Positions 1 through 57,607 of a DNA stretch of 57,607 nucleotides are shown piece by piece. The DNA lies in the NCBI GenBank assembly GCA_964624745.1, contig CAZUZK010000003.1, positions 1 to 57,607 on the forward strand. Direction: 5' to 3'. A model generated the notes under the pieces. It worked only from the letters and a program-made list of their open reading frames with translations. It did not search any database and was not told where the DNA came from. The DNA comes from an uncultured Bacteroides sp. GTDB taxonomy: Bacteria > Bacillota > Clostridia > Christensenellales > CAG-917. How positions within the stretch are numbered: the first letter of the stretch is position 1; every line of letters begins with the position of its first letter. Made by a program: the position numbers and the translations under genes.

Positions 1-54
1 TTCACCCAAACGGTTTTCAAGACCGCCTCGTTATGACCGCTTCGATACGCTTCC
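1..54 (-). tRNA. tRNA-Ser(UGA), 5' portion only (continues beyond the left edge of the window)
   Basis: The reverse complement of 1-54 reads GGAAGCG-TA-TCG-AAGCGGTCATAA-CGA-G-GCGGT-CTTGAAA-ACCGT-TTGGGTGAA. That gives a 7-nt acceptor 5' strand, a 3-bp D stem with a long D loop (class II tRNA) and a 5-bp anticodon stem with one G.U pair. The 7-nt loop is CU-UGA-AA (anticodon = + strand 17-19), followed by the start of a long variable arm. The T arm and 3' acceptor strand are outside the window. Confidence 0.7.
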
Positions 55-80
55 ATACAAACAACATATCAAGCTTGTCT

Positions 81-109
81 AGTATAGCAAGAGTTTGACC
101 GCCTGTCAA
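81..109 (-). promoter_or_regulatory. sigma-A type promoter upstream of tRNA-Ser
   Basis: The minus strand reads TTGACA (104-109), a 17-nt spacer, then TATACT (81-86). The -10 element ends about 27 nt upstream of the tRNA 5' end at 54. Confidence 0.45.
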
Positions 110-168
110 ACAATACGACAATTTTAACAAAAAATTTGCTTAAAAATCTGATTTCGAGCTCATTTTTA

Positions 169-858
169 TTAGACTGAAGGATATTGTATTGCGATTCCCT
201 CGTCGAAAGACGTGTCTGCAACCTCGATATTTCCCGTTCCGTATCCGTAAACGTTTTCTAGTGCAATACAGCCTACAAAAGCATATTCTCCCACCTTGCA
301 GGTGTTTTCGTTGAAGAAATAAACCTCTTTAAGATTGGGCAATGCCGCAAAGGCAAAATCCTCTATCACTCGTACGCCTTGCGGAATATAAATTCTCTCG
401 GGCAGCTGCTGAAGAGTTATATCGGCAAATATCGTGTTCGCAATGCTATACGTCTGATATTCCTCGTATTCCTCTGCGCTCAAACCGTCGATGGAAAACA
501 GTCTTTCGTCGGACACGGTGCCGTCCGAGTTTTTTCTATACCAAAACACGTCGGGTATCACAACGTCGCCGAGATTGACTCCGTACGGAGTATCGCCGCC
601 CGTATAAAACGTTGTGACCTGCGCGCATTTCGTGCCGTCCTCTGCTTCGATAACGTTTATGTTGAAATACTTTGCCCACACGTAATTGCGCACGCCGTTA
701 TAGGTGGGAGTGACGCTGGGCGCGACTGAAGACGTACCGCCCTCCAAACTGCCTATCGAAGACGTCCAAACCGCATACGAAACCCCCGTCATCGTAATTG
801 CGACGGACAACAGCACCAACGAAGCTATCAATATCGAAATCCTATATTTTCTCTTCAT
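169..858 (-). CDS. Secreted/anchored BspA-type leucine-rich-repeat protein (229 aa) with a TasA/CalY-like N-terminus; last gene of the giant-protein operon
   Basis: The start was moved to the ATG at 858 (MKRKYRISILIASLVLLSVAITMTGVSYAVWTSS); the ORF-track start at 894 is a GTG with no SD. The C-terminal half carries LRR_5/BspA-like repeats (IPQGVRVIEDFAFAALPNLKEVYF..VGEYAFVGCIALENVY). It begins 4 nt after the stop of the upstream gene. Confidence 0.7.
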   Translation of the reverse strand: MKRKYRISILIASLVLLSVAITMTGVSYAVWTSSIGSLEGGTSSVAPSVTPTYNGVRNYVWAKYFNINVIEAEDGTKCAQVTTFYTGGDTPYGVNLGDVVIPDVFWYRKNSDGTVSDERLFSIDGLSAEEYEEYQTYSIANTIFADITLQQLPERIYIPQGVRVIEDFAFAALPNLKEVYFFNENTCKVGEYAFVGCIALENVYGYGTGNIEVADTSFDEGIAIQYPSV

Positions 859-862
859 ATCG

Positions 863-1663
863 TCAAGCAAAAACACCGTTGCGCACGTCCACACCGAGCA
901 AATCGTTTTGGTCGTTCTTTATATCGAACGTAAACTCTACGCTGTCTGCGCGAAGCAAATCGGGGTTGCACTCCTCGTCTATTTTATTGAAGTATATCGT
1001 GGCTTGCACGTAATACGTTTCACCGGGGATAACAAGCATATAAAAATCATATCCCGGCTCGCCGTTTTCAAGAGTGGGTTGCACGTAATAAACACTCGTG
1101 CTGTCCTTAAACGGCGGCGTTATATTCGCAATCGGTTGCGGACTTGAGTCGATTATGTCAACCAGCGCAAGCTCGACGTTAAAATCCCCCTTGAAATCCA
1201 GCTCCGAATATTTATATCCTGCGTCCTTTATATGCACGGAGGACACCGAAAGCAAAAGCGTCTTCCTTCCGTCAATAGCGTTTGTCTCCCCGTCTTCCGT
1301 TGTAGACGATATGTCGGGAGAACCCACAAAGTTTATCGGGAAATACAGCGTTGCGGTTTTTGCGGCGGAATTTATTGTATCCGATTTTGATTTGAGGGTT
1401 TGTCCGAACGGCGCTTCCCCTCCCTTTTCAAGCACGCCGACGTTTGCGATTGCAGGCCATACGCTCACTCCGTAACCGCTTATCGTCTCGTCTATCTTGA
1501 TAACCGCCTTCTCCTGCAAATAATCCGAATCTATGGTAAATCCGCTCTCGCCGCTACTTGCGAAATTGCTAAACCACGCCGCCGTAACGCTGATTGCCGT
1601 CACCGCGACAATCAAAGCCATTACGAGAGAAGAAACGATAAGTGTGCGTTTTGTTTTATTCAT
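863..1663 (-). CDS. Secreted protein (266 aa) with a SipW-cognate-type (TasA/CalY-like) signal; function unknown, candidate fibre subunit
   Basis: An ATG at 1663 is preceded by a GGAGGAG SD. The N-terminus is MNKTKRTLIVSSLVMALIVAVTAISVTAAWFSNFASS, i.e. a basic n-region, a hydrophobic core and then an A-W-F-S-N motif like TasA (..TWAAFND) and CalY (..TFAYFSD). Its size is close to TasA. It overlaps the upstream gene by 8 nt. Confidence 0.7.
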   Translation of the reverse strand: MNKTKRTLIVSSLVMALIVAVTAISVTAAWFSNFASSGESGFTIDSDYLQEKAVIKIDETISGYGVSVWPAIANVGVLEKGGEAPFGQTLKSKSDTINSAAKTATLYFPINFVGSPDISSTTEDGETNAIDGRKTLLLSVSSVHIKDAGYKYSELDFKGDFNVELALVDIIDSSPQPIANITPPFKDSTSVYYVQPTLENGEPGYDFYMLVIPGETYYVQATIYFNKIDEECNPDLLRADSVEFTFDIKNDQNDLLGVDVRNGVFA

Positions 1664-2687
1664 TTTCTCCTCCCTCTTCGCTTATTCCGTTTATCGCAAT
1701 TTGAGCGGAAAATTCAAACACCGTGCTTGCGTAATCCATGCTTGAATAATACATTTGATTCGGATAGTTCGGATTGAACATTTTTGCAAGTTCGGCACTT
1801 GAATATACGTTTTGTGCAGTATAAACGTCCTTATCTGCGGAAAAGAACTGCATCCAAAACATTTTCTGCGGTGCGAAAACGATGTAGAAATCATACAATT
1901 CGCCGTCCGCGGAAAAGCTTTCGATTTCAAATCCGTCAACGTCTTTTATGCTGTAATTTTCGGCGATTTCGGCATCGTTGAGTTTTTTCACAAAGCCGTC
2001 GCTTCCGAACGTCAATTTGCCGTACGGCGTATACCACACCTCATCAGTCGTCGGCGAAAGATAAGCCATCGTTTTATTCGTTCCGTCCGCGGAAGCCGTA
2101 TAATTCATTGCCGTCAATCCGCTGTGTTTTTTGAAGAACCACGTGAACGCGTACGGAATATCGGGCGCGGTATTTTTATCCGCATCGTCCTCGAAACCGT
2201 ACGTTTTTTTAGGCGGTGAAATGATTATGTTGTTTCCGTTTTCGTCCTTTATCGGCATACCCTGCGCGTCTACCTTCATTTTGGAAATCTTCGCCGTGTC
2301 GAAATACATTTCTATATCAAAGGTATTTCCTTCTGTGTCGAGCGCAATCGTGTTGATAAAATAATAAGCGATATTGCTTTGATTGACTGAATTGTCCCCT
2401 GCGACCTCCTCCGTCATAAGCTTGCCGGTATTATCGCCGTCAAAACAAAATGCCGTTTGTCCGACGTATTTTATATTGTCCCAAAGTTCGCTGTCCTTTA
2501 AGTCGAACACTATCTGATGTGTTTGCGCCGTTGAAAAATCGATTTTCGTTACTCTTACTTCCCTGTCGTTTGAGAACCACGCAAAAGACGCGCTCACCAT
2601 AACAAGGGTGACCACCATAATCAAAATCGGAATCGCGATACCGAAAACCGCTTTTACCGTTCTGTTTTTTTGCGAGGCTTTGTCCAT
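1656..2687 (-). CDS. Secreted protein (343 aa) with a SipW-cognate-type (TasA/CalY-like) signal; function unknown, candidate fibre subunit
   Basis: The start was moved to the ATG at 2687 (an AGGAAAA SD lies 5-6 nt upstream). The N-terminus is MDKASQKNRTVKAVFGIAIPILIMVVTLVMVSASFAWFSNDREVRV; compare CalY ..GGGTFAYFSDKEV. The stop overlaps the next gene's ATG. Confidence 0.7.
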   Translation of the reverse strand: MDKASQKNRTVKAVFGIAIPILIMVVTLVMVSASFAWFSNDREVRVTKIDFSTAQTHQIVFDLKDSELWDNIKYVGQTAFCFDGDNTGKLMTEEVAGDNSVNQSNIAYYFINTIALDTEGNTFDIEMYFDTAKISKMKVDAQGMPIKDENGNNIIISPPKKTYGFEDDADKNTAPDIPYAFTWFFKKHSGLTAMNYTASADGTNKTMAYLSPTTDEVWYTPYGKLTFGSDGFVKKLNDAEIAENYSIKDVDGFEIESFSADGELYDFYIVFAPQKMFWMQFFSADKDVYTAQNVYSSAELAKMFNPNYPNQMYYSSMDYASTVFEFSAQIAINGISEEGGENE

Positions 2688-2789
2688 ATTTTTTCCTACT
2701 TTGACATTTTGTGTGTCATAATTCTTTGCATTTCGATTTTTGCGAGCCTTATAGTATATACAAAGCACGCCTTGGATTTATTTGCCAAG

Positions 2790-5700
2790 TCACGCAAGCG
2801 GAATAGCGTTCACGCTGACTTCAAACATCTTATCCGCACCGTTGAGGTCTATGGTATGTCCGTTCGCCTTAACCGTGCCGTAGAACGCGCCGCTGTACGT
2901 GCTATGCACGTAGCTTGAATACATCTTCACGTCGCAAGCAAGCGTAAACGTAGCAAAGCGTAGCTCTCTCAACAGAGAAACGTTTTGCTGATTTGCGATG
3001 ACAATCGCGTCGCTGTCGCTCGTACCGTGCTTCTTGCCGACAATCCAGCTTTCGTTGCCGAGGGTGTATACGCTCAAGCCTTTAAGCTCGCCCGTGGTTA
3101 CGCTCGTTTCGCCAAGCGAATACATGAGCAAATCAACGTCGATAATATCTCTCAATCTCATACTGCGACGAGCCTTAACCGAAGAGCGCAAATCCTCTGC
3201 TATATCGCGCAAATCCATATCGTTAACGACGTCGAACACTCCCTTGTTGCCGTCGTCACCCTTGCAATAATCGCTGTCGGCATAACCGCTGTTCGAGCCG
3301 AGATACAGCTCCGCATACGATTTTTTGCGCGCGCTGTCGTTTACAAAGGCAAGCCCCGAATCGCTCCTCTTCCAAACGGCGTTTTCCATATGGAACGAGT
3401 TGTCGATGCTTGCAGAAGCAAGTCCTACGCCAAACGGATTCACGTTGCCGGTGGCGTCAATCTGCATCATCGATACAGCGTTTGAAAGCTTGATATTGTT
3501 TGCCGAGCCGACAAACCCGCCGACGTTGCTACCGTTGCCGCGAACGGTTATCGTGCCCAACACGATAGCATTTGCTATCGAACGCTCTGACGAGCCGAAC
3601 AATCCGCCGACGTTTGCGGTCGCGCTCACGGTTATCGAGCCGTGGAATGTTACGTTTGAAACGGCGTCACCGTTTGCCGACGCAAGCGCGCTACCCGCGA
3701 TTCCGCCCGTGTTTCCCGCGCCTGAAAGAACGGTGAAATTGCGCAAATGCAAATTGCTAACCTTGACGTTTGCGCCGAGCACGTCGAACAATCCGACGTT
3801 TTCGCTGCCGTAGCCGACAATTTTTAGCTTGTCGATAACGTAGCCGTTGCCGTCGTACGAACCGTTAAACAGCTCGGAGGTGAGCTTAAACAAGCTTCCC
3901 TTCACGCTCACGATATTGCCTACGCCCGAGCTTGTAACGTGCTTGACGTAGCTTGCGCCCGAAGAGGAACCCCAGCCGTAGCGATGAGCAGTGCCGTCCT
4001 GACCGATAACGGTAAAGAAGCTGTTGAGCATATCCTCGTCGGCTTGAGTCATAACGCCGGAGATATCCGCGGTTTGCTTAAATGCCGAGAACATACGCTT
4101 GCTAGACGCAGGGTTCTCCTTGTAATAGCCCCAACAGCCGACCTCTCCCACCTCGGAGTTTTCATTGCGGAAGACGACGATTTTACCGTTGCTGTCATTC
4201 TGAAGCTCCTCGAAATATCCGTCCCAGTCGCTGTAGCCGTCGGGCATACCGATGTTGTTTGTGTATTGCGCCTGCGTTGCCAACAACTCGAAGGTGAAAT
4301 CGGACTTGATAATCTGCGTAAATTCGGGATTGTCGCCGTCCTGACTTGCAGTCCAATAGAAGGACGCGATAATCAATTTTGCAAGCGAATTGATTTCAAA
4401 CACGTCGCCTGTTTCTACAAAGTAGCCGATTGTCAGAATGGGCTGATTGCTCAAGCGATAGTTGAAATTCATACCCATATCAGGCGAAACCTTCGCTCCA
4501 AGCACGCTGCTGTTTTCCGAGCCGTAAATTACCTTGTGTCCCTTGTATACCGCAGGCTCGCCGTTGCCGTCGAGCTGCCAGCCGTTTGCAACGATAACGC
4601 TGACCGTTCTCTCTACGATGTCCTTGCTGGTACCGCTGATGTTTTCCCACTCGGTATTATACTTGTTGTCGGCGGTTGCGTAGCTTTGATATTGATGAGC
4701 ATACTCTACGCGCACCGACTTGACGGTTATCTCGATGACGACCTCGCTTGTAAGACCTTCGTTGTTTGCGCGGTCGTTCTTGTCGTAAACCGTGACCGGC
4801 GTACACGAGCCGTTCAAATAAACGCCCACGTCGTTGCTATGCTCCGCGACGACAAACTTGTAGTTGCCTGCCTCGTTGCCCGAAATCCTAAATTCGAGCT
4901 TCTTGTAGTAACCGCTTCCGACGTAATAGTTGCCCTCGGAATCGACGCAAACGTTGTTGACGTACTTGTCGAGCTTGTATCTTTGAGAGCGCGTGCTGTC
5001 CGCTTCGACGTAATTTGCATACACCGTCACGTCGTCCGTGCCGTAGAAGCCGGATACGCTGAAGCCCTCGCCGCTTGTGTAAATCTGGCTCTTTGCCGTC
5101 TTCCCTTCGGTATGCTTTGCGCCGCTACCGCCGTATGACGTGCCTCCGTTATATGCTCTTGTAGCCTTGCCGTAGCGAAGCTTATCGAGCGTAATCGTAA
5201 GCATTGCGTGCGTAATTTCGCCTATGCCGTCAACCTGTTGCACGCCCGAGCCGACGTACTTGTAGTTTGTCGTATCGCCGACAAATTCATAGTTGATAAA
5301 CACAGCCTTTCCGCTTGCGACGTTTGCATCGTCGTAATACGCGGTGACGTTAAACGAGCTTATGCTCGGCGCCGAGCCTTGGTTGGTGGACGTAACCGAA
5401 TAAACGGAATTGCTGTTTGCAAGTGCGGTTGTAGCCGACGTCGTGCTGTCGTAAACCTTGCCGACGACGTTTCCGCTAGAGTATGAAACAGTTATCGTTG
5501 ACTGCTCGATTTCGTACTTCGAGCTGGTTGTATTGCCGATAATATAGTTGTCCTTGCTTGTCGCGACGCCCTCGTTGGTTGCCGGCGAGATGCTAAAGGA
5601 CACAACGCTCATAAAATAATCCTTGCCGACGTTCGTTTGCTTGCCCGAAAGCGTAAGCGTCAAAACGTCGTTGCCGAGAGCGTGAATGGTTGCGCTGTCC

Positions 5701-8700
5701 ACGGTGGAGCTTGTGACGACGGGCGAGCTTAGAGCACTCACCTTGTAGCTTGCGCCCGACACCGTAAAGCCCGCGTAACGTCCGTAGTAATACACGAAGC
5801 TTGACGGCGAGCTTGTCCAGGTAAGAGAGATTTCTCTCGCGCTTATCGTAAACGTTGCGCTACCCGTTCCCGTAACGTCGTAGTTGTTAGACACGTCCAC
5901 ACCGTTTCTTCTCGCCTCGAACGCCTTGCTCGAAATGGACACGACGTACTCGCCTGCATTGACGAAGGCTGTCGCCTCGCTCTTGTCGTTAACCTTGTAG
6001 TTGACGAAAATCATATCTCTGCCGAAGTTGAACGAGCCGTCCGCATTCTGCGCGATATTCGAGCCGTTGTCCGACAAATCTATGCTCGGCGTGTGTGATT
6101 TCGCATCGTAAATCGCGCTTCCGTCCTTAAGTCCCGAAAGCGTCAACGCCTTTTTAGCTATCGTCCACTTTGCGGTGTACGTGCCGTTAAGCTTGTAGTT
6201 GGAGCTACGCGCGCCGCTTCCCATACTTGCGGTGACGGAATATCCGCCGTCCTTATAATCTACGGTTTGCGTAGTCACGGTTGCCGACGGCGACGAGCTT
6301 GTGACGGAATAGGTCTTTCCTCCGCAAACGATTTCGACCTTATCGTTGGCGACAAGTCCCGAAACCGTGAATTGCGAAAGTCCCTGATGCTCGGTGTTGT
6401 AAACGTACGTTTTGCCCGAAGCGTTCAGCGTTGCGCCCTTATGGTCGGCAAACGTAACGCTCAACGGACGCTTGGTTATGATATATTGCGCCTCCGAGGA
6501 CTCTGCGGAGCAATCTATGAGATTATCTTTTGCCCAGTCGGTAAGCTCCAGCTTTGCGGTGTACGTCTTCGCGTCTACTGCCGTTGTAAACGTACAGGTT
6601 GCTTTCTTGCTGTTTACCGAAACGAAATTGTCCGCCTTGACGTTGTTGAGCGTTGCCGAATAATACTTCTTGAGGAAGGCTACGAAATCGGAAATGCCCG
6701 TATCCGTCAAGACCTCGAAGGTTGCGATAAGCTTACCTGTCTTTTGTCCGTCGTAAACGTGGCTACCGCTCGAATCCTGCTTCGTCCAGCTGAGCGTAAT
6801 CGCATTGTTGCTTATGGAGAACTTGGGCGATACGGAAGTATCGAGCTTATAGTTGCCCTGCTGTCCGCTTGCAAACGTCAGGTAGTAGTTGCCGACAAGG
6901 CGCATTCCCGATACGTCGAAGCTATGGCTGTTTATGCTTGTTCTAACGCTGACGTTGCTCACTCTGTTGCCGCTCAACGCGCTGTTGCACTCGACTGCCG
7001 AAGACGTACCCAAAATGCCGTTTGTATCGAACAAATCGAAGGACGAAAGCGCATAATCGTTGTCGTTGTTGCTATTCTTGATTTGCGCAACGAATCTGGG
7101 ACTGAATGCGGCAAGTACCGCCATTGTGTCGTTGTAGCCCTCTTTTGTGACTATACCGTCCACAACCCAGCTGCGAGAATACAGCGAATTGTCAAAGATT
7201 GCGCTTTGATTGTCGTAACCGGCGCCGAGCTTAATTCGGAGCGTTGCCGGAGTGACTATAACCTTGCACATCTTGTCAAGCTCGGTGTAGCAATCCTTTT
7301 TGTTTGTTAGCTCGGGGACAATGAGATAGTTCTTTGCATTGACAAACTTTATGCCTACCACAAGCTTGTACGTATTGCTGTCCGAAATTGTCTCTTTGGT
7401 GGAACCGAGGTCTGCAAGATTGGAATACACCTGCATTTGCGCGCTTACGATTTCGATTCCGTACGTATCCGCGCCCTTAACCGCCTCACAACTCGAGCCG
7501 TTCCATTTGAACGTGACAAGATCCGTCGCGTTTGCGATATTGCTTCCCTCAAACGTCTTTATCGCCACGTCGAAGGTTATGTTCGATTTGTCCTTCGGCG
7601 CAATATTGCTTATGGTGAGCGTTGCTTGGCATTCGTCCTTTCCGTACTCGCCTGCAACGTCGTCGGCTACGGCTTCAAGACCTCTGTAGCTTATAGTCCA
7701 ATCGACGACGATACCGCCGACAACGGACGGATTGCCGTTTCTGTCGTAATAGTAAACCTCGATTGCGGACTTATAATTGCCGGGCTTTGTCGCGCTCAAC
7801 ACGGTGTCGGAACCGTCCACGGCTTTATAACAGTAGGTGTCGGCATAGCTTTCGTTTGCAACGACGTTTTGCCTGAACTCTATCGACTTGTTTTCCGCAT
7901 CAGTCAAGCCTATCGGCGCGTAACGCTCATAGCTGTTGTACGTAAGCGCGGAGCCTTTCGCTATAGTACGATAGTAAACCGCGACGTTCTTTGCAATCTT
8001 TGCCGAATCCGCGGAATTGATTGTCGCAATGGATATATAGAACAAGCCCGTCGTCACACTCTCGTCCTTAATTGCGGAGGGCTTCTGGCTTCCGCTTGAC
8101 TCTATATACATATAATATCCGCTGTTCTTTCCAGCCGCCATAGCCGTTGCGTACAGCACCGAGCTTTGCGGAGAACCGCCGTCTTGAACGATTGTGGAAT
8201 ACAGCGTTTCGGTGTCCTTGCCTGCCTCTCGCTCGCTTGCGGAATATGCGTTTGCGATACGCTTCCAGTAGACGGAGGAAGCAATATTGTTGCCTCGAGC
8301 GTCCGTATGCTCCGCATTAACCTTTCCTATTGACGTATCCGAAACGGAGGACGCGCTCATATTGTCGTTTGCGTAAACGAAATACCAGCCGGTCGAGCCG
8401 TCGTTCGCACCCGTGGAATAGGTGGGATTGTTGAGCGGTTTAACCCACGCGCCGTTCGTAAAGGAGGAGCCTGAATGATATTTTGCAAAATACATCGCCC
8501 ACGTCAAATCCGTTACGTCGCTTTCGCTTACCGTCACGCCGCCCACTCTATGCTCGCCGACGGCTTTATAATATTCGGTAGGCGTTGAGTAAATGGCTCC
8601 GCTCACGTCCTTATCCGTGCCGCACAACGCTTGTGTGAACGTTATCGTCTCCGCATTGCCGTTGTTTGTATAAGTTTCGGAAATGACCTCGTACTTGCCC

Positions 8701-11700
8701 AAGGTCTGCTGCAAGTTGTTGACGTTCGAGCCTGCGATAACGGCGTTTTCGTAACCCTTAACCCAATAGGACGTCGTAGCGTCGGTGGTTGAGTTCGCCT
8801 TGCCGACGATACCGCCGACGTCGCTTACCGTGGCAACGAAATTGCCCTCTATCGCAAACGCGGATTTGATTTCTATGTTAGAACCGTATGCGTAGCCCAC
8901 GATACCGCCGACGTTCTTCGCGCCCGTGACGGTTGTGTTGTACGCAAGCATATTGTTGATTGAAATTCCCGAGGCTTTTATAAGTCCGACGATACCGCCG
9001 ACGTTGTAAACGCCGTTTGCGGTGACGTTGCCCACTGCGTAATACGTATTGTTGCTCCAATCGCTTCCGCCGTTGAAGCCGTTGCTCGAATCGCCTATAA
9101 CGCCGATTGCGCCGCCTATACCGCCCCACTTCGTTTCGTCGGCGTTCTTCGCATTCTCGATTGCGGCACTATCGGGATTTGCGGTGAGCGTACCGCCTGC
9201 CTCGAAGTGCGTGTTCCTTATCGAAATGCTCACGTCTAAAGCCGTGCCGTCGAGCGGAATATTATCCGAATCGCTCTTAAGAGGCTCGGGAACGCCTATG
9301 ATACCCACCGAACCGCCTACCGCGTTGACTGCGGCGACCTGCATATTGCTTGCCGAACTTATGAACTGCGCATAAGTCATAGAGCCTGCCAATACGCCTA
9401 TGGAACCGCCCACGTAGCCCGTTGCGGTAACTCTACCGCTGTTGGTAAATTCGACCTTCGAGTTATTGTCGTAGCCTGCGATAGAGCCGAGCAAAATGCC
9501 TATCGAGCCACCTATGTACGCGCCTGTGCTTGTGACGTTGCCGCTGTTTACAAACACCGTGGGTACGGGATTGTCCGTCGGAACCGTTACGCTTGCGGTC
9601 TTTGCGACGTATCCTATCGAGCCGCCCACGAAATTGACGCCCGTAACCGAGCCGTTGTTGGTAAATTCGCCGGCTATAGAGCCTTTATTGAGCTTGCCAA
9701 TCGAGCCGCCGATATAGTTGTTGCCTCTAACATTGCCCTCGTTGGTAATGGTGAGTCGTCTGACCTCTTCGCTTCCCGTACCGCCGCCGGTGAACATCTC
9801 GCCGTCGTTGAGTCCGACGATGCCGCCGACGTTGTTTCTGCCATTAAGGTCGCCGTTGTTGACGAAAGTGCCCTTGACGATGTTGACTATACCATCCGTA
9901 CCGTCTTGCGTTTCCGCGCCCTCGTTCTTGCCGACGATACCGCCGACGTTATCCTCGCTTGCCTCTATATTTGCGCCGGTTTCAATCGTAATTGACAGCC
10001 TCTTTTCGTACGTGACGCCGCTATAGTCGTTTGCGCCCATATTCAACGTCGCGCCTGCGGCGTTCAAGCCGATAAAGCCGCCTACCTCGCTCTTGCCCGA
10101 AAGCACGCAGCCTATCGAGATAACCGTGTTGTCCGAGAGTATATCGACAGTGCTTTCGTTTGTGCCGATAAAGCCGCCCATATTGTCGGCGTTGATTGCC
10201 GTTATCGTCGGATTGACGGTAAGCCGTCCGCTGAAGGCAACTCCGCGGGTGCGTCCGGCAACGCCGCCGAGATTCTTTATTCTGTCAATGGAATCGTCTA
10301 TGACGATATTGCCCGTCACGTTGATGATTGCGCCCGAGGCTATGCTCGCGCCTGCGCCCATATCGCCTACGACGCCGCCGACGTTCGTAACGTCGCCGTT
10401 GTCCGTGTCCATGCCCTTTGCGATGAGAATCGTGCCGTCAAACACTATCCTTCCGCTGAACGTGGTGGTGACGGCATTCACCGTGTCGTTGTGCGTGGTA
10501 AAGCCCACGATGCCGCCTATTGCCGTGCCGTAATTCGGATCGTTTTCGATTGTTCCCCACTCGTCGTCACGCGCGATAAGCGTGGATTTGTTGACGGAGC
10601 AATCAACTATTTCGTTTATCGAATTAGGCATAATGCCGGCGATACCGCCTATGCACGTTTCGCCTGTGATAAGCACTTGCTTCTGTGCCGCGCCTATTTC
10701 AGAGTTGTATGCGACGCTCGTCATTTCGGCTATCGTTGCCGCCGAGGAATCGTACGTCAACGGATTCGTATCGGTTCCGACCTCGCAGCCGCTTATAAAC
10801 AACGTCGTATTGTCGTTGGAATAGCCTATGATGCCACCAATGTGCTTTCCGAGCGTTTTTGCGGAGCTGTTGTCTCTGTTGGATATGGTTTGTATCGTCG
10901 CTCTTTCAACCCTGTTGTCGGAGACGTAAATCTTGTTGTTGCCGATTTTTGCGTCGGCGTTGTTGCTTGCATAGCCTACGATACCGCCCGTTCTACTGCG
11001 TTTGCTGTTTATGCGCGCGTCTACAATGACGCAGTTCTTGATTGTGGACGTAGTACCTGCGATATAATTCGTGCCGATAGCCGTGTTGATTTCGCCTGCG
11101 ATACCGCCCGTATACGTGTTCAAATTGCCGACCGGCGTGTGTGTTTTGGCTTTGCCGCAAGAATACAGCACGATTTCGTGCGTGCTTGCGCTGTTATAAA
11201 GCTTGTCGCCGACGCCTGCGTTGCAATGGTCTATCACGGACTTTCCGCCGACGCTCGCCGCTATCGAGCCGACTATTGAAGTTCCGCCGTTGTCGGTGAT
11301 GTACGCCTCAACTCTGCCCGTCACCGAAACGTAGCCGACGTATGCACCCTCGACGCGTCCGAACAAGCCTGCATAAACCTTGTTCTTGTCATAACCAAGC
11401 ACTCTCAAATCGAGAATCTGAGTGTTGTCGCTCTCGCCCTGCTTGCCGCTGAAGCTACCCTCAAACACGTTGCTTGCGCCTATCGTAATGAAATTGCGCC
11501 TTGCAAACGTCACGTCGGTGATCGAGCTTCCGCTGTCGCCGTCGTAGCCGTAATTGCGATTGAGCCACTTCACGTATGCCGTCGCCGTGGAATCCGTGTT
11601 CTGCGGATTGTCTCTGCCTATCGCGCCGTTTGTCAACAAATGATAGCTCTTGCCGGTCTGCGTGCATTTTGCGCCGTAAGCGGAGGAGGACTTGTACATT

Positions 11701-14700
11701 TCACTGCTCTCAAGAGAGTACGTTCCGCTAGTCACGCTGTCCAACGGAAGCTTTATGGTCTTTGCGGTGACCGCCGAAAGACTCTTATCGGTGGTGATGT
11801 TGTTTTTGCCGTTTGCAACCTCTATGTACTTGCCGTCAAAGGGATAGCCGAGATTTGAAAGCGCGCTTACGCCGAGCAAATCTATGCCGTCCTTGACAAC
11901 GTACGGGCTCGATTGACTGCCTGCCTCGTGCGCGTCCTCCTCGTATTCGCCGTAGATGTTCTTGCCGAACACCTTTGAGCGCATACTCAAGCCGTTGTAG
12001 GTGTCAACCGCAAACACCGAAAGCTGTGGTAAACAGCCGTAAACGTATACGTAGCCTGCGGCGGTGCCGTTTTCGTACGCGGCATCGTCGTTTAGTGCCT
12101 GCACGCTTGCGCTCCACAGCGAAACCGCCGTGCCTGCCGTGTTTACGGACGTCGGGCGCAACGTTCCGTTTGACGTCATAACCGCTGTCAAATCCGCAAC
12201 GGTCGCAAGGGACGTGCCGGCGCGTATCTTGCCGGAATCGCCGTTTTCCGTGGTATTCCAGCCCGTGTAGTATTTGATTTTTTTACTTACGTAGTTTTGG
12301 ATATTATTAGCCACGCCGTAACAATTTTCGACGTAAACCTTATCCCCCATATCTGCGCTGTCTATAAAACCTACGATATCGGCGGAGAATTTACCCTCGG
12401 AATCGTTTGCTTCGAGGATTTGTACGTAACCTGCGTTGTAGCTGTTTTTAATATCTACGTCTATGGTTATATTACTGCTGTCCGTCGCTACCTCGCCGAC
12501 GATACCGCCCTGACGAGTCTGCCAAGAGAACAAATCGCCGACGCCGCCGTAGCCCTTAACCGTGCCGAGATTGTAGCAATAATTGATGTCAACATTGACC
12601 GCCACGCCTACAAGACCGCCTACGTCCGTTCCGTTGAAGTTGACATAGCTCAAGCCTATCATTATCATACCGTAGCCGAAGCCGGTTGAGGCGTCGTACA
12701 TACCGACGGAAACGGTGCCGGTGTTGTAGCTGTAATAGATTTTAGAGGGGTTGTAGGTGATTGTTTGGTGCGGTTTTTTACCGTCGGCAAGACCGCCGAG
12801 AATGCCGACAAGACCGCCTGCGATACTGCCGTAGCCGCGCACGTCGCCGGTGTTGTAGCTGCTCCGTATCACGGCATACGCATATTCGTTGACGCTTCCT
12901 ACAAGTCCGCCTACTCTCGACCAAACGTTACCTGCCTTCTTCGTGTTATCACTGCTGTTGAAGGGGTTAAGCTCGTTAGCCTCGATATAGCCTGTATTCG
13001 CACTGCTTTCTATCGTAAGCGCGGTTGTCGAGGAGGACGTACCCGACACGCTTCCTATAAGACCACCGACGTTTGCCTTGCCTATGACGTCGCCTGTGTT
13101 AAGGCAGCTGTCTATGGTGATGGAGCTTGTTGCATATGCGACAAGACCGCCCGTGCCGTACGTAAACATCTTCGGATAACCGATGTTTTGTCCCGTTTCC
13201 TTTATCCACTGCGAGCCTTCAAGCGACGTGATATTGCCCTTGTTGACGCACGCCGTCATGGAAATCGTCGCAGAGGACGTGCTGTAGCCTGCGATACCTG
13301 CGATGACGCTGTAGCCCGTTATATTGGTTGCGCTGACGCAGTTGTTGAAGGTGAGCCTGCCGAACGGTTTTCCCACAAAGCCTGCAAGGTGCGAGCCTGC
13401 GTTGTAATAAATCTTGTTGTTCGTCGTCGTTCCGGCAGAATTGTCATAGGTGTTGATAACGCCTGCAATCGTCAAATTCTTGAATGTCGCGCTTTGAGCA
13501 TTGGGGAAAACGCTTATTCTGTTTGCAACGACTGCGGTGGTTTCGCCGACGCTTATCGTGATAGTCTTACCGTTGCCGTCGAATATACCCTTGAAAGAGG
13601 GCGTAACCTTGTTGATTCCCGTGTAATCCACGCCAGAAACGGTGACGTTTGCCATGCTCTCCGCGCCTTGCGCGATGTTGCCTGCAAAGTTGTAGCCGAG
13701 GTTGGAGGTGGCGTTTTTCGTATCGCTCGACGAGGCGTTAGGCGTGGTTTCACTCGCGAAATTGTGTCCGTTGTGAGAAGCGGAATAATAAACTCTGATA
13801 TTCTCCGCAAGGAGCTTGATGTATTGACCGTTAAAATCGTTTTGTCCCGTATAAATAAGCCAGGCAAATTCGTCCCATTCAGCTTGCGTGCTTATGGTTA
13901 TCGGCGTATCGGCAGAGCTTCCTGCGGTAAACGTTTTATTATACGAACCGATGAGATAGCCGTCTTTATTCGCAGTTTGCGTCGCGCTTCCGACAAGCAC
14001 AAGCGCTCCGTTCCAGTCATAGTAGATATTGGCTTGTATCAAGGACACGGCGTTGTTCGGACCGTTGTATTCCGCTTTGGTTACCTGCGGAACGTACAAG
14101 CTCGTGGCGTTTGACGGATGACGGTAGGATTCCTCCGCGTTTGCCTCGCCCGACGTTTGCGAGCCTGTCGTATACGCTTTAACGTTTACGAATTTTATAT
14201 CCGTCGCATACGCCAGCATACTGTCTGCGTCTAGAGCAAGCGTGATAGTCACCGTGTTGTTATGCGAATTGAATCCGAGCATTCCGCTGTCAACCGTGTT
14301 TGTCGTCACCGCATCGTTGCCGTCGGCGGCGTAAAACACGAGCTGTTGGTTGTTGCCCGGCACGTTTAGTTTGAAGCAAAGCTTGCCTTGAATGGAATCT
14401 TGTGACGAATCCGTTTTAAGAGAGGTTGCAAGCGCAAGCTCCTCGTAGGTCAAATTCACGTCGCAAGCGTCGTCCACTGCAACGTAGCTGCCTCTGTCGT
14501 TTTTGCTTATATCCGAATAATCCGAACCGCTTTGAGCAACGTATATCGTCCAGCTGTTTTCAATGGTCGGGTTTACGCCGTAGCCAAGCACGCCGCCCCT
14601 AGTATCCGAGGTGGTCGAAAAATCGAAACCGGTGGAAATGCTGTCGAAGATCTCGCCGTTATGCGTATATCCGACAAGACCGCCCACGTAGTTTGTGCCG

Positions 14701-17700
14701 ACATAGCGTGACGTTGAAGAGGTGACGGTTTGGTTGGTAAGCGAAATACTGCCACTTATCGTACCCGACTCCATACGTCCGACAAGACCACCGACGTACT
14801 CGGTTGTGCCCACTACCCTTGCGTTGTTGACGACAAAGGACATCGTGTGCTTCTCGGTTGCCAGATAACCTGCGATACCGCCGACGTATTTCGCGCCCGA
14901 AATCGTAACGTCGTTATTATCGTCGCAAGAACCGTTGAAGACGGAAAGATTTGCGTACGCCGTAAGCGAATTCGACTGATTGTTTTTCAATGCCAAACGC
15001 ACGCTCGCGCCGGCGTAACCGATTATACCGCCGACGTACTCGTTGCTTGCGTTCACGTTCGCCAAATTGAGCGTTTTGCCGAAGGGCGAAGACACGTTTG
15101 CGGTGCTTTCAAGGTTTGCAATACCCAAAACGCGTGAATACGTCGTTGACGAATTTTGTCCGTATATCAGATAATTGTACAGCATAAAGTCGGTTGACGA
15201 CACGCCGTAGCTCTTCGGAGAGGACACGATACCTGCGCCGCCGATAATACCGCCGACCATATTCGCCGCGTATATTTGCGCACTGTTTTTCAGGGTAATT
15301 GCATTGAGGAAAATAGTACCGGTAGCAACCGAATACGTGCCTGCGCTCGCCGCGACGTAGCCGACGATACCGCCAACGAAATTGCCGAGTCTCTTGGTTG
15401 ACGAACCTAATTGCACGGTGTTTTGAATTGTCTTTGCGCCGCCTGCCACATAGCTTCCGTCCGTCGTCTGCGTTGCGCTTTCTATGGTTGCATTCTCGCC
15501 GAGCATACCCACTATCGAGCCAACGATGTTGGTTGCGTCTGCAAACGTCATGGTGATTTGCTCGCCGCTGTTCCAATCGGTGTTGAACAGCAACGCGGCG
15601 CCGCTCATAAAGCCGACAAGACCGCCCACGACGTTTCCGCTACCGCTTATTTGCAGGCTTGCGCTTACAAGCGGAATTTCCTCGCCGTTGACCGTCGCGC
15701 TCTTTATAACTATATAACTGTTGTTTGTCTGATTCTTTTCTTTATAATATCCGCCGCCCTGGAAGACTCCGTACAGCACGCCTGCATAGCTTACGCCCTT
15801 AACGGTCATATACGACGTTCCGTTTGTATAGGTCGGCGCGATTGTCAATGACGAGCAGCTCGAAGCGTCCAGCCAACCGACAAGACCGCCCACGTATTTG
15901 CCCGTACTCTCGATAACGAGATTTGTTTGCGCATATCCGAGCGCCTGTGCCTTGCCGTTATCATCGCCGTTGTGCTGTGAAGCGTTCGATATACGCCATT
16001 TGCCTGCAATACCGCCAACGTAATCGACGCCCGAAACGTTTGCCTGCATCATAGCGGTGGAAAGGTCCACAAAGCCCTCGTTGCCCGTTCGCGTGTATTT
16101 GATTGTTGTAGCGTTGCCCTCTCCGATTATACCGCCGACGTAATTGTTGCCGGATATGGAATTTGCGCCGTTTGTAATCACTCTAAACGCGCAGTTTTCT
16201 ATCGTGACGCTTGTCGCATAGCCGACGATACCGCCCACGTAATTGTGTCCGTGTACGCCGCTCGCCGTGGTGGCGACGTTAATATTGTATATGCGCGTGC
16301 CGACGATATATCCGAACAGGCCGACGTAATCGGTGCTTGCATTGTCGTAGGAATAGGTTATCATAAACACGTTGTCGTCGCTACTGCCGAAGCTCGTCGC
16401 CATAAAGCTAGAGCCTGATTTTCCGATAGGCTCGAAGCCCTTTGTCTTGCTTGTGCCTTGCGACGGGGCAACGATGTCCGCGTCTATTCTGAAATAGCAA
16501 CCGTAATAGCTTCTGCCCGACGCATACGCCGTGCTTTGCGGAGCCAGCGAAAGAGTACCTTTTATAGAGTTGATTGCCTTACCGCCGTTGACAATAAGGC
16601 TCAACTGCAACAGCTGTTCGGGGTATTTTATAACGTACGGATTGGTTTTAGAACCCCAATTCGCAGAAGTGATATTTCCGCCGAAGTCGCTGTCAAGAAC
16701 GGTATAATATCTCTTCAACGAGCCTTTGAGGTTGCCCTTTGCCGCGGCATTTACGCTTGTTTTGGCGACGTGCTCGCTACCGGCGCCGATTATCGTTGCA
16801 GAGTTATTCCCCCACGTCAAATCGTACTCGTCGCCAAGGTCGAGAGCCACAACATTATTGTTGTTGAATCTCACGTAAAGGACAAAATTGTCCTTGTTAT
16901 ACGCCGTCGTCTGATATACGAGCACGTTGGGCTGTTCGCCCTCGCTCGACTGAAGCTGATAGTATCCGCTCGAAAACACCGACGTATCGAGAGTCTGGTT
17001 GCCCACGAGCATATTCGGTCCTGCGCCGAACCATACCGCGCCTGCTTTTGTTATATCGAACCGTTCAATCGTGAAGCTTGTCGTCTGACTTCCCGTGTAG
17101 TTGCCCTTGCCGCTCACCGTAAACGAATGCGTGCCGGCAGACGTCGCCGCCGAAACGTTGTCCGTATATTCGGTGTTCTTTTGCAGAGTATACCACACCG
17201 AGCCGCCGCTTATCCATTCCACCTTATAAGTTGGCGTCTGGCTTGTCGCGTTATACTCGTGCGAGCTTGTGACGGTGATTCTAAACTCGGACGCGTTTGA
17301 AATATTCTTCGGGTTTATCGTAAAAGTGAATATCTTTGTTCCCTTATAGTTGCCTTTGCCGTCGATAATCACCTTTGCGGTGTTTACGCCTGCGTTGACG
17401 TTGTTTTCGTATCTGAAATCAAATTCCGTTCCCTTGACGAGAGCATAGCTCTTCGACGTCCAATTTATGGTAGGCTCGGGCTTCTGCTCGGCGCGGTTGT
17501 AGATATACGTCGCACCCTTGAAATCCGCCGTGAAATCGCTGTCGTTGACGTTCTTCTGCTCGATTGTGAAATTGAAGGTTTTTGAATCCTTATAATTGCC
17601 CTTGCCTGTAATCGTGACGCTTGCGGTGCCTGCGTTGACGTTGTTAGCCCAGCTATACGTAAAATCGGTGCTTTCTACAAGCGTGACGTCTTGCGCCGTC

Positions 17701-20700
17701 CATTTGATAGCGGGCTTCGGCGTTTGCGCAACGCGGTTGTATACGTACGTTTGAGAGAACGTTGCCGTAAACGCGCTGTCGTTCACCGTTTTTTGCGAAA
17801 TCGTATACGTCAACGTTTCCTTTCTTCCGACAAGCACGCCGTTTATGTACAGCTTGACTTCGGTAGAATAACTGCCTACGTTCGCATTTATCGTCGGCGT
17901 TGTAAACGTTGCGGTGTATACGACGGGGCTTTCGTTGTTCAAATCGGAGCCGGGTTGAGCGAGGAAGGAAATATCCCACGTCTCCCCCTTCGTGTTGTAT
18001 ATTTTGCCGGTGCCGGCGGTGGTTTGAGTTATGTCTTGAGTGCCGACGTACACGTCGCTAGCCGTCGTTGCGGAATAATCCGCGGTGACCGAAGTCGGAC
18101 TCGGCGTGCCCTGCGAGCTTATGCGCGTTGGCTGTAAATACTTGCCGTTTTCGCCCTTTCTCGACACGAAATACTTGTTCGTTCCGATTGTCGCGACCAC
18201 CTCGACGCCGTTTATGTTATTGTCGGTTATGTTTTCCCACGTCTTCGTGCTATAAGAACTTCCGCTTATGACTATCGGCACGACCGAGCTTATCGTGCTA
18301 TCCTTTGAAAACACTCTGCCCAAGCCGCTGTCCGATGCGTTTGCCGAATCGCACGAATAAGTGACGGCGGTTTTGTATATCTGCCAAGAATTGCTTATCG
18401 TTCCGCCCTGCGCGGCGATTGCGCCTATTCTCGCGTCGCTGTAACGATAATTGATTGCGCCGCTCACACTGTAGCAATAATCAACCGTCGCCGTCGTCGA
18501 GCCGACGATACCGCCCAGATAATCGTTGCCGTCAACCGTGCTTTCAATGCTTGCGCAGTAGGTTACGTTCGCCTGCGCATAGCCGACGATACCGCCCACG
18601 TAATTTGCGTTGTCAAAATACTCTCCGCTGCTGTTCGTCGCGCTTACGTTGCCCTTGTTGTAGCAGTTTGAAACCGTGCAAGTCGTTGACGTGTAGCCGA
18701 CGATACCGCCGACAAACGTACCCGTAGGCGTTGCGCTTGCTTCGCCCGAGCCGAGCTGGTGTGCGATTGTGCCTTTTACGTTGCCCGTGTTGTGGCTCTT
18801 TTTTATGGGAGCTTGGCTTCTTCCGACTATGCCGCCCACGTCGCAACCGCCGATAACGTCGGCAGTGTTGCTTGCATTGCGAAGCTCTTTATCCGTAAAG
18901 CCGAAACAGCCGCCCACCGACGAGCCTTGCGGCGCGGTTATCGTTCCGCTATTCGAGAACGTGCCGTAATTTGAAGACGTATCGCACAGCAGACTATGCA
19001 CTTCTCCGCCGATACCGCCCGTCATGCCTCCGCCGACAATGCTCGCGCTGTTCGTCATCGTGCCGTAAAGCCGCGTGCCGCGCTCTGCAAAGCCGACTAT
19101 ACCGCCGACACAATCCGCGCCGCACACCGTCGCGCTGTTCTCGCAAGAAATCAGGGTGCTAGAGCCGTTTGAGGAACCGACGATACCGCCGACGTTTTTC
19201 GCCGTCAGCAGTTCAAATTCCGAAAACTGCATGCCCGCCGTCGCGCCGTCTACAACCGCCGCATAAGAGATGACGTACACCCAATAGTATTTGTAAGTAG
19301 CCGTTCCGTTGAGCGAAAACGACTTTCTGTAATATGACTGTTGCGGAATGTCCAAGCTTGCATTTGAATAAATCTCTTCCCAGTCGCCGTCGGACGGTAC
19401 GTTGCCTGCATTACCGCTGCCTTTATAGCTTGTAGTTTGATTGTTTGTGTTGGAGCCGTAAATTTTCACTCCCTGCGGTCTTCGGTATTTACTGCCGTCC
19501 TTATGGTCGTCGTCGCCCGTAATAAACGCAAAACCGCTGACAATCGTCTTCGGATCCGTCAGTTCGACAATAAAGCTAGCGGTATTTTTATCCGTGTAAA
19601 ACTTTGTGCCGCTGTTTCCGTCGTTTATATTGGCAAAGCCCTCATCGCTTTCCGGCTCGTGACCGTCGTACTGAACAATGCTGTAGCCGTTTGAGCTTCC
19701 GCTTAATTTTCCGCCTATACCTATAACGCCGCTGACGCTACAATTATTTATCGTCGCGTTTTTTGAATAACCGACAATGCCGCCCGTATACGTTCGCCCC
19801 TCGACGCTTGCGCCGTCAAGCTTTATATTCTCAATCGTTCCGTCCTCGATATGCCCGAATAAGCCTGCGTAATCTCCGCCTCTGACGTTGAGATTTTTGA
19901 TTTGCTTATCATTTCCGTCAACGTTGCCCTTAAAGGCGTTCGACCCGTTCCCGATCGGCGTAAACGCCGCGCTTGTCATATTGATAAAATCGTTTTGGCT
20001 GTTGCTCTTATCGGGCGAAACCTCAAAATATTGTCCTGCAAAATCCACGCCGCTATTTGTAAAATGCGATACGATGTCGAAATCCGTTCTGTTTTTCAGT
20101 TGATACTTGCTCGTTTCCGAGCCGTCTCCGGAAAGAACGTCAATCGAGTTGATTTGTACCGTATAAACAATATTGCTGTTCGCCGTACCCGAAGCGTTCC
20201 TGCCGAAAACAAACGTGATGTGTTGAGCCGAGCTAGGCGCAATTTCAAAATATACCGTAGCCGAACTGCTGCTGCTAGCTACCGTTCCTTTCTTTTCGAC
20301 AACGGTATTTGCATCCGAAACCGTGCCTCCCCAATGATTGGCGTCGTTGCTGTCGTCCTCGCTGTCATTTGCTTTATAGGTAATACTGCTCGCGCTTTTA
20401 CCCTCGTATGCGGCTACACCCATAATCGTGTTTTTTGCGCCATCCGAATTTGATGCGACAGTCAACGTATAGTTTACAACAATGTATTTTTTTGTCGTGG
20501 AGCTGGTATTTGTAAAGGAATAATCGAACGCCGCCACAAAGGACGCCTTCGTTTCCGAGCTTTGCGTATATGTCAAAGTCCGCGTGTTATATGTATATTC
20601 TAATGTGCCGTCCGCTTCGTTCCATGACGATGACAATGTTTTTTTCTTGGTGTGATACTTCCACGTTGCGGTCTTATCTGCGGACGCTAAGCTAACCTCG

Positions 20701-20966
20701 TTGCCCAAACTACTCCATTCCGTATCGCCAATCTTATCGCCTTTATTTCTTGTGTATCTACCCACCGCGCTGACGGTTATATCGCTAGAATAGCCGGCGT
20801 CGGCAACGTTGTTTTGAATAATTCCGCTTTGTTGCAAATTATCTTCTATGTCAAAAGCGACGGAAAGCGTGCCGACAAGCACCAGAACGAACAACACGAC
20901 AAACGCCGCCGCGCTTGTTATGCGGCTTGAAAGCTTGCGTATATTTGTCGCTTGTTCTCTTCTCAT
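2790..20966 (-). CDS. Giant (about 6,058 aa) extracellular GLUG-motif / MBG-repeat protein with an N-terminal signal-anchor; putative adhesin
   Basis: This is a single uninterrupted 18.2-kb frame. Dozens of GLUG-type strands are present (..VGGIVGY.., ..VGGLVG.., ..IGGSIG..; for example 9601-9640 encodes VNFVGGSIGYVAK). Each series is preceded by a module head of the form F.G.fdGnG..I.nL. Two arrays of MBG/YDG-type Ig-like repeats and one discoidin-like insertion are annotated separately. The likely start is the ATG at 20966 (MRREQATNIRKLSSRITSAAAFVVLFVLVLVGTLSVAFDIED), preceded by GGGAAAA. The ORF-track start at 21146 would run through the divergent csoR promoter. There is no LPXTG, SLH, dockerin or C-terminal TM segment. 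Confidence 0.85.
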   Translation of the reverse strand: MRREQATNIRKLSSRITSAAAFVVLFVLVLVGTLSVAFDIEDNLQQSGIIQNNVADAGYSSDITVSAVGRYTRNKGDKIGDTEWSSLGNEVSLASADKTATWKYHTKKKTLSSSWNEADGTLEYTYNTRTLTYTQSSETKASFVAAFDYSFTNTSSTTKKYIVVNYTLTVASNSDGAKNTIMGVAAYEGKSASSITYKANDSEDDSNDANHWGGTVSDANTVVEKKGTVASSSSSATVYFEIAPSSAQHITFVFGRNASGTANSNIVYTVQINSIDVLSGDGSETSKYQLKNRTDFDIVSHFTNSGVDFAGQYFEVSPDKSNSQNDFINMTSAAFTPIGNGSNAFKGNVDGNDKQIKNLNVRGGDYAGLFGHIEDGTIENIKLDGASVEGRTYTGGIVGYSKNATINNCSVSGVIGIGGKLSGSSNGYSIVQYDGHEPESDEGFANINDGNSGTKFYTDKNTASFIVELTDPKTIVSGFAFITGDDDHKDGSKYRRPQGVKIYGSNTNNQTTSYKGSGNAGNVPSDGDWEEIYSNASLDIPQQSYYRKSFSLNGTATYKYYWVYVISYAAVVDGATAGMQFSEFELLTAKNVGGIVGSSNGSSTLISCENSATVCGADCVGGIVGFAERGTRLYGTMTNSASIVGGGMTGGIGGEVHSLLCDTSSNYGTFSNSGTITAPQGSSVGGCFGFTDKELRNASNTADVIGGCDVGGIVGRSQAPIKKSHNTGNVKGTIAHQLGSGEASATPTGTFVGGIVGYTSTTCTVSNCYNKGNVSATNSSGEYFDNANYVGGIVGYAQANVTYCASIESTVDGNDYLGGIVGSTTATVDYCYSVSGAINYRYSDARIGAIAAQGGTISNSWQIYKTAVTYSCDSANASDSGLGRVFSKDSTISSVVPIVISGSSYSTKTWENITDNNINGVEVVATIGTNKYFVSRKGENGKYLQPTRISSQGTPSPTSVTADYSATTASDVYVGTQDITQTTAGTGKIYNTKGETWDISFLAQPGSDLNNESPVVYTATFTTPTINANVGSYSTEVKLYINGVLVGRKETLTYTISQKTVNDSAFTATFSQTYVYNRVAQTPKPAIKWTAQDVTLVESTDFTYSWANNVNAGTASVTITGKGNYKDSKTFNFTIEQKNVNDSDFTADFKGATYIYNRAEQKPEPTINWTSKSYALVKGTEFDFRYENNVNAGVNTAKVIIDGKGNYKGTKIFTFTINPKNISNASEFRITVTSSHEYNATSQTPTYKVEWISGGSVWYTLQKNTEYTDNVSAATSAGTHSFTVSGKGNYTGSQTTSFTIERFDITKAGAVWFGAGPNMLVGNQTLDTSVFSSGYYQLQSSEGEQPNVLVYQTTAYNKDNFVLYVRFNNNNVVALDLGDEYDLTWGNNSATIIGAGSEHVAKTSVNAAAKGNLKGSLKRYYTVLDSDFGGNITSANWGSKTNPYVIKYPEQLLQLSLIVNGGKAINSIKGTLSLAPQSTAYASGRSYYGCYFRIDADIVAPSQGTSKTKGFEPIGKSGSSFMATSFGSSDDNVFMITYSYDNASTDYVGLFGYIVGTRIYNINVATTASGVHGHNYVGGIVGYATSVTIENCAFRVITNGANSISGNNYVGGIIGEGNATTIKYTRTGNEGFVDLSTAMMQANVSGVDYVGGIAGKWRISNASQHNGDDNGKAQALGYAQTNLVIESTGKYVGGLVGWLDASSCSSLTIAPTYTNGTSYMTVKGVSYAGVLYGVFQGGGYYKEKNQTNNSYIVIKSATVNGEEIPLVSASLQISGSGNVVGGLVGFMSGAALLFNTDWNSGEQITMTFADATNIVGSIVGMLGENATIESATQTTDGSYVAGGAKTIQNTVQLGSSTKRLGNFVGGIVGYVAASAGTYSVATGTIFLNAITLKNSAQIYAANMVGGIIGGAGIVSSPKSYGVSSTDFMLYNYLIYGQNSSTTYSRVLGIANLESTANVSSPFGKTLNLANVNASNEYVGGIIGYAGASVRLALKNNQSNSLTAYANLSVFNGSCDDNNDVTISGAKYVGGIAGYLATEKHTMSFVVNNARVVGTTEYVGGLVGRMESGTISGSISLTNQTVTSSTSRYVGTNYVGGLVGYTHNGEIFDSISTGFDFSTTSDTRGGVLGYGVNPTIENSWTIYVAQSGSDYSDISKNDRGSYVAVDDACDVNLTYEELALATSLKTDSSQDSIQGKLCFKLNVPGNNQQLVFYAADGNDAVTTNTVDSGMLGFNSHNNTVTITLALDADSMLAYATDIKFVNVKAYTTGSQTSGEANAEESYRHPSNATSLYVPQVTKAEYNGPNNAVSLIQANIYYDWNGALVLVGSATQTANKDGYLIGSYNKTFTAGSSADTPITISTQAEWDEFAWLIYTGQNDFNGQYIKLLAENIRVYYSASHNGHNFASETTPNASSSDTKNATSNLGYNFAGNIAQGAESMANVTVSGVDYTGINKVTPSFKGIFDGNGKTITISVGETTAVVANRISVFPNAQSATFKNLTIAGVINTYDNSAGTTTNNKIYYNAGSHLAGFVGKPFGRLTFNNCVSATNITGYSVIAGIAGYSTSSATISMTACVNKGNITSLEGSQWIKETGQNIGYPKMFTYGTGGLVAYATSSITIDSCLNTGDVIGKANVGGLIGSVSGTSSSTTALTIESSANTGYIEANELNPFNSSDNTKKAGNVWSRVGGLVGSVNEYAYAVIRSSYNTGDVRGYGSIAGGLVGILGGLADGKKPHQTITYNPSKIYYSYNTGTVSVGMYDASTGFGYGMIMIGLSYVNFNGTDVGGLVGVAVNVDINYCYNLGTVKGYGGVGDLFSWQTRQGGIVGEVATDSSNITIDVDIKNSYNAGYVQILEANDSEGKFSADIVGFIDSADMGDKVYVENCYGVANNIQNYVSKKIKYYTGWNTTENGDSGKIRAGTSLATVADLTAVMTSNGTLRPTSVNTAGTAVSLWSASVQALNDDAAYENGTAAGYVYVYGCLPQLSVFAVDTYNGLSMRSKVFGKNIYGEYEEDAHEAGSQSSPYVVKDGIDLLGVSALSNLGYPFDGKYIEVANGKNNITTDKSLSAVTAKTIKLPLDSVTSGTYSLESSEMYKSSSAYGAKCTQTGKSYHLLTNGAIGRDNPQNTDSTATAYVKWLNRNYGYDGDSGSSITDVTFARRNFITIGASNVFEGSFSGKQGESDNTQILDLRVLGYDKNKVYAGLFGRVEGAYVGYVSVTGRVEAYITDNGGTSIVGSIAASVGGKSVIDHCNAGVGDKLYNSASTHEIVLYSCGKAKTHTPVGNLNTYTGGIAGEINTAIGTNYIAGTTSTIKNCVIVDARINSKRSRTGGIVGYASNNADAKIGNNKIYVSDNRVERATIQTISNRDNSSAKTLGKHIGGIIGYSNDNTTLFISGCEVGTDTNPLTYDSSAATIAEMTSVAYNSEIGAAQKQVLITGETCIGGIAGIMPNSINEIVDCSVNKSTLIARDDEWGTIENDPNYGTAIGGIVGFTTHNDTVNAVTTTFSGRIVFDGTILIAKGMDTDNGDVTNVGGVVGDMGAGASIASGAIINVTGNIVIDDSIDRIKNLGGVAGRTRGVAFSGRLTVNPTITAINADNMGGFIGTNESTVDILSDNTVISIGCVLSGKSEVGGFIGLNAAGATLNMGANDYSGVTYEKRLSITIETGANIEASEDNVGGIVGKNEGAETQDGTDGIVNIVKGTFVNNGDLNGRNNVGGIVGLNDGEMFTGGGTGSEEVRRLTITNEGNVRGNNYIGGSIGKLNKGSIAGEFTNNGSVTGVNFVGGSIGYVAKTASVTVPTDNPVPTVFVNSGNVTSTGAYIGGSIGILLGSIAGYDNNSKVEFTNSGRVTATGYVGGSIGVLAGSMTYAQFISSASNMQVAAVNAVGGSVGIIGVPEPLKSDSDNIPLDGTALDVSISIRNTHFEAGGTLTANPDSAAIENAKNADETKWGGIGGAIGVIGDSSNGFNGGSDWSNNTYYAVGNVTANGVYNVGGIVGLIKASGISINNMLAYNTTVTGAKNVGGIVGYAYGSNIEIKSAFAIEGNFVATVSDVGGIVGKANSTTDATTSYWVKGYENAVIAGSNVNNLQQTLGKYEVISETYTNNGNAETITFTQALCGTDKDVSGAIYSTPTEYYKAVGEHRVGGVTVSESDVTDLTWAMYFAKYHSGSSFTNGAWVKPLNNPTYSTGANDGSTGWYFVYANDNMSASSVSDTSIGKVNAEHTDARGNNIASSVYWKRIANAYSASEREAGKDTETLYSTIVQDGGSPQSSVLYATAMAAGKNSGYYMYIESSGSQKPSAIKDESVTTGLFYISIATINSADSAKIAKNVAVYYRTIAKGSALTYNSYERYAPIGLTDAENKSIEFRQNVVANESYADTYCYKAVDGSDTVLSATKPGNYKSAIEVYYYDRNGNPSVVGGIVVDWTISYRGLEAVADDVAGEYGKDECQATLTISNIAPKDKSNITFDVAIKTFEGSNIANATDLVTFKWNGSSCEAVKGADTYGIEIVSAQMQVYSNLADLGSTKETISDSNTYKLVVGIKFVNAKNYLIVPELTNKKDCYTELDKMCKVIVTPATLRIKLGAGYDNQSAIFDNSLYSRSWVVDGIVTKEGYNDTMAVLAAFSPRFVAQIKNSNNDNDYALSSFDLFDTNGILGTSSAVECNSALSGNRVSNVSVRTSINSHSFDVSGMRLVGNYYLTFASGQQGNYKLDTSVSPKFSISNNAITLSWTKQDSSGSHVYDGQKTGKLIATFEVLTDTGISDFVAFLKKYYSATLNNVKADNFVSVNSKKATCTFTTAVDAKTYTAKLELTDWAKDNLIDCSAESSEAQYIITKRPLSVTFADHKGATLNASGKTYVYNTEHQGLSQFTVSGLVANDKVEIVCGGKTYSVTSSSPSATVTTQTVDYKDGGYSVTASMGSGARSSNYKLNGTYTAKWTIAKKALTLSGLKDGSAIYDAKSHTPSIDLSDNGSNIAQNADGSFNFGRDMIFVNYKVNDKSEATAFVNAGEYVVSISSKAFEARRNGVDVSNNYDVTGTGSATFTISAREISLTWTSSPSSFVYYYGRYAGFTVSGASYKVSALSSPVVTSSTVDSATIHALGNDVLTLTLSGKQTNVGKDYFMSVVSFSISPATNEGVATSKDNYIIGNTTSSKYEIEQSTITVSYSSGNVVGKVYDSTTSATTALANSNSVYSVTSTNQGSAPSISSFNVTAYYDDANVASGKAVFINYEFVGDTTNYKYVGSGVQQVDGIGEITHAMLTITLDKLRYGKATRAYNGGTSYGGSGAKHTEGKTAKSQIYTSGEGFSVSGFYGTDDVTVYANYVEADSTRSQRYKLDKYVNNVCVDSEGNYYVGSGYYKKLEFRISGNEAGNYKFVVAEHSNDVGVYLNGSCTPVTVYDKNDRANNEGLTSEVVIEITVKSVRVEYAHQYQSYATADNKYNTEWENISGTSKDIVERTVSVIVANGWQLDGNGEPAVYKGHKVIYGSENSSVLGAKVSPDMGMNFNYRLSNQPILTIGYFVETGDVFEINSLAKLIIASFYWTASQDGDNPEFTQIIKSDFTFELLATQAQYTNNIGMPDGYSDWDGYFEELQNDSNGKIVVFRNENSEVGEVGCWGYYKENPASSKRMFSAFKQTADISGVMTQADEDMLNSFFTVIGQDGTAHRYGWGSSSGASYVKHVTSSGVGNIVSVKGSLFKLTSELFNGSYDGNGYVIDKLKIVGYGSENVGLFDVLGANVKVSNLHLRNFTVLSGAGNTGGIAGSALASANGDAVSNVTFHGSITVSATANVGGLFGSSERSIANAIVLGTITVRGNGSNVGGFVGSANNIKLSNAVSMMQIDATGNVNPFGVGLASASIDNSFHMENAVWKRSDSGLAFVNDSARKKSYAELYLGSNSGYADSDYCKGDDGNKGVFDVVNDMDLRDIAEDLRSSVKARRSMRLRDIIDVDLLMYSLGETSVTTGELKGLSVYTLGNESWIVGKKHGTSDSDAIVIANQQNVSLLRELRFATFTLACDVKMYSSYVHSTYSGAFYGTVKANGHTIDLNGADKMFEVSVNAIPLA
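4420..7750 (-). repeat. Second, longer array of divergent MBG/YDG-type Ig-like repeats in the C-terminal third of the giant protein
   Basis: The array shows recurrent ..(V/I)YDG/YNxxxH..t(v/f)sG...(n)d...v......aG.Y.v....... units. Examples:
- HVYDGQKTGK at about 6731-6770
- YVYNTEHQGLSQFTVSG at about 6361-6420
- AIYDAKSHTP at about 6080-6120
- KVYDSTTSATT at about 5430-5460
- RAYNGGTSYGG at about 5120-5165
- NEAGNYKFV at about 4861-4890. Confidence 0.5.
17050..17900 (-). repeat. Three tandem MBG-type (YGX/NxxNAG..GKGNY) Ig-like repeats within the giant protein
   Basis: The repeated protein units are:
- ..YVYNRVAQTPKPAIKW..FTYSWANNVNAGTASVTITGKGNYKDSKTFNFTIEQK
- ..YIYNRAEQKPEPTINW..FRYENNVNAGVNTAKVIIDGKGNYKGTKIFTFTINPK
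- ..HEYNATSQTPTYKVEW..YTDNVSAATSAGTHSFTVSGKGNYTGSQTTSFTIER
The shared DNA core cctgcgttgacgttgtt occurs at about 17389 and about 17629. Confidence 0.65.
19200..19680 (-). other. Discoidin / F5-8 type C-like (galactose-binding-like) domain inserted between two GLUG strands of the giant protein
   Basis: The translation is FANINDGNSGTKFYTDKNTASFIVELTDPKTIVSGFAFITGDDD..RRPQGVKIYGSNT..DWEEIYSNA..YKYYWVYVISY..MQFSEFELL. It is flanked by YTGGIVGYSKN.. upstream and ..AKNVGGIVGSS downstream. This pattern (..DG...TkW, wi.v.L, p..v.iygSn, W..i, .E.el) is typical of F5/8 type C carbohydrate-binding modules. Confidence 0.55.
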
Positions 20967-21071
20967 AAATTTTCCCACGTACACGCGCATTTTGCGCATT
21001 TTATATATTTTATAATATATATACGATTTGCACAAGATTTTTATTGGATTTCTTTCATATTTTTTTAACCC

Positions 21072-21100
21072 TTGACATTTTCCGCAATAAGTCGTATTAT
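21072..21100 (+). promoter_or_regulatory. Consensus sigma-A promoter of csoR-copA
   Basis: TTGACA (21072-21077), an exact 17-nt spacer, then TATTAT (21095-21100). Confidence 0.8.
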
Positions 21101-21106
21101 TTTTGC

Positions 21107-21123
21107 ATACCCCCTCGGGGTAT
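21107..21123 (+). promoter_or_regulatory. CsoR operator (GC-rich inverted repeat)
   Basis: ATACCCC-CTC-GGGGTAT is a perfect 7-bp inverted repeat with a 3-nt spacer. It starts about 7 nt after the -10 element and lies 14 nt before the GGAG SD of csoR. It has the same TACCC..GGGTA architecture as the B. subtilis copZA operator. Confidence 0.8.
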
Positions 21124-21148
21124 ATTATACCACTACGGAGAATCAATT

Positions 21149-21463
21149 ATGAACAACTCAAACGACTGCTGTGCGGTATGCGCAAAGCATAAGCACGTTC
21201 CGCGCGACGACAAAAATCTCAAAGCCCTGCACTCTCGGCTTAACCGCGCGATAGGTCAGCTCAACGGCATAAAGAGTATGCTTGACGACAACCGCTACTG
21301 CGGAGATATTCTCATACAGCTTTCCGCCGTACAAAGCGCGCTTCAAGCCTTCGGGTATATGATTTTGTCCGATCATCTCAACACCTGCGTCGTCGAAAAC
21401 GTGCTTGACGGCAACGTACAAATTCTCGACGAAACGATTGACCTCATCAAAAAATTGAAATAA
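21149..21463 (+). CDS. csoR: Copper-sensing transcriptional repressor CsoR (104 aa)
   Basis: An ATG at 21149 with a GGAG SD at 21137-21140. It contains ..LHSRLNRAIGQLNGIKSMLDDNRYCGDILIQLSAVQSALQAFG..LSDHLNTCV, i.e. the CsoR/RcnR fold with the C-H-C copper ligand pattern. Confidence 0.9.
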   Translation: MNNSNDCCAVCAKHKHVPRDDKNLKALHSRLNRAIGQLNGIKSMLDDNRYCGDILIQLSAVQSALQAFGYMILSDHLNTCVVENVLDGNVQILDETIDLIKKLK

Positions 21464-21470
21464 TCATATT

Positions 21471-24101
21471 ATGAAAAAAGTCAGATTCAACGTTACGGGA
21501 ATGTCTTGCTCTGCGTGCAGTGCGCGCGTCGAAAAGGCGGTAAACGCCCTCGACGGCGTGGAAGAAGCAAGCGTAAACCTGCTCACAAACTCTATGCAGG
21601 TGCTGTTTGACGATTCTCTAACCGAGCAAGACGTCATACGCGCGGTTATCGCCGCAGGCTACGGAGCGAGCGTCGTCGGCTCTCACGACTCGCAAGCGCA
21701 GGGCACAGGCGCACAATCCCCCTTTGCACGCTTTGTCGCTACGCTCAAAAATCTCAATCCCACGTATCTTCTTCTCATACGCCTTTGCGTGTCGCTTGCC
21801 ATATTAATACCGCTCATGTACGTATCAATGGGCGCGGTGATGTGGGGGTGGCGCATTCCCGACAGCCTTGCATCCTCCCCGATGTCGATAGCGATATACG
21901 AGCTTGTATTATCCTTTGTCGTTATGCTTATCAACGGCAAATTTTTCGTGAGCGGCACAAAAAGCCTTTTACACCGCGCGCCAAATATGGACACCCTCGT
22001 ATCTATGGGCAGCGGCATATCCTTTATATACAGCGTTGCGCTCATGATACAGGCAGGCGTAAATCCCGAATATCTTGCGCAACTTGCGCACAATCTCTAT
22101 TTTGAATCGGCGGCGATGATACTCGTGCTTATCACCCTAGGCAAAACGCTGGAGTCCTACAGCAAGGGCAAAACTACCTCTGCCATTAACGCGCTCATCA
22201 AGCTTGCCCCCGAAACGGTACGCATACTCGTTGACGGCGAAGAAAAGGAAATTCCGATTGCAGAGCTTAAGGTCGGCGACGTGTTTCTTGTTCGTCCGGG
22301 CGAGAACTTCCCTGCCGACGGAACCGTGCTTTCGGGCGACGGCTCTGTGAACGAAGCATCGGTCACGGGCGAGAGTATGCCTGTTGACAAGAGTGTCGGC
22401 AGTCGTGTGATTTCAGGCACGTCCGACGTAGACGGCTTCTTCACAGTGCAAGCCACCGAGGTAGGCGAAAATTCAGTTTTAGGCAAGGTTGTAAGACTTG
22501 TCGAGGAGGCTTCGTCGTCAAAGGCTCCTATTGCAAAAACGGCAGATAAAGTGTCGGGAATATTCGTACCAAGTGTCATTTCTGTCGCAATCGTCGTTTT
22601 TATCGTCTGGATTGCAGTCACAAAAAATCTTTCCTTGTCCCTAACCCACGCAATAAGCGTGCTTGTCATAAGCTGTCCTTGCGCACTCGGCTTAGCCACC
22701 CCCGTAGCCATAATGGTAGGCAACGGAAAGGGTGCGAAAAACGGAATACTTTTCAAGACCGCAACCGCTTTGGAACAGACGGGAAAGGCCGATATAATCG
22801 TGCTTGACAAGACAGGCACAATCACCGAGGGCGAGCCGCGAGTTACCGACGTCGCAACACTTTCTTATCTTTCGGAAGAGGAGGTAATTCTCCTTTGCGC
22901 ACGTCTTGAAACAGGTAGCTCGCACCCTGTTTCAAAAGCGATTTTGAAATCTGCCGAAGCCGTTTCGAGCGAGCGTCCGCTCCCTGCCGACAACTTCCAG
23001 AACCTTTCGGGATACGGTCTTAAGGGCGAAATAGACGGCAAGCTCGCGCTTCTCGGCAACGCTTCGCTTATGCGCAAATATTCCGTCGAAATCGACGAGC
23101 AAGCGAACGTTGCGCGCACGTTTTCGGAAAGCGGAAAAACTCCGTTATTCTTTGCTCTGGACGGTGTGCTTCAAGCCGTTATCGCCGTTGCGGACGCAAT
23201 CAAAAGCGACAGCGCAGATGCTATTGCCACACTACAAAAACAGGGTATGCGCGTCGTTATGCTCACCGGCGACAATGCCGTAAGCGCAAAAGCCGTTGCG
23301 GACAAATGCAACGTTGACGCATTCGTTTCCGACGTCCTTCCGCAGGACAAGGCGTCCGTTGTTTCCGCCCTACAAAAGCACGGCAAGGTGGTTATGGTCG
23401 GCGACGGTATAAACGACGCTCCCGCGCTCACGAAAGCCGACGTAGGCATAGCCATAGGCGCAGGCACGGACGTTGCGATAGACAGCGCGGACATAGTGCT
23501 TATGCACTCCTCTCTCACCGACGTTGCGCGCGCCGTAACCCTTTCGCGGCGTACCCTTCTCAACGTCAAAGAAAACCTTTTCTGGGCGTTTATATACAAC
23601 TGTATTTGCATTCCGATAGCCGCAGGCGCGCTCTCTTTTCCACCTATAAGCCTAACTCTTAATCCCATGATAGGCGCAGGCGCAATGAGCCTTTCGAGCG
23701 TATGCGTGGTTCTCAACGCGCTCCGCTTGAACTTGGCGGATATAAACAAACATACGTCTCGCAAAAAGCCGCCCGTAGAGCTTGACGTAAGCTCGATCCT
23801 CTCGGACGTAAAAGCCGACGAACCCTCTTTAGAAACTCAACAACAAACAATACAAGCTTCCGCTCCCGACGCGGAAAAAGGAGATATATCCATGACAAAA
23901 ACTCTTCACGTAGAAGGCATGATGTGTATGCACTGCGTAGCGCACGTGCAAAAAGCATTGGCACAGGTTCAAAACGTAACCTCCGTCGAGGTTTCTCTCG
24001 ACGCTAAAACGGCGGTGGTAACCCTCTCCGCACCCGTTGATAACGACGTGCTTATCAACGCCGTCACCGAAGCGGGCTACGAGGTTGTATCCGTAGACTG
24101 A
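21471..24101 (+). CDS. copA: Copper-translocating P1B-type ATPase CopA with N-terminal and C-terminal HMA domains (876 aa)
   Basis: It has an N-terminal HMA domain (GMSCSACSARVEKAV), a TGES actuator motif (TGESMPV), a CPC in TM6 (SCPCALGLATP) and the DKTGT, GDGINDAP and MLTGD motifs. The canonical end ..VVLNALRLN is followed by a roughly 50-aa linker and a second HMA domain (VEGMMCMHCVAHVQKAL). Confidence 0.95.
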   Translation: MKKVRFNVTGMSCSACSARVEKAVNALDGVEEASVNLLTNSMQVLFDDSLTEQDVIRAVIAAGYGASVVGSHDSQAQGTGAQSPFARFVATLKNLNPTYLLLIRLCVSLAILIPLMYVSMGAVMWGWRIPDSLASSPMSIAIYELVLSFVVMLINGKFFVSGTKSLLHRAPNMDTLVSMGSGISFIYSVALMIQAGVNPEYLAQLAHNLYFESAAMILVLITLGKTLESYSKGKTTSAINALIKLAPETVRILVDGEEKEIPIAELKVGDVFLVRPGENFPADGTVLSGDGSVNEASVTGESMPVDKSVGSRVISGTSDVDGFFTVQATEVGENSVLGKVVRLVEEASSSKAPIAKTADKVSGIFVPSVISVAIVVFIVWIAVTKNLSLSLTHAISVLVISCPCALGLATPVAIMVGNGKGAKNGILFKTATALEQTGKADIIVLDKTGTITEGEPRVTDVATLSYLSEEEVILLCARLETGSSHPVSKAILKSAEAVSSERPLPADNFQNLSGYGLKGEIDGKLALLGNASLMRKYSVEIDEQANVARTFSESGKTPLFFALDGVLQAVIAVADAIKSDSADAIATLQKQGMRVVMLTGDNAVSAKAVADKCNVDAFVSDVLPQDKASVVSALQKHGKVVMVGDGINDAPALTKADVGIAIGAGTDVAIDSADIVLMHSSLTDVARAVTLSRRTLLNVKENLFWAFIYNCICIPIAAGALSFPPISLTLNPMIGAGAMSLSSVCVVLNALRLNLADINKHTSRKKPPVELDVSSILSDVKADEPSLETQQQTIQASAPDAEKGDISMTKTLHVEGMMCMHCVAHVQKALAQVQNVTSVEVSLDAKTAVVTLSAPVDNDVLINAVTEAGYEVVSVD
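23878..23894 (+). promoter_or_regulatory. Internal in-frame RBS plus ATG in front of the C-terminal CopZ-like domain of copA
   Basis: AAGGAG (23878-23883), 8 nt, then ATG (23892-23894). This ATG is codon 808 of copA, in frame, and begins MTKTLHVEGMMCMHCVAH.. (69 aa to the stop). Confidence 0.45.
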
Positions 24102-24129
24102 ACGGTCAACCCTCAATCGCCGAACAAGC

Positions 24130-24170
24130 GATAACCCCGTTTCGTACAAACGGGGTTATCGTTATTTTAT
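24130..24170 (+). terminator. Rho-independent terminator after copA
   Basis: A perfect 13-bp stem, GATAACCCCGTTT (24130-24142) with AAACGGGGTTATC (24148-24160), and a 5-nt loop, followed by GTTATTTTAT. Confidence 0.85.
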
Positions 24171-24188
24171 CTTTGATTTTAAGGTTGT

Positions 24189-24983
24189 TTATTTGATTAC
24201 GCGCAGTTTTTTCAACGTTCTTACGTCTGGCGTGAAAAAGAAATTCTTGTCCTCGTCGCCGTGATAGTCGCTTCCGCCGGTGGCAATCAAACCGTACTTT
24301 TTCATAAGCTCCTCGAATTGCGCCTTGTCGGACTCGTTATGCGAGGGATAATTCAGCTCTAGGCCGTCCAAGCCGTATTGCTTCAAGCCCCCGAGAAGCA
24401 AATCCAATCTCTTGTCGAGCAGATACTTTTTCGGGTGCGCGACCGACGCTATACCGCCGTATCTTTTTATCAGCTTAACCGCCTCGACGGGCGTTAGTCT
24501 TCTAGCGTCGCAATATGCTCTTCCGTTTACGCCGAGATACCTGTCAAAAGCGTCCTGCGTGTCCGTACAGTAGCCCGTTTTCACTAGGACTCTTGCCATA
24601 TTCATTCTGCCAAGTCCGTCTGCCGAAAAATCTATATCCGTCTTTATGCCCAAGCTCTCAAGCTTTTTGCCGATATTGCGATTTCTCTCCTTGCGCATCT
24701 CTTTAACCGCCTGCAACTCTGCCAAAAAATCGGGGTTTTTATAATCGAAATTATATCCCAAAATATGGATTTCGCAGGTGGCAAAGGTGGACAGCTCTAT
24801 GCCGTCCACAAACTTAATTCCGAGGCGGCTAGCCTCTTCTCTTCCCTCCTCCAAGCCGGCAACGCCGTCGTGGTCGGTTATGGCAATAAGCTCCAAGCCC
24901 TTGCTCTTTGCACGGCGCACGACCTCCGTCGGAGTTTTCGAGCCGTCGCTTTTCGTGGTATGTATGTGTAAATCAGCCTTCAT
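24189..24983 (-). CDS. PHP-domain metal-dependent phosphoesterase (TrpH/YciV-like)
   Basis: MKADLHIHTTKSDGSKTPTEVVRRAKSKGLELIAITDHD.. is the classic PHP motif set. The start is taken as the ATG at 24983; the ORF-track start at 25001 is a TTG. It overlaps the rmuC stop. Confidence 0.8.
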   Translation of the reverse strand: MKADLHIHTTKSDGSKTPTEVVRRAKSKGLELIAITDHDGVAGLEEGREEASRLGIKFVDGIELSTFATCEIHILGYNFDYKNPDFLAELQAVKEMRKERNRNIGKKLESLGIKTDIDFSADGLGRMNMARVLVKTGYCTDTQDAFDRYLGVNGRAYCDARRLTPVEAVKLIKRYGGIASVAHPKKYLLDKRLDLLLGGLKQYGLDGLELNYPSHNESDKAQFEELMKKYGLIATGGSDYHGDEDKNFFFTPDVRTLKKLRVIK

Positions 24984-26340
24984 ATGCGTTGCCGTCCTCA
25001 AAGCTTATTTCCTCGTCGGGAGTCTGTGCGATAAGCTGCTCCATATCCGGGCGTTTTTCGTCGGACAGGCTATTCACTTTGTTGAGCTTTTTGCCTATAA
25101 TACGAGTGCGCTCCTCTGCGCTTTCTATCGATTTTTTCACGCTGTCAAGCTTGTCGCCGGTTTGCTTTAGATACTTTGTAAACAGTGCGAAATCGCTCAT
25201 AAAGCCTTGCAGCAACTTGCCTATTTCGGTGCTTCTCTTTTCCACCGCCACGCTTCTGAATCCCATTTGCAGGGCGTTGAGCAACGCCGCAAGCGTAGTA
25301 GGTCCGCAAACGACGATTCTATATTTGTTTTGCAAGTCCTCGATAAGTCCTTCACGTCTGATAATTTCCGCATAAAGCCCTTCGGTCGGCAAATACATAA
25401 TAGCAAAATCGGTTGTTTTGGGCGGATTGACGTATTTGTCTCGTATGCTCATTGCTTCGCCCTTAACCCTATTCGCAAGCGCCTTGCTTGCCGCCTCTAT
25501 GCCGTCAACGTCGCATTTTTCGGACGCCTCTACAAGGCGCGCATAGTCTTCTATCGGGAATTTTGCGTCAATCGGCAACAGCACTTCGTCGTCGCCCTTA
25601 CCCGGCATAACTATGCAGAAATCAACCGCGTCGTCGCTTCCTCGTTTTATGCGCACCTGCTTCTTGTACTGCTCGGGAATAAGTATTTGCGCAAGTAGAC
25701 TTTCAAGCGCAACCTCGCCCCAAGTCCCTCTCGTTTTGACGTTTTTGAATATTTTATTCAAATCGCTAACGCCCGTTTGCAAATTTTGCAATTCGCCAAA
25801 GCTTCTGTTGATTTCCTCAAGCCTATCGTTGACGATTTTGAAGGACTGATTAAAGCGTTGCTCGAGAGTTGCGCTCAGCTTTTCGTCCACGGTTTCGCGC
25901 ATTTTATCGAGCTGCTTTGCGTTGTCCTCCTTGATGTCGCTTATGCTCTTCTCGTTGGATTGGCGCATTCTTTCAAGCTGTCGCGCGTTGTCGTCTTTCA
26001 TTTCGTTTATGCTTTTTTCGTTGGCGACGCGCAAATCGGCAATACTTTGCGCCGTTGAGGACTTTACGTCTTCAAGCCCCTTTTGCGTGGTTAGCATAAA
26101 TCTGTCCATACGCTCGCCCAACGCCTTAACGTTGTCGTTTTGGGCATTGATTGCGCCGGTGAGCATCGAATTTGCCATTTTAATGCTAGATTCGATGTCG
26201 TTTTTCAAGCTTTCGTCGCGGTTATCAACCACACTTTGCTCGTTGCTTTCGTTGCGTTTTTTAAGCAAAACGACGCACAGAATCGTCGTCGCCAAAGACA
26301 AAGCGACGCATATTCCGATAAGAACGTAAATTCCCGTCAT
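24973..26340 (-). CDS. rmuC: DNA recombination protein RmuC
   Basis: It has an N-terminal TM helix, a long coiled-coil region and a C-terminal RmuC nuclease-like core (..FCIVMPGKGDDEVLLPIDAKFP..YLPTEGLY..IVVCGPTTLAALLNALQMGF). An ATGA overlap joins it to the cca stop. Confidence 0.85.
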   Translation of the reverse strand: MTGIYVLIGICVALSLATTILCVVLLKKRNESNEQSVVDNRDESLKNDIESSIKMANSMLTGAINAQNDNVKALGERMDRFMLTTQKGLEDVKSSTAQSIADLRVANEKSINEMKDDNARQLERMRQSNEKSISDIKEDNAKQLDKMRETVDEKLSATLEQRFNQSFKIVNDRLEEINRSFGELQNLQTGVSDLNKIFKNVKTRGTWGEVALESLLAQILIPEQYKKQVRIKRGSDDAVDFCIVMPGKGDDEVLLPIDAKFPIEDYARLVEASEKCDVDGIEAASKALANRVKGEAMSIRDKYVNPPKTTDFAIMYLPTEGLYAEIIRREGLIEDLQNKYRIVVCGPTTLAALLNALQMGFRSVAVEKRSTEIGKLLQGFMSDFALFTKYLKQTGDKLDSVKKSIESAEERTRIIGKKLNKVNSLSDEKRPDMEQLIAQTPDEEISFEDGNAYEG

Positions 26341-27701
26341 TTCGATTCCTCCTCCTTGAGGCTTTTATATTTCCTTTCGACGTAGGCAAGCGCCTTGCTT
26401 CTGTCGTTAAGCGCAGGGTTCAACACCGTATCCTCCCATAGTGCGGTTAGAACGACTCCACGATACTTTTCTTCTATTCCAAGCTCAACAATATCCCTTC
26501 CATTCACCTTAAGTTCCTTTACCGAAAGCGGCGTGCCGTCCTCCTTAAGTTCTTGCGCTATGCGCTCGATTCGCACGTCCGTTTTCTGCTCGCCCGAGGA
26601 CGCAAACGCGTCCGCCCTCATAAGCAAGCACAAGTCGTCGATATACGTCATGTTTTTTGCAACGAATCTGCGAAGCTTGTTATGCGACGTTTTTCCGTCC
26701 AAATCGACCATATGCAATCTGACAAGCGCGCAAATGCGCCGTGTCTCCTCGTTTGAAAACTTAAAGCGGCCGCATATGTCTTTTACGATTTTCTCGCCTA
26801 TCTCGTCGTGTCCGTGCATATTGCCGTATCTCTCTACCGCTTCGGCTTTTCCTACGTCGTGCAAAAGCGCGCTCCACCTTATTCGCGGCTCGGCAACCTC
26901 AAACGCCTTTACGCTATGCTCGTAGGCGTCGTACAAATGATATTTTTTCGGCTGTTCAAGCCCTCGTAAGCGCGCAAGCTCGGGCAAAAGCAAGTCGATT
27001 AGTCCAAGCTCGTCAAGCAATCGCAGTCCGCGCACGTGAGCGTTTTTCAAGCCTGCGTGCTTGGTGTCCGCGACGAATATTTTGTTCAACTCTTCTCTTA
27101 TACGCTCGACGGATATATCTTTCACTCTCCACGCATTTCGTTTTGCGGTGGCAAAGGTTTCTTCCTCTATCTCGAACCCCAGTTCGCACGCAAAGCGCAC
27201 CATACGCAATATGCGCAAGCCGTCCGCCTCGAACACCACCTCGGGCAAATCCGCGGTGGAAATTTTCTTGTCCTCAACGTCCTTAATTCCACCGAGAGGA
27301 TCGACGATTTTTCCCGTCGCAATGTCCTTGTATAAGGCGTTGCACTTAAAATCGCGACGCATTGCGTCAAGCATTATGTCTTTTGTAAAAACAACCTCTT
27401 CGGGGGTATGCTTTCCGCTACCTATCAAATAGCTGTCCGTGCGAAACGTGGTGTATTCCACAAAAAATTTACCGCATGAGATATGCACCGTGCCCATTCG
27501 CAGATTTCTGTCAGATACGACGAAATCGCTGTTTAACAGTGCGGTTTTGACCTCTTCAACCGTCAGTTGTGAGCATACGTCCACGTCGTAGCAATCAAAT
27601 CTCAGCAACTCGTCGCGCACGCAACCGCCCACCGCATAGAGCGTCGCATACGGTGAAAAAAGCTCTGCAAGCCTCTTAAGCTTTTGCGTGTCAACCGCCA
27701 T
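26337..27701 (-). CDS. cca: CCA-adding tRNA nucleotidyltransferase with HD domain
   Basis: It carries the GGCVRDELL nucleotidyltransferase motif, a ..RRDF.. motif and an HD region (LLHDVGK). A GAGGTG SD precedes the ATG at 27701. It overlaps the hpt stop by 11 nt. Confidence 0.85.
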   Translation of the reverse strand: MAVDTQKLKRLAELFSPYATLYAVGGCVRDELLRFDCYDVDVCSQLTVEEVKTALLNSDFVVSDRNLRMGTVHISCGKFFVEYTTFRTDSYLIGSGKHTPEEVVFTKDIMLDAMRRDFKCNALYKDIATGKIVDPLGGIKDVEDKKISTADLPEVVFEADGLRILRMVRFACELGFEIEEETFATAKRNAWRVKDISVERIREELNKIFVADTKHAGLKNAHVRGLRLLDELGLIDLLLPELARLRGLEQPKKYHLYDAYEHSVKAFEVAEPRIRWSALLHDVGKAEAVERYGNMHGHDEIGEKIVKDICGRFKFSNEETRRICALVRLHMVDLDGKTSHNKLRRFVAKNMTYIDDLCLLMRADAFASSGEQKTDVRIERIAQELKEDGTPLSVKELKVNGRDIVELGIEEKYRGVVLTALWEDTVLNPALNDRSKALAYVERKYKSLKEEESK

Positions 27702-28233
27702 ACACCTCGGGAGCGAGAACGCACACGTCCTCGTAATTTCTCATTTTTTCGTTGTAGTCCAAGCCGTATCCAACAACAAACTCGTTCTCGATTTCAAAGC
27801 CGATATAATCCCCCTTGAAATCCGTCGTTCTTCTTGACGGCTTATCCAAAAGCGCACATACCTTTAGGGATTTCGGCTTGCGCGCCGAAAGAAGATTTTT
27901 CAGATAAGAAAGCGTGATGCCGGTGTCGATTATATCCTCGACGATTATGATATTTTTTCCGCGTATAGGCTCGGAAAGGTCTTTTATCATTTTCACCTCT
28001 CCGCTCGATTTCGTGCCGGCTCCGTAGCTTGACACGGCGATGAAGTCAAGCTCCACGTCCCCCTTAATCGCTCTTGCCAAATCCGCAAAAAATATGCTCG
28101 CCCCTCGCAACGTGCATATAAGCGTAAGCGATTCGCCTGCGTAATCGCGTGTGATTTGCGCGCCTAATTGCGCAACTCTTTTTGCGATTTCGTCCTTTGA
28201 AATAAGCACCTTTTTGATTTCCTTGCCGTACAT
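27691..28233 (-). CDS. hpt: Hypoxanthine phosphoribosyltransferase
   Basis: It is 180 aa and contains ..LICTLRGASIFFADLARAI.., the PRPP-binding loop IIIVEDIIDTGITLS and ..FVVGYGLDY... A GAGAGGAA SD precedes the start. Confidence 0.95.
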   Translation of the reverse strand: MYGKEIKKVLISKDEIAKRVAQLGAQITRDYAGESLTLICTLRGASIFFADLARAIKGDVELDFIAVSSYGAGTKSSGEVKMIKDLSEPIRGKNIIIVEDIIDTGITLSYLKNLLSARKPKSLKVCALLDKPSRRTTDFKGDYIGFEIENEFVVGYGLDYNEKMRNYEDVCVLAPEVYGG

Positions 28234-28250
28234 ACATTCCTCTCAGAAAT

Positions 28251-29726
28251 TTATTTTCCCGACTTATCAAGCAAGCTCAATTTACAGATATTGACGCTTG
28301 TGTCGTCAATGGCTAGCTTTTTTGAAACGTCCACTCCGAACACTGCGTATATTTCGCTGTCAACAGCAAGAACGACAAGCGAATTTCTCTTTCTCAACGG
28401 CACCTTTTTATCCGTGAGAAAATCGCCGAGGCTCTTTCTGCCGCCGCCGAATTTCTCTATCGTATCCCCTTCTTTTCTTCCTCTCAAAACCGCGTTTTTC
28501 GGAAGCTTGTCAAGGTCGATAAACAAGGCTTTTTCCGCTCTGTCACGTACGAATTTTTTGTTTGTCGAGAACTCCTCTCTGCTCGACAAATCAATGCGCA
28601 CGCCCTGCTCTCGATAAACGCCTGTCGCAAACGAAATCCCGTTATTTTGCAAAGCGTTTTCGCAGCAAGCGCAAGCAGACGATTCCCCGTCTTGTTGCGA
28701 TTCGCATTGATTGACCGCCGACTGTCTTTCGCGCTTTTGCGAGGCTATTCCCTCTCGAGCAAAGACCAGCTTATCTTCGTCCTTATGCACGATTATTCCG
28801 TGCGTCAACGAAATGCGTTTGCCGTTTTGCGCGTCGCATAGCTCAAACACAAGAGGGAAGTGCCTTTCTTCTATATCCTGCGACACCCCCAGAATTTCGC
28901 AGGCTCGGAGAATAAGGCGCTTGCCTATGACGACGTTTTTCAACGTCTCGATTTTCACGTCTATCTCTCCGTCCTTGCAATCCAAATCGGGAACGTAGGC
29001 ATTGATAAAGTCCTCTGTCTCGCTAGCATTTCTCGAAAGCCTTGCAAACGACGAGCAAATCGAAGGGAAACGCTCCTTGAGCCTTGCAAGCTCTGCGCGT
29101 AAGAAATTGCGTGTATACGAGAAATCGAAATTGCTCTTATCGTCAACGTACTGAAGCTTATTGTCGGCGATATAGGCGTCGATGTCCTCGCGCGAATAAT
29201 CGAGAAGCGGACGTACATACTTGCCCGAAATCGTTTTCATTCCGACAAGTCCCTTTATCCCGGTGCCTCTCACTATGCGCATAAGCACGGTTTCGGCTTG
29301 ATCGTCGAGATGATGAGCAAGCGCGATGACGTCGCATTTGCCCTCTTCTAATGCTTTATCGAAAATCTCGTATCTTAAAACACGCGCCCCTTGCTCAAGC
29401 GTGTAGCCGTTATCTTTTGAAAAATCAACCGCGTTTACGGAATACGAATACAGCTTTATCCCTTGCTTATTGCAAAAATCCGCAACGAACAAGCTGTCGT
29501 CTACACTCTCTTGACCGCGTATACCGTGCTCCACGTTTATGGCAACTATGCTTGCGCCTGCCTGTTTCAGAGCATGGGCAAGCGCGACGGAATCTCTCCC
29601 ACCGCTCAACGCCACGCCTATCGTCAAAGCTTTGTTCTCGTAGGGCGTATTTGCAAATAAACTATTCAAATTTATTTGAATATCGCGTGCCATATCGAAA
29701 GTATAGCGCAAAAAAATCAAAAACAC
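28251..29726 (-). CDS. tilS: tRNA(Ile)-lysidine synthase TilS
   Basis: It has the PP-loop SGGRDSVAL, ..LAHHLDDQAETVLMR.. and a C-terminal TilS substrate-binding domain (..RGRKEGDTIEKFGG..KSLGDFLTDKKVP). The GTG at 29726 has an AAAGGGGA SD 7 nt upstream. An alternative ATG at 29693 has no SD. Confidence 0.9.
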   Translation of the reverse strand: MFLIFLRYTFDMARDIQINLNSLFANTPYENKALTIGVALSGGRDSVALAHALKQAGASIVAINVEHGIRGQESVDDSLFVADFCNKQGIKLYSYSVNAVDFSKDNGYTLEQGARVLRYEIFDKALEEGKCDVIALAHHLDDQAETVLMRIVRGTGIKGLVGMKTISGKYVRPLLDYSREDIDAYIADNKLQYVDDKSNFDFSYTRNFLRAELARLKERFPSICSSFARLSRNASETEDFINAYVPDLDCKDGEIDVKIETLKNVVIGKRLILRACEILGVSQDIEERHFPLVFELCDAQNGKRISLTHGIIVHKDEDKLVFAREGIASQKRERQSAVNQCESQQDGESSACACCENALQNNGISFATGVYREQGVRIDLSSREEFSTNKKFVRDRAEKALFIDLDKLPKNAVLRGRKEGDTIEKFGGGRKSLGDFLTDKKVPLRKRNSLVVLAVDSEIYAVFGVDVSKKLAIDDTSVNICKLSLLDKSGK

Positions 29727-29911
29727 AACATTTTCCCCTTTAATCCTTAATAGTGTGTAATTTTTAGTATTAAGTAAAGAAAAAATCCCGTATGTTTTTA
29801 TTCCCTACCGCCCCACGATTATTTGCGCATCCGCATTCTAACACAGTGGGAATACTTTTGCTCATCGGTTAACCTCTACGGAACCGCCGAACTATTCTGT
29901 GATTTCGCATT

Positions 29912-29946
29912 AAAAAAGAGCGGTATGTCATACCGCTCTTTTTTTG
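29912..29946. terminator. Bidirectional Rho-independent terminator (ends the lipase gene)
   Basis: AAAAAAGAGCGGTA-TGTCA-TACCGCTCTTTTTTT has a 9-bp GC-containing stem flanked by an A-run and a T-run. Confidence 0.85.
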
Positions 29947-29962
29947 TGAAAATTCGATTTTA

Positions 29963-31480
29963 TTACGCAAAGCGTTCAAGCAAATCCATTACGTAGTCGC
30001 CGAGCAAATCCCAGCTGATGCCGACCGTGCCGTGATTCTCGCCTGCAAACGTAATATAACGCTCACCCAAGCCTTTTATAAATTCGGGAGTTGCCGTGTT
30101 TCCGCCAATCGAGCTGTAATACGGAACCGTACCGTCGCCGACGTTGCCTTCACCGCCCGTCACGAGCTTATACGTGTATTTTACGCAACCGTAATCGTCA
30201 TAAATCGGATTGCCGTTAGCGTCTCTTTGCGTTGTCAGCTCGATGCTCGTTATCGTGCTTTGATTGCCCGTGCCGAGGAAATAATACGAATTTACGCTTT
30301 CGCTGGCTATTTTACCGTTGACAAACAGATTGTCGAAATACGAATCCAAGGTCGCGGCAAAATCCTTAATGCGATAACCGTCCTCGTCGGCATAATGTCC
30401 GGCCGCCGTATTTGCTATCACTCTCGAATACAACGCGCCGTCCTCCGACTCGTCGATTTCGTCCTGCGTGCGCGGAATGAGATATTTTGCCCATCGCATC
30501 GATTTGTAGAAATCGTACAGTTCTTCCTTGCTCTCAATCGGCTTGCCGTCAATCGTAATGGCGTGATGATTCTCGTCATACTGGTCGGAATCGACAAGCT
30601 GCCACGACGGGACAAGCGACATCAAGCCGATGTTGTTTCTGAAGAAATCGCCGAGATAACCGCTTACGAAATCGTCAACAACCGTATTGACGTCAAAAGG
30701 CAATGAGCTTGTGTCCATTCCGCCCAAGAAGTTATTGACGTATACGTCGGGGCACGCAAGCGCAGCCAAGGCGTCGAACGAGCCGAGCGTCGCAGGTGCG
30801 AAGCCCATATAAAGCTTGACCTTGTTTCTGTTTGCTTCGCTACGCGCAAGGTAGTTGTTTACGACGGGTGCGCCCATGCTGTGCGACATAAGAATCACCT
30901 CGGTATAGCCGCTGGAATTGATAAAATCTTCAAGCTCTTTGGCACTCTTTGCAGGGGACATTCTCCAATCCTGATTGTAAATCATGACATCGTATTCGTT
31001 GCCGTACTTTGCGGAAATGTTGTCAACAAACGGCTTGTAAAGACCAAAGGCACCGTAGGAAATGTCCATAACCTTTCCGTTGTTGTCTTTGGGCAATCCG
31101 TTTGCCGGAACGATATTCGGATTGTAGCCAACGCCGTCCGGATCCAACGTTAAATCCCAAAGGAGAGAGCCTTCGCTATATGATATTGCCTTGAGCGCAA
31201 GCTTTACGATCGCAGGAACCTCGTCCGCGAAGATCTCTAAAACCTCGTCGAACGAAATCGTCCCGTTCATAACGCCCCATGCGTCGATTTCTGTTTGGAA
31301 AGGTTCCCAAACCGCAGTGTTCGTTTCCTTGTCGTACAGTCCGCCGGCGAACAATGCAGTGACGTAGATTATTGCCTTTTTATCGGGCTGCGCGTTATCG
31401 TCACACGCAACAAGCGTTAGGCACATTGTTGCGATAAGGCATATCGCAACGATTGCTACAACGATTTTCTTTCCTTTCAT
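29963..31480 (-). CDS. Lipoprotein, alpha/beta-hydrolase of the LCAT/lipase-like type (505 aa)
   Basis: It has a lipobox signal (MKGKKIVVAIVAICLIATMCLTLVAC-DD) and a nucleophile elbow ILMSHSMGAPVV (GxSxG-like HSMGA). A GGGGTGA SD precedes the start. Confidence 0.7.
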   Translation of the reverse strand: MKGKKIVVAIVAICLIATMCLTLVACDDNAQPDKKAIIYVTALFAGGLYDKETNTAVWEPFQTEIDAWGVMNGTISFDEVLEIFADEVPAIVKLALKAISYSEGSLLWDLTLDPDGVGYNPNIVPANGLPKDNNGKVMDISYGAFGLYKPFVDNISAKYGNEYDVMIYNQDWRMSPAKSAKELEDFINSSGYTEVILMSHSMGAPVVNNYLARSEANRNKVKLYMGFAPATLGSFDALAALACPDVYVNNFLGGMDTSSLPFDVNTVVDDFVSGYLGDFFRNNIGLMSLVPSWQLVDSDQYDENHHAITIDGKPIESKEELYDFYKSMRWAKYLIPRTQDEIDESEDGALYSRVIANTAAGHYADEDGYRIKDFAATLDSYFDNLFVNGKIASESVNSYYFLGTGNQSTITSIELTTQRDANGNPIYDDYGCVKYTYKLVTGGEGNVGDGTVPYYSSIGGNTATPEFIKGLGERYITFAGENHGTVGISWDLLGDYVMDLLERFA

Positions 31481-31555
31481 AATTCACCCCTATATTACAA
31501 AAACAAAGCTTTAATATGCGATTTTTGCACAATAAAACGTCGATTTTGTCATTTC

Positions 31556-32278
31556 TTATTTCGTGACCAGATACAACCTCAATGCCTCGCCGACCTTTTC
31601 CACCTCTTTAAGACAAAGCTTGCTTGCAATCAACGCGCGCTTTAAGCCCGTCCATACGGATCGTATCATAAGCGAATCTCTGGCGTCCAACGCGGCGGCA
31701 AAGCCCTCGAGCATAAGCATATACTCGGCGCGCTCCTCCTCGGCGAGCTGCGCTTCCTGTATGCCGTTGTACATCGCAACAAGCAGATATTCCGTGTGCT
31801 GATGAAGCCCGTCGGAGGCAAATTCAACCGTGCGTTCGATTGTCTTCGGCGCTTCTTCTATTCCGTCTACGACAAGAGCTACCAGCGCAAGCTTGAACGG
31901 CTCGACTACTCTTGAACAAAACTGCTCGAAACTCGCCTGCTTTGTTTCGGCAGGGAAATACGTGGAGGAAAAGACTACCACGTCCATTCCGCCGGCGTCG
32001 AACTCCACAAGCATATTTGAAATGAGCGCGACAAGAGTTTTCGGATTTTTCGGCAATCTGAAAATATCGCTATCCCCGAGCTTTGCACACGCCTTGCGCT
32101 TTTCCGTCTCATAATCGAAGGCTTGAGCGCACTTGGAAAGAACCGAGCGAAATTCGGGATAATACGCAAGACATTTCAAAAGCGGCTTGAGCTTTCTGTC
32201 TATAAATATGAGATTTGAATTTTGTAAATCCTCGACGGCGCACACAAGTGCCTGTACGCCCTCTCCGTTGTATTCCAT
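31556..32278 (-). CDS. Hypothetical cytoplasmic protein (240 aa, predicted all-helical), no family recognised
   Basis: An ATG at 32278 has an AAGAGG SD 6 nt upstream; the ORF-track start at 32284 is a TTG. There is no signal peptide, TM segment or motif I can name. Confidence 0.6.
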   Translation of the reverse strand: MEYNGEGVQALVCAVEDLQNSNLIFIDRKLKPLLKCLAYYPEFRSVLSKCAQAFDYETEKRKACAKLGDSDIFRLPKNPKTLVALISNMLVEFDAGGMDVVVFSSTYFPAETKQASFEQFCSRVVEPFKLALVALVVDGIEEAPKTIERTVEFASDGLHQHTEYLLVAMYNGIQEAQLAEEERAEYMLMLEGFAAALDARDSLMIRSVWTGLKRALIASKLCLKEVEKVGEALRLYLVTK

Positions 32279-32335
32279 AATCAACCTCTTAAGTCAAAAT
32301 CACACGTTGGCAATAGCTTCAAAACGTGCCGAAGC

Positions 32336-33373
32336 TTACCATTTGTTGTGAACCTTTTCGGCAAATCCGAGTTCGTTTTCAAGCTCGATGACGGTGCCGT
32401 CGTCAAGAACGCATTTGCCACTGATATAGCCGAACACCTGATGAGGAATCATGCACATAAGTTTAAGGTCGAACGGCTCGTAACGGTCGATGAGCGGCTT
32501 GAACGTGCAATCCAAGCGACCGTCGTCCGAAACGAATTTCCAATCCTCCATATATCTCGGCTCGCCCTCTGCGTCGCCGGGGATAATAAATTCAACGCGT
32601 CCGATTTTATGAGATTTGCCGTTGTAGAACAGCATATCCTCGCTTGCCGCACTCGTATCGCCGAAGCCGTAGCCGATGTTCCACCCAAACGTTGAGCCGT
32701 CGCTCAATCTCGTTTGCAAACTGCCCCAATACCAGGTGTTGTCATAGGTCCAAACTCCGCGTCCCCAGTCAAGCGTCGCCATGCTGTCCGCAGGATTGAA
32801 GGGGCATTCCTTATCGCCGAGCTTAAAGCTACCCTGTGCGGTCATACAATTTATCTTTTGATTGAAATAAAAGTGTCCTTTTTTGTTAAACGGAGTGGCG
32901 ATAACCATACTCTCTTCGGGTACGTCGCTCAAAACCACGTCCCAGCTGACGTTCGTACCGAATTTGTCGGCGTTGGGATATACGCCCTTCAAATGACGCT
33001 TTTCACCGTCGTTTTCAAATGACATTTCAACCTTGCCTATTTTCCACGAGCAATCGCCCTTCTCGCTTGTGCGAGGCATATTGAATTTGCCCATCGGGAA
33101 AAGACATATCGCCGTGTTGGTGAACTGTGCCGGCGTGACGAAATCCATAACCGTAAGGCTTAATGCTCCCACAAAGCCCATATCGCTTATCGTAAGACAA
33201 AGAGCATATTCCTTGTTACCGATATAATAGTAATCCCACTCTTTAAGACGGGTTTTGCTTGCAGTGACGTTTTCGCGATTATAGTTGAAAAGCATCTTCT
33301 TTGCGTAACCGGGAGTGGCTATGTTGCCGTCCGCATTCAATAAGTCGGTAGGGTTGACAATTTCGTTTTGCAT
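32336..33373 (-). CDS. DUF2804-family protein (345 aa)
   Basis: An ATG at 33373 is preceded by AGGAG. The N-terminal block ..LLNADGNIATPGYAKKMLFNYNRENVTASKTRLKEWDYYYI.. is characteristic of DUF2804 proteins as I remember them. This has not been verified by search. Confidence 0.6.
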   Translation of the reverse strand: MQNEIVNPTDLLNADGNIATPGYAKKMLFNYNRENVTASKTRLKEWDYYYIGNKEYALCLTISDMGFVGALSLTVMDFVTPAQFTNTAICLFPMGKFNMPRTSEKGDCSWKIGKVEMSFENDGEKRHLKGVYPNADKFGTNVSWDVVLSDVPEESMVIATPFNKKGHFYFNQKINCMTAQGSFKLGDKECPFNPADSMATLDWGRGVWTYDNTWYWGSLQTRLSDGSTFGWNIGYGFGDTSAASEDMLFYNGKSHKIGRVEFIIPGDAEGEPRYMEDWKFVSDDGRLDCTFKPLIDRYEPFDLKLMCMIPHQVFGYISGKCVLDDGTVIELENELGFAEKVHNKW

Positions 33374-33511
33374 AATCAATCTCCTATTGTTTTTAAGATT
33401 TAATATAAATGTATAATAGCATACTTTATTTTCAATTACAAGCACGAAATTTTTTAATTTACACACGCCGAAATCAAATGCTTTTCGCGCTCGAGCTTAT
33501 GCGAATAAAAA

Positions 33512-33540
33512 TGCAAAAGACGGCGAAACCCGCCGTCTTT
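33512..33540 (-). terminator. Rho-independent terminator directly after the birA stop
   Basis: The minus strand reads TGA-AA-AGACGGCG-GGTTT-CGCCGTCT-TTTGCATTTTTATT. Confidence 0.8.
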
Positions 33541-34308
33541 TCAAACGCATATTCGCACTTCTCCGCTTGAAAGAGATTCTCTAGTGCCGTCGGCATACTC
33601 GACGACAAGGCGACACAGGTCGTCTATGTCCTTTACCAACGCGCTTTCGTCCTGTCTTCCTACCGACGAAACGGTAACTTTTCGTCCGATAAGAAAAGAC
33701 CTGCTTCTATACTCGGCGCAAAGCGATTTTGCGTCGAAATTCTCTCTCAATTCGTAAATATTATCCAATACCGTGGCGATAAGCTTATTGATGCAATCGT
33801 CGATTTCGTTTCCGACGCTCGTCGCTATTTGTGCAGTCTGCTCGTCAAAGCCTTCCGCACACTCGTAAACGTCGATGCCTATTCCCAAAATCACGCGCTT
33901 TATTTCGTTGCCCTCGGAAATTGCTTCGCAAAGTATTCCGCAACACTTTTTTCCGTCCACGTAAACGTCGTTAACCCATTTGATTTTGGCGTCCTTTTTA
34001 CACACCCTGCAAATCGCGTCGGCTACGGCTACGGCGCATAATGGAGTCAAGTATAAAAATTCGTTCTCTTTCGGGGTTATCGCCAAGGAAAAATACGCGC
34101 CGCAATCTCTAGGGGAACAAAAACGTCTGTCAAATCTTCCTCGTCCGCGCGTTTGCTCTCTTGCTACGATAACGAAATCGCTCTTGTTTTGAGCCTTGCA
34201 TATAGATTTTGCAAGCAAATTGGTGGAATCCGCAACGTCGAAAAGCGCCACCTCATACGGAGAGCTTTTGTAATTGTTTATCGCGTTTTTGTTTGCAGCT
34301 TCCTTCAT
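33541..34308 (-). CDS. birA: Biotin--[acetyl-CoA-carboxylase] ligase, class I (no N-terminal HTH)
   Basis: It has the GRGRFDRRFCSP motif (GRGRxGRxWxSP), ..KWVNDVYVDGKKCCGIL.. and is 255 aa long. Confidence 0.85.
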   Translation of the reverse strand: MKEAANKNAINNYKSSPYEVALFDVADSTNLLAKSICKAQNKSDFVIVAREQTRGRGRFDRRFCSPRDCGAYFSLAITPKENEFLYLTPLCAVAVADAICRVCKKDAKIKWVNDVYVDGKKCCGILCEAISEGNEIKRVILGIGIDVYECAEGFDEQTAQIATSVGNEIDDCINKLIATVLDNIYELRENFDAKSLCAEYRSRSFLIGRKVTVSSVGRQDESALVKDIDDLCRLVVEYADGTRESLSSGEVRICV

Positions 34309-34329
34309 TGCTCGCTATTCTCGCACATA

Positions 34330-35187
34330 TCAAAAGGCAAAGACAAATATCATTGAACAAATAATACCGACAAGCATACTCACCGCCGGCACTCTGCCCT
34401 CTTCCATAAGTATAGATTGCGGCAAAATCTCACAGAACGTGACGTACAGCATCGCGCCGCCTGCAAGCCCCATGCAAATTCCGCTGGCAAGAGAGCTTAT
34501 ACCGCCGACCGCAAGACCTATAACCGCTCCTAAAACCGTTGCCGCTCCTGCAAGCGCGGTCAGCAATATCGTTTTCCACCACTTTACGCCGCCGCTTGCC
34601 AAGGGCGCGGATATTGCCATACCCTCGGGGATATTGTGCACTGCAATAATTATCGCTATCAATACGCCCGTTTGCGTGTCGGTTGCGCCCGTTGCGCCTA
34701 TCGCCATACCCTCGGGCAGGTTGTGAAGCGCAATCGCAAGAAGCATTATAATTCCTGCCTTCAACAATGATTTTTTGTCAACGGCAGCCTCGGTTTTGTT
34801 CTCGTTCGTATCGGTGGCGAGCATATCGTTTGCCTCGATAACCGCGGTTTCGTGATGCAATTCCTCTATGCTTCTGTGCGTATCACGCATGTTTTCCACA
34901 ATGTCGATAAGCTTGTTTAGCGCAAAGATTACAAGCATACCGACAATCAATGCCGATACCGCAATGAGAATGCCCGATTGCTCTATGGCACCCTCGATTT
35001 TTGCCGATTCGACAGCCTCGGGAAGCATCTCGAAGGTAACGACGCCGACCATTACGCCACCTGCAAAGCTCAACACTCTGCCCATGACCTTATTGCCCTT
35101 GTCTTTTAGCAGTACGCCGACAACACCGCCTAAACCGGTGCCTACAACGCCCGCCACCAGCGATAAAATCAAAATAATTTCATTCAT
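34330..35187 (-). CDS. ZIP-family divalent metal (zinc) transporter
   Basis: It is multi-TM with two HN(L/I)PEGMAI(G/S) signatures (HNLPEGMAIG, HNIPEGMAIS). The start is taken as the ATG at 35187 (MNEIILILS..) with a GGAGAGAG SD. The longer ORF-track start lies inside the palindrome and promoter. Confidence 0.85.
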   Translation of the reverse strand: MNEIILILSLVAGVVGTGLGGVVGVLLKDKGNKVMGRVLSFAGGVMVGVVTFEMLPEAVESAKIEGAIEQSGILIAVSALIVGMLVIFALNKLIDIVENMRDTHRSIEELHHETAVIEANDMLATDTNENKTEAAVDKKSLLKAGIIMLLAIALHNLPEGMAIGATGATDTQTGVLIAIIIAVHNIPEGMAISAPLASGGVKWWKTILLTALAGAATVLGAVIGLAVGGISSLASGICMGLAGGAMLYVTFCEILPQSILMEEGRVPAVSMLVGIICSMIFVFAF

Positions 35188-35204
35188 ATTCTCTCTCCGC
35201 GATA

Positions 35205-35223
35205 CAGTATATAACATATACTG
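35205..35223. promoter_or_regulatory. Perfect 19-bp palindrome (8-3-8) over the ZIP transporter promoter; candidate Zur/Fur-type operator
   Basis: CAGTATAT-AAC-ATATACTG. On the minus strand it overlaps a candidate -10 element: TTGTGA, 16-17 nt, then TATATA/ATATAC. It lies 18-36 nt upstream of the ZIP ATG and contains ATGTTATA, which is reminiscent of Zur boxes. Confidence 0.5.
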
Positions 35224-35296
35224 CGATTTTCACAACCGATAAAGACAAACTGAATAAAAATTGTTTCGTTTCTCAATCGCGACGCATACTATACCT

Positions 35297-36127
35297 ATGA
35301 AACTCAACACGCCGACAATCAAGCTTTTGACAATAATTCTAATTGTCATTGCGTCGATAAGCATATCGGGAGGTGCGAAATTGTTTTGCAAACACAATAT
35401 AGCCGATGCAAAAAGCCCTGAAATTCACCTGATTGCGCGATTTTCCACGTATTACGGCGATAGCAAGCAAAACAGAAAAGACAATATCGCGCTTGCCTGT
35501 CGAAAAATCGACGGTACAACGCTATATCCCGAGGACGAATTTTCCTTTAACGATACCGTAGGCAGACGAACGGCTGAAAACGGCTTTAAGAGCGCGTACG
35601 TCATACAAAACGGAGAATTTATAGAAGGCATAGGCGGCGGCGTATGTCAGGTATCAAGCACGCTCTACAACTGCGCGTTGCTCTGCAATCTGGCAATAAC
35701 AAGCGTAAGCGCGCACTCCTTGCCCGTCGGGTACGTCGCCCCGTCGTTTGACGCAATGGTTTCGAGCGTAACCGATTTGAGATTTGTCAACACGCTATCC
35801 GCACCCGTTACTCTGCGTATGAGCGCGGACGGGAAATATGCGACGGCGGAAATATACGGAGTCGATAGTTTTACCATCAAGCGCCGCTCGCAAACTCTTG
35901 AAATATTGCCGTTTGAAATAGAATACAGAGACGACGAAGCCTTAAAGGACGGCGACGAGGTTATCGACACGTACGGAAAAGAGGGCTTACGCTCGCAAGG
36001 ATTTTTGGATTATTACGAAAACGGTAAACTTATAAAATCCGTGCTAATCAGAAAGGATACCTACGCCCCTCAAAAGCGAATAGTTTTAAGAGGCAAACAA
36101 TCGGCATTGACAGAGGAGATAAAATAG
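35297..36127 (+). CDS. VanW-family protein with a C-terminal G5-like domain
   Basis: It has an N-terminal TM helix (KLLTIILIVIASISI), the VanW core ..GGGVCQVSSTLYNCALL.. and a C-terminal ..YRDDEALKDGDEVIDTYGKEGLRSQGF..ENGKLIKSVLIRKDTYAPQKRIVLRG (G5-like). The ATG at 35297 was chosen; it has no clear SD. Confidence 0.75.
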   Translation: MKLNTPTIKLLTIILIVIASISISGGAKLFCKHNIADAKSPEIHLIARFSTYYGDSKQNRKDNIALACRKIDGTTLYPEDEFSFNDTVGRRTAENGFKSAYVIQNGEFIEGIGGGVCQVSSTLYNCALLCNLAITSVSAHSLPVGYVAPSFDAMVSSVTDLRFVNTLSAPVTLRMSADGKYATAEIYGVDSFTIKRRSQTLEILPFEIEYRDDEALKDGDEVIDTYGKEGLRSQGFLDYYENGKLIKSVLIRKDTYAPQKRIVLRGKQSALTEEIK

Positions 36128-36165
36128 CGATATAATCTAAACAGTATAACGATAGGAGACCTGCT

Positions 36166-37914
36166 ATGGATTATCAACAAAGTTATCTCGAATGGCTTGA
36201 AAGCGACGAGCTTACCCAAAACGACAAAGCTCGTTTGGCACAAATAAACGACGACGAAAAGAAAGAAATGTTTTTCTGTCCCCTACAATTCGGAACCGCC
36301 GGTATGCGCGGAGTGCTGGACGTAGGGACCAACCGCATGAACGTCTTTACCGTCAAGCGTGCCACGCAAGGGCTTGCCGAATACATAAAAACATTAGGAC
36401 AACAAGCCATGCAAAGAGGCGTGGTAATCTCTTACGACACTCGACGTTTTTCCGATGAATTTGCAATCCGTTCCGCAAAGGTGCTTGCGCAAAACGGAAT
36501 AAACGCATACCTTTTCGACGCGGTACACCCCGTACCGATGTGCTCGTTTGCAATAAGACATCTCAATGCCATAGCGGGCATAATGATAACCGCCTCGCAC
36601 AATCCAAAGATTTATAACGGCTATAAGGTATACGGCGAGGACGGAGCGCAGATGTCGCCCGAATCGACGGATAAAGTAGTCGATTTTATAAACAAAACCC
36701 CGTATTTCGGCATAAAAGAGGTTGACGTCGAGCTGACGAAAGAAGGCATAAAGGGGCTTGACAACGCAAAGCCGCACCGTCACATAACCATAATAGGCAA
36801 GAGCGTTGACGAGGCGTATTTCGACGCCATAAGCAAGCTTTCTCTTTCCCCCGAAGAAGTAAAAGCGTTCGGCGAAAACGTAAAAATCGTCTATACGCCG
36901 ATACACGGAAGCGGATATGTGCCGGTTACGTCTATCCTCTCAAAAATGGGGATAACCGTCAACGTCGTAAAGGAGCAAGCACTCCCCGACACGGAATTTT
37001 CCACGGTGAGAGTCCCCAACCCCGAGGAAGCGGACACCCTTAAGCTCGGCGTTGAGCTTGCTGATAAAATCGGTAGCGACATCGTTATCGGCACCGACCC
37101 CGACGCAGACAGAATGGGTATTGCCGTAAGGGACGACAACGGCGTATTCACCCTTCTCAACGGAAACCAAATCGGCGTTCTGCTCGCAAATTATATTTTC
37201 CTTCGCAAGAAAGAAACAAACACGCTGCCCCAAAACGGCGCGCTGGTAAAAACAATCGTAACGACGGAGCTTGCTCGCGCGATTGCGTCTAGCTACGGCG
37301 TAACGACCTTTGACGTTCTTACCGGCTTCAAATTTATCGGCGAAAAAATCAAAGAGTGGGAAGAAAGCGGAGAATATACGTATTTGTTCGGCTTCGAGGA
37401 AAGCTACGGCTCGCTTGTCGGCACTCATGCAAGAGATAAGGACGCCGTAGTTGCAAGCATGATGTTTGCCGAAATGGTGTGCTATTATCAATCAAAGGGC
37501 AAAAACGTTTATCAAGTTCTGCAAGACATTTACGCAAAATTCGATTACTACGTCGAAAAGGCAAAGGCGATCACTTTCGGCGGATTGGACGGTATGCAAA
37601 AAATGGCAGAGATTATGAACACAATCCGCTCCACGAGATTTTGCGATATTGCAGGAACGAAAGTTCTTGCGCAAAGCGATCTCGTAACAAGACAAAAAAC
37701 ATATGCCGACGGCAAAACCGAAGCCATCGATTTACCCAAAACAAACGCCTTCAAAATTCATCTCGAAAACGGTGACTGGATATGCGTTCGCCCGAGCGGT
37801 ACGGAACCGAAGCTCAAATTCTACGTCGCAACAAGCGCAAGCGACAATGCCGTAGCCACAGAAAAAGCAAATTCCTACATCGCTTTCATGCAAGATTTGG
37901 TCGATAAGGCGTAA
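36166..37914 (+). CDS. Phosphoglucomutase / phosphomannomutase-family phosphosugar mutase (582 aa, PgcA-like)
   Basis: It has the active-site loop TASHNPKIYNGYKVY, the Mg loop GTDPDADR and a GEESYG-like sugar loop (GFEESYG). A TAGGAGA SD precedes the start. Confidence 0.9.
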   Translation: MDYQQSYLEWLESDELTQNDKARLAQINDDEKKEMFFCPLQFGTAGMRGVLDVGTNRMNVFTVKRATQGLAEYIKTLGQQAMQRGVVISYDTRRFSDEFAIRSAKVLAQNGINAYLFDAVHPVPMCSFAIRHLNAIAGIMITASHNPKIYNGYKVYGEDGAQMSPESTDKVVDFINKTPYFGIKEVDVELTKEGIKGLDNAKPHRHITIIGKSVDEAYFDAISKLSLSPEEVKAFGENVKIVYTPIHGSGYVPVTSILSKMGITVNVVKEQALPDTEFSTVRVPNPEEADTLKLGVELADKIGSDIVIGTDPDADRMGIAVRDDNGVFTLLNGNQIGVLLANYIFLRKKETNTLPQNGALVKTIVTTELARAIASSYGVTTFDVLTGFKFIGEKIKEWEESGEYTYLFGFEESYGSLVGTHARDKDAVVASMMFAEMVCYYQSKGKNVYQVLQDIYAKFDYYVEKAKAITFGGLDGMQKMAEIMNTIRSTRFCDIAGTKVLAQSDLVTRQKTYADGKTEAIDLPKTNAFKIHLENGDWICVRPSGTEPKLKFYVATSASDNAVATEKANSYIAFMQDLVDKA

Positions 37915-38028
37915 TTTGTACAATCATACCACGCTTGAAGCACGAGGTATGCACCACAGCTTTAACGGCATATTGCCAATTAACAATTAGACGTATTGAA
38001 CGATTCGCAAATCATTTAATTTTCACAA

Positions 38029-38056
38029 GCAGCCACTCGACTGGCTGCTTTTTTTT
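38029..38056 (+). terminator. Rho-independent terminator after the phosphosugar mutase gene
   Basis: GCAGCCA-CTCGAC-TGGCTGC followed by 8 T residues. Confidence 0.8.
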
Positions 38057-38162
38057 GCGAAGAAAATCCATCGCTTGCATTCTCTTCCGATATTTTTTTC
38101 CTGTTCTGTATTTGATTTATTTCCTCGTCAAAACGCAAAGGCTTTTTTTCAAAGCCCAGAGG

Positions 38163-40457
38163 TTACAAAGTAAAAAGCCGCAAGGCAAGCACCGTACAAT
38201 CGTCGGTCGCCCCTCTCTCCAACGCCTTTTCCAGCAAATAATCGGCAAGCGTTTGCGGATTTGAGGTGTCAATCTCGTCGATTGCGTCAACCACTCCCTT
38301 GCCGTCAAGCACGTCGAAAACGCCGTCGCTCATCATCACGAGCATATCGCCGTCAAAAAGCTGATAGCGCGAGGTTATGCTTTCCACATTGTCCAAAATC
38401 CCCATCGGCGCGCAGGTGCACGTAAGCATTTCGACGTTTTCGCGTCGGACTATAAAACTTGACGCAGAGCCGAGCTTAACCACGTCCAGACCGCCCGTCT
38501 GCACGTCAATCACCGCAATATCCAACGAGGAAAACGCTTCGTCCGCGCTCAATCTCAACAGCTTGTTGACTATACTCAACACTATACCGCTCTCTATGCC
38601 TGCCCTATAAAAGCTTTCAATCATTTGCACTGCCGATTTGCTTGCCTCGCTTGCGCGCTCACCGTGTCCCATACCGTCGCAAACGGCAAACAATCTCTTA
38701 GAGCGAGAGGGGCAAAGCACGCTTGTGGTATCTCCGCATTTTTGTTCTTCGCCGTGTGTTTTTTGCGATATGCCGTAGGCAATCTCATATGTCGGCGCGC
38801 ACTGCAAATACACCGCCTTTGACGAGCCTCTGTCCGATATGCTCGCAAGCTCCATTCTACAGCGCAAATTTTTCGATACGATTTTTGGCAAAATAGCCTT
38901 TTGCGCGTCCGACGCTCTCACTATCAACGTCGCGCTCTGCTTGTCGTCCTCACCGCTTAAAACTATTTCGTTGGCGACGATATTATGTTTCAAAAGCTCG
39001 TCCTTCAACATCTCAACGTCGTCCCCGGCAAAGCTGACCTGTTGCGCGCACGCCTCTGCAAGCGAATCAAGCACGAGAGATACGCCGGCAAATTGCTCGC
39101 TCATCATGCGCTTGCAAGTTGTCAAGCCCTTTGCCTCTCCCGTTTTTGCCTTGTACGCCTCTGCCGAGCTGTTGATGACGGAGGACAGGGTGTGCATATT
39201 CGAGCATCGAGAAGTGATAAAAGGCGGTATATCCAAAATTGTTGCTTTACCCCTGCTTATCGCCGCGTCCGCCATTGGCAAAAGCACGCCAGAGGTATCC
39301 GTTCCCAACGCCGAAAAGCATATCTCTCTGTCAGCACATTTTCCGCAGAAGCTTCTTGCAACCTCTTTGGCTAGCTTATCGGGAGAGCATTCGCATTTGT
39401 CGTTCGCTATTTTTTCGAGGTTTTTGGACACGTCATAGAACACGTCGCTTGCCGAGGATAAACGCGTTGCAAGCTCTCTGCCTCGTCTGTTTACGATAGC
39501 CGAATATGCCCGTCTGTCGTCGCTCTTTGCATAGCACTTGATTTTTGCGACTACCGACGCAGGCATAAACACCGCGCATAAAACGCCGCACGCGCACATA
39601 AGCGCAGATTGCCACCCTGCTCCCGAATAAGCGTCGGTAAGCCACATTATGCTTTCTGCGGCAAGCACCGCGAGCGCGCTTGTCCACCTAGTAAACGGCG
39701 AAAACGCAACGGCAACCGCAGAGCAGGCGACAGAAGCTCCGAGCCACCCCAAATCCGAACACCGAAGGCTTGCGCCCGCGCCCAACAATATGCCTACGAA
39801 AAGCGTCGTTTGCACCCTACAACACATCGAACACAGCATTACCGCAAGCCCCAAAACGACGTGGTAGGCAAAAAAGCCGTAACCGCCCACCGTCGAAAGC
39901 GCGTAACCCACCACGCATAAAACCAAGCCCGAGCATATTCCCTCGTCAACGGTAAGCTTGTGCATAAGCCCGCGTACGAACAAGGCATAGCAGCATATAC
40001 CGCAACAAAAAGTGAACGCCAAAACGAGAAGAACGGATATTCCCACCTCGAGATACGTCCCGTAAAAAAGACAATTACACACCGCATATGGAGTTGTCGA
40101 AATAACCGCGCAAAGAGCGATTGACCAAAGGGGAACGTTGCGCTTGAGCTTATAAAAAATCGCATATAGAAGAATGAGAAGCACAACGGGGCTTATTGCG
40201 TACGAAAGCGTGTACCAGTCAAGAGAGAACACGCAGTTTGCCACGATAAAGCACGGTGCGACCGCAAGCACGTTTTGTCTTGAAAACACAAGTCCGCACA
40301 ACAGCGCAAGGGACAACGCAAAACCAAATTTGTCTATGGACGCAAACAAAAAAATTGCCAATCCTTCAACGACGAACAACACCGCGCCTCTTGCCGACAG
40401 CTTAATATCGAATGACGGAAAAAATCTTCTTTCCGCTCTTAATTCATTGCTTTTCAT
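38163..40457 (-). CDS. spoIIE: Stage II sporulation protein E (SpoIIE), membrane PP2C phosphatase
   Basis: It has a roughly 300-aa polytopic N-terminal domain, a central regulatory region and a C-terminal PP2C domain (..LFAVCDGMGHGERASEAS.., ..GDMLVMMSDGV.., ..DDCTVLAL). Its 764-aa length is typical. Confidence 0.9.
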   Translation of the reverse strand: MKSNELRAERRFFPSFDIKLSARGAVLFVVEGLAIFLFASIDKFGFALSLALLCGLVFSRQNVLAVAPCFIVANCVFSLDWYTLSYAISPVVLLILLYAIFYKLKRNVPLWSIALCAVISTTPYAVCNCLFYGTYLEVGISVLLVLAFTFCCGICCYALFVRGLMHKLTVDEGICSGLVLCVVGYALSTVGGYGFFAYHVVLGLAVMLCSMCCRVQTTLFVGILLGAGASLRCSDLGWLGASVACSAVAVAFSPFTRWTSALAVLAAESIMWLTDAYSGAGWQSALMCACGVLCAVFMPASVVAKIKCYAKSDDRRAYSAIVNRRGRELATRLSSASDVFYDVSKNLEKIANDKCECSPDKLAKEVARSFCGKCADREICFSALGTDTSGVLLPMADAAISRGKATILDIPPFITSRCSNMHTLSSVINSSAEAYKAKTGEAKGLTTCKRMMSEQFAGVSLVLDSLAEACAQQVSFAGDDVEMLKDELLKHNIVANEIVLSGEDDKQSATLIVRASDAQKAILPKIVSKNLRCRMELASISDRGSSKAVYLQCAPTYEIAYGISQKTHGEEQKCGDTTSVLCPSRSKRLFAVCDGMGHGERASEASKSAVQMIESFYRAGIESGIVLSIVNKLLRLSADEAFSSLDIAVIDVQTGGLDVVKLGSASSFIVRRENVEMLTCTCAPMGILDNVESITSRYQLFDGDMLVMMSDGVFDVLDGKGVVDAIDEIDTSNPQTLADYLLEKALERGATDDCTVLALRLFTL

Positions 40458-40626
40458 ATCTCGATTATACTTCTTTTCGTCGTCTACGATTTTCCGTCGA
40501 GCGTCATAAAAAATAAAACGACGTCCTTTTGCGTCGGAAAACGTCGATTTGATAAAATCGCAAAATAAGCACTTTATCGCGCGTTTTAGACAATATAAAA
40601 CACGGTTTTCGTCTATAAATCATTAT

Positions 40627-40655
40627 TTGACAAAGCTCGTCAAAAGGGATATAAT
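40627..40655 (+). promoter_or_regulatory. Perfect consensus sigma-A promoter for the ECF-S-like gene
   Basis: TTGACA (40627-40632), 17 nt, then TATAAT (40650-40655). The ATG at 40666 lies only about 4 nt beyond the expected TSS and no SD is present. Confidence 0.7.
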
Positions 40656-40665
40656 ATGCAAGACT

Positions 40666-41454
40666 ATGAACACCAAAAGAACGACTTACTTAAAAAATCT
40701 CACCCTCCTCGCGCTGATGCTCGCATTGACGGTGATATTCTGTTTTGTTCCGATAAGCTTTGGAGCAATCACTCTCGCGCTTATGATTTTACCAACCATA
40801 ATCGTGGCGCAAGCGTCGGATTTCAAGACCTCTCTTATCATGGGCTTGCTTATGGGAATAGTCAACTACATCGCTTGGTTTACGACAAAGGCAGCAAATC
40901 CCGTCGCTCCTATTTTTCAAAATCCGATTGTTTGCATCGTGCCGAGAATTATGATAGCCGTGTCGGTGTATCTTGTGCGAAGCGGGCTTGAAAAAGCATA
41001 TCGCTTGCGCTTGTGCGCGCATATTACAGACGAATACGTCCGAGAAGCCTTTGACGCATCTCCCAAAAACAACGATACGATTAATAACGAAATTGAGAAC
41101 GCAAGCGCCCCAACCGCTTCGACTTGCGACGAATGCGACGCGTTTGATTTTGAAAGCAAAGATGCAGATTATATCGCGCCCACTCGCACAAAGCAAAGAA
41201 CCAAACGCGACGTCGCTATTTCGCAAATTATTTACGCCTTTTCGACAGCCGTCGGCGTTGTGACGAATACGCTTTTGGTCGGCGTGTTTACCCTGCTTTT
41301 TTTCAACGGTACGTCCATTGCGCAAAACACGGTGGTGACGGTTGAATACGTGCTTGCCTGGTTTGGCTTGAATTTTGCAATAGAAGTCGTTTCTTTCTCT
41401 GCAATAGTACCGCCGATAATGCTCGCGCTTAAAGCCTCGAAGCTCGTCAAATGA
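40666..41454 (+). CDS. ECF-transporter S-component-like six-TM membrane protein with a roughly 70-aa hydrophilic insertion
   Basis: MNTKRTTYLKNLTLLALMLALTVIFCFVPISFGAITLALMILPTIIV.. There are six hydrophobic segments arranged as in ECF S components. A polar, acidic loop (EKAYRL..DECDAFDFESKDADYIAPTRTKQRTKRD) lies between TM4 and TM5. No ecfA or ecfT gene is adjacent. Confidence 0.5.
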   Translation: MNTKRTTYLKNLTLLALMLALTVIFCFVPISFGAITLALMILPTIIVAQASDFKTSLIMGLLMGIVNYIAWFTTKAANPVAPIFQNPIVCIVPRIMIAVSVYLVRSGLEKAYRLRLCAHITDEYVREAFDASPKNNDTINNEIENASAPTASTCDECDAFDFESKDADYIAPTRTKQRTKRDVAISQIIYAFSTAVGVVTNTLLVGVFTLLFFNGTSIAQNTVVTVEYVLAWFGLNFAIEVVSFSAIVPPIMLALKASKLVK

Positions 41455-41605
41455 TTTTGTATAGACAAAACTCACGAATGTCTATGCGATTTTTTATTGC
41501 ATTTTTTGCTGTTATTTTTATAATTTCGGGCATATTTCGGCAGAAAAAATCATACACATCGCTCGATTTGTATGACTTTTCTTATAGCTAGCTTAAAATT
41601 GCGTA

Positions 41606-41634
41606 TTTACAACGCTTTTGCTATTTGTTATAAT
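41606..41634 (+). promoter_or_regulatory. sigma-A promoter of the FGGY kinase gene
   Basis: TTTACA (41606-41611), 17 nt, then TATAAT (41629-41634). It lies 28 nt upstream of the AAGGTGG SD and ATG. Confidence 0.6.
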
Positions 41635-41661
41635 ATTTTTATCCTAAAAATAAGGTGGAAT

Positions 41662-43260
41662 ATGGGAAATTACGTACTTGCCTACGACGTAGGCACAACA
41701 GGTATCAAAACTTGTCTTATCGAAATCGATAAAAACATAAAGATTTTATCGTCGGCTTCTCAAGGCTACAAGCTTTACGTCCTTGAAAACGGCGGAGCCG
41801 AGCAAGACCCGAACGAATGGTGGGACGCAATGGTGCAGACAACGCGTCGCATCTTTGAAAATTCCGAAATAAAGCCCGAGCAGGTGCTTGGCATCTCCTT
41901 CTGCTCGCAAGCGCAAGGACTTGTCCTCGTGGATAAGGACGGCGTACCCGTGCATCGCGCCTTCAGCTATATGGACCAACGCGCGACAAAAGAAATCAAG
42001 CAAGGCATTGCCTACGGACTTCAAATCGCAGGCGGAAACATCGTCAAGGTTTTGAAATCACTTGCAATAACGGGCGCCGCTCCGTTGAGCGTCAAAGACC
42101 CGCTTTGGAAATACGTTTGGCTTAAAAACAACGAACCCGAAAACTTCAAGCGAGTACACAAGTGGCTCGACGTCAAAGAGTATCTCATAGCTCGTATGAC
42201 GGGCGAATTTGTGATGACGCACGACTCTGCCTTCGGAACAATGCTTTACGACTTGAAGCATAAGTGCATTTCAAAATCCATGTGCAAGATGTTCGGAATC
42301 AATCCCGACCATCTCCCCCGCCTTATCGAATCAACCGAGTGCGCAGGCGTAACCACTCAAAAATGCGCGGACGAGCTTGGATTGGTACAAGGCATAAAGG
42401 TCTTCGGCGGCGGTATGGACGCAAACCTTATCGGTGTCGGCGCAGGCGCAACCGGCGTTGGCGACACGCATATTTACAGCGGCACGTCGGGCTGGGTAGG
42501 AACAATCACCGAAAAGCCGGCGGTTGACATCACCACAATGATTGCGGCAACGGTTGCCGCTCAACCCGGCAAATACAACTACTTCGCCGAATTGGAAACA
42601 TCAGGCAAATGCTTTGAATGGGTGAAGGATCACATCGCTCTCGACGAGTGCGGTATGTACGTGCAGAAAAAACACATCACCGAGGAATTTGAAGGGAAAT
42701 ACTTAAGCTTGTTCTCATATATGACTTCGATTGTGGACGATATTCCGGCAGGTAGCGGCGGAGTTATATTCACGCCTTGGCTCCACGGAAACCGTTGTCC
42801 CTTTGAAGATCCGAACGCTCGCGGTATGTTCTTCAACATCAGTCTTGAAACAGGCAAAACCGAGCTTATCCGCGCGGTGCTCGAAGGCATCTGCTATCAC
42901 AAGCGTTGGATGCTTGAGGCTTCCGCAAAGAAGGTTAAACCCTCCGACGTAATCCGTTTTGTCGGTGGCGGCGCGCTTTCCGACTTTACCTGTCAGGTGC
43001 TTGCCGACATCACCGGTCACGTCATCGAAACCGTCGAAAGTCCGCAAAATATCGGTGCTGTCGGCGCGGCGGCGTGCGTTGCCGTGGGCATGGGCTTAAT
43101 CCCCTCTTTTGACGAAATCAAGAAGTTTATCCCTGCAAATAAGACGTTTAACCCCAACTTTGAGCTGAAAGAGAAGGTTTATGATAAGGGCTTCGAGGTG
43201 TTCAAATCCTTGTATAAGCAAAACAAAAAGAACTACGCCCTGCTCAATGCTCAAAAATAA
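41662..43260 (+). CDS. FGGY-family carbohydrate kinase (xylulokinase-like, 532 aa)
   Basis: An ATG at 41662 is preceded by AAGGTGG. It contains MGNYVLAYDVGTTGIKTCL (FGGY N-terminal phosphate-1 motif), ..GGMDANLIGVGAG.. and ..RFVGGGALSDFTCQVLADITG... Confidence 0.8.
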   Translation: MGNYVLAYDVGTTGIKTCLIEIDKNIKILSSASQGYKLYVLENGGAEQDPNEWWDAMVQTTRRIFENSEIKPEQVLGISFCSQAQGLVLVDKDGVPVHRAFSYMDQRATKEIKQGIAYGLQIAGGNIVKVLKSLAITGAAPLSVKDPLWKYVWLKNNEPENFKRVHKWLDVKEYLIARMTGEFVMTHDSAFGTMLYDLKHKCISKSMCKMFGINPDHLPRLIESTECAGVTTQKCADELGLVQGIKVFGGGMDANLIGVGAGATGVGDTHIYSGTSGWVGTITEKPAVDITTMIAATVAAQPGKYNYFAELETSGKCFEWVKDHIALDECGMYVQKKHITEEFEGKYLSLFSYMTSIVDDIPAGSGGVIFTPWLHGNRCPFEDPNARGMFFNISLETGKTELIRAVLEGICYHKRWMLEASAKKVKPSDVIRFVGGGALSDFTCQVLADITGHVIETVESPQNIGAVGAAACVAVGMGLIPSFDEIKKFIPANKTFNPNFELKEKVYDKGFEVFKSLYKQNKKNYALLNAQK

Positions 43261-43279
43261 CAAATCGCTGAAGCATACG

Positions 43280-43308
43280 AAAACGGCTGTCATTCGACAG
43301 CCGTTTTT
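43280..43308. terminator. Bidirectional terminator between the convergent kinase and cdd genes
   Basis: AAAACGGCTGTC-ATTC-GACAGCCGTTTT has a 12-bp stem that includes the A-run and T-run. Confidence 0.85.
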
Positions 43309-43377
43309 CAATAAATCGATTTTGCTCGATAGCTACAATTTCTGCGCTTTGATAGCTCGCCTGACGGCTTTAGCTTC

Positions 43378-43782
43378 TCAAAGCTCGCTGTTTGTAAACC
43401 TAAACGGCATGATTTCGTCAAAGCCGTATACCTTGAAATCGTCGGGAGTGCCTAGCACGACCTTGAAGTCCTTGTCGCAAAACTCGGACATAACCTGACG
43501 GCACACCCCGCAAGGAGTGCAGTCCGTGGATATTTCGCCCTCTCTGCCCCCGACTATCGCAATACACTCAAAGCGCGTTTCGCCCTCGCTGACCGCCTTC
43601 GCAAATGCCGTGCGCTCCGCGCATATAGACGGTGTATACGCCGCGTTTTCGATGTTACAGCCGGTGTATTCCTTTCCGCTTTTTCCCACGAGAACCGCGC
43701 CTACCTTGTAATGAGAATACGGAGCATAAGATTTGCTACGCATCTCGTTTGCAAGGCTCATGAGTCTTTTATAATCCTGCAT
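43378..43782 (-). CDS. cdd: Cytidine deaminase
   Basis: It is 134 aa with the zinc ligands ..CAERTAF.. and ..PCGVCRQ... An AAGGAGGAAG SD precedes the start. Confidence 0.95.
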   Translation of the reverse strand: MQDYKRLMSLANEMRSKSYAPYSHYKVGAVLVGKSGKEYTGCNIENAAYTPSICAERTAFAKAVSEGETRFECIAIVGGREGEISTDCTPCGVCRQVMSEFCDKDFKVVLGTPDDFKVYGFDEIMPFRFTNSEL

Positions 43783-43804
43783 ATCTTCCTCCTTATCGCA
43801 AAAA

Positions 43805-44968
43805 CTATTTGCGCACCTGCGACAAAAAGCTTTCGCCTGCGGTGTCTTTTTTATCTACGCCGAGATATTCAAGCACGGTTGCGCTTATGTCGGCAAACGA
43901 GCTTCGAGTGCCGAGATTCACGCCCGATTTGATATTCTTGCCGTAGACGAGCATGGGCACGTATTCGCGAGAATGGTCGGTTGATGGCGTGGACGGATCG
44001 CAGCCGTGATCGGCGGTGATGATAAGAATATCGTCGTCGCGCATATTCGGCAGGAACTGCCCGAGCTGAACGTCAAATTCGCTCATTGCGTTTGCATAAC
44101 CTGCAACGTCGTTGCGATGACCGTATTTCATGTCGAAATCGACAAGGTTGACAAAGCACAAGCCTTCAAAATCTCTCTTTTGAAGCTCGAGAGTCACTTC
44201 CATTCCGTGAGTATTGCTTGTCGTTCTATTCGACTCGCTCACGCTCTTCCCGGCGAAAATATCATAAATTTTGCCGACGGAAATTGTGGCTAATCCTTGC
44301 GCCTTGAGAAGGTCAAGCATCGTCGTGTGCGGCGGAATAAGCGAATAATCGTGTCTATTTGCCGTACGCGTATACGGATATTCGCCGTTGAACGGACGTG
44401 CAATGACTCTGCCTACGCCATGCTCTCCCTGCAACAGCTCTCTTGCGATTTCGCAATAGCGATAAAGCTCCTTGACGGGAACGACGTCCTCGTGCGCCGC
44501 GATCTGAAATACGCTGTCCGCTGACGTGTAAACGATAAGTGCGCCCGTTTCAACGTGTTCTCTGCCGTAATCCTTGATGACCTCCGTCCCGGAATAGGGC
44601 TTGTTGCACAAGGTTTTTCTACCCGTGCGCTTTTCAAACTCGGCGATGACGTTCTGCGGAAATCCGTCGGGATAAGTCGGCAGAGGCTTCGGAGAGATGA
44701 TACCTGCAATTTCCCAATGCCCTATGGTGGTATCCTTGCCCATCGACGTTTCTTTCATACGCGCAAAGCTCGCTTTGGGTGAAGCAATGCCACCGCCGAC
44801 GGTATCGACGTTGAAAAGTCCGAGGTCTATAAGATTGGGACAATTAAAATGCTCGTCGTTGCGTATTGCGCCCAGCGTATTGCTGCCCTCGTCGTGCCAA
44901 AGATAAGAATCCGGCATTTCGCCGCAGCCGCAGCTGTCAAGCACTATAATAAAAGCTCTTTTGCTCAT
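43805..44968 (-). CDS. deoB: Phosphopentomutase
   Basis: MSKRAFIIVLDSCGCGEMPD.. together with ..ITADHGCDPS.. matches the DeoB metalloenzyme family. It is 387 aa with a GGAGG SD. Confidence 0.95.
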   Translation of the reverse strand: MSKRAFIIVLDSCGCGEMPDSYLWHDEGSNTLGAIRNDEHFNCPNLIDLGLFNVDTVGGGIASPKASFARMKETSMGKDTTIGHWEIAGIISPKPLPTYPDGFPQNVIAEFEKRTGRKTLCNKPYSGTEVIKDYGREHVETGALIVYTSADSVFQIAAHEDVVPVKELYRYCEIARELLQGEHGVGRVIARPFNGEYPYTRTANRHDYSLIPPHTTMLDLLKAQGLATISVGKIYDIFAGKSVSESNRTTSNTHGMEVTLELQKRDFEGLCFVNLVDFDMKYGHRNDVAGYANAMSEFDVQLGQFLPNMRDDDILIITADHGCDPSTPSTDHSREYVPMLVYGKNIKSGVNLGTRSSFADISATVLEYLGVDKKDTAGESFLSQVRK

Positions 44969-44992
44969 TTTTTGCCTCCGATATTCAGCATA

Positions 44993-45700
44993 TTATGCAA
45001 GCTCGAGCGCAATTTCCATCATCTTTGTGAAAGAATTTTGACGCTCTTCCGCAGTGGTGTTCTCCTCGGGATAAATAAAGCTATCGCTTACGGTGCAGAT
45101 GCAAAGTGCTTTCTTGCCGGCGCGCGCCGCGTTGCAATATAACGCCGCGGATTCCATTTCGACGCCGAGAACGCCCATCTTTGCCCATTCCATTCCGCTG
45201 TTCGCGTCGTCGTAGAACATATCGGACGAGAAAATGTTGCCCACCTTATAATTTACGCCCTCGCGCTCGCAAAGCTCTGCCGCTCTGCGCACCAAATCAA
45301 AATCCGCAATCGGGCAGAAGGTGCCGGGCAGATTGTATTGCATGGCGTAATTGCCGTTGGTGCAAGCACCCATTGCAATAATAATATCCTTTGCATGAAG
45401 GTCCTTATCGAAAGAACCGCACGAGCCTATTCTTATGATGTTTTTCACGTCGTAGAAATTGAAAAGCTCGTAAGAGTAAATGCCGATTGCCGGCTGTCCC
45501 ATGCCCGAAGCCATGACGGAAACGCGCTTGCCCTTGTAATAGCCGGTATAACCGTTTACGCCGCGCACGTTGTTTACGAGAACAGCATTCTCGAGAAAAT
45601 TCTCCGCAATAAATTTTGAGCGGAGGGGGTCGCCCGGCATAAGAACCGTATCGGCGAAATCACCTAATTTTGCAGTGATATGAGGGGTTGGAATTGACAT
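44993..45700 (-). CDS. deoD: Purine nucleoside phosphorylase, DeoD type
   Basis: An ATG at 45700 is preceded by a GGGAGA SD. MSIPTPHITAKLGDFADTVLMPGDPLRSKFIAENFLE..NNVRG..YTGYYKGKRVSVMASGMG is nearly collinear with E. coli DeoD. Confidence 0.95.
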   Translation of the reverse strand: MSIPTPHITAKLGDFADTVLMPGDPLRSKFIAENFLENAVLVNNVRGVNGYTGYYKGKRVSVMASGMGQPAIGIYSYELFNFYDVKNIIRIGSCGSFDKDLHAKDIIIAMGACTNGNYAMQYNLPGTFCPIADFDLVRRAAELCEREGVNYKVGNIFSSDMFYDDANSGMEWAKMGVLGVEMESAALYCNAARAGKKALCICTVSDSFIYPEENTTAEERQNSFTKMMEIALELA

Positions 45701-45886
45701 AATCTTTTTCTCCCTTGATGTATTTATTTTTTTGTTATTTTGCAAAACCAGCGTTTTATATGTACACTTTGGCACGTTTAACACTTGATTCTGCAATTTG
45801 TTTTTATAGCGTTTATGCTCATACGCGCACTCATACATATAGACTCATGCGCATATGAGCAATAGATTTTATGCACGATATTACAA

Positions 45887-46555
45887 TCAATATTCGCCGT
45901 CTGCTTCTTGCTTTTTGACGATTTTGACAATACGGCTGGTGCCCAATCTTTCCGCTCCGAGCGCGACAAATTCCTCTGCGTCCTCTATCGATGAAATTCC
46001 GCCTGCCGCTTTCATTCTTACGTCCTTGCCGATATGCTCGCTAAACAGCTTGATGTCGGCAAACGTCGCTCCCGCCTTTGAAAAGCCCGTGGAGGTTTTG
46101 ATGAAATCCGCGCCTGCGTCCGTCACGATTTTGCACATCGCAATCTTTTCTTCGTCGGTGAGCAAGCAAGTTTCGATAATGACCTTAAGTATGTTGCTTC
46201 CGCAAATCTGCTTCAACACTCTTATTTCGTTTTCGACGTATTCCAAATTGCCTGCTTTAAGCTCGCCGATATTGATAACCATATCGATTTCGTCCGCGCC
46301 GTTGTCGAGCGCGTCTTTGGTTTCGTACGCCTTTGTCGCCGTGGTGTTGTAGCCGTTCGGGAAGCCGATAACGGTACAAATCGCAAGCTTGTCGCCAACG
46401 TAATCCTTTGCGCGCTTTACGAAGCTTGGCGGAATACATACCGACGCCGTGCCGTATTTAATGCCGTCGTCGCAAATACCCTTGATGTCTTCCCACGTTG
46501 CGGTTTGTCCCAAAAGGGTGTGATCGCACTTGCTCAAAATATCCTTGATGTCCAT
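45887..46555 (-). CDS. deoC: Deoxyribose-phosphate aldolase
   Basis: It contains ..CDHTLL.., ..ASVCIPP.., ..[10 protein letters not shown].. and ..[10 protein letters not shown].. (Schiff-base Lys). It is 222 aa. Confidence 0.95.
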
Positions 46556-46570
46556 ATATGCACCTCTCTA

Positions 46571-47518
46571 TTATTTTTCGTTTTCGGAGTCGAGCTTTGA
46601 CAGCTCAACGGCTATAAGAGAAGCGAGCCTTGCGTTGTTGAAAACAAGCTTAATGTTGCTCTCAAGGCTTTCGCCTCCCGTGATTTTTTGTATTCTGTCA
46701 AGCAAAAACGGAGTGATGTTTTTGCCCTTTATCCCCTTACTTTCCGCCTCTTCGACGGCAGTGGATATAACGCTCTCGATATAATCGGCGTCCATCGAAT
46801 ACTGCTCTGGAATAGGATTACAAACAAGCATTCCGCCACCCAAATTCAAATCGCTCTTTGCGCGTATCGCACGTGCGATTTCAAGCGGCGATTCCATACG
46901 CCAATTCACCTTATGTCCGCTCCTTCGCGTAAAGAACGCGGGAAGCTCGTCCGTGCCGTATCCGATAACGGCTACACCCTTTGTTTCCAGATACTCGAGC
47001 GTAAGCCCCAAATCGAGAATGCTTTTCGCGCCTGCGCAGACAACGTTTACGGGCGTAGTTGCAAGCTCTTCCAAATCGGCGGAAATATCCATTGAGGTTT
47101 CAGCCCCTCTATGCACGCCGCCGATACCGCCCGTTGCAAAAACCTTTATGCCTGCAAGGTGCGCAAATATCATAGTGGAAGCAACGGTGGTTGCTCCGTC
47201 AAGCCCCTTTGAAACGACGACGGGAATATCGCGCCTGCTTGTTTTCGTCACAGACAACCCCGCTTTGCCCAAATGCTCTATTTCCTCTTTCGAGCAACCG
47301 ACGGTTGGGACGCCCTTGATAATTGCGATTGTCGCAGGCACCGCGCCGTTTTGTCTTATCACCTCTTCAACCTCTAATGCGGTTGATACGTTTTTCGGAT
47401 AAGGCATACCGTGCGAGATTATAGTCGATTCAAGCGCAACGACAGGTCTTCCGTCGGCAAGCGCGTCACGCACCTCTTGCGATATTTTAATCGGATAGTA
47501 ATTTGTATTTGTACTCAT
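46571..47518 (-). CDS. psuG: Pseudouridine-5'-phosphate glycosidase
   Basis: It has IndA/PsuG signatures (..VVALESTIISHGMPYPKN.., ..ATGGIGGVHRG.., ..DISADL.EL). The start is taken as the ATG at 47518 (MSTNTNYYPI..) with an AAGGA SD. Confidence 0.9.
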   Translation of the reverse strand: MSTNTNYYPIKISQEVRDALADGRPVVALESTIISHGMPYPKNVSTALEVEEVIRQNGAVPATIAIIKGVPTVGCSKEEIEHLGKAGLSVTKTSRRDIPVVVSKGLDGATTVASTMIFAHLAGIKVFATGGIGGVHRGAETSMDISADLEELATTPVNVVCAGAKSILDLGLTLEYLETKGVAVIGYGTDELPAFFTRRSGHKVNWRMESPLEIARAIRAKSDLNLGGGMLVCNPIPEQYSMDADYIESVISTAVEEAESKGIKGKNITPFLLDRIQKITGGESLESNIKLVFNNARLASLIAVELSKLDSENEK

Positions 47519-47529
47519 ATATTTCCTTG

Positions 47530-47657
47530 AACACTTTTCGTGTTGCAGCCCGCTTGTACCGCCCAATAGTACACATTTCGTGTTTTTAACTTGGCTTTGT
47601 ACAGCATTTTTACGTCGTTTGCGCTGTTTTTAGACAAAATACAGCACGTTTCGTGTT
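47530..47657 (-). promoter_or_regulatory. Three copies of a 13-nt hairpin/inverted-repeat motif (minus strand AACACGAAANGTG) in the udk-psuG spacer
   Basis: The + strand motif CACNTTTCGTGTT occurs at 47532-47544, 47572-47584 and 47645-47657, identical at 12 of 13 positions in all three copies. Each copy is internally self-complementary: AACAC/GTGTT, ACAC/GTGT and CACG/CGTG. The proximal copy ends 2-3 nt before the psuG SD. Confidence 0.5.
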
Positions 47658-47663
47658 TTGTGC

Positions 47664-48278
47664 TCAATCTTTTATTCTTCTCAAAATTGCGTTTACGATC
47701 ATTTCGTAAGCAACCTTGTTGTGTCCGCCCTCCGGCACGATAATATCCGCAAGCCTTTTAGACGGCTCGATAAAATGCTCGTGCATCGGCTTAACGGTTG
47801 TCAAATACTGCTTGACAACGGATTCGAGGCTTCTTCCGCGCTCGTTTACATCGCGCGTGATTCTGCGGATAATTCTCACGTCGGCGTCGGTATCGACGTA
47901 AAGCTTTATATCCAGCATATCGACGATTTGCGGATTTTGAAATGCCATAATTCCTTCAAGAATTATAACTTTTTCACTTTTTGTCTCTATCCACTCGTCG
48001 CATCTTGAATGTGTGGCAAAGTCATAGGTCGGGTGATAAATGGTTTCGCCGTCCTTAAGCTTTTTGAGATGCTCTATGAGCAAATCCATATCCAACGCGT
48101 CGGGGTGGTCGTAATTCGTTTTGCATCTTTCCTCAAAGGAAAGCGCCGGATTGTCCTTATAATAGCAATCCATGCTCAACATAACCGCGTCTTTACCGAA
48201 CGCCCTGTGTATCTTGTTGGCAAGCGTCGTTTTACCGCTTCCCGTGCCGCCTGCGATGCCGATAACTATTCTGTCCAT
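47664..48278 (-). CDS. udk: Uridine kinase
   Basis: It has the P-loop IGIAGGTGSGKTT and ..YDHPDALD.., ..ILEGI.., ..RRI.RD.. motifs. The ATG at 48278 lies 7 nt after the tdk stop. Confidence 0.95.
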   Translation of the reverse strand: MDRIVIGIAGGTGSGKTTLANKIHRAFGKDAVMLSMDCYYKDNPALSFEERCKTNYDHPDALDMDLLIEHLKKLKDGETIYHPTYDFATHSRCDEWIETKSEKVIILEGIMAFQNPQIVDMLDIKLYVDTDADVRIIRRITRDVNERGRSLESVVKQYLTTVKPMHEHFIEPSKRLADIIVPEGGHNKVAYEMIVNAILRRIKD

Positions 48279-48285
48279 ACTCACC

Positions 48286-48882
48286 TCACAAATACAAGCC
48301 CTTGGCTTCCTGCTCGGCTTTCTTTTTCAGCCAGCATTTCCTGCACATAGCAACGTACCTATCGTTTCCGCCAAGACACACCTGTTCGCCCTTGAAGACT
48401 ATATTGCCGTGATCGTCCATACGCGCGTTCACGGTGGCTTTTGAGCCGCACTTACAAACGGATTTTATCTCGCTTATAGATTCGGCGATTTCAAAAAGAC
48501 GTTTGCTTCCCGGGAACAAATGCGTCGTAAAGTCGGTGGCAAGCCCGAAGCACAGCACGGGAATATCGTAGTCTATGACTATCTGTCCGAGTTGATCGAC
48601 CTGTTCGGGCGCAAGGAACTGGCACTCGTCCACGATAATAACGTTGCACGAGGAATAGTCCCTTTTGTACATGGCATACAAATCCTCCGTCTGCGCAACG
48701 GCTATTGCTTCCGCGCTCAAGCCTATTCTTGATCTTGTGATAGTCGCGCCGTCGCGATTATCTATTGCGGGCTTGAGAAGCATGACCTTCATGCCGCGCT
48801 CCTCGTAATTGAACTTTGTGATGAGCGCCTGCGCCGTCTTGGAACAGCCCATTGCTCCGAATTTGAAATACAGCTTTGCCAT
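48286..48882 (-). CDS. tdk: Thymidine kinase
   Basis: It has FGAMGCSKTAQAL (P-loop), ..IVDECQFL.. and C-terminal zinc-ribbon cysteines (C.CG..A.......C..C). Confidence 0.95.
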   Translation of the reverse strand: MAKLYFKFGAMGCSKTAQALITKFNYEERGMKVMLLKPAIDNRDGATITRSRIGLSAEAIAVAQTEDLYAMYKRDYSSCNVIIVDECQFLAPEQVDQLGQIVIDYDIPVLCFGLATDFTTHLFPGSKRLFEIAESISEIKSVCKCGSKATVNARMDDHGNIVFKGEQVCLGGNDRYVAMCRKCWLKKKAEQEAKGLYL

Positions 48883-48923
48883 TTGTATACCCTGTGTTTT
48901 ATTTATCCTTTAGTGAAATATGC

Positions 48924-50225
48924 TTATTGTATTCTGTCGAGAACAAGCGGCGTTTCTTGCGGTTTTTCCTCTCCGATTTGAGTTGACGCAAGGAATTTTG
49001 CCTTGGCAGGAGCGAGCTTATCTTTTACAGACGTGTACATAATCGCTATATCCTCGCCCTCGCTTACGTAGTCGCCCGTCTTCTTAAGAAGAACGATACC
49101 CGCAGAAAAGTCTATGCTTTCCTCTTTTGTGTTTCTACCTGCGCCGAGCAGCAAACTTGAAATGCCGTAGCCCTCGGTATCGACGTGGGTTATATAACCG
49201 CTTCTCGGAGCCTTTACGGCTTCGGAATACGGAGCAACCGCAAATTTGTCGGGGTTATCGATACATTCCACGTCGCCGCCTTGCGCCTTAACCATCTGCT
49301 TAAACGTTTCAAGCGCACTGCCGCTCCGTATCGCCTCGCGCACCATTTCGTCGCATTCCTCTATAGAGCCCTTGCCTGCAAGATAAAGCATATTCGAGGC
49401 AAGAATAAGGCATATTTCGGTGAAGTCCTCGGGGCCGTGTCCGTTTAGAGTATCTATTGCCTCCTTGACCTCGAGCGTATTTCCTATCGCATTGCCCAAG
49501 GGCCTATCCATATCCGTGATAAGCGCAAGCATTTTCTTGCCTGCCTGCTTGCCGATTTGAACCATTACGCGCGCAAGCTCTCGGCTATCCTCGAGCGTCT
49601 TTGCAAAGGCGCCGCTTCCCGTCTTGACGTCAAGCACTATGCAATCGTCGTCGGCGGCAAGCTTTTTGCCCATTATGCTCGACACCACGAGAGGAAGGCT
49701 GTCAACGGTAGCCGTTACGTCGCGAAGCGCGTACAGCTTCTTGTCTGCAGGCGCAAGCTCCTTGTTTTGTCCGACGATGCAAACGCCTATTTCATTGACG
49801 TTTTTGAGGAATTGCTCCTCGTTGATATCAGTACAAAAGCCGGGGATCGACTCGAGCTTATCGATGGTTCCGCCTGTATGGCCAAGTCCTCTACCGCTCA
49901 TTTTGGCAACCTTAACGCCGAGCGACGCCACAAGCGGAGCAACGACCAAACTAGTCTTATCTCCGACGCCGCCCGTTGAATGCTTGTCCACACGTATACC
50001 GTCTATCGAAGAGAAATCGAGGCGTTGTCCCGAATCGCGCACCGCGAAAGTCAAGTCGGCGGTTTCTCTAAAACTCATGCCCTTATAAAAAATCGCCATC
50101 AACAGTGCCGAAGCCTGATAATCGGGAATATCGCCGTTGACGTAGCCGTCGATAAAGAAGTGGATTTCCTGCGTCGAAAGCTCTCCGCCGTCGCGTTTCT
50201 TTCTGATAATATCGTACATTCTCAT
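48924..50225 (-). CDS. pdp: Pyrimidine-nucleoside phosphorylase
   Basis: MRMYDIIRKKRDGGELSTQEIHFFIDGY..DKHSTGGVGDK.. is collinear with B. subtilis Pdp. A GAGGAA SD precedes the ATG at 50225. Confidence 0.95.
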   Translation of the reverse strand: MRMYDIIRKKRDGGELSTQEIHFFIDGYVNGDIPDYQASALLMAIFYKGMSFRETADLTFAVRDSGQRLDFSSIDGIRVDKHSTGGVGDKTSLVVAPLVASLGVKVAKMSGRGLGHTGGTIDKLESIPGFCTDINEEQFLKNVNEIGVCIVGQNKELAPADKKLYALRDVTATVDSLPLVVSSIMGKKLAADDDCIVLDVKTGSGAFAKTLEDSRELARVMVQIGKQAGKKMLALITDMDRPLGNAIGNTLEVKEAIDTLNGHGPEDFTEICLILASNMLYLAGKGSIEECDEMVREAIRSGSALETFKQMVKAQGGDVECIDNPDKFAVAPYSEAVKAPRSGYITHVDTEGYGISSLLLGAGRNTKEESIDFSAGIVLLKKTGDYVSEGEDIAIMYTSVKDKLAPAKAKFLASTQIGEEKPQETPLVLDRIQ

Positions 50226-50304
50226 AAACTTTCCTCTTGCGCACACGCGTACGCACTTTTATTTGTTGCTAATCTATTATACTACATAAAACGAAAGAAA
50301 AAAA

Positions 50305-50345
50305 GACTAAAATAAAAATAATTGCACGCAAACGTGCAATTATTT
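50305..50345 (-). terminator. Rho-independent terminator after the lipoprotein paralog pair
   Basis: The core stem is ATTGCACG-CAAA-CGTGCAAT, extended by A/T pairs. On the minus strand it is followed by ATTTTTATTTT. Confidence 0.8.
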
Positions 50346-50369
50346 CAAATTTTGAGTTTTATTTTGTTC

Positions 50370-51740
50370 TTATTCCTCTTCGAGAGTAAATTCGTCGACA
50401 TCTTCCTGCGCAACCTCTTCCGCGGATTCATCGTTTTCGGCGTCCACGCCGAAGGCTTCGTCTATAGGCTCGTCGCTAGGCGTTGCGTTCACGTCGCCCT
50501 CGTTGATTTTTGCGTTTGCTTTTTCTGCCTTTTTAGCTTGACGTTTTTCCTTCTTCTTCGCGCGATACGCCACAAGTTTGGGAAGCTTGCCCTTCTTTGC
50601 GAGCACCTCGACCACTACGACGACAACGATTATCACAAATGCCACGCACCCGAGCACGATACCCAATATCTCGAAGAATCCGAGCTTTGCCTCGACAAAA
50701 GCGGGATTGCTGTAATAATCGATATAGTCCTCCACCGAGAACGTGATTGCGTCCGCCTTATCGATGCTTTCGTCCTGTTTGAGAAGTTCCATTATTTCGT
50801 TCTCGTCCCAGATATACGAAAATCTATCGACCGGCGCGCCGTCGGCAAGACCGGACTCACTCAATCTGTCCGAATGTGATTCATAGCTCTTTGCATAGCC
50901 GTTGTCCCACACCTCGAGAGTCGCCTCATAGGAGTTGTAGCACTTGATTTCTTGACCGCCTTCCTTCATATCTGCCTGCGGCATTGCATACCACTGCTTG
51001 ATAAGATCTTCGTCAGCGTCCATATCCACGGAGAATTTGACGGTATAATAGCCGTTTTCAAAGGTAATCACAGCGTCCTCTGCAATGATATCCTCGCAGA
51101 AATTCATATTGTTGATTTCGTGTATAGCCGTAAGTACGTGCAATCTATCGTTAAATTCGGCAAGCGTCATCGGCTTCTCAAACGCGTTTGCGTTGTCGGG
51201 AATACCGAAGCTCGCATACGGAAAAACCGTCAAGGAGCAATCGCATCCGTACTTTCCGCCCAAATCCGAAAAATAGTAATACTGTCCGTCGCCTTGAGTG
51301 TAGCCGACCTTAAGATAGCCTGCGATTTCGGTCACGAGCGTCTGCATAAACGAGCTGTTCGAGCTGACCTCGGTTGCAAGCTGATAGTACCACTTATCGC
51401 CGCTACGCAAATTGAACGCGTGCATAATTACGCTGCCGAGCGGTATACCTGCGTCGCTTTCCTGAACGACAAGCGAGAGCGGCGTGTTCAAGCGGCTTTG
51501 ATTTGCCGTATTGTACAACGTCATAACCGCGCGTTTTTTCTCTTGAGCGGTCGCGTCCTCTTTCATACCGGATTCGATAATCGCCAAATCCTTTGCGGTG
51601 AAAAGGCTCGAATAATTCGGTCTGGAGCCGGTCGGAAGCTCAAATTCCGCAGGGGGCGTGGTGTTGCACGCCGTAAACGCAAAGACTACGCCGAGCAAAA
51701 GCACGATGCACATAACGATGCTTACTGTTTTCTTGTTCAT
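50370..51740 (-). CDS. Lipoprotein with an additional C-terminal TM helix and a charged cytoplasmic tail (paralog 1, 456 aa); unknown family
   Basis: An ATG at 51740 is preceded by GAGGAA. MNKKTVSIVMCIVLLLGVVFAFTAC-NT provides the lipobox. It has a roughly 370-aa ectodomain, a TM helix (FFEILGIVLGCVAFVIIVVVVVVEVL), then KKGKLPKL, a K-rich stretch and an acidic tail. Confidence 0.8.
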   Translation of the reverse strand: MNKKTVSIVMCIVLLLGVVFAFTACNTTPPAEFELPTGSRPNYSSLFTAKDLAIIESGMKEDATAQEKKRAVMTLYNTANQSRLNTPLSLVVQESDAGIPLGSVIMHAFNLRSGDKWYYQLATEVSSNSSFMQTLVTEIAGYLKVGYTQGDGQYYYFSDLGGKYGCDCSLTVFPYASFGIPDNANAFEKPMTLAEFNDRLHVLTAIHEINNMNFCEDIIAEDAVITFENGYYTVKFSVDMDADEDLIKQWYAMPQADMKEGGQEIKCYNSYEATLEVWDNGYAKSYESHSDRLSESGLADGAPVDRFSYIWDENEIMELLKQDESIDKADAITFSVEDYIDYYSNPAFVEAKLGFFEILGIVLGCVAFVIIVVVVVVEVLAKKGKLPKLVAYRAKKKEKRQAKKAEKANAKINEGDVNATPSDEPIDEAFGVDAENDESAEEVAQEDVDEFTLEEE

Positions 51741-51822
51741 AATTTTCCTCATGCGACGCACAAGTGCGGTCGCGTTTTTCTTTTTGTAATCGGTTCTTGC
51801 TTAAGCGCAAGATATTTCGGGA

Positions 51823-53358
51823 TTATTCCCGCTCTCCGTCGATAGGCGTAGCGGCAATATCGGTGACATTTTGCTCGCCGTTCGATTCCTCGCCTGCGGA
51901 AGCTTCGGTCGGCTCGTCGCCTTCTGATACGTCGGCGGATTCGGCGTTGTCAGAGCTTTCATTTTCCGCGCCGTCTGCGCCCTCGTTTTCACCGTCTGCC
52001 GAGCGCGCCTCTTTCCTTTCGGCTCTACGCTCTTTTCTTTCCTCGCGAGCCTTCTTGTCAAGCTCTTTAATCTTGGCTCTGCGCTCCTTATCTCTTTGAA
52101 GCGCCTGTGCGAGCTTGGGAAGCTTGCCCTTCTTCAAGAGTATCGCAAGCACCACGACGACGATTATTATCGCTCCGACGACAACGCCTATAAGCACGCC
52201 CGTCAACGTGAACCAGTCGAAAACGAACACCGATTCGGGTTGGCTGTAATAGGATATGCACTTATCGATAAGCTCCGTCGTGCTGTCAAAGCGATTCGCA
52301 TTTAAGACAGGCGCGAGGTTCTCGTCCTGCGAGATGACGGAAAGGATTTGTTCCTCGTCCCACAAATATTCAAACTCGTTGGACGGCGTGGACGCAACGT
52401 CGAAGGACAGCACGACCATGGACCAATCCTCATAGGAGCGGAACGCCTTTGCATAGCCGTTATCCCATATTTCAAGCTCGGCGCGCCAGCCCTTAATAGT
52501 GTTGTTTATAGTCAGCGAGCCGGTGTCGAGATCGCGCTTCGACATCTTTTGAAATTCCTCAAAAAGCTCGGTATATTCGGTTTCGCAATCTATTTCAAAT
52601 TTAACGGTATAAAAGCCCTTTTCGTCGTCATGCTCTATTGTCGCGCCGTCCTTTATCAGCTCCTTGAAAATCGCCATATTGTTCAATTCAAGCTGGCTCA
52701 AGCGGCAGTTTCTGTCTGTCTGATACGCCTCGAAGCCGTCGTACACCTTAGGCTCGTCGCCCTCGGGAATGATGAACGTCGCATACGGAAACGTCTGCTT
52801 GGAGCAATCCAGTTGAGTTTCCGTACCCATGATGTAGGCATAATGATATTTGTCGTCGCCGTTGGTATACGCAACCTGCAAATTTCCCGCAATCGGGCTT
52901 AAAATCTTTGCGATAAGCTCCAAGCCGCTCACGTCGCCTTTAGCCGCCTGCGATGCAAGCTGATAATACCACTTGTCGCCGTGCTGAAGAGTGAAGCCGT
53001 GCATATACACTCTGCCCATCTCGTTGCCGCCCAAGGATTTTTGCACCATGAGAGAAAGCTCGGCGTTTATTCTGCTTTGGTTTGCGGTGTCGTAAAGCAG
53101 CATAACGGCGTCCTTAACCTTCGCCTGCGTATCGGCGTCGTCTGGTGCGTTTTGCAAGCCGTCGAGTGCCGCGTTGACAAGCTCGACGTCGCTTTTCGAC
53201 AAAAGCGATTCGTAATCGGGACAAGTGCTGATGCTTGCCACGTCCTTAAGAAAATCGCCGCTTACGGGCGTCTGCGGCGTGCCGTTACACGCAACCAAGC
53301 CCAGAGAGCATACGGCGACAAGCAAAACGACGATACAAATCAAGCCAATCCTTCTCAT
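51823..53358 (-). CDS. Lipoprotein with an additional C-terminal TM helix and a charged cytoplasmic tail (paralog 2, 511 aa); unknown family
   Basis: MRRIGLICIVVLLVAVCSLGLVAC-NG provides the lipobox. The ectodomain shares the blocks TANQSR, GDKWYYQLA, FPYA(S/T)F, YTVKF, WDNGYAK and Y(I/L)WDE with paralog 1. It has a TM helix (LTGVLIGVVVGAIIIVVVVLAILL), then KKGKLPKL, a K/R/E-rich stretch and an acidic tail. Confidence 0.8.
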   Translation of the reverse strand: MRRIGLICIVVLLVAVCSLGLVACNGTPQTPVSGDFLKDVASISTCPDYESLLSKSDVELVNAALDGLQNAPDDADTQAKVKDAVMLLYDTANQSRINAELSLMVQKSLGGNEMGRVYMHGFTLQHGDKWYYQLASQAAKGDVSGLELIAKILSPIAGNLQVAYTNGDDKYHYAYIMGTETQLDCSKQTFPYATFIIPEGDEPKVYDGFEAYQTDRNCRLSQLELNNMAIFKELIKDGATIEHDDEKGFYTVKFEIDCETEYTELFEEFQKMSKRDLDTGSLTINNTIKGWRAELEIWDNGYAKAFRSYEDWSMVVLSFDVASTPSNEFEYLWDEEQILSVISQDENLAPVLNANRFDSTTELIDKCISYYSQPESVFVFDWFTLTGVLIGVVVGAIIIVVVVLAILLKKGKLPKLAQALQRDKERRAKIKELDKKAREERKERRAERKEARSADGENEGADGAENESSDNAESADVSEGDEPTEASAGEESNGEQNVTDIAATPIDGERE

Positions 53359-53507
53359 AATTCTTCCCTTTTAGATTTTTCGTTTGAATCCGGCGCAAGC
53401 CTACGCCTCGATTCTACGGTACGCGCGATGCGCGTTGATGTCTATATAACTTTATAAATGCGTAAATATACTAATATTTTATGAACAGAATGTCAACCTT
53501 CGCGACG

Positions 53508-54005
53508 TCAATGTGCAAAATCCGACAAAAGAGTCTTCAATTTTTCATAATACGCCGACACGTATTCCTTGAGCTTCGCCATCGTTTTGTCGTATTGCGC
53601 CTGTGTCGGAGCGAGAAACGGGTCGGGAACCGAACGATATTTTCCGCACGCGGCTTCGGATAGCGTAACGTATTTCTTGCGATATTTTTTCGGCGTAAGC
53701 AAGCCGTGCGTTTTGGACATACCGATTATTATATCCGCGTTTTCAAACAAGCTCTTATCCGTCTTAAACGAGGGTTTGTGCGCATATATTTCCTCTTCGG
53801 AAAATCCTTCTCTTTTGAGAATAACGGCGGCTTTGGGGAATATTTTTTTACTCTTATTCAACACTGCGGACGACGCAACGCTCACGCGCCCCTTCAGCTC
53901 GTCGTCGTTTTCGGCGAAACGGCGAAGCAAAAACTCGCAATACGGGCTTCTGCAAACGTTTGAAGAGCAGACAAACAACACGTTATATTTTTTCGATTCA
54001 CTCAT
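53508..54005 (-). CDS. Low-molecular-weight protein (Tyr/Arg) phosphatase family protein
   Basis: An ATG at 54005 is preceded by GAGGAA. It has VLFVCSSNVCRSPYCEF (the CX5R(S) P-loop) and ..VPDPF.. (the general acid Asp). Confidence 0.8.
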   Translation of the reverse strand: MSESKKYNVLFVCSSNVCRSPYCEFLLRRFAENDDELKGRVSVASSAVLNKSKKIFPKAAVILKREGFSEEEIYAHKPSFKTDKSLFENADIIIGMSKTHGLLTPKKYRKKYVTLSEAACGKYRSVPDPFLAPTQAQYDKTMAKLKEYVSAYYEKLKTLLSDFAH

Positions 54006-54040
54006 GGTTATTCCTCTTTTAGGCATTCTAACGCTATTTA

Positions 54041-54589
54041 TCAAATCTTTATAATAAAAATCGGAATGGGCGGATCTTTTTTCCAATTATAAAAAAACGT
54101 CGCCAGCACCTGATATTTTTCGTCGTCCAAATTTTTAAGCCACGGAAGCAACGCGTCCTTTTCCTCGTAGCCGCTATCACCGCCGTAGTAGACGGACACA
54201 CACATCAAGCCTCCCTTTTTCAAAAGCCTCAAGCCGCCCTCGATAGCCTCTTTGGTAGATTCAAAGTGCGTGTAAATTCCGTGATTTCCGCGCGGTAAAT
54301 ATCCGAGATTAAACACGATACAGTCTACACTGTTCTCGTCAAAATACTTCGGCATATTTGCGTGCGAATCCAAAATCACGTTTGCGTTAAGCCCCTTTTG
54401 TTCAAGCAAAGCTCTTGTGCTTTCGACAGCTTCGCTTTGAATATCGAAAGCGGTCACGCTTCCCGTCTCTCCGACAAGCTCGCACAAAAACGCGGTGTCG
54501 TACCCTCTGCCGGCGGTTGCGTCTATACACACGCCGCCAAGACCTATATGTCGTTTTATGGTGTCATGCACCAATGTCAATGCGTTCAT
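54041..54589 (-). CDS. mnmM: YtqB/MnmM-type SAM-dependent tRNA (mnm5s2U34) methyltransferase
   Basis: ..CIDATAGRGYDTAFLCELVGETGSVTAFDIQSEAV.., ..VFNLGYLP.. and ..KKDPPIPIFIIK are collinear with B. subtilis YtqB (..[49 protein letters not shown]). Confidence 0.8.
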   Translation of the reverse strand: MNALTLVHDTIKRHIGLGGVCIDATAGRGYDTAFLCELVGETGSVTAFDIQSEAVESTRALLEQKGLNANVILDSHANMPKYFDENSVDCIVFNLGYLPRGNHGIYTHFESTKEAIEGGLRLLKKGGLMCVSVYYGGDSGYEEKDALLPWLKNLDDEKYQVLATFFYNWKKDPPIPIFIIKI

Positions 54590-54629
54590 ATACTAATATT
54601 ATCACAAATATAAGCATATTGCAAACGCA

Positions 54630-57458
54630 TTATAATTGCAAAATCGCCACCTCCGAAAGCTCGTAGGAGTCAAGATAAACGCGCATATATTCGCGCATCT
54701 GCTCGCACACCGAAACGCCGACAAGCGAAGTGCACCCGGCAAGACATGAACTACCCATGACAAATTCGCCGCTTATAGCAATGCTTTTTAGATTTCCACA
54801 GCCGTAGAATGCCAGATTTCCGACAATTTCAACCTGCGAGCCCAACGTCACGCGCTCAAGGCTCGTCACCTGGGAAAACGCTCTATCTATCAAATCTCCG
54901 CCCAAAACGACAAGTTCGTTTAACGACGAGGGCAAATATGCCGTTCTTCCCGATTTTGCAACCGATTTCGAGCCGTCCGACTTAAGGCTGGCGACGTATT
55001 CGACAACCTCGTAGCAGCCGGATTTTTCCGACTCCTCGGAGAACAGCCAGCTCAAGCCGTATACGTAATTCGACGACGAATCGGCGGCGTACCTACTTGC
55101 ACTTTCATCGTCCCTTGACGTGCAAACAAAGGAACAGAATGGCAACGTCAGTTTTTCAAGCCTTTCGCAATCGGCAAGCATACCTTTGTACATTTCCGTC
55201 AGGGTTGACGGCAAGGACAACGTTTTCAAGACCTTTGCACCGCTAAAAGCGTTCTCGCCTATCTTCTCTATCCCATCTTCAAAAATTAAACTTGTTAGAA
55301 CATCGATTTTATCTGCAAACGCGCCCGATTCCACCTCTTTTATCTCGACGTCGCCTATCCTTGACGGCACGGTAACCTCGCTTGCGTTGCCAGTATATGT
55401 CGTGATTTTGTTCCCGACGACGGTAAACGGAATGATTTTCGTCCAAACGGCGACAAGCTCTATATCTCCATGCGAGCCTTTCGGAATAACCGTAACGTAT
55501 TCCTCTCCGCCCGAAACGCGCCAGCCGTCGAAGGTATAATCGTCCCTTATCGGTGCGACAAGCACTATGTTCTCGCTTTCGATTGTATAGAATGTCGGAT
55601 TTTGCGTATTTTCTCCGTCGCAAATATAGGTTATGTTATACCTTTTTGCGCTCCACTTAGCATACAAAACAACGCTGTGCGTGGTTCCTTTTTCGATGTA
55701 TTCCACTCTATTCTCAACGCACGCCGCATCTGCATACCAGCCGCAAAATTCATAATGCGGCTTAACCGCCTCGCTCAAATAAATTCTGTCGTTTTCAACG
55801 TTGAACGTCGCAGGGCAATCGGTAGTCGCGCCGTCAACGTTGCGCAAAATCAACGAGTATTCAATCGGCTTCCATTTCGCGTTCAACGACAAATTGCCCG
55901 TCATTCCTGCTTCTACGGACGAATATTTACAATCCTCGTTATCGAACCAGCCCAAGAACTCATAATTAGTTTTTCGCGCGTCTATCAGCTCAAATTCGCT
56001 TTCTATATTATATTTATCGTGATTCCCGTCGCAGACTCCGCCGTTAAGATTATAGACAATATCAAACTCTTGCGGAATCCATTTCGCATAAGCCGTTATA
56101 TTCCCGAAACTTCCCTTGTCTATGCGGTTTATCGCCGAGCCGTCAAGCCTATCGTTCAAATACCAGCCTGCAAAAACATAATAAGCTCTCGTCGGGGCAA
56201 ACAGCTCGAACTCATCTTCAACGGTATACTTGCGCAAGTTTCCTCCCGACGCATTCTGCGCGTTGTTCGTTCCGCCGTTAAGCTCGAAGCGCAAAGCATA
56301 TTCGACGGGAGTCCACGTCGCATATACCGTGACGTCGCCGACGCTACCCTTTTCTATTTTGTCAACTCTATTCCCATTTGCAACGACGGCATTGTCGTAC
56401 CAGCCCGTAAAAACATAGTGCTCCTTCGCACAAGCCTCAAGCACTACCGCCGTTTCAAGCGTATAGATACCCGATTTCACGCATTCGTCGCCGTCCATAT
56501 ATTTTATTGTATATTGTTCTAACGAATACGCCGCGCGCACCGTCAAATCGCTTGTAACGCAACTAAAATCTTCAATATCCCACGTCCCGACGTAGCCGTC
56601 TCGCGCTCTCGGAGTCGGGATATTATCTATTGCCTTTCCGTGTCCCACGACAACCGCTCTTTCCCCTTGCTCGTCGCAAAACGTAACGGTATGCGTTTTC
56701 TCGCTTATCGTAAGCTTTGCCGTCATATCCGCAATCGCATTATAGTTTTTTCCGCAATCGAAGCTTGCGGTGACGCAGTATTCGCCTGCAAGAATTTTGC
56801 CGTTTCCCTCGTACGTTACGGTTATTCCGCTCGGAACGCCCTCCGCATACAAATAGTGTGCCGCGCCGTCCTCCTCAAAAGTACCGTCTTCAAATTTTAT
56901 TTCGGAAGCGGTAGCTTTTTGAATGGTTAACACGGCGTTCAGCTCAAGCGTTTTATAGCCTTCCATGCTCACCGTCGCGCTCACGGAATATTCTCCGCAA
57001 TCCACGAATTCGTACGGCTCGACGTACGCCACGTTTGCCCCGCTCGGCACACCGTTAACGGCGATAGAATGCTTGTTTCCGTCATATATTACACTGCTAT
57101 TTTCAAAGCTTATTCCCTCAAATATTTTAAGTTCCGCCCATTTTGCATAAAGCGTCAAATTATCCTTCAGCTCAATAGAATTAAGGTCGCGCACAACCTC
57201 ACCCTCGAGCTTTTCGTCATAGCACCACCCGACAAGCACATAGCCGTCCTTTTCTATTTCGGGCATATCGTCGCCCTTTTTCCAAACTATATTACTTTCA
57301 CCGTTATTAAGCATCAAAATTATTGAAAACTCTTCCGGAACAAACAGCTTATCCGCATTATCGCACGCCGTTAAAAACACAAAATTGACACATAAAACCA
57401 AAAACAGCAATAAAAATAGCCGTCCAAAGACGGCAAACTTCACATTTGATTTCTCCAT
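54630..57458 (-). CDS. Large surface lipoprotein (942 aa): InlB-B (Listeria-Bacteroides) repeats, an MBG-like domain and C-terminal BspA-type LRRs
   Basis: An ATG at 57458 is preceded by AGGAG, with a lipobox at ..LVLCVNFVFLTAC-DN. At least six ..Y.F.GW(Y/F).. repeats are present (YVLVGWCYDE, YVFTGWYDNA, YVFAGWYLND, YEFLGWFDNE, YEFCGWYADA, YTFDGWRVSG). An MBG-like unit (VIYDGNKHSIAV..) follows. The C-terminal LRR_5 repeats include IGDVEIKEVESGAFAD..IEKIGENAFSGAKVLKTLSLP.. and IVGNLAFYGCGNLKSIAI. Confidence 0.8.
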   Translation of the reverse strand: MEKSNVKFAVFGRLFLLLFLVLCVNFVFLTACDNADKLFVPEEFSIILMLNNGESNIVWKKGDDMPEIEKDGYVLVGWCYDEKLEGEVVRDLNSIELKDNLTLYAKWAELKIFEGISFENSSVIYDGNKHSIAVNGVPSGANVAYVEPYEFVDCGEYSVSATVSMEGYKTLELNAVLTIQKATASEIKFEDGTFEEDGAAHYLYAEGVPSGITVTYEGNGKILAGEYCVTASFDCGKNYNAIADMTAKLTISEKTHTVTFCDEQGERAVVVGHGKAIDNIPTPRARDGYVGTWDIEDFSCVTSDLTVRAAYSLEQYTIKYMDGDECVKSGIYTLETAVVLEACAKEHYVFTGWYDNAVVANGNRVDKIEKGSVGDVTVYATWTPVEYALRFELNGGTNNAQNASGGNLRKYTVEDEFELFAPTRAYYVFAGWYLNDRLDGSAINRIDKGSFGNITAYAKWIPQEFDIVYNLNGGVCDGNHDKYNIESEFELIDARKTNYEFLGWFDNEDCKYSSVEAGMTGNLSLNAKWKPIEYSLILRNVDGATTDCPATFNVENDRIYLSEAVKPHYEFCGWYADAACVENRVEYIEKGTTHSVVLYAKWSAKRYNITYICDGENTQNPTFYTIESENIVLVAPIRDDYTFDGWRVSGGEEYVTVIPKGSHGDIELVAVWTKIIPFTVVGNKITTYTGNASEVTVPSRIGDVEIKEVESGAFADKIDVLTSLIFEDGIEKIGENAFSGAKVLKTLSLPSTLTEMYKGMLADCERLEKLTLPFCSFVCTSRDDESASRYAADSSSNYVYGLSWLFSEESEKSGCYEVVEYVASLKSDGSKSVAKSGRTAYLPSSLNELVVLGGDLIDRAFSQVTSLERVTLGSQVEIVGNLAFYGCGNLKSIAISGEFVMGSSCLAGCTSLVGVSVCEQMREYMRVYLDSYELSEVAILQL

Positions 57459-57607
57459 AATACTCCTGCCCGATGTATATGTCGATGCGAAATATGCCCA
57501 ATCGTATCCCAAAGTCTGCATTAGACGCGACCGCCGTATTTCGCCCTATTTATCACACATTTTCCGACCACTGTCAACCCTTTTCGCACATTTTGTCGAA
57601 ATTTGTC

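Follow-up and report, generated by a model that had tools for sequence, protein, structure and literature searches.

The window, the 57,607-nucleotide stretch of DNA analysed here, contains a four-gene operon in which the 266-aa and 343-aa products carry, on profile comparison, one homologous leader of the SipW-dependent (TIGR04088-like) class, while the 229-aa LRR product and, more weakly, a giant product of 6,058 aa have a similar junction of the form G-x-S-x-A followed by an aromatic residue. The interpretation we favour, held tentatively and at somewhat less than an even chance, is that the four products would form a new secreted or surface complex, with the SipW-class leader processed in trans and a donor-strand-like assembly. 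The operon comprises the following features.

21124..21153, minus strand: predicted promoter-like site, TTCATA-18-TATAAT with TG, from a consensus scan, about 160 nt upstream of the giant-gene ATG.
2790..20966, minus strand: giant GLUG-repeat protein, 6,058 aa (6,066 aa from the ATG at 20990).
1656..2687, minus strand: 343-aa protein, predicted to be a secreted β-sandwich protein, of a family without a Pfam domain.
863..1663, minus strand: 266-aa protein, predicted to be a secreted β-sandwich protein, of a small family without a Pfam domain.
169..858, minus strand: 229-aa secreted protein with a BspA-type LRR (LRR_5) domain, from Pfam.

The corresponding minus-strand open reading frames, as listed, span 2790..21146, 1656..2768, 863..1663 and 169..894, and ATG starts at 20966, 2687, 1663 and 858 yield products of 6,058, 343, 266 and 229 aa. 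From these starts the N-termini quoted in the preliminary description are reproduced exactly for all four products; an alternative giant-gene ATG at 20990, 8 codons upstream, is the one used by the public gene call. The tight, unidirectional coupling described for the genes is likewise correct, both in the 8-nt overlap at 1656/1663, where a strong Shine-Dalgarno site, GGGAGGAG, lies directly 5' of the ATG, and in the 4-nt gap at 863/858. Neither an Rfam nor a tRNA search gave a hit anywhere in the window. The LRR identity of the 229-aa protein is sustained by a marginal LRR_5 (PF13306) pass over aa 154-203, at 28.1 bits versus a gathering score of 27.7, and LRR_5 matches are precomputed on its orthologues.

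Synteny proved firm, the same gene order being present in every related locus with enough sequence. Among genomes the order spans 33 GTDB species and among metagenomes about 26 contigs; the hosts are uncultured gut Clostridia (Christensenellales-like MAGs), and loci whose 266-like protein has fallen to 24-26% identity still show it. This four-gene order, strictly maintained in the 33 species over a range of about 50% to about 25% identity, and the translational coupling of the genes argue against the view that the products are ordinary independent secreted proteins, whose leaders became alike by duplication or recombination within the operon and which neither co-assemble nor depend on a special peptidase, a view we consider quite improbable. 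The first gene of the cassette varies from 594 to about 7,000 aa among loci. With the first 400 aa of the giant as query nothing was matched in genome contigs or metagenome contigs, and giant N-termini and upstream regions are consequently known only for the window and for locus L035. In the homologue data single protein clusters comprise hundreds of member sequences, and the 266-aa family is small, with 54 representative clusters among 1.84 billion.

The segments on which the argument turns are these.

1565..1663, minus strand: leader and junction of the 266-aa protein, aa 1-33, with predicted cleavage between T27-A-A29 and W30-F-S-N.
1493..1576, minus strand: conserved N-terminal extension of the mature 266-aa protein, aa 30-57, which AlphaFold cannot place in the monomer.
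2565..2687, minus strand: leader and junction of the 343-aa protein, aa 1-41, with predicted cleavage between S34-F-A36 and W37-F-S-N-D.
760..858, minus strand: leader and junction of the LRR protein, aa 1-33, G25-V-S-Y-A29-V-W31-T-S33.
20856..20966, minus strand: leader of the giant, aa 1-37, with an n-region, a 22-aa hydrophobic core and G32-x-x-S35-V-A37, followed by F38-D-I-E-D.

SipW-style N-termini had been proposed for all four products, and the outcome differs among them. The curated cut-off of TIGR04088, 19 bits, was reached by none of the scanned cassette proteins, the best scoring 14.7 bits: the four N-termini of the window gave no match even at E<=10, 0 of 30 members of the 266-aa family passed, and 11 of 55 members of the 343-aa family matched below threshold (best E 0.015; best bits shown 13.3 and 14.7), while other transmembrane-based models match the cassette leaders at E-values like those of TIGR04088. 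Positive controls behaved as expected of the class, with TasA at 38 bits, P0281 at 31.3 bits and P0299-type proteins at 19.7-29.2 bits. These last belong to a set of TIGR04088-leader proteins with a TasA/M73-like N-domain and GLUG (P0299, P0287, P0290, P0291, P0315, P0325 and P0281) that came from a homologue search with the first 600 aa of the giant, a query that returned only GLUG-domain proteins and no orthologous giants. A bona fide leader profile was built from nine sequences, namely TasA, seven bona fide TIGR04088 proteins and P0317. Aligned with it by hhalign, the 266-aa leader reached 88% (E 3e-6) and the 343-aa leader 82% (E 1e-5), as against 3% and 1.4% for the reversed profile and 0.3% for permuted leader columns; with TasA alone the 266-aa family gave 52% over aa 1-38. 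Conversely, cassette-leader HMMs scored bona fide TIGR04088 proteins at 12-28 bits versus <9.2 bits for ordinary signal peptides of the same set, and among the 219 window ORFs searched with the bona fide leader HMM the 266-aa protein came top (E 4e-5). On these comparisons the proposal is supported for the 266- and 343-aa proteins and not for the other two: on the same HMM the LRR leader scored 3.8 bits (E 0.4), which is not significant, and the giant, outside the top 15 of the 219 ORFs, has a leader without significant similarity to TIGR04088-type leaders. The ordinary-secretion view draws on part of this evidence, in that the curated signal model is not reached, that the signal of a window lipoprotein (10.6 bits) outscores the 343-aa protein on the bona fide leader HMM, and that the general signal peptidase I would accept A-x-A-like sites.

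The junction heptapeptide SFAWF(S/T)(N/D) approximates the TFAWFTD of validated TIGR04088 proteins, and in the LRR family G25, A29, W31 and S33 are each at least 90% conserved (54 sequences). The giant's SVA-FDIED is the weakest of the four junctions, with a single complete homologue in support, the 594-aa protein of L035 (FFADIK), whose junction reads ..GFLFFADIKVG. When the pattern 'hydrophobic stretch + xW[FTHIS]x' was scanned over 648 kb (the window and 37 loci), the 343- and 266-like genes were matched in essentially every locus with one false positive, within a CopA transmembrane helix; the LRR-like gene was matched only in the divergent clade, since the pattern does not allow Y among its hydrophobic residues. 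By this pattern evidence and by conservation within the families, the junction common to the cassette products is more than chance. Its specificity to the cassette in the loci scanned is a further point against ordinary secretion, as are the invariance of residues +1 to +4 and the high conservation of the first ~30 mature residues, neither of which an ordinary signal peptide needs. Three familiar explanations of such N-termini and termini were also considered and rejected. In a type IV pilin, G followed by F/M-T-L-x-E would stand before the hydrophobic helix; this element is missing from the operon products, in which a basic n-region is followed directly by the hydrophobic core and the conserved motif comes after the helix. 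The sequences have no lipobox, which disposes of a lipoprotein reading. As sortase substrates the products fail for want of LPXTG, the giant ending ..DKMFEVSVNAIPLA and the small proteins having acidic or neutral tails.

Conservation extends through the entire leader. In alignments of the two predicted β-sandwich proteins, conservation in the leader, cytoplasmic n-region included, is about threefold that of the mature parts: in the 266-aa family (46 sequences) 20 of the first 33 columns are invariant versus ~20% in the mature part, the conserved n-region and helix positions including MNKTKRTL, S11, S12, T22, S25 and T27. AAWF is invariant down to 20-30% identity, where A29, W30, F31 and P70 are the sole invariant columns, and in the 343-aa family S34, F35, A36, W37 and F38 (SFAWF) are invariant (n=55 sequences). 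Between the two families the hhalign alignment (82%) spans the leader and the first ~35 mature residues. In the AF2 model of the 343-aa protein (pLDDT 80.9) a helix occupies residues 5-36, ending at A36 exactly at the predicted cleavage site, with low confidence at 32-46; in that of the 266-aa protein (pLDDT 71.6) the predicted helix ends at A28 and aa 31-60 have a pLDDT of 28-37 in the monomer, even though W30, F31, N33, F42, S46, L49, E51, A53, I55 and I57 are invariant within aa 30-57.

Much of this could also be accommodated if the leaders were uncleaved signal anchors, so that the products would form a membrane hetero-oligomer in which conserved transmembrane helices are packed together and the AWF/VW aromatics lie at the outer interface, the giant being anchored to the cell through its own N-terminal helix and its three small partners. 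We judge this unlikely, though a contender to be taken seriously. With 21-24 residues, the hydrophobic stretches have the length needed to cross a membrane, AF2 renders the segment as one long helix, and conservation of the helix and even of the n-region is unusual. Further, sequence inspection found neither an LPXTG motif nor a C-terminal transmembrane segment on any of the four products, and no other anchoring device is present; if all four leaders were cleaved, nothing in the sequences would explain retention of the products on the cell. Set against these points, the leaders are order-specifically similar to the class that is cleaved in TasA and TapA (PMC9674648), the junction fits the -3/-1 rule with small residues at both positions and Gly at -5 or -6, and leader conservation is a known property of the TIGR04088 class, whose model spans the h-region (TasA control).

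The mature parts of the small proteins offer no comparable link to TasA. The Peptidase_M73/TasA models, which the preliminary description had proposed as a check, found no match: PF12389 (Peptidase_M73) had no match at E<=0.1, and the TasA (NF046066) and BsaA (TIGR04090) models matched 0 of 30 members of the 266-aa family and 0 of 55 of the 343-aa family. Leader-free hhalign comparisons, with a 9-sequence TasA/M73-like profile and between the two small proteins, gave 0.1-0.4%, and the two are not paralogous beyond the N-terminal ~35 mature residues. At the level of fold, TasA-type structures were not significantly matched either. Both AF2 models are β-sandwiches; in Foldseek searches of the PDB the 343-aa model had no significant match and no TasA-type hit, and the 266-aa model had nothing at E<1e-3, its second-ranked match being the TasA-like archaeal bundling pilin AbpA (7ueg_A; E 0.017, probability 0.28, TM 0.20/0.26), which is not significant, although the full-length AF2 models keep the long N-terminal helix, which lowers TM scores. 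Against PDB chain sequences, the profiles of the 343-aa family, the 266-aa family and a divergent 266-aa family found nothing useful and no TasA; the M73 domain of P0281 also found nothing useful in the same comparison. As modelled, the mature parts of the small proteins appear to be new folds. These results weigh heavily on the suggestion that the operon encodes a true, very divergent TasA/BsaA-type fibre, with the 266- and/or 343-aa proteins as M73-fold donor-strand subunits and the giant as tip or cargo, which we regard as very doubtful. That suggestion does have leader homology, the β-sandwich predictions and the AbpA match in its favour, as well as the existence of proteins that join a TasA domain to GLUG modules and the nature of the BsaA/TasA family, which shows extreme sequence divergence and several paralogues per operon (PMC11580942).

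The giant, described beforehand as a GLUG/MBG protein, keeps the first half of that label: Pfam Glug (PF07581) scores 24.8 bits versus a gathering score of 20.5, in 4 stretches that all lie in the first 3,000 aa, and MBG had no match at E<=0.1. It is not a simple tandem-repeat protein, an idea rejected given how few repeats are detectable at the sequence level (~80-aa repeats around aa 1027-1308 and one distant pair). Two segments connect it to other proteins.

19725..20111, minus strand: first GLUG-type module, giant aa 286-414, resembling the GLUG modules of TasA-domain/GLUG proteins.
2847..4085, minus strand: conserved C-terminal core of the first gene, aa 5628-6040, common to the 594-aa 'mini' version.

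The GLUG modules of the giant resemble those of many GLUG proteins. By blastp the former segment is 33% identical to aa 241-361 of P0281 (E 1.7e-16) and 46% identical over 95 aa to P0315; the giant's N-domain has no similarity to M73 (hhalign, 0.5%). The latter is 34% identical to aa 134-556 of the L035 594-aa protein (E 9e-64). With 26 invariant columns in a 19-sequence alignment, the last ~430 aa are, as far as the alignment goes, the conserved part of this length-variable GLUG-repeat first-gene product. The core had no match among PDB chain sequences.

The statement that the window has no sipW-like peptidase (ER/archaeal type, TIGR02228) was borne out in Pfam scans of the larger ORFs checked and in motif and phmmer searches. 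An S26-type motif scan of the window and 63 related loci found none. The motif used, S-x-S-M-x-P...GDN, is too strict and would miss the SipW-type peptidase of locus L065 (RTDSMST); the test was therefore repeated by phmmer with the L065 peptidase as query, without a match in ~1 Mb (window and cassette loci), which covered the region upstream of the first gene in the window and L035 alone. By comparison, a SipW-type peptidase gene lies immediately upstream of P0315, a genuine TIGR04088-GLUG protein. The lack of a dedicated peptidase in cis lends weight to uncleaved anchors and speaks both against a divergent TasA fibre and against the interpretation we favour.

Within the interpretation we favour, all four products would be exported by Sec and an ER/archaeal-type (SipW-like) signal peptidase, presumably encoded elsewhere in the genome, would cut the leaders behind the small residue that stands just ahead of the invariant Trp/Phe. 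The exposed, conserved N-terminal segments, unstructured in the AlphaFold monomer, might then pair as β-strands with a partner subunit in a donor-strand-like manner, as in TasA/TapA, and the small proteins may provide the base or adaptor of a giant fibre. Because the M73/TasA, Foldseek and in-cis peptidase tests were all negative, donor-strand assembly of a heteromeric fibre is something we infer, and for the cassette products it is plausible. A more specific proposal, which we think improbable, is that of an undescribed heteromeric surface appendage in which three non-homologous small subunits, namely an LRR protein and two β-sandwich proteins of new fold, and a giant GLUG fibre would be joined via TasA-style N-terminal strands exposed by a SipW-class peptidase acting in trans. 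Were that true, donor-strand assembly would be independent of the TasA/M73 fold, with the SipW-type leader acting as a portable 'assemble-me' tag. More broadly, very large surface proteins without annotation are common in uncultured human and animal gut Clostridia, and co-assembly of the four products would provide a first functional handle on them; it would also mean that a SipW-type leader and post-cleavage strand are usable outside the TasA fold and without a peptidase gene in the operon. Whatever the mechanism, three protein families (343-aa, 266-aa and LRR) together with the conserved C-terminal core constitute a recognisable cassette, of which current Pfam/NCBIfam models detect only GLUG and LRR_5.

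Among known systems, the chaperone-usher pili of Gram-negative bacteria consist of a tip adhesin and adaptor subunits joined by N-terminal extensions. A large adhesin with a few small subunits that have a conserved N-terminal segment would resemble them as a functional analogy only; the cassette has no chaperone or usher, belongs to another envelope and shows no homology. Archaeal bundling pili (AbpA, PDB 7UEG, a TasA-like donor-strand filament) likewise have a β-sandwich subunit such as is predicted here, although the 266-aa protein has no sequence similarity to AbpA and the Foldseek match is not significant.

The products of B. subtilis tapA-sipW-tasA are the TasA fibre, the TapA nucleator/anchor and the SipW peptidase. 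[quoted passage not shown] As with TasA and TapA, a non-identical partner that shares the donor strand (PMC9674648), different proteins of one operon have a common N-terminus. Unlike tapA-sipW-tasA, the cassette has no sipW in the operon or neighbourhood, none of Pfam, NCBIfam, hhalign and Foldseek identifies its mature proteins as M73/TasA, and its partners include a multi-thousand-residue GLUG protein and an LRR protein. The C. perfringens sipW-bsaA-bsaB-bsaC operon, also from Clostridia, combines TasA-related proteins with BsaC, which is large, carries a von Willebrand A domain and is not a TasA protein; the cassette differs in having no TIGR04090 match and no sipW in cis. Literature searches on SipW with GLUG, or TasA with Christensenell-, found nothing relevant. 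The preliminary description knew of no described system of such composition, yet its idea is less unprecedented than it supposed: where an operon has several BsaA/TasA paralogues, their assembly into heteropolymers has been suggested before (PMC11580942).

Another known group for comparison is that of the TIGR04088-GLUG proteins. Unlike the cassette, these pass the curated cut-off, at 19.7-31.3 bits; PF12389 is recorded for P0281, and the alignment of the others with TasA follows a TasA/M73-like pattern. An LPXTG protein and a SipW-type peptidase are encoded in cis with P0315, its operon in L065 running LPXTG protein, BsaA-like protein, SipW-type peptidase, P0315, whereas the cassette has three extra small genes and a giant with an N-domain that is not M73-like. 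The leaders of the two groups are nearly the same (..KATKRALLTSVMALVMCVVMLVGTTFAWFTD versus MNKTKRTLIVSSLVMALIVAVTAISVTAAWFSN), the GLUG modules are 33-46% identical to those of the giant, and in P0281 the GLUG module directly follows the M73 domain, beginning at the counterpart of giant aa 286.

The first 21 kb of the window hold four open reading frames, all on the minus strand, which form a fixed, translationally coupled unit:

ATG at 20966, minus strand: giant gene, 6,058 aa
ATG at 2687, minus strand: 343-aa gene
ATG at 1663, minus strand: 266-aa gene
ATG at 858, minus strand: 229-aa LRR gene

Translations from these ATG codons reproduce exactly the four N-termini quoted in the preliminary description, and the spacing is as described there: the 343-aa gene runs 8 nt into the 266-aa gene, where GGGAGGAG stands directly 5' of the ATG, and a 4-nt gap separates the 266-aa gene from the 229-aa gene. 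The public gene call starts the giant at another ATG, eight codons further upstream, for a length of 6,066 aa. The giant had been presented as a GLUG/MBG protein; Glug is indeed its sole Pfam match, and no MBG domain was found by Pfam. LRR_5 is marginal in the 229-aa protein, and the 343- and 266-aa proteins contain no Pfam domain. The C-terminus of the giant carries neither LPXTG nor a hydrophobic tail, and no other anchoring signal is present on any of the four products. A promoter-like sequence was found about 160 nt 5' of the giant gene.

The arrangement is retained in relatives: wherever a locus has enough sequence, a large ORF is followed by these three small genes in the same order, even in L061-L063, loci on other contigs whose 266-like protein is just 24-26% identical to that of the window. 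On long contigs the order is giant (6,111-7,062 aa), 343-like, 266-like and LRR_5. Scanning one genome per GTDB species recovered 33 cassette loci, all from uncultured gut Clostridia (labelled 'Christensenella sp. UBA...', CAG:475, CAG:238, UMGS... or Hadza MAGs), and a metagenome scan added 26 more. Homologues of the 266-aa protein (n=285) and the 343-aa protein (n=149) all lack Pfam domains and are named in their sources only 'hypothetical protein'; when the 266-aa family profile was searched exhaustively as an HMM, just 54 of 1.84 billion representative clusters matched. Several cassette loci (L015, L016, L021, L025 and L007) belong to bins that bear the names Phascolarctobacterium succinatutens, Butyrivibrio crossotus, 'uncultured Bacteroides sp.' or Anaeroplasmataceae; since the cassettes themselves have sequences typical of the Clostridia clade, these MAGs are probably mis-binned or mislabelled. 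At L037:9959-11034 (CP091723.1, a 1.65-Mb long-read 'Christensenella sp.' MAG chromosome) two overlapping ORFs of 252 and 156 aa take the place of a single 343-like gene, owing either to a frameshift/pseudogene or to an error in long-read sequencing.

A membrane-anchored GDPD (glycerophosphodiester phosphodiesterase) gene lies 1-4 kb downstream of the LRR gene in most loci, at an equivalent position; the window ends before the corresponding region.

L001:13517-14635: GDPD gene
L003:16525-17634: GDPD gene

A lipoprotein of 670-920 aa is encoded between the LRR and GDPD genes in several loci (L003, L024, L027, L031, L037). On the other side, a copper ATPase gene diverges from the giant gene; both the window (21471-24101, plus strand) and L035, the most divergent cassette locus (3589-5526, minus strand, adjoining an ArsR-like gene), have a heavy-metal P-type ATPase in divergent orientation upstream of the cassette, a case of conserved synteny. 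Elsewhere the window carries the housekeeping DNA of a sporulating Firmicute (SpoIIE, TilS, CCA-adding enzyme, RmuC, nucleoside salvage genes). Two adjacent minus-strand lipoproteins without Pfam domains (50370-51761 and 51823-53358; lipoboxes ..FTAC and ..LVAC) have similar N-terminal regions (..LYxTANQSRxN..). The window's second LRR_5 surface protein, a 963-aa lipoprotein (54630-57521, minus strand) with six Flg_new (Listeria-Bacteroides) repeats and a weak MBG_3 hit, bears an ordinary lipoprotein signal instead of the cassette leader. A near-consensus promoter-like site located immediately 3' of the LRR gene (81-109, minus strand; TTGACA-17-TATACT with TG) is directed towards DNA beyond the window start, and neither ARAGORN nor Rfam detects an RNA gene there.

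The L035 locus is informative about the giant itself. Its first gene encodes only 594 aa, of which residues 134-556 match giant residues 5628-6040 (34% identity, E 9e-64); the giant thus consists of a leader, a huge and poorly repetitive expansion and a C-terminal core, the last conserved across 19 aligned homologues and with no relative found among PDB sequences.

The common N-terminus is both real and specific. Conservation is far higher in the leader and the first ~30 mature residues than elsewhere in the protein: of the first 33 columns of the 266-aa family, 20 are invariant, as against about one fifth of the remainder, and among members at 20-30% identity invariance across the entire protein is confined to A29, W30, F31 and P70. 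In the 343-aa family P20, L22, T27, M30, V31, S34, F35, A36, W37 and F38 are invariant, and in the LRR family (54 sequences) G25, A29, W31 and S33 are each at least 90% conserved. Across 648 kb the junction pattern recovers cassette genes only, bar one CopA transmembrane helix: 343- and 266-like genes in essentially every locus, the LRR-like gene in the divergent clade only. At each of the four junctions Gly occupies position -5 or -6 and small residues occupy -3 and -1, matching the geometry of type I signal-peptidase sites, and the AlphaFold N-terminal helices stop exactly at the junction (A28 in the 266-aa model and A36 in the 343-aa model). The main rival, which we consider somewhat less likely than the cleavage model given below, is that the helices stay uncleaved as a membrane-embedded bundle anchoring the giant; this would account for the conserved helix and n-region and for the absence of another anchor.

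Every product had been credited with a TasA-style N-terminus. Against TIGR04088, the NCBIfam model of SipW-dependent-type signal peptides (curated cut-off 19 bits; positive control TasA, 38 bits), the leader falls below threshold: the window's four N-termini give no match even at E<=10, nor do any of 30 diverse 266-aa family members, and the matches of 11 of 55 343-aa family members are sub-threshold only (best bit scores shown 13.3 and 14.7) and accompanied by like noise matches to other transmembrane-segment models. The GLUG proteins found with the giant's N-terminus as query include seven with N-termini such as MNNKKATKRALLTSVMALVMCVVMLVGTTFAWFTDTASTGVNKIQAGNL; six of these seven, together with P0281, for which PF12389 (Peptidase_M73) is on record, pass TIGR04088 at 19.7-31.3 bits. 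Cassette-leader HMMs score bona fide TIGR04088 proteins at 12-28 bits versus <9.2 for ~80 ordinary signal peptides in the same set. A nine-sequence profile of TasA and these GLUG proteins matches the 266-aa family with 88% probability (E 3e-6) and the 343-aa family with 82% (E 1e-5); the values fall to 3% and 1.4% when the profile is reversed and to 0.3% with permuted leader columns. Run blind on all 219 window ORFs, the bona fide leader HMM puts the 266-aa protein at the top (17.4 bits, E 4e-5), followed by a lipoprotein signal (10.6) and then the 343-aa protein (8.4); the LRR protein comes sixth (3.8), and the giant is outside the top 15. Given these sensitive tests, the attribution is good for the 266- and 343-aa proteins, weak for the LRR protein and statistically unsupported for the giant. 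One homologous SipW-class leader sits on two unrelated mature proteins, and the junctions of the other two products are similar. A mixed arrangement, in which the two TIGR04088-like leaders are cut and the giant and/or LRR protein stay anchored, fits this graded similarity and is possible, if speculative.

The eight GLUG proteins P0299, P0287, P0290, P0291, P0315, P0325, P0317 and P0281 (624-903 aa) fuse a TasA/camelysin-like N-domain to GLUG modules behind a bona fide SipW-type leader (..GTTFAWFTD..). Most have no Peptidase_M73 annotation in the precomputed Pfam table, and P0317 has the motif yet no TIGR04088 match.

The preliminary description proposed a heteromeric TasA-like fibre or anchor. 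For the mature cassette proteins there is no evidence of likeness to TasA, and fold membership is inconclusive at best. No cassette protein scanned matches a Peptidase_M73, TasA or BsaA model; leader-trimmed hhalign gives 0.1-0.4% against an M73-like profile and 0.2-0.3% between the 343- and 266-aa families, whose alignment with leaders is limited to the leader and first ~35 mature residues. In the AlphaFold models (pLDDT 71.6 and 80.9), a long N-terminal helix and a low-confidence linker precede a β-sandwich. Foldseek against PDB returned nothing at E<1e-3 for either model; the second-ranked hit of the 266-aa model is 7ueg_A, a TasA-like archaeal bundling pilin (E 0.017, probability 0.28, TM 0.2), and no TasA-type match appears for the 343-aa model.

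Tentatively, and at somewhat less than even odds for the model as a whole, the four products would be exported by Sec, a SipW-like peptidase acting in trans would cut their leaders just ahead of the invariant aromatic residue, and the freed N-terminal segments would serve as inter-subunit β-strands. The strongest indirect argument comes from residues 30-57 of the 266-aa protein, which have about ten invariant positions with alternating β-strand patterns, yet a pLDDT of 28-37, as expected of partner-dependent folding. Precedent for such a post-cleavage strand comes from TasA, whose donor strand (residues 28-38) directly follows the SipW site, and from TapA, which is not identical to TasA and has the same donor strand (PMC9674648). 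For the cassette, the TasA-fold and donor-strand parts are unproven.

A canonical operon, that of P0315, is available for comparison:

L065:5747-10037 (GCA_965345945.1, contig CBDRPJ010000078.1): canonical TasA-type operon

It encodes an LPXTG-anchored protein (283 aa), a BsaA-like 184-aa protein, a peptidase and P0315 (678 aa; TIGR04088 leader, TasA/M73-like N-domain, GLUG modules). The peptidase just misses the TIGR02228 cut-off (49.6 against 51.85 bits) and scores 47.6 with the SipW model (E about 1e-12). The window contains no signal peptidase, in agreement with the preliminary description, and phmmer with the L065 peptidase finds no match in the window or any cassette locus (~1 Mb total). 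Consequently, the cassette differs from canonical TasA-type operons, in which the peptidase is encoded in cis. SipW-class leaders, donor strands and heteromeric TasA-type operons are already known as a concept; what is new is the composition, namely two Pfam-less β-sandwich families, an LRR protein and a GLUG giant of variable length with no peptidase in cis, and the spread of this cassette in uncultured gut Clostridia.
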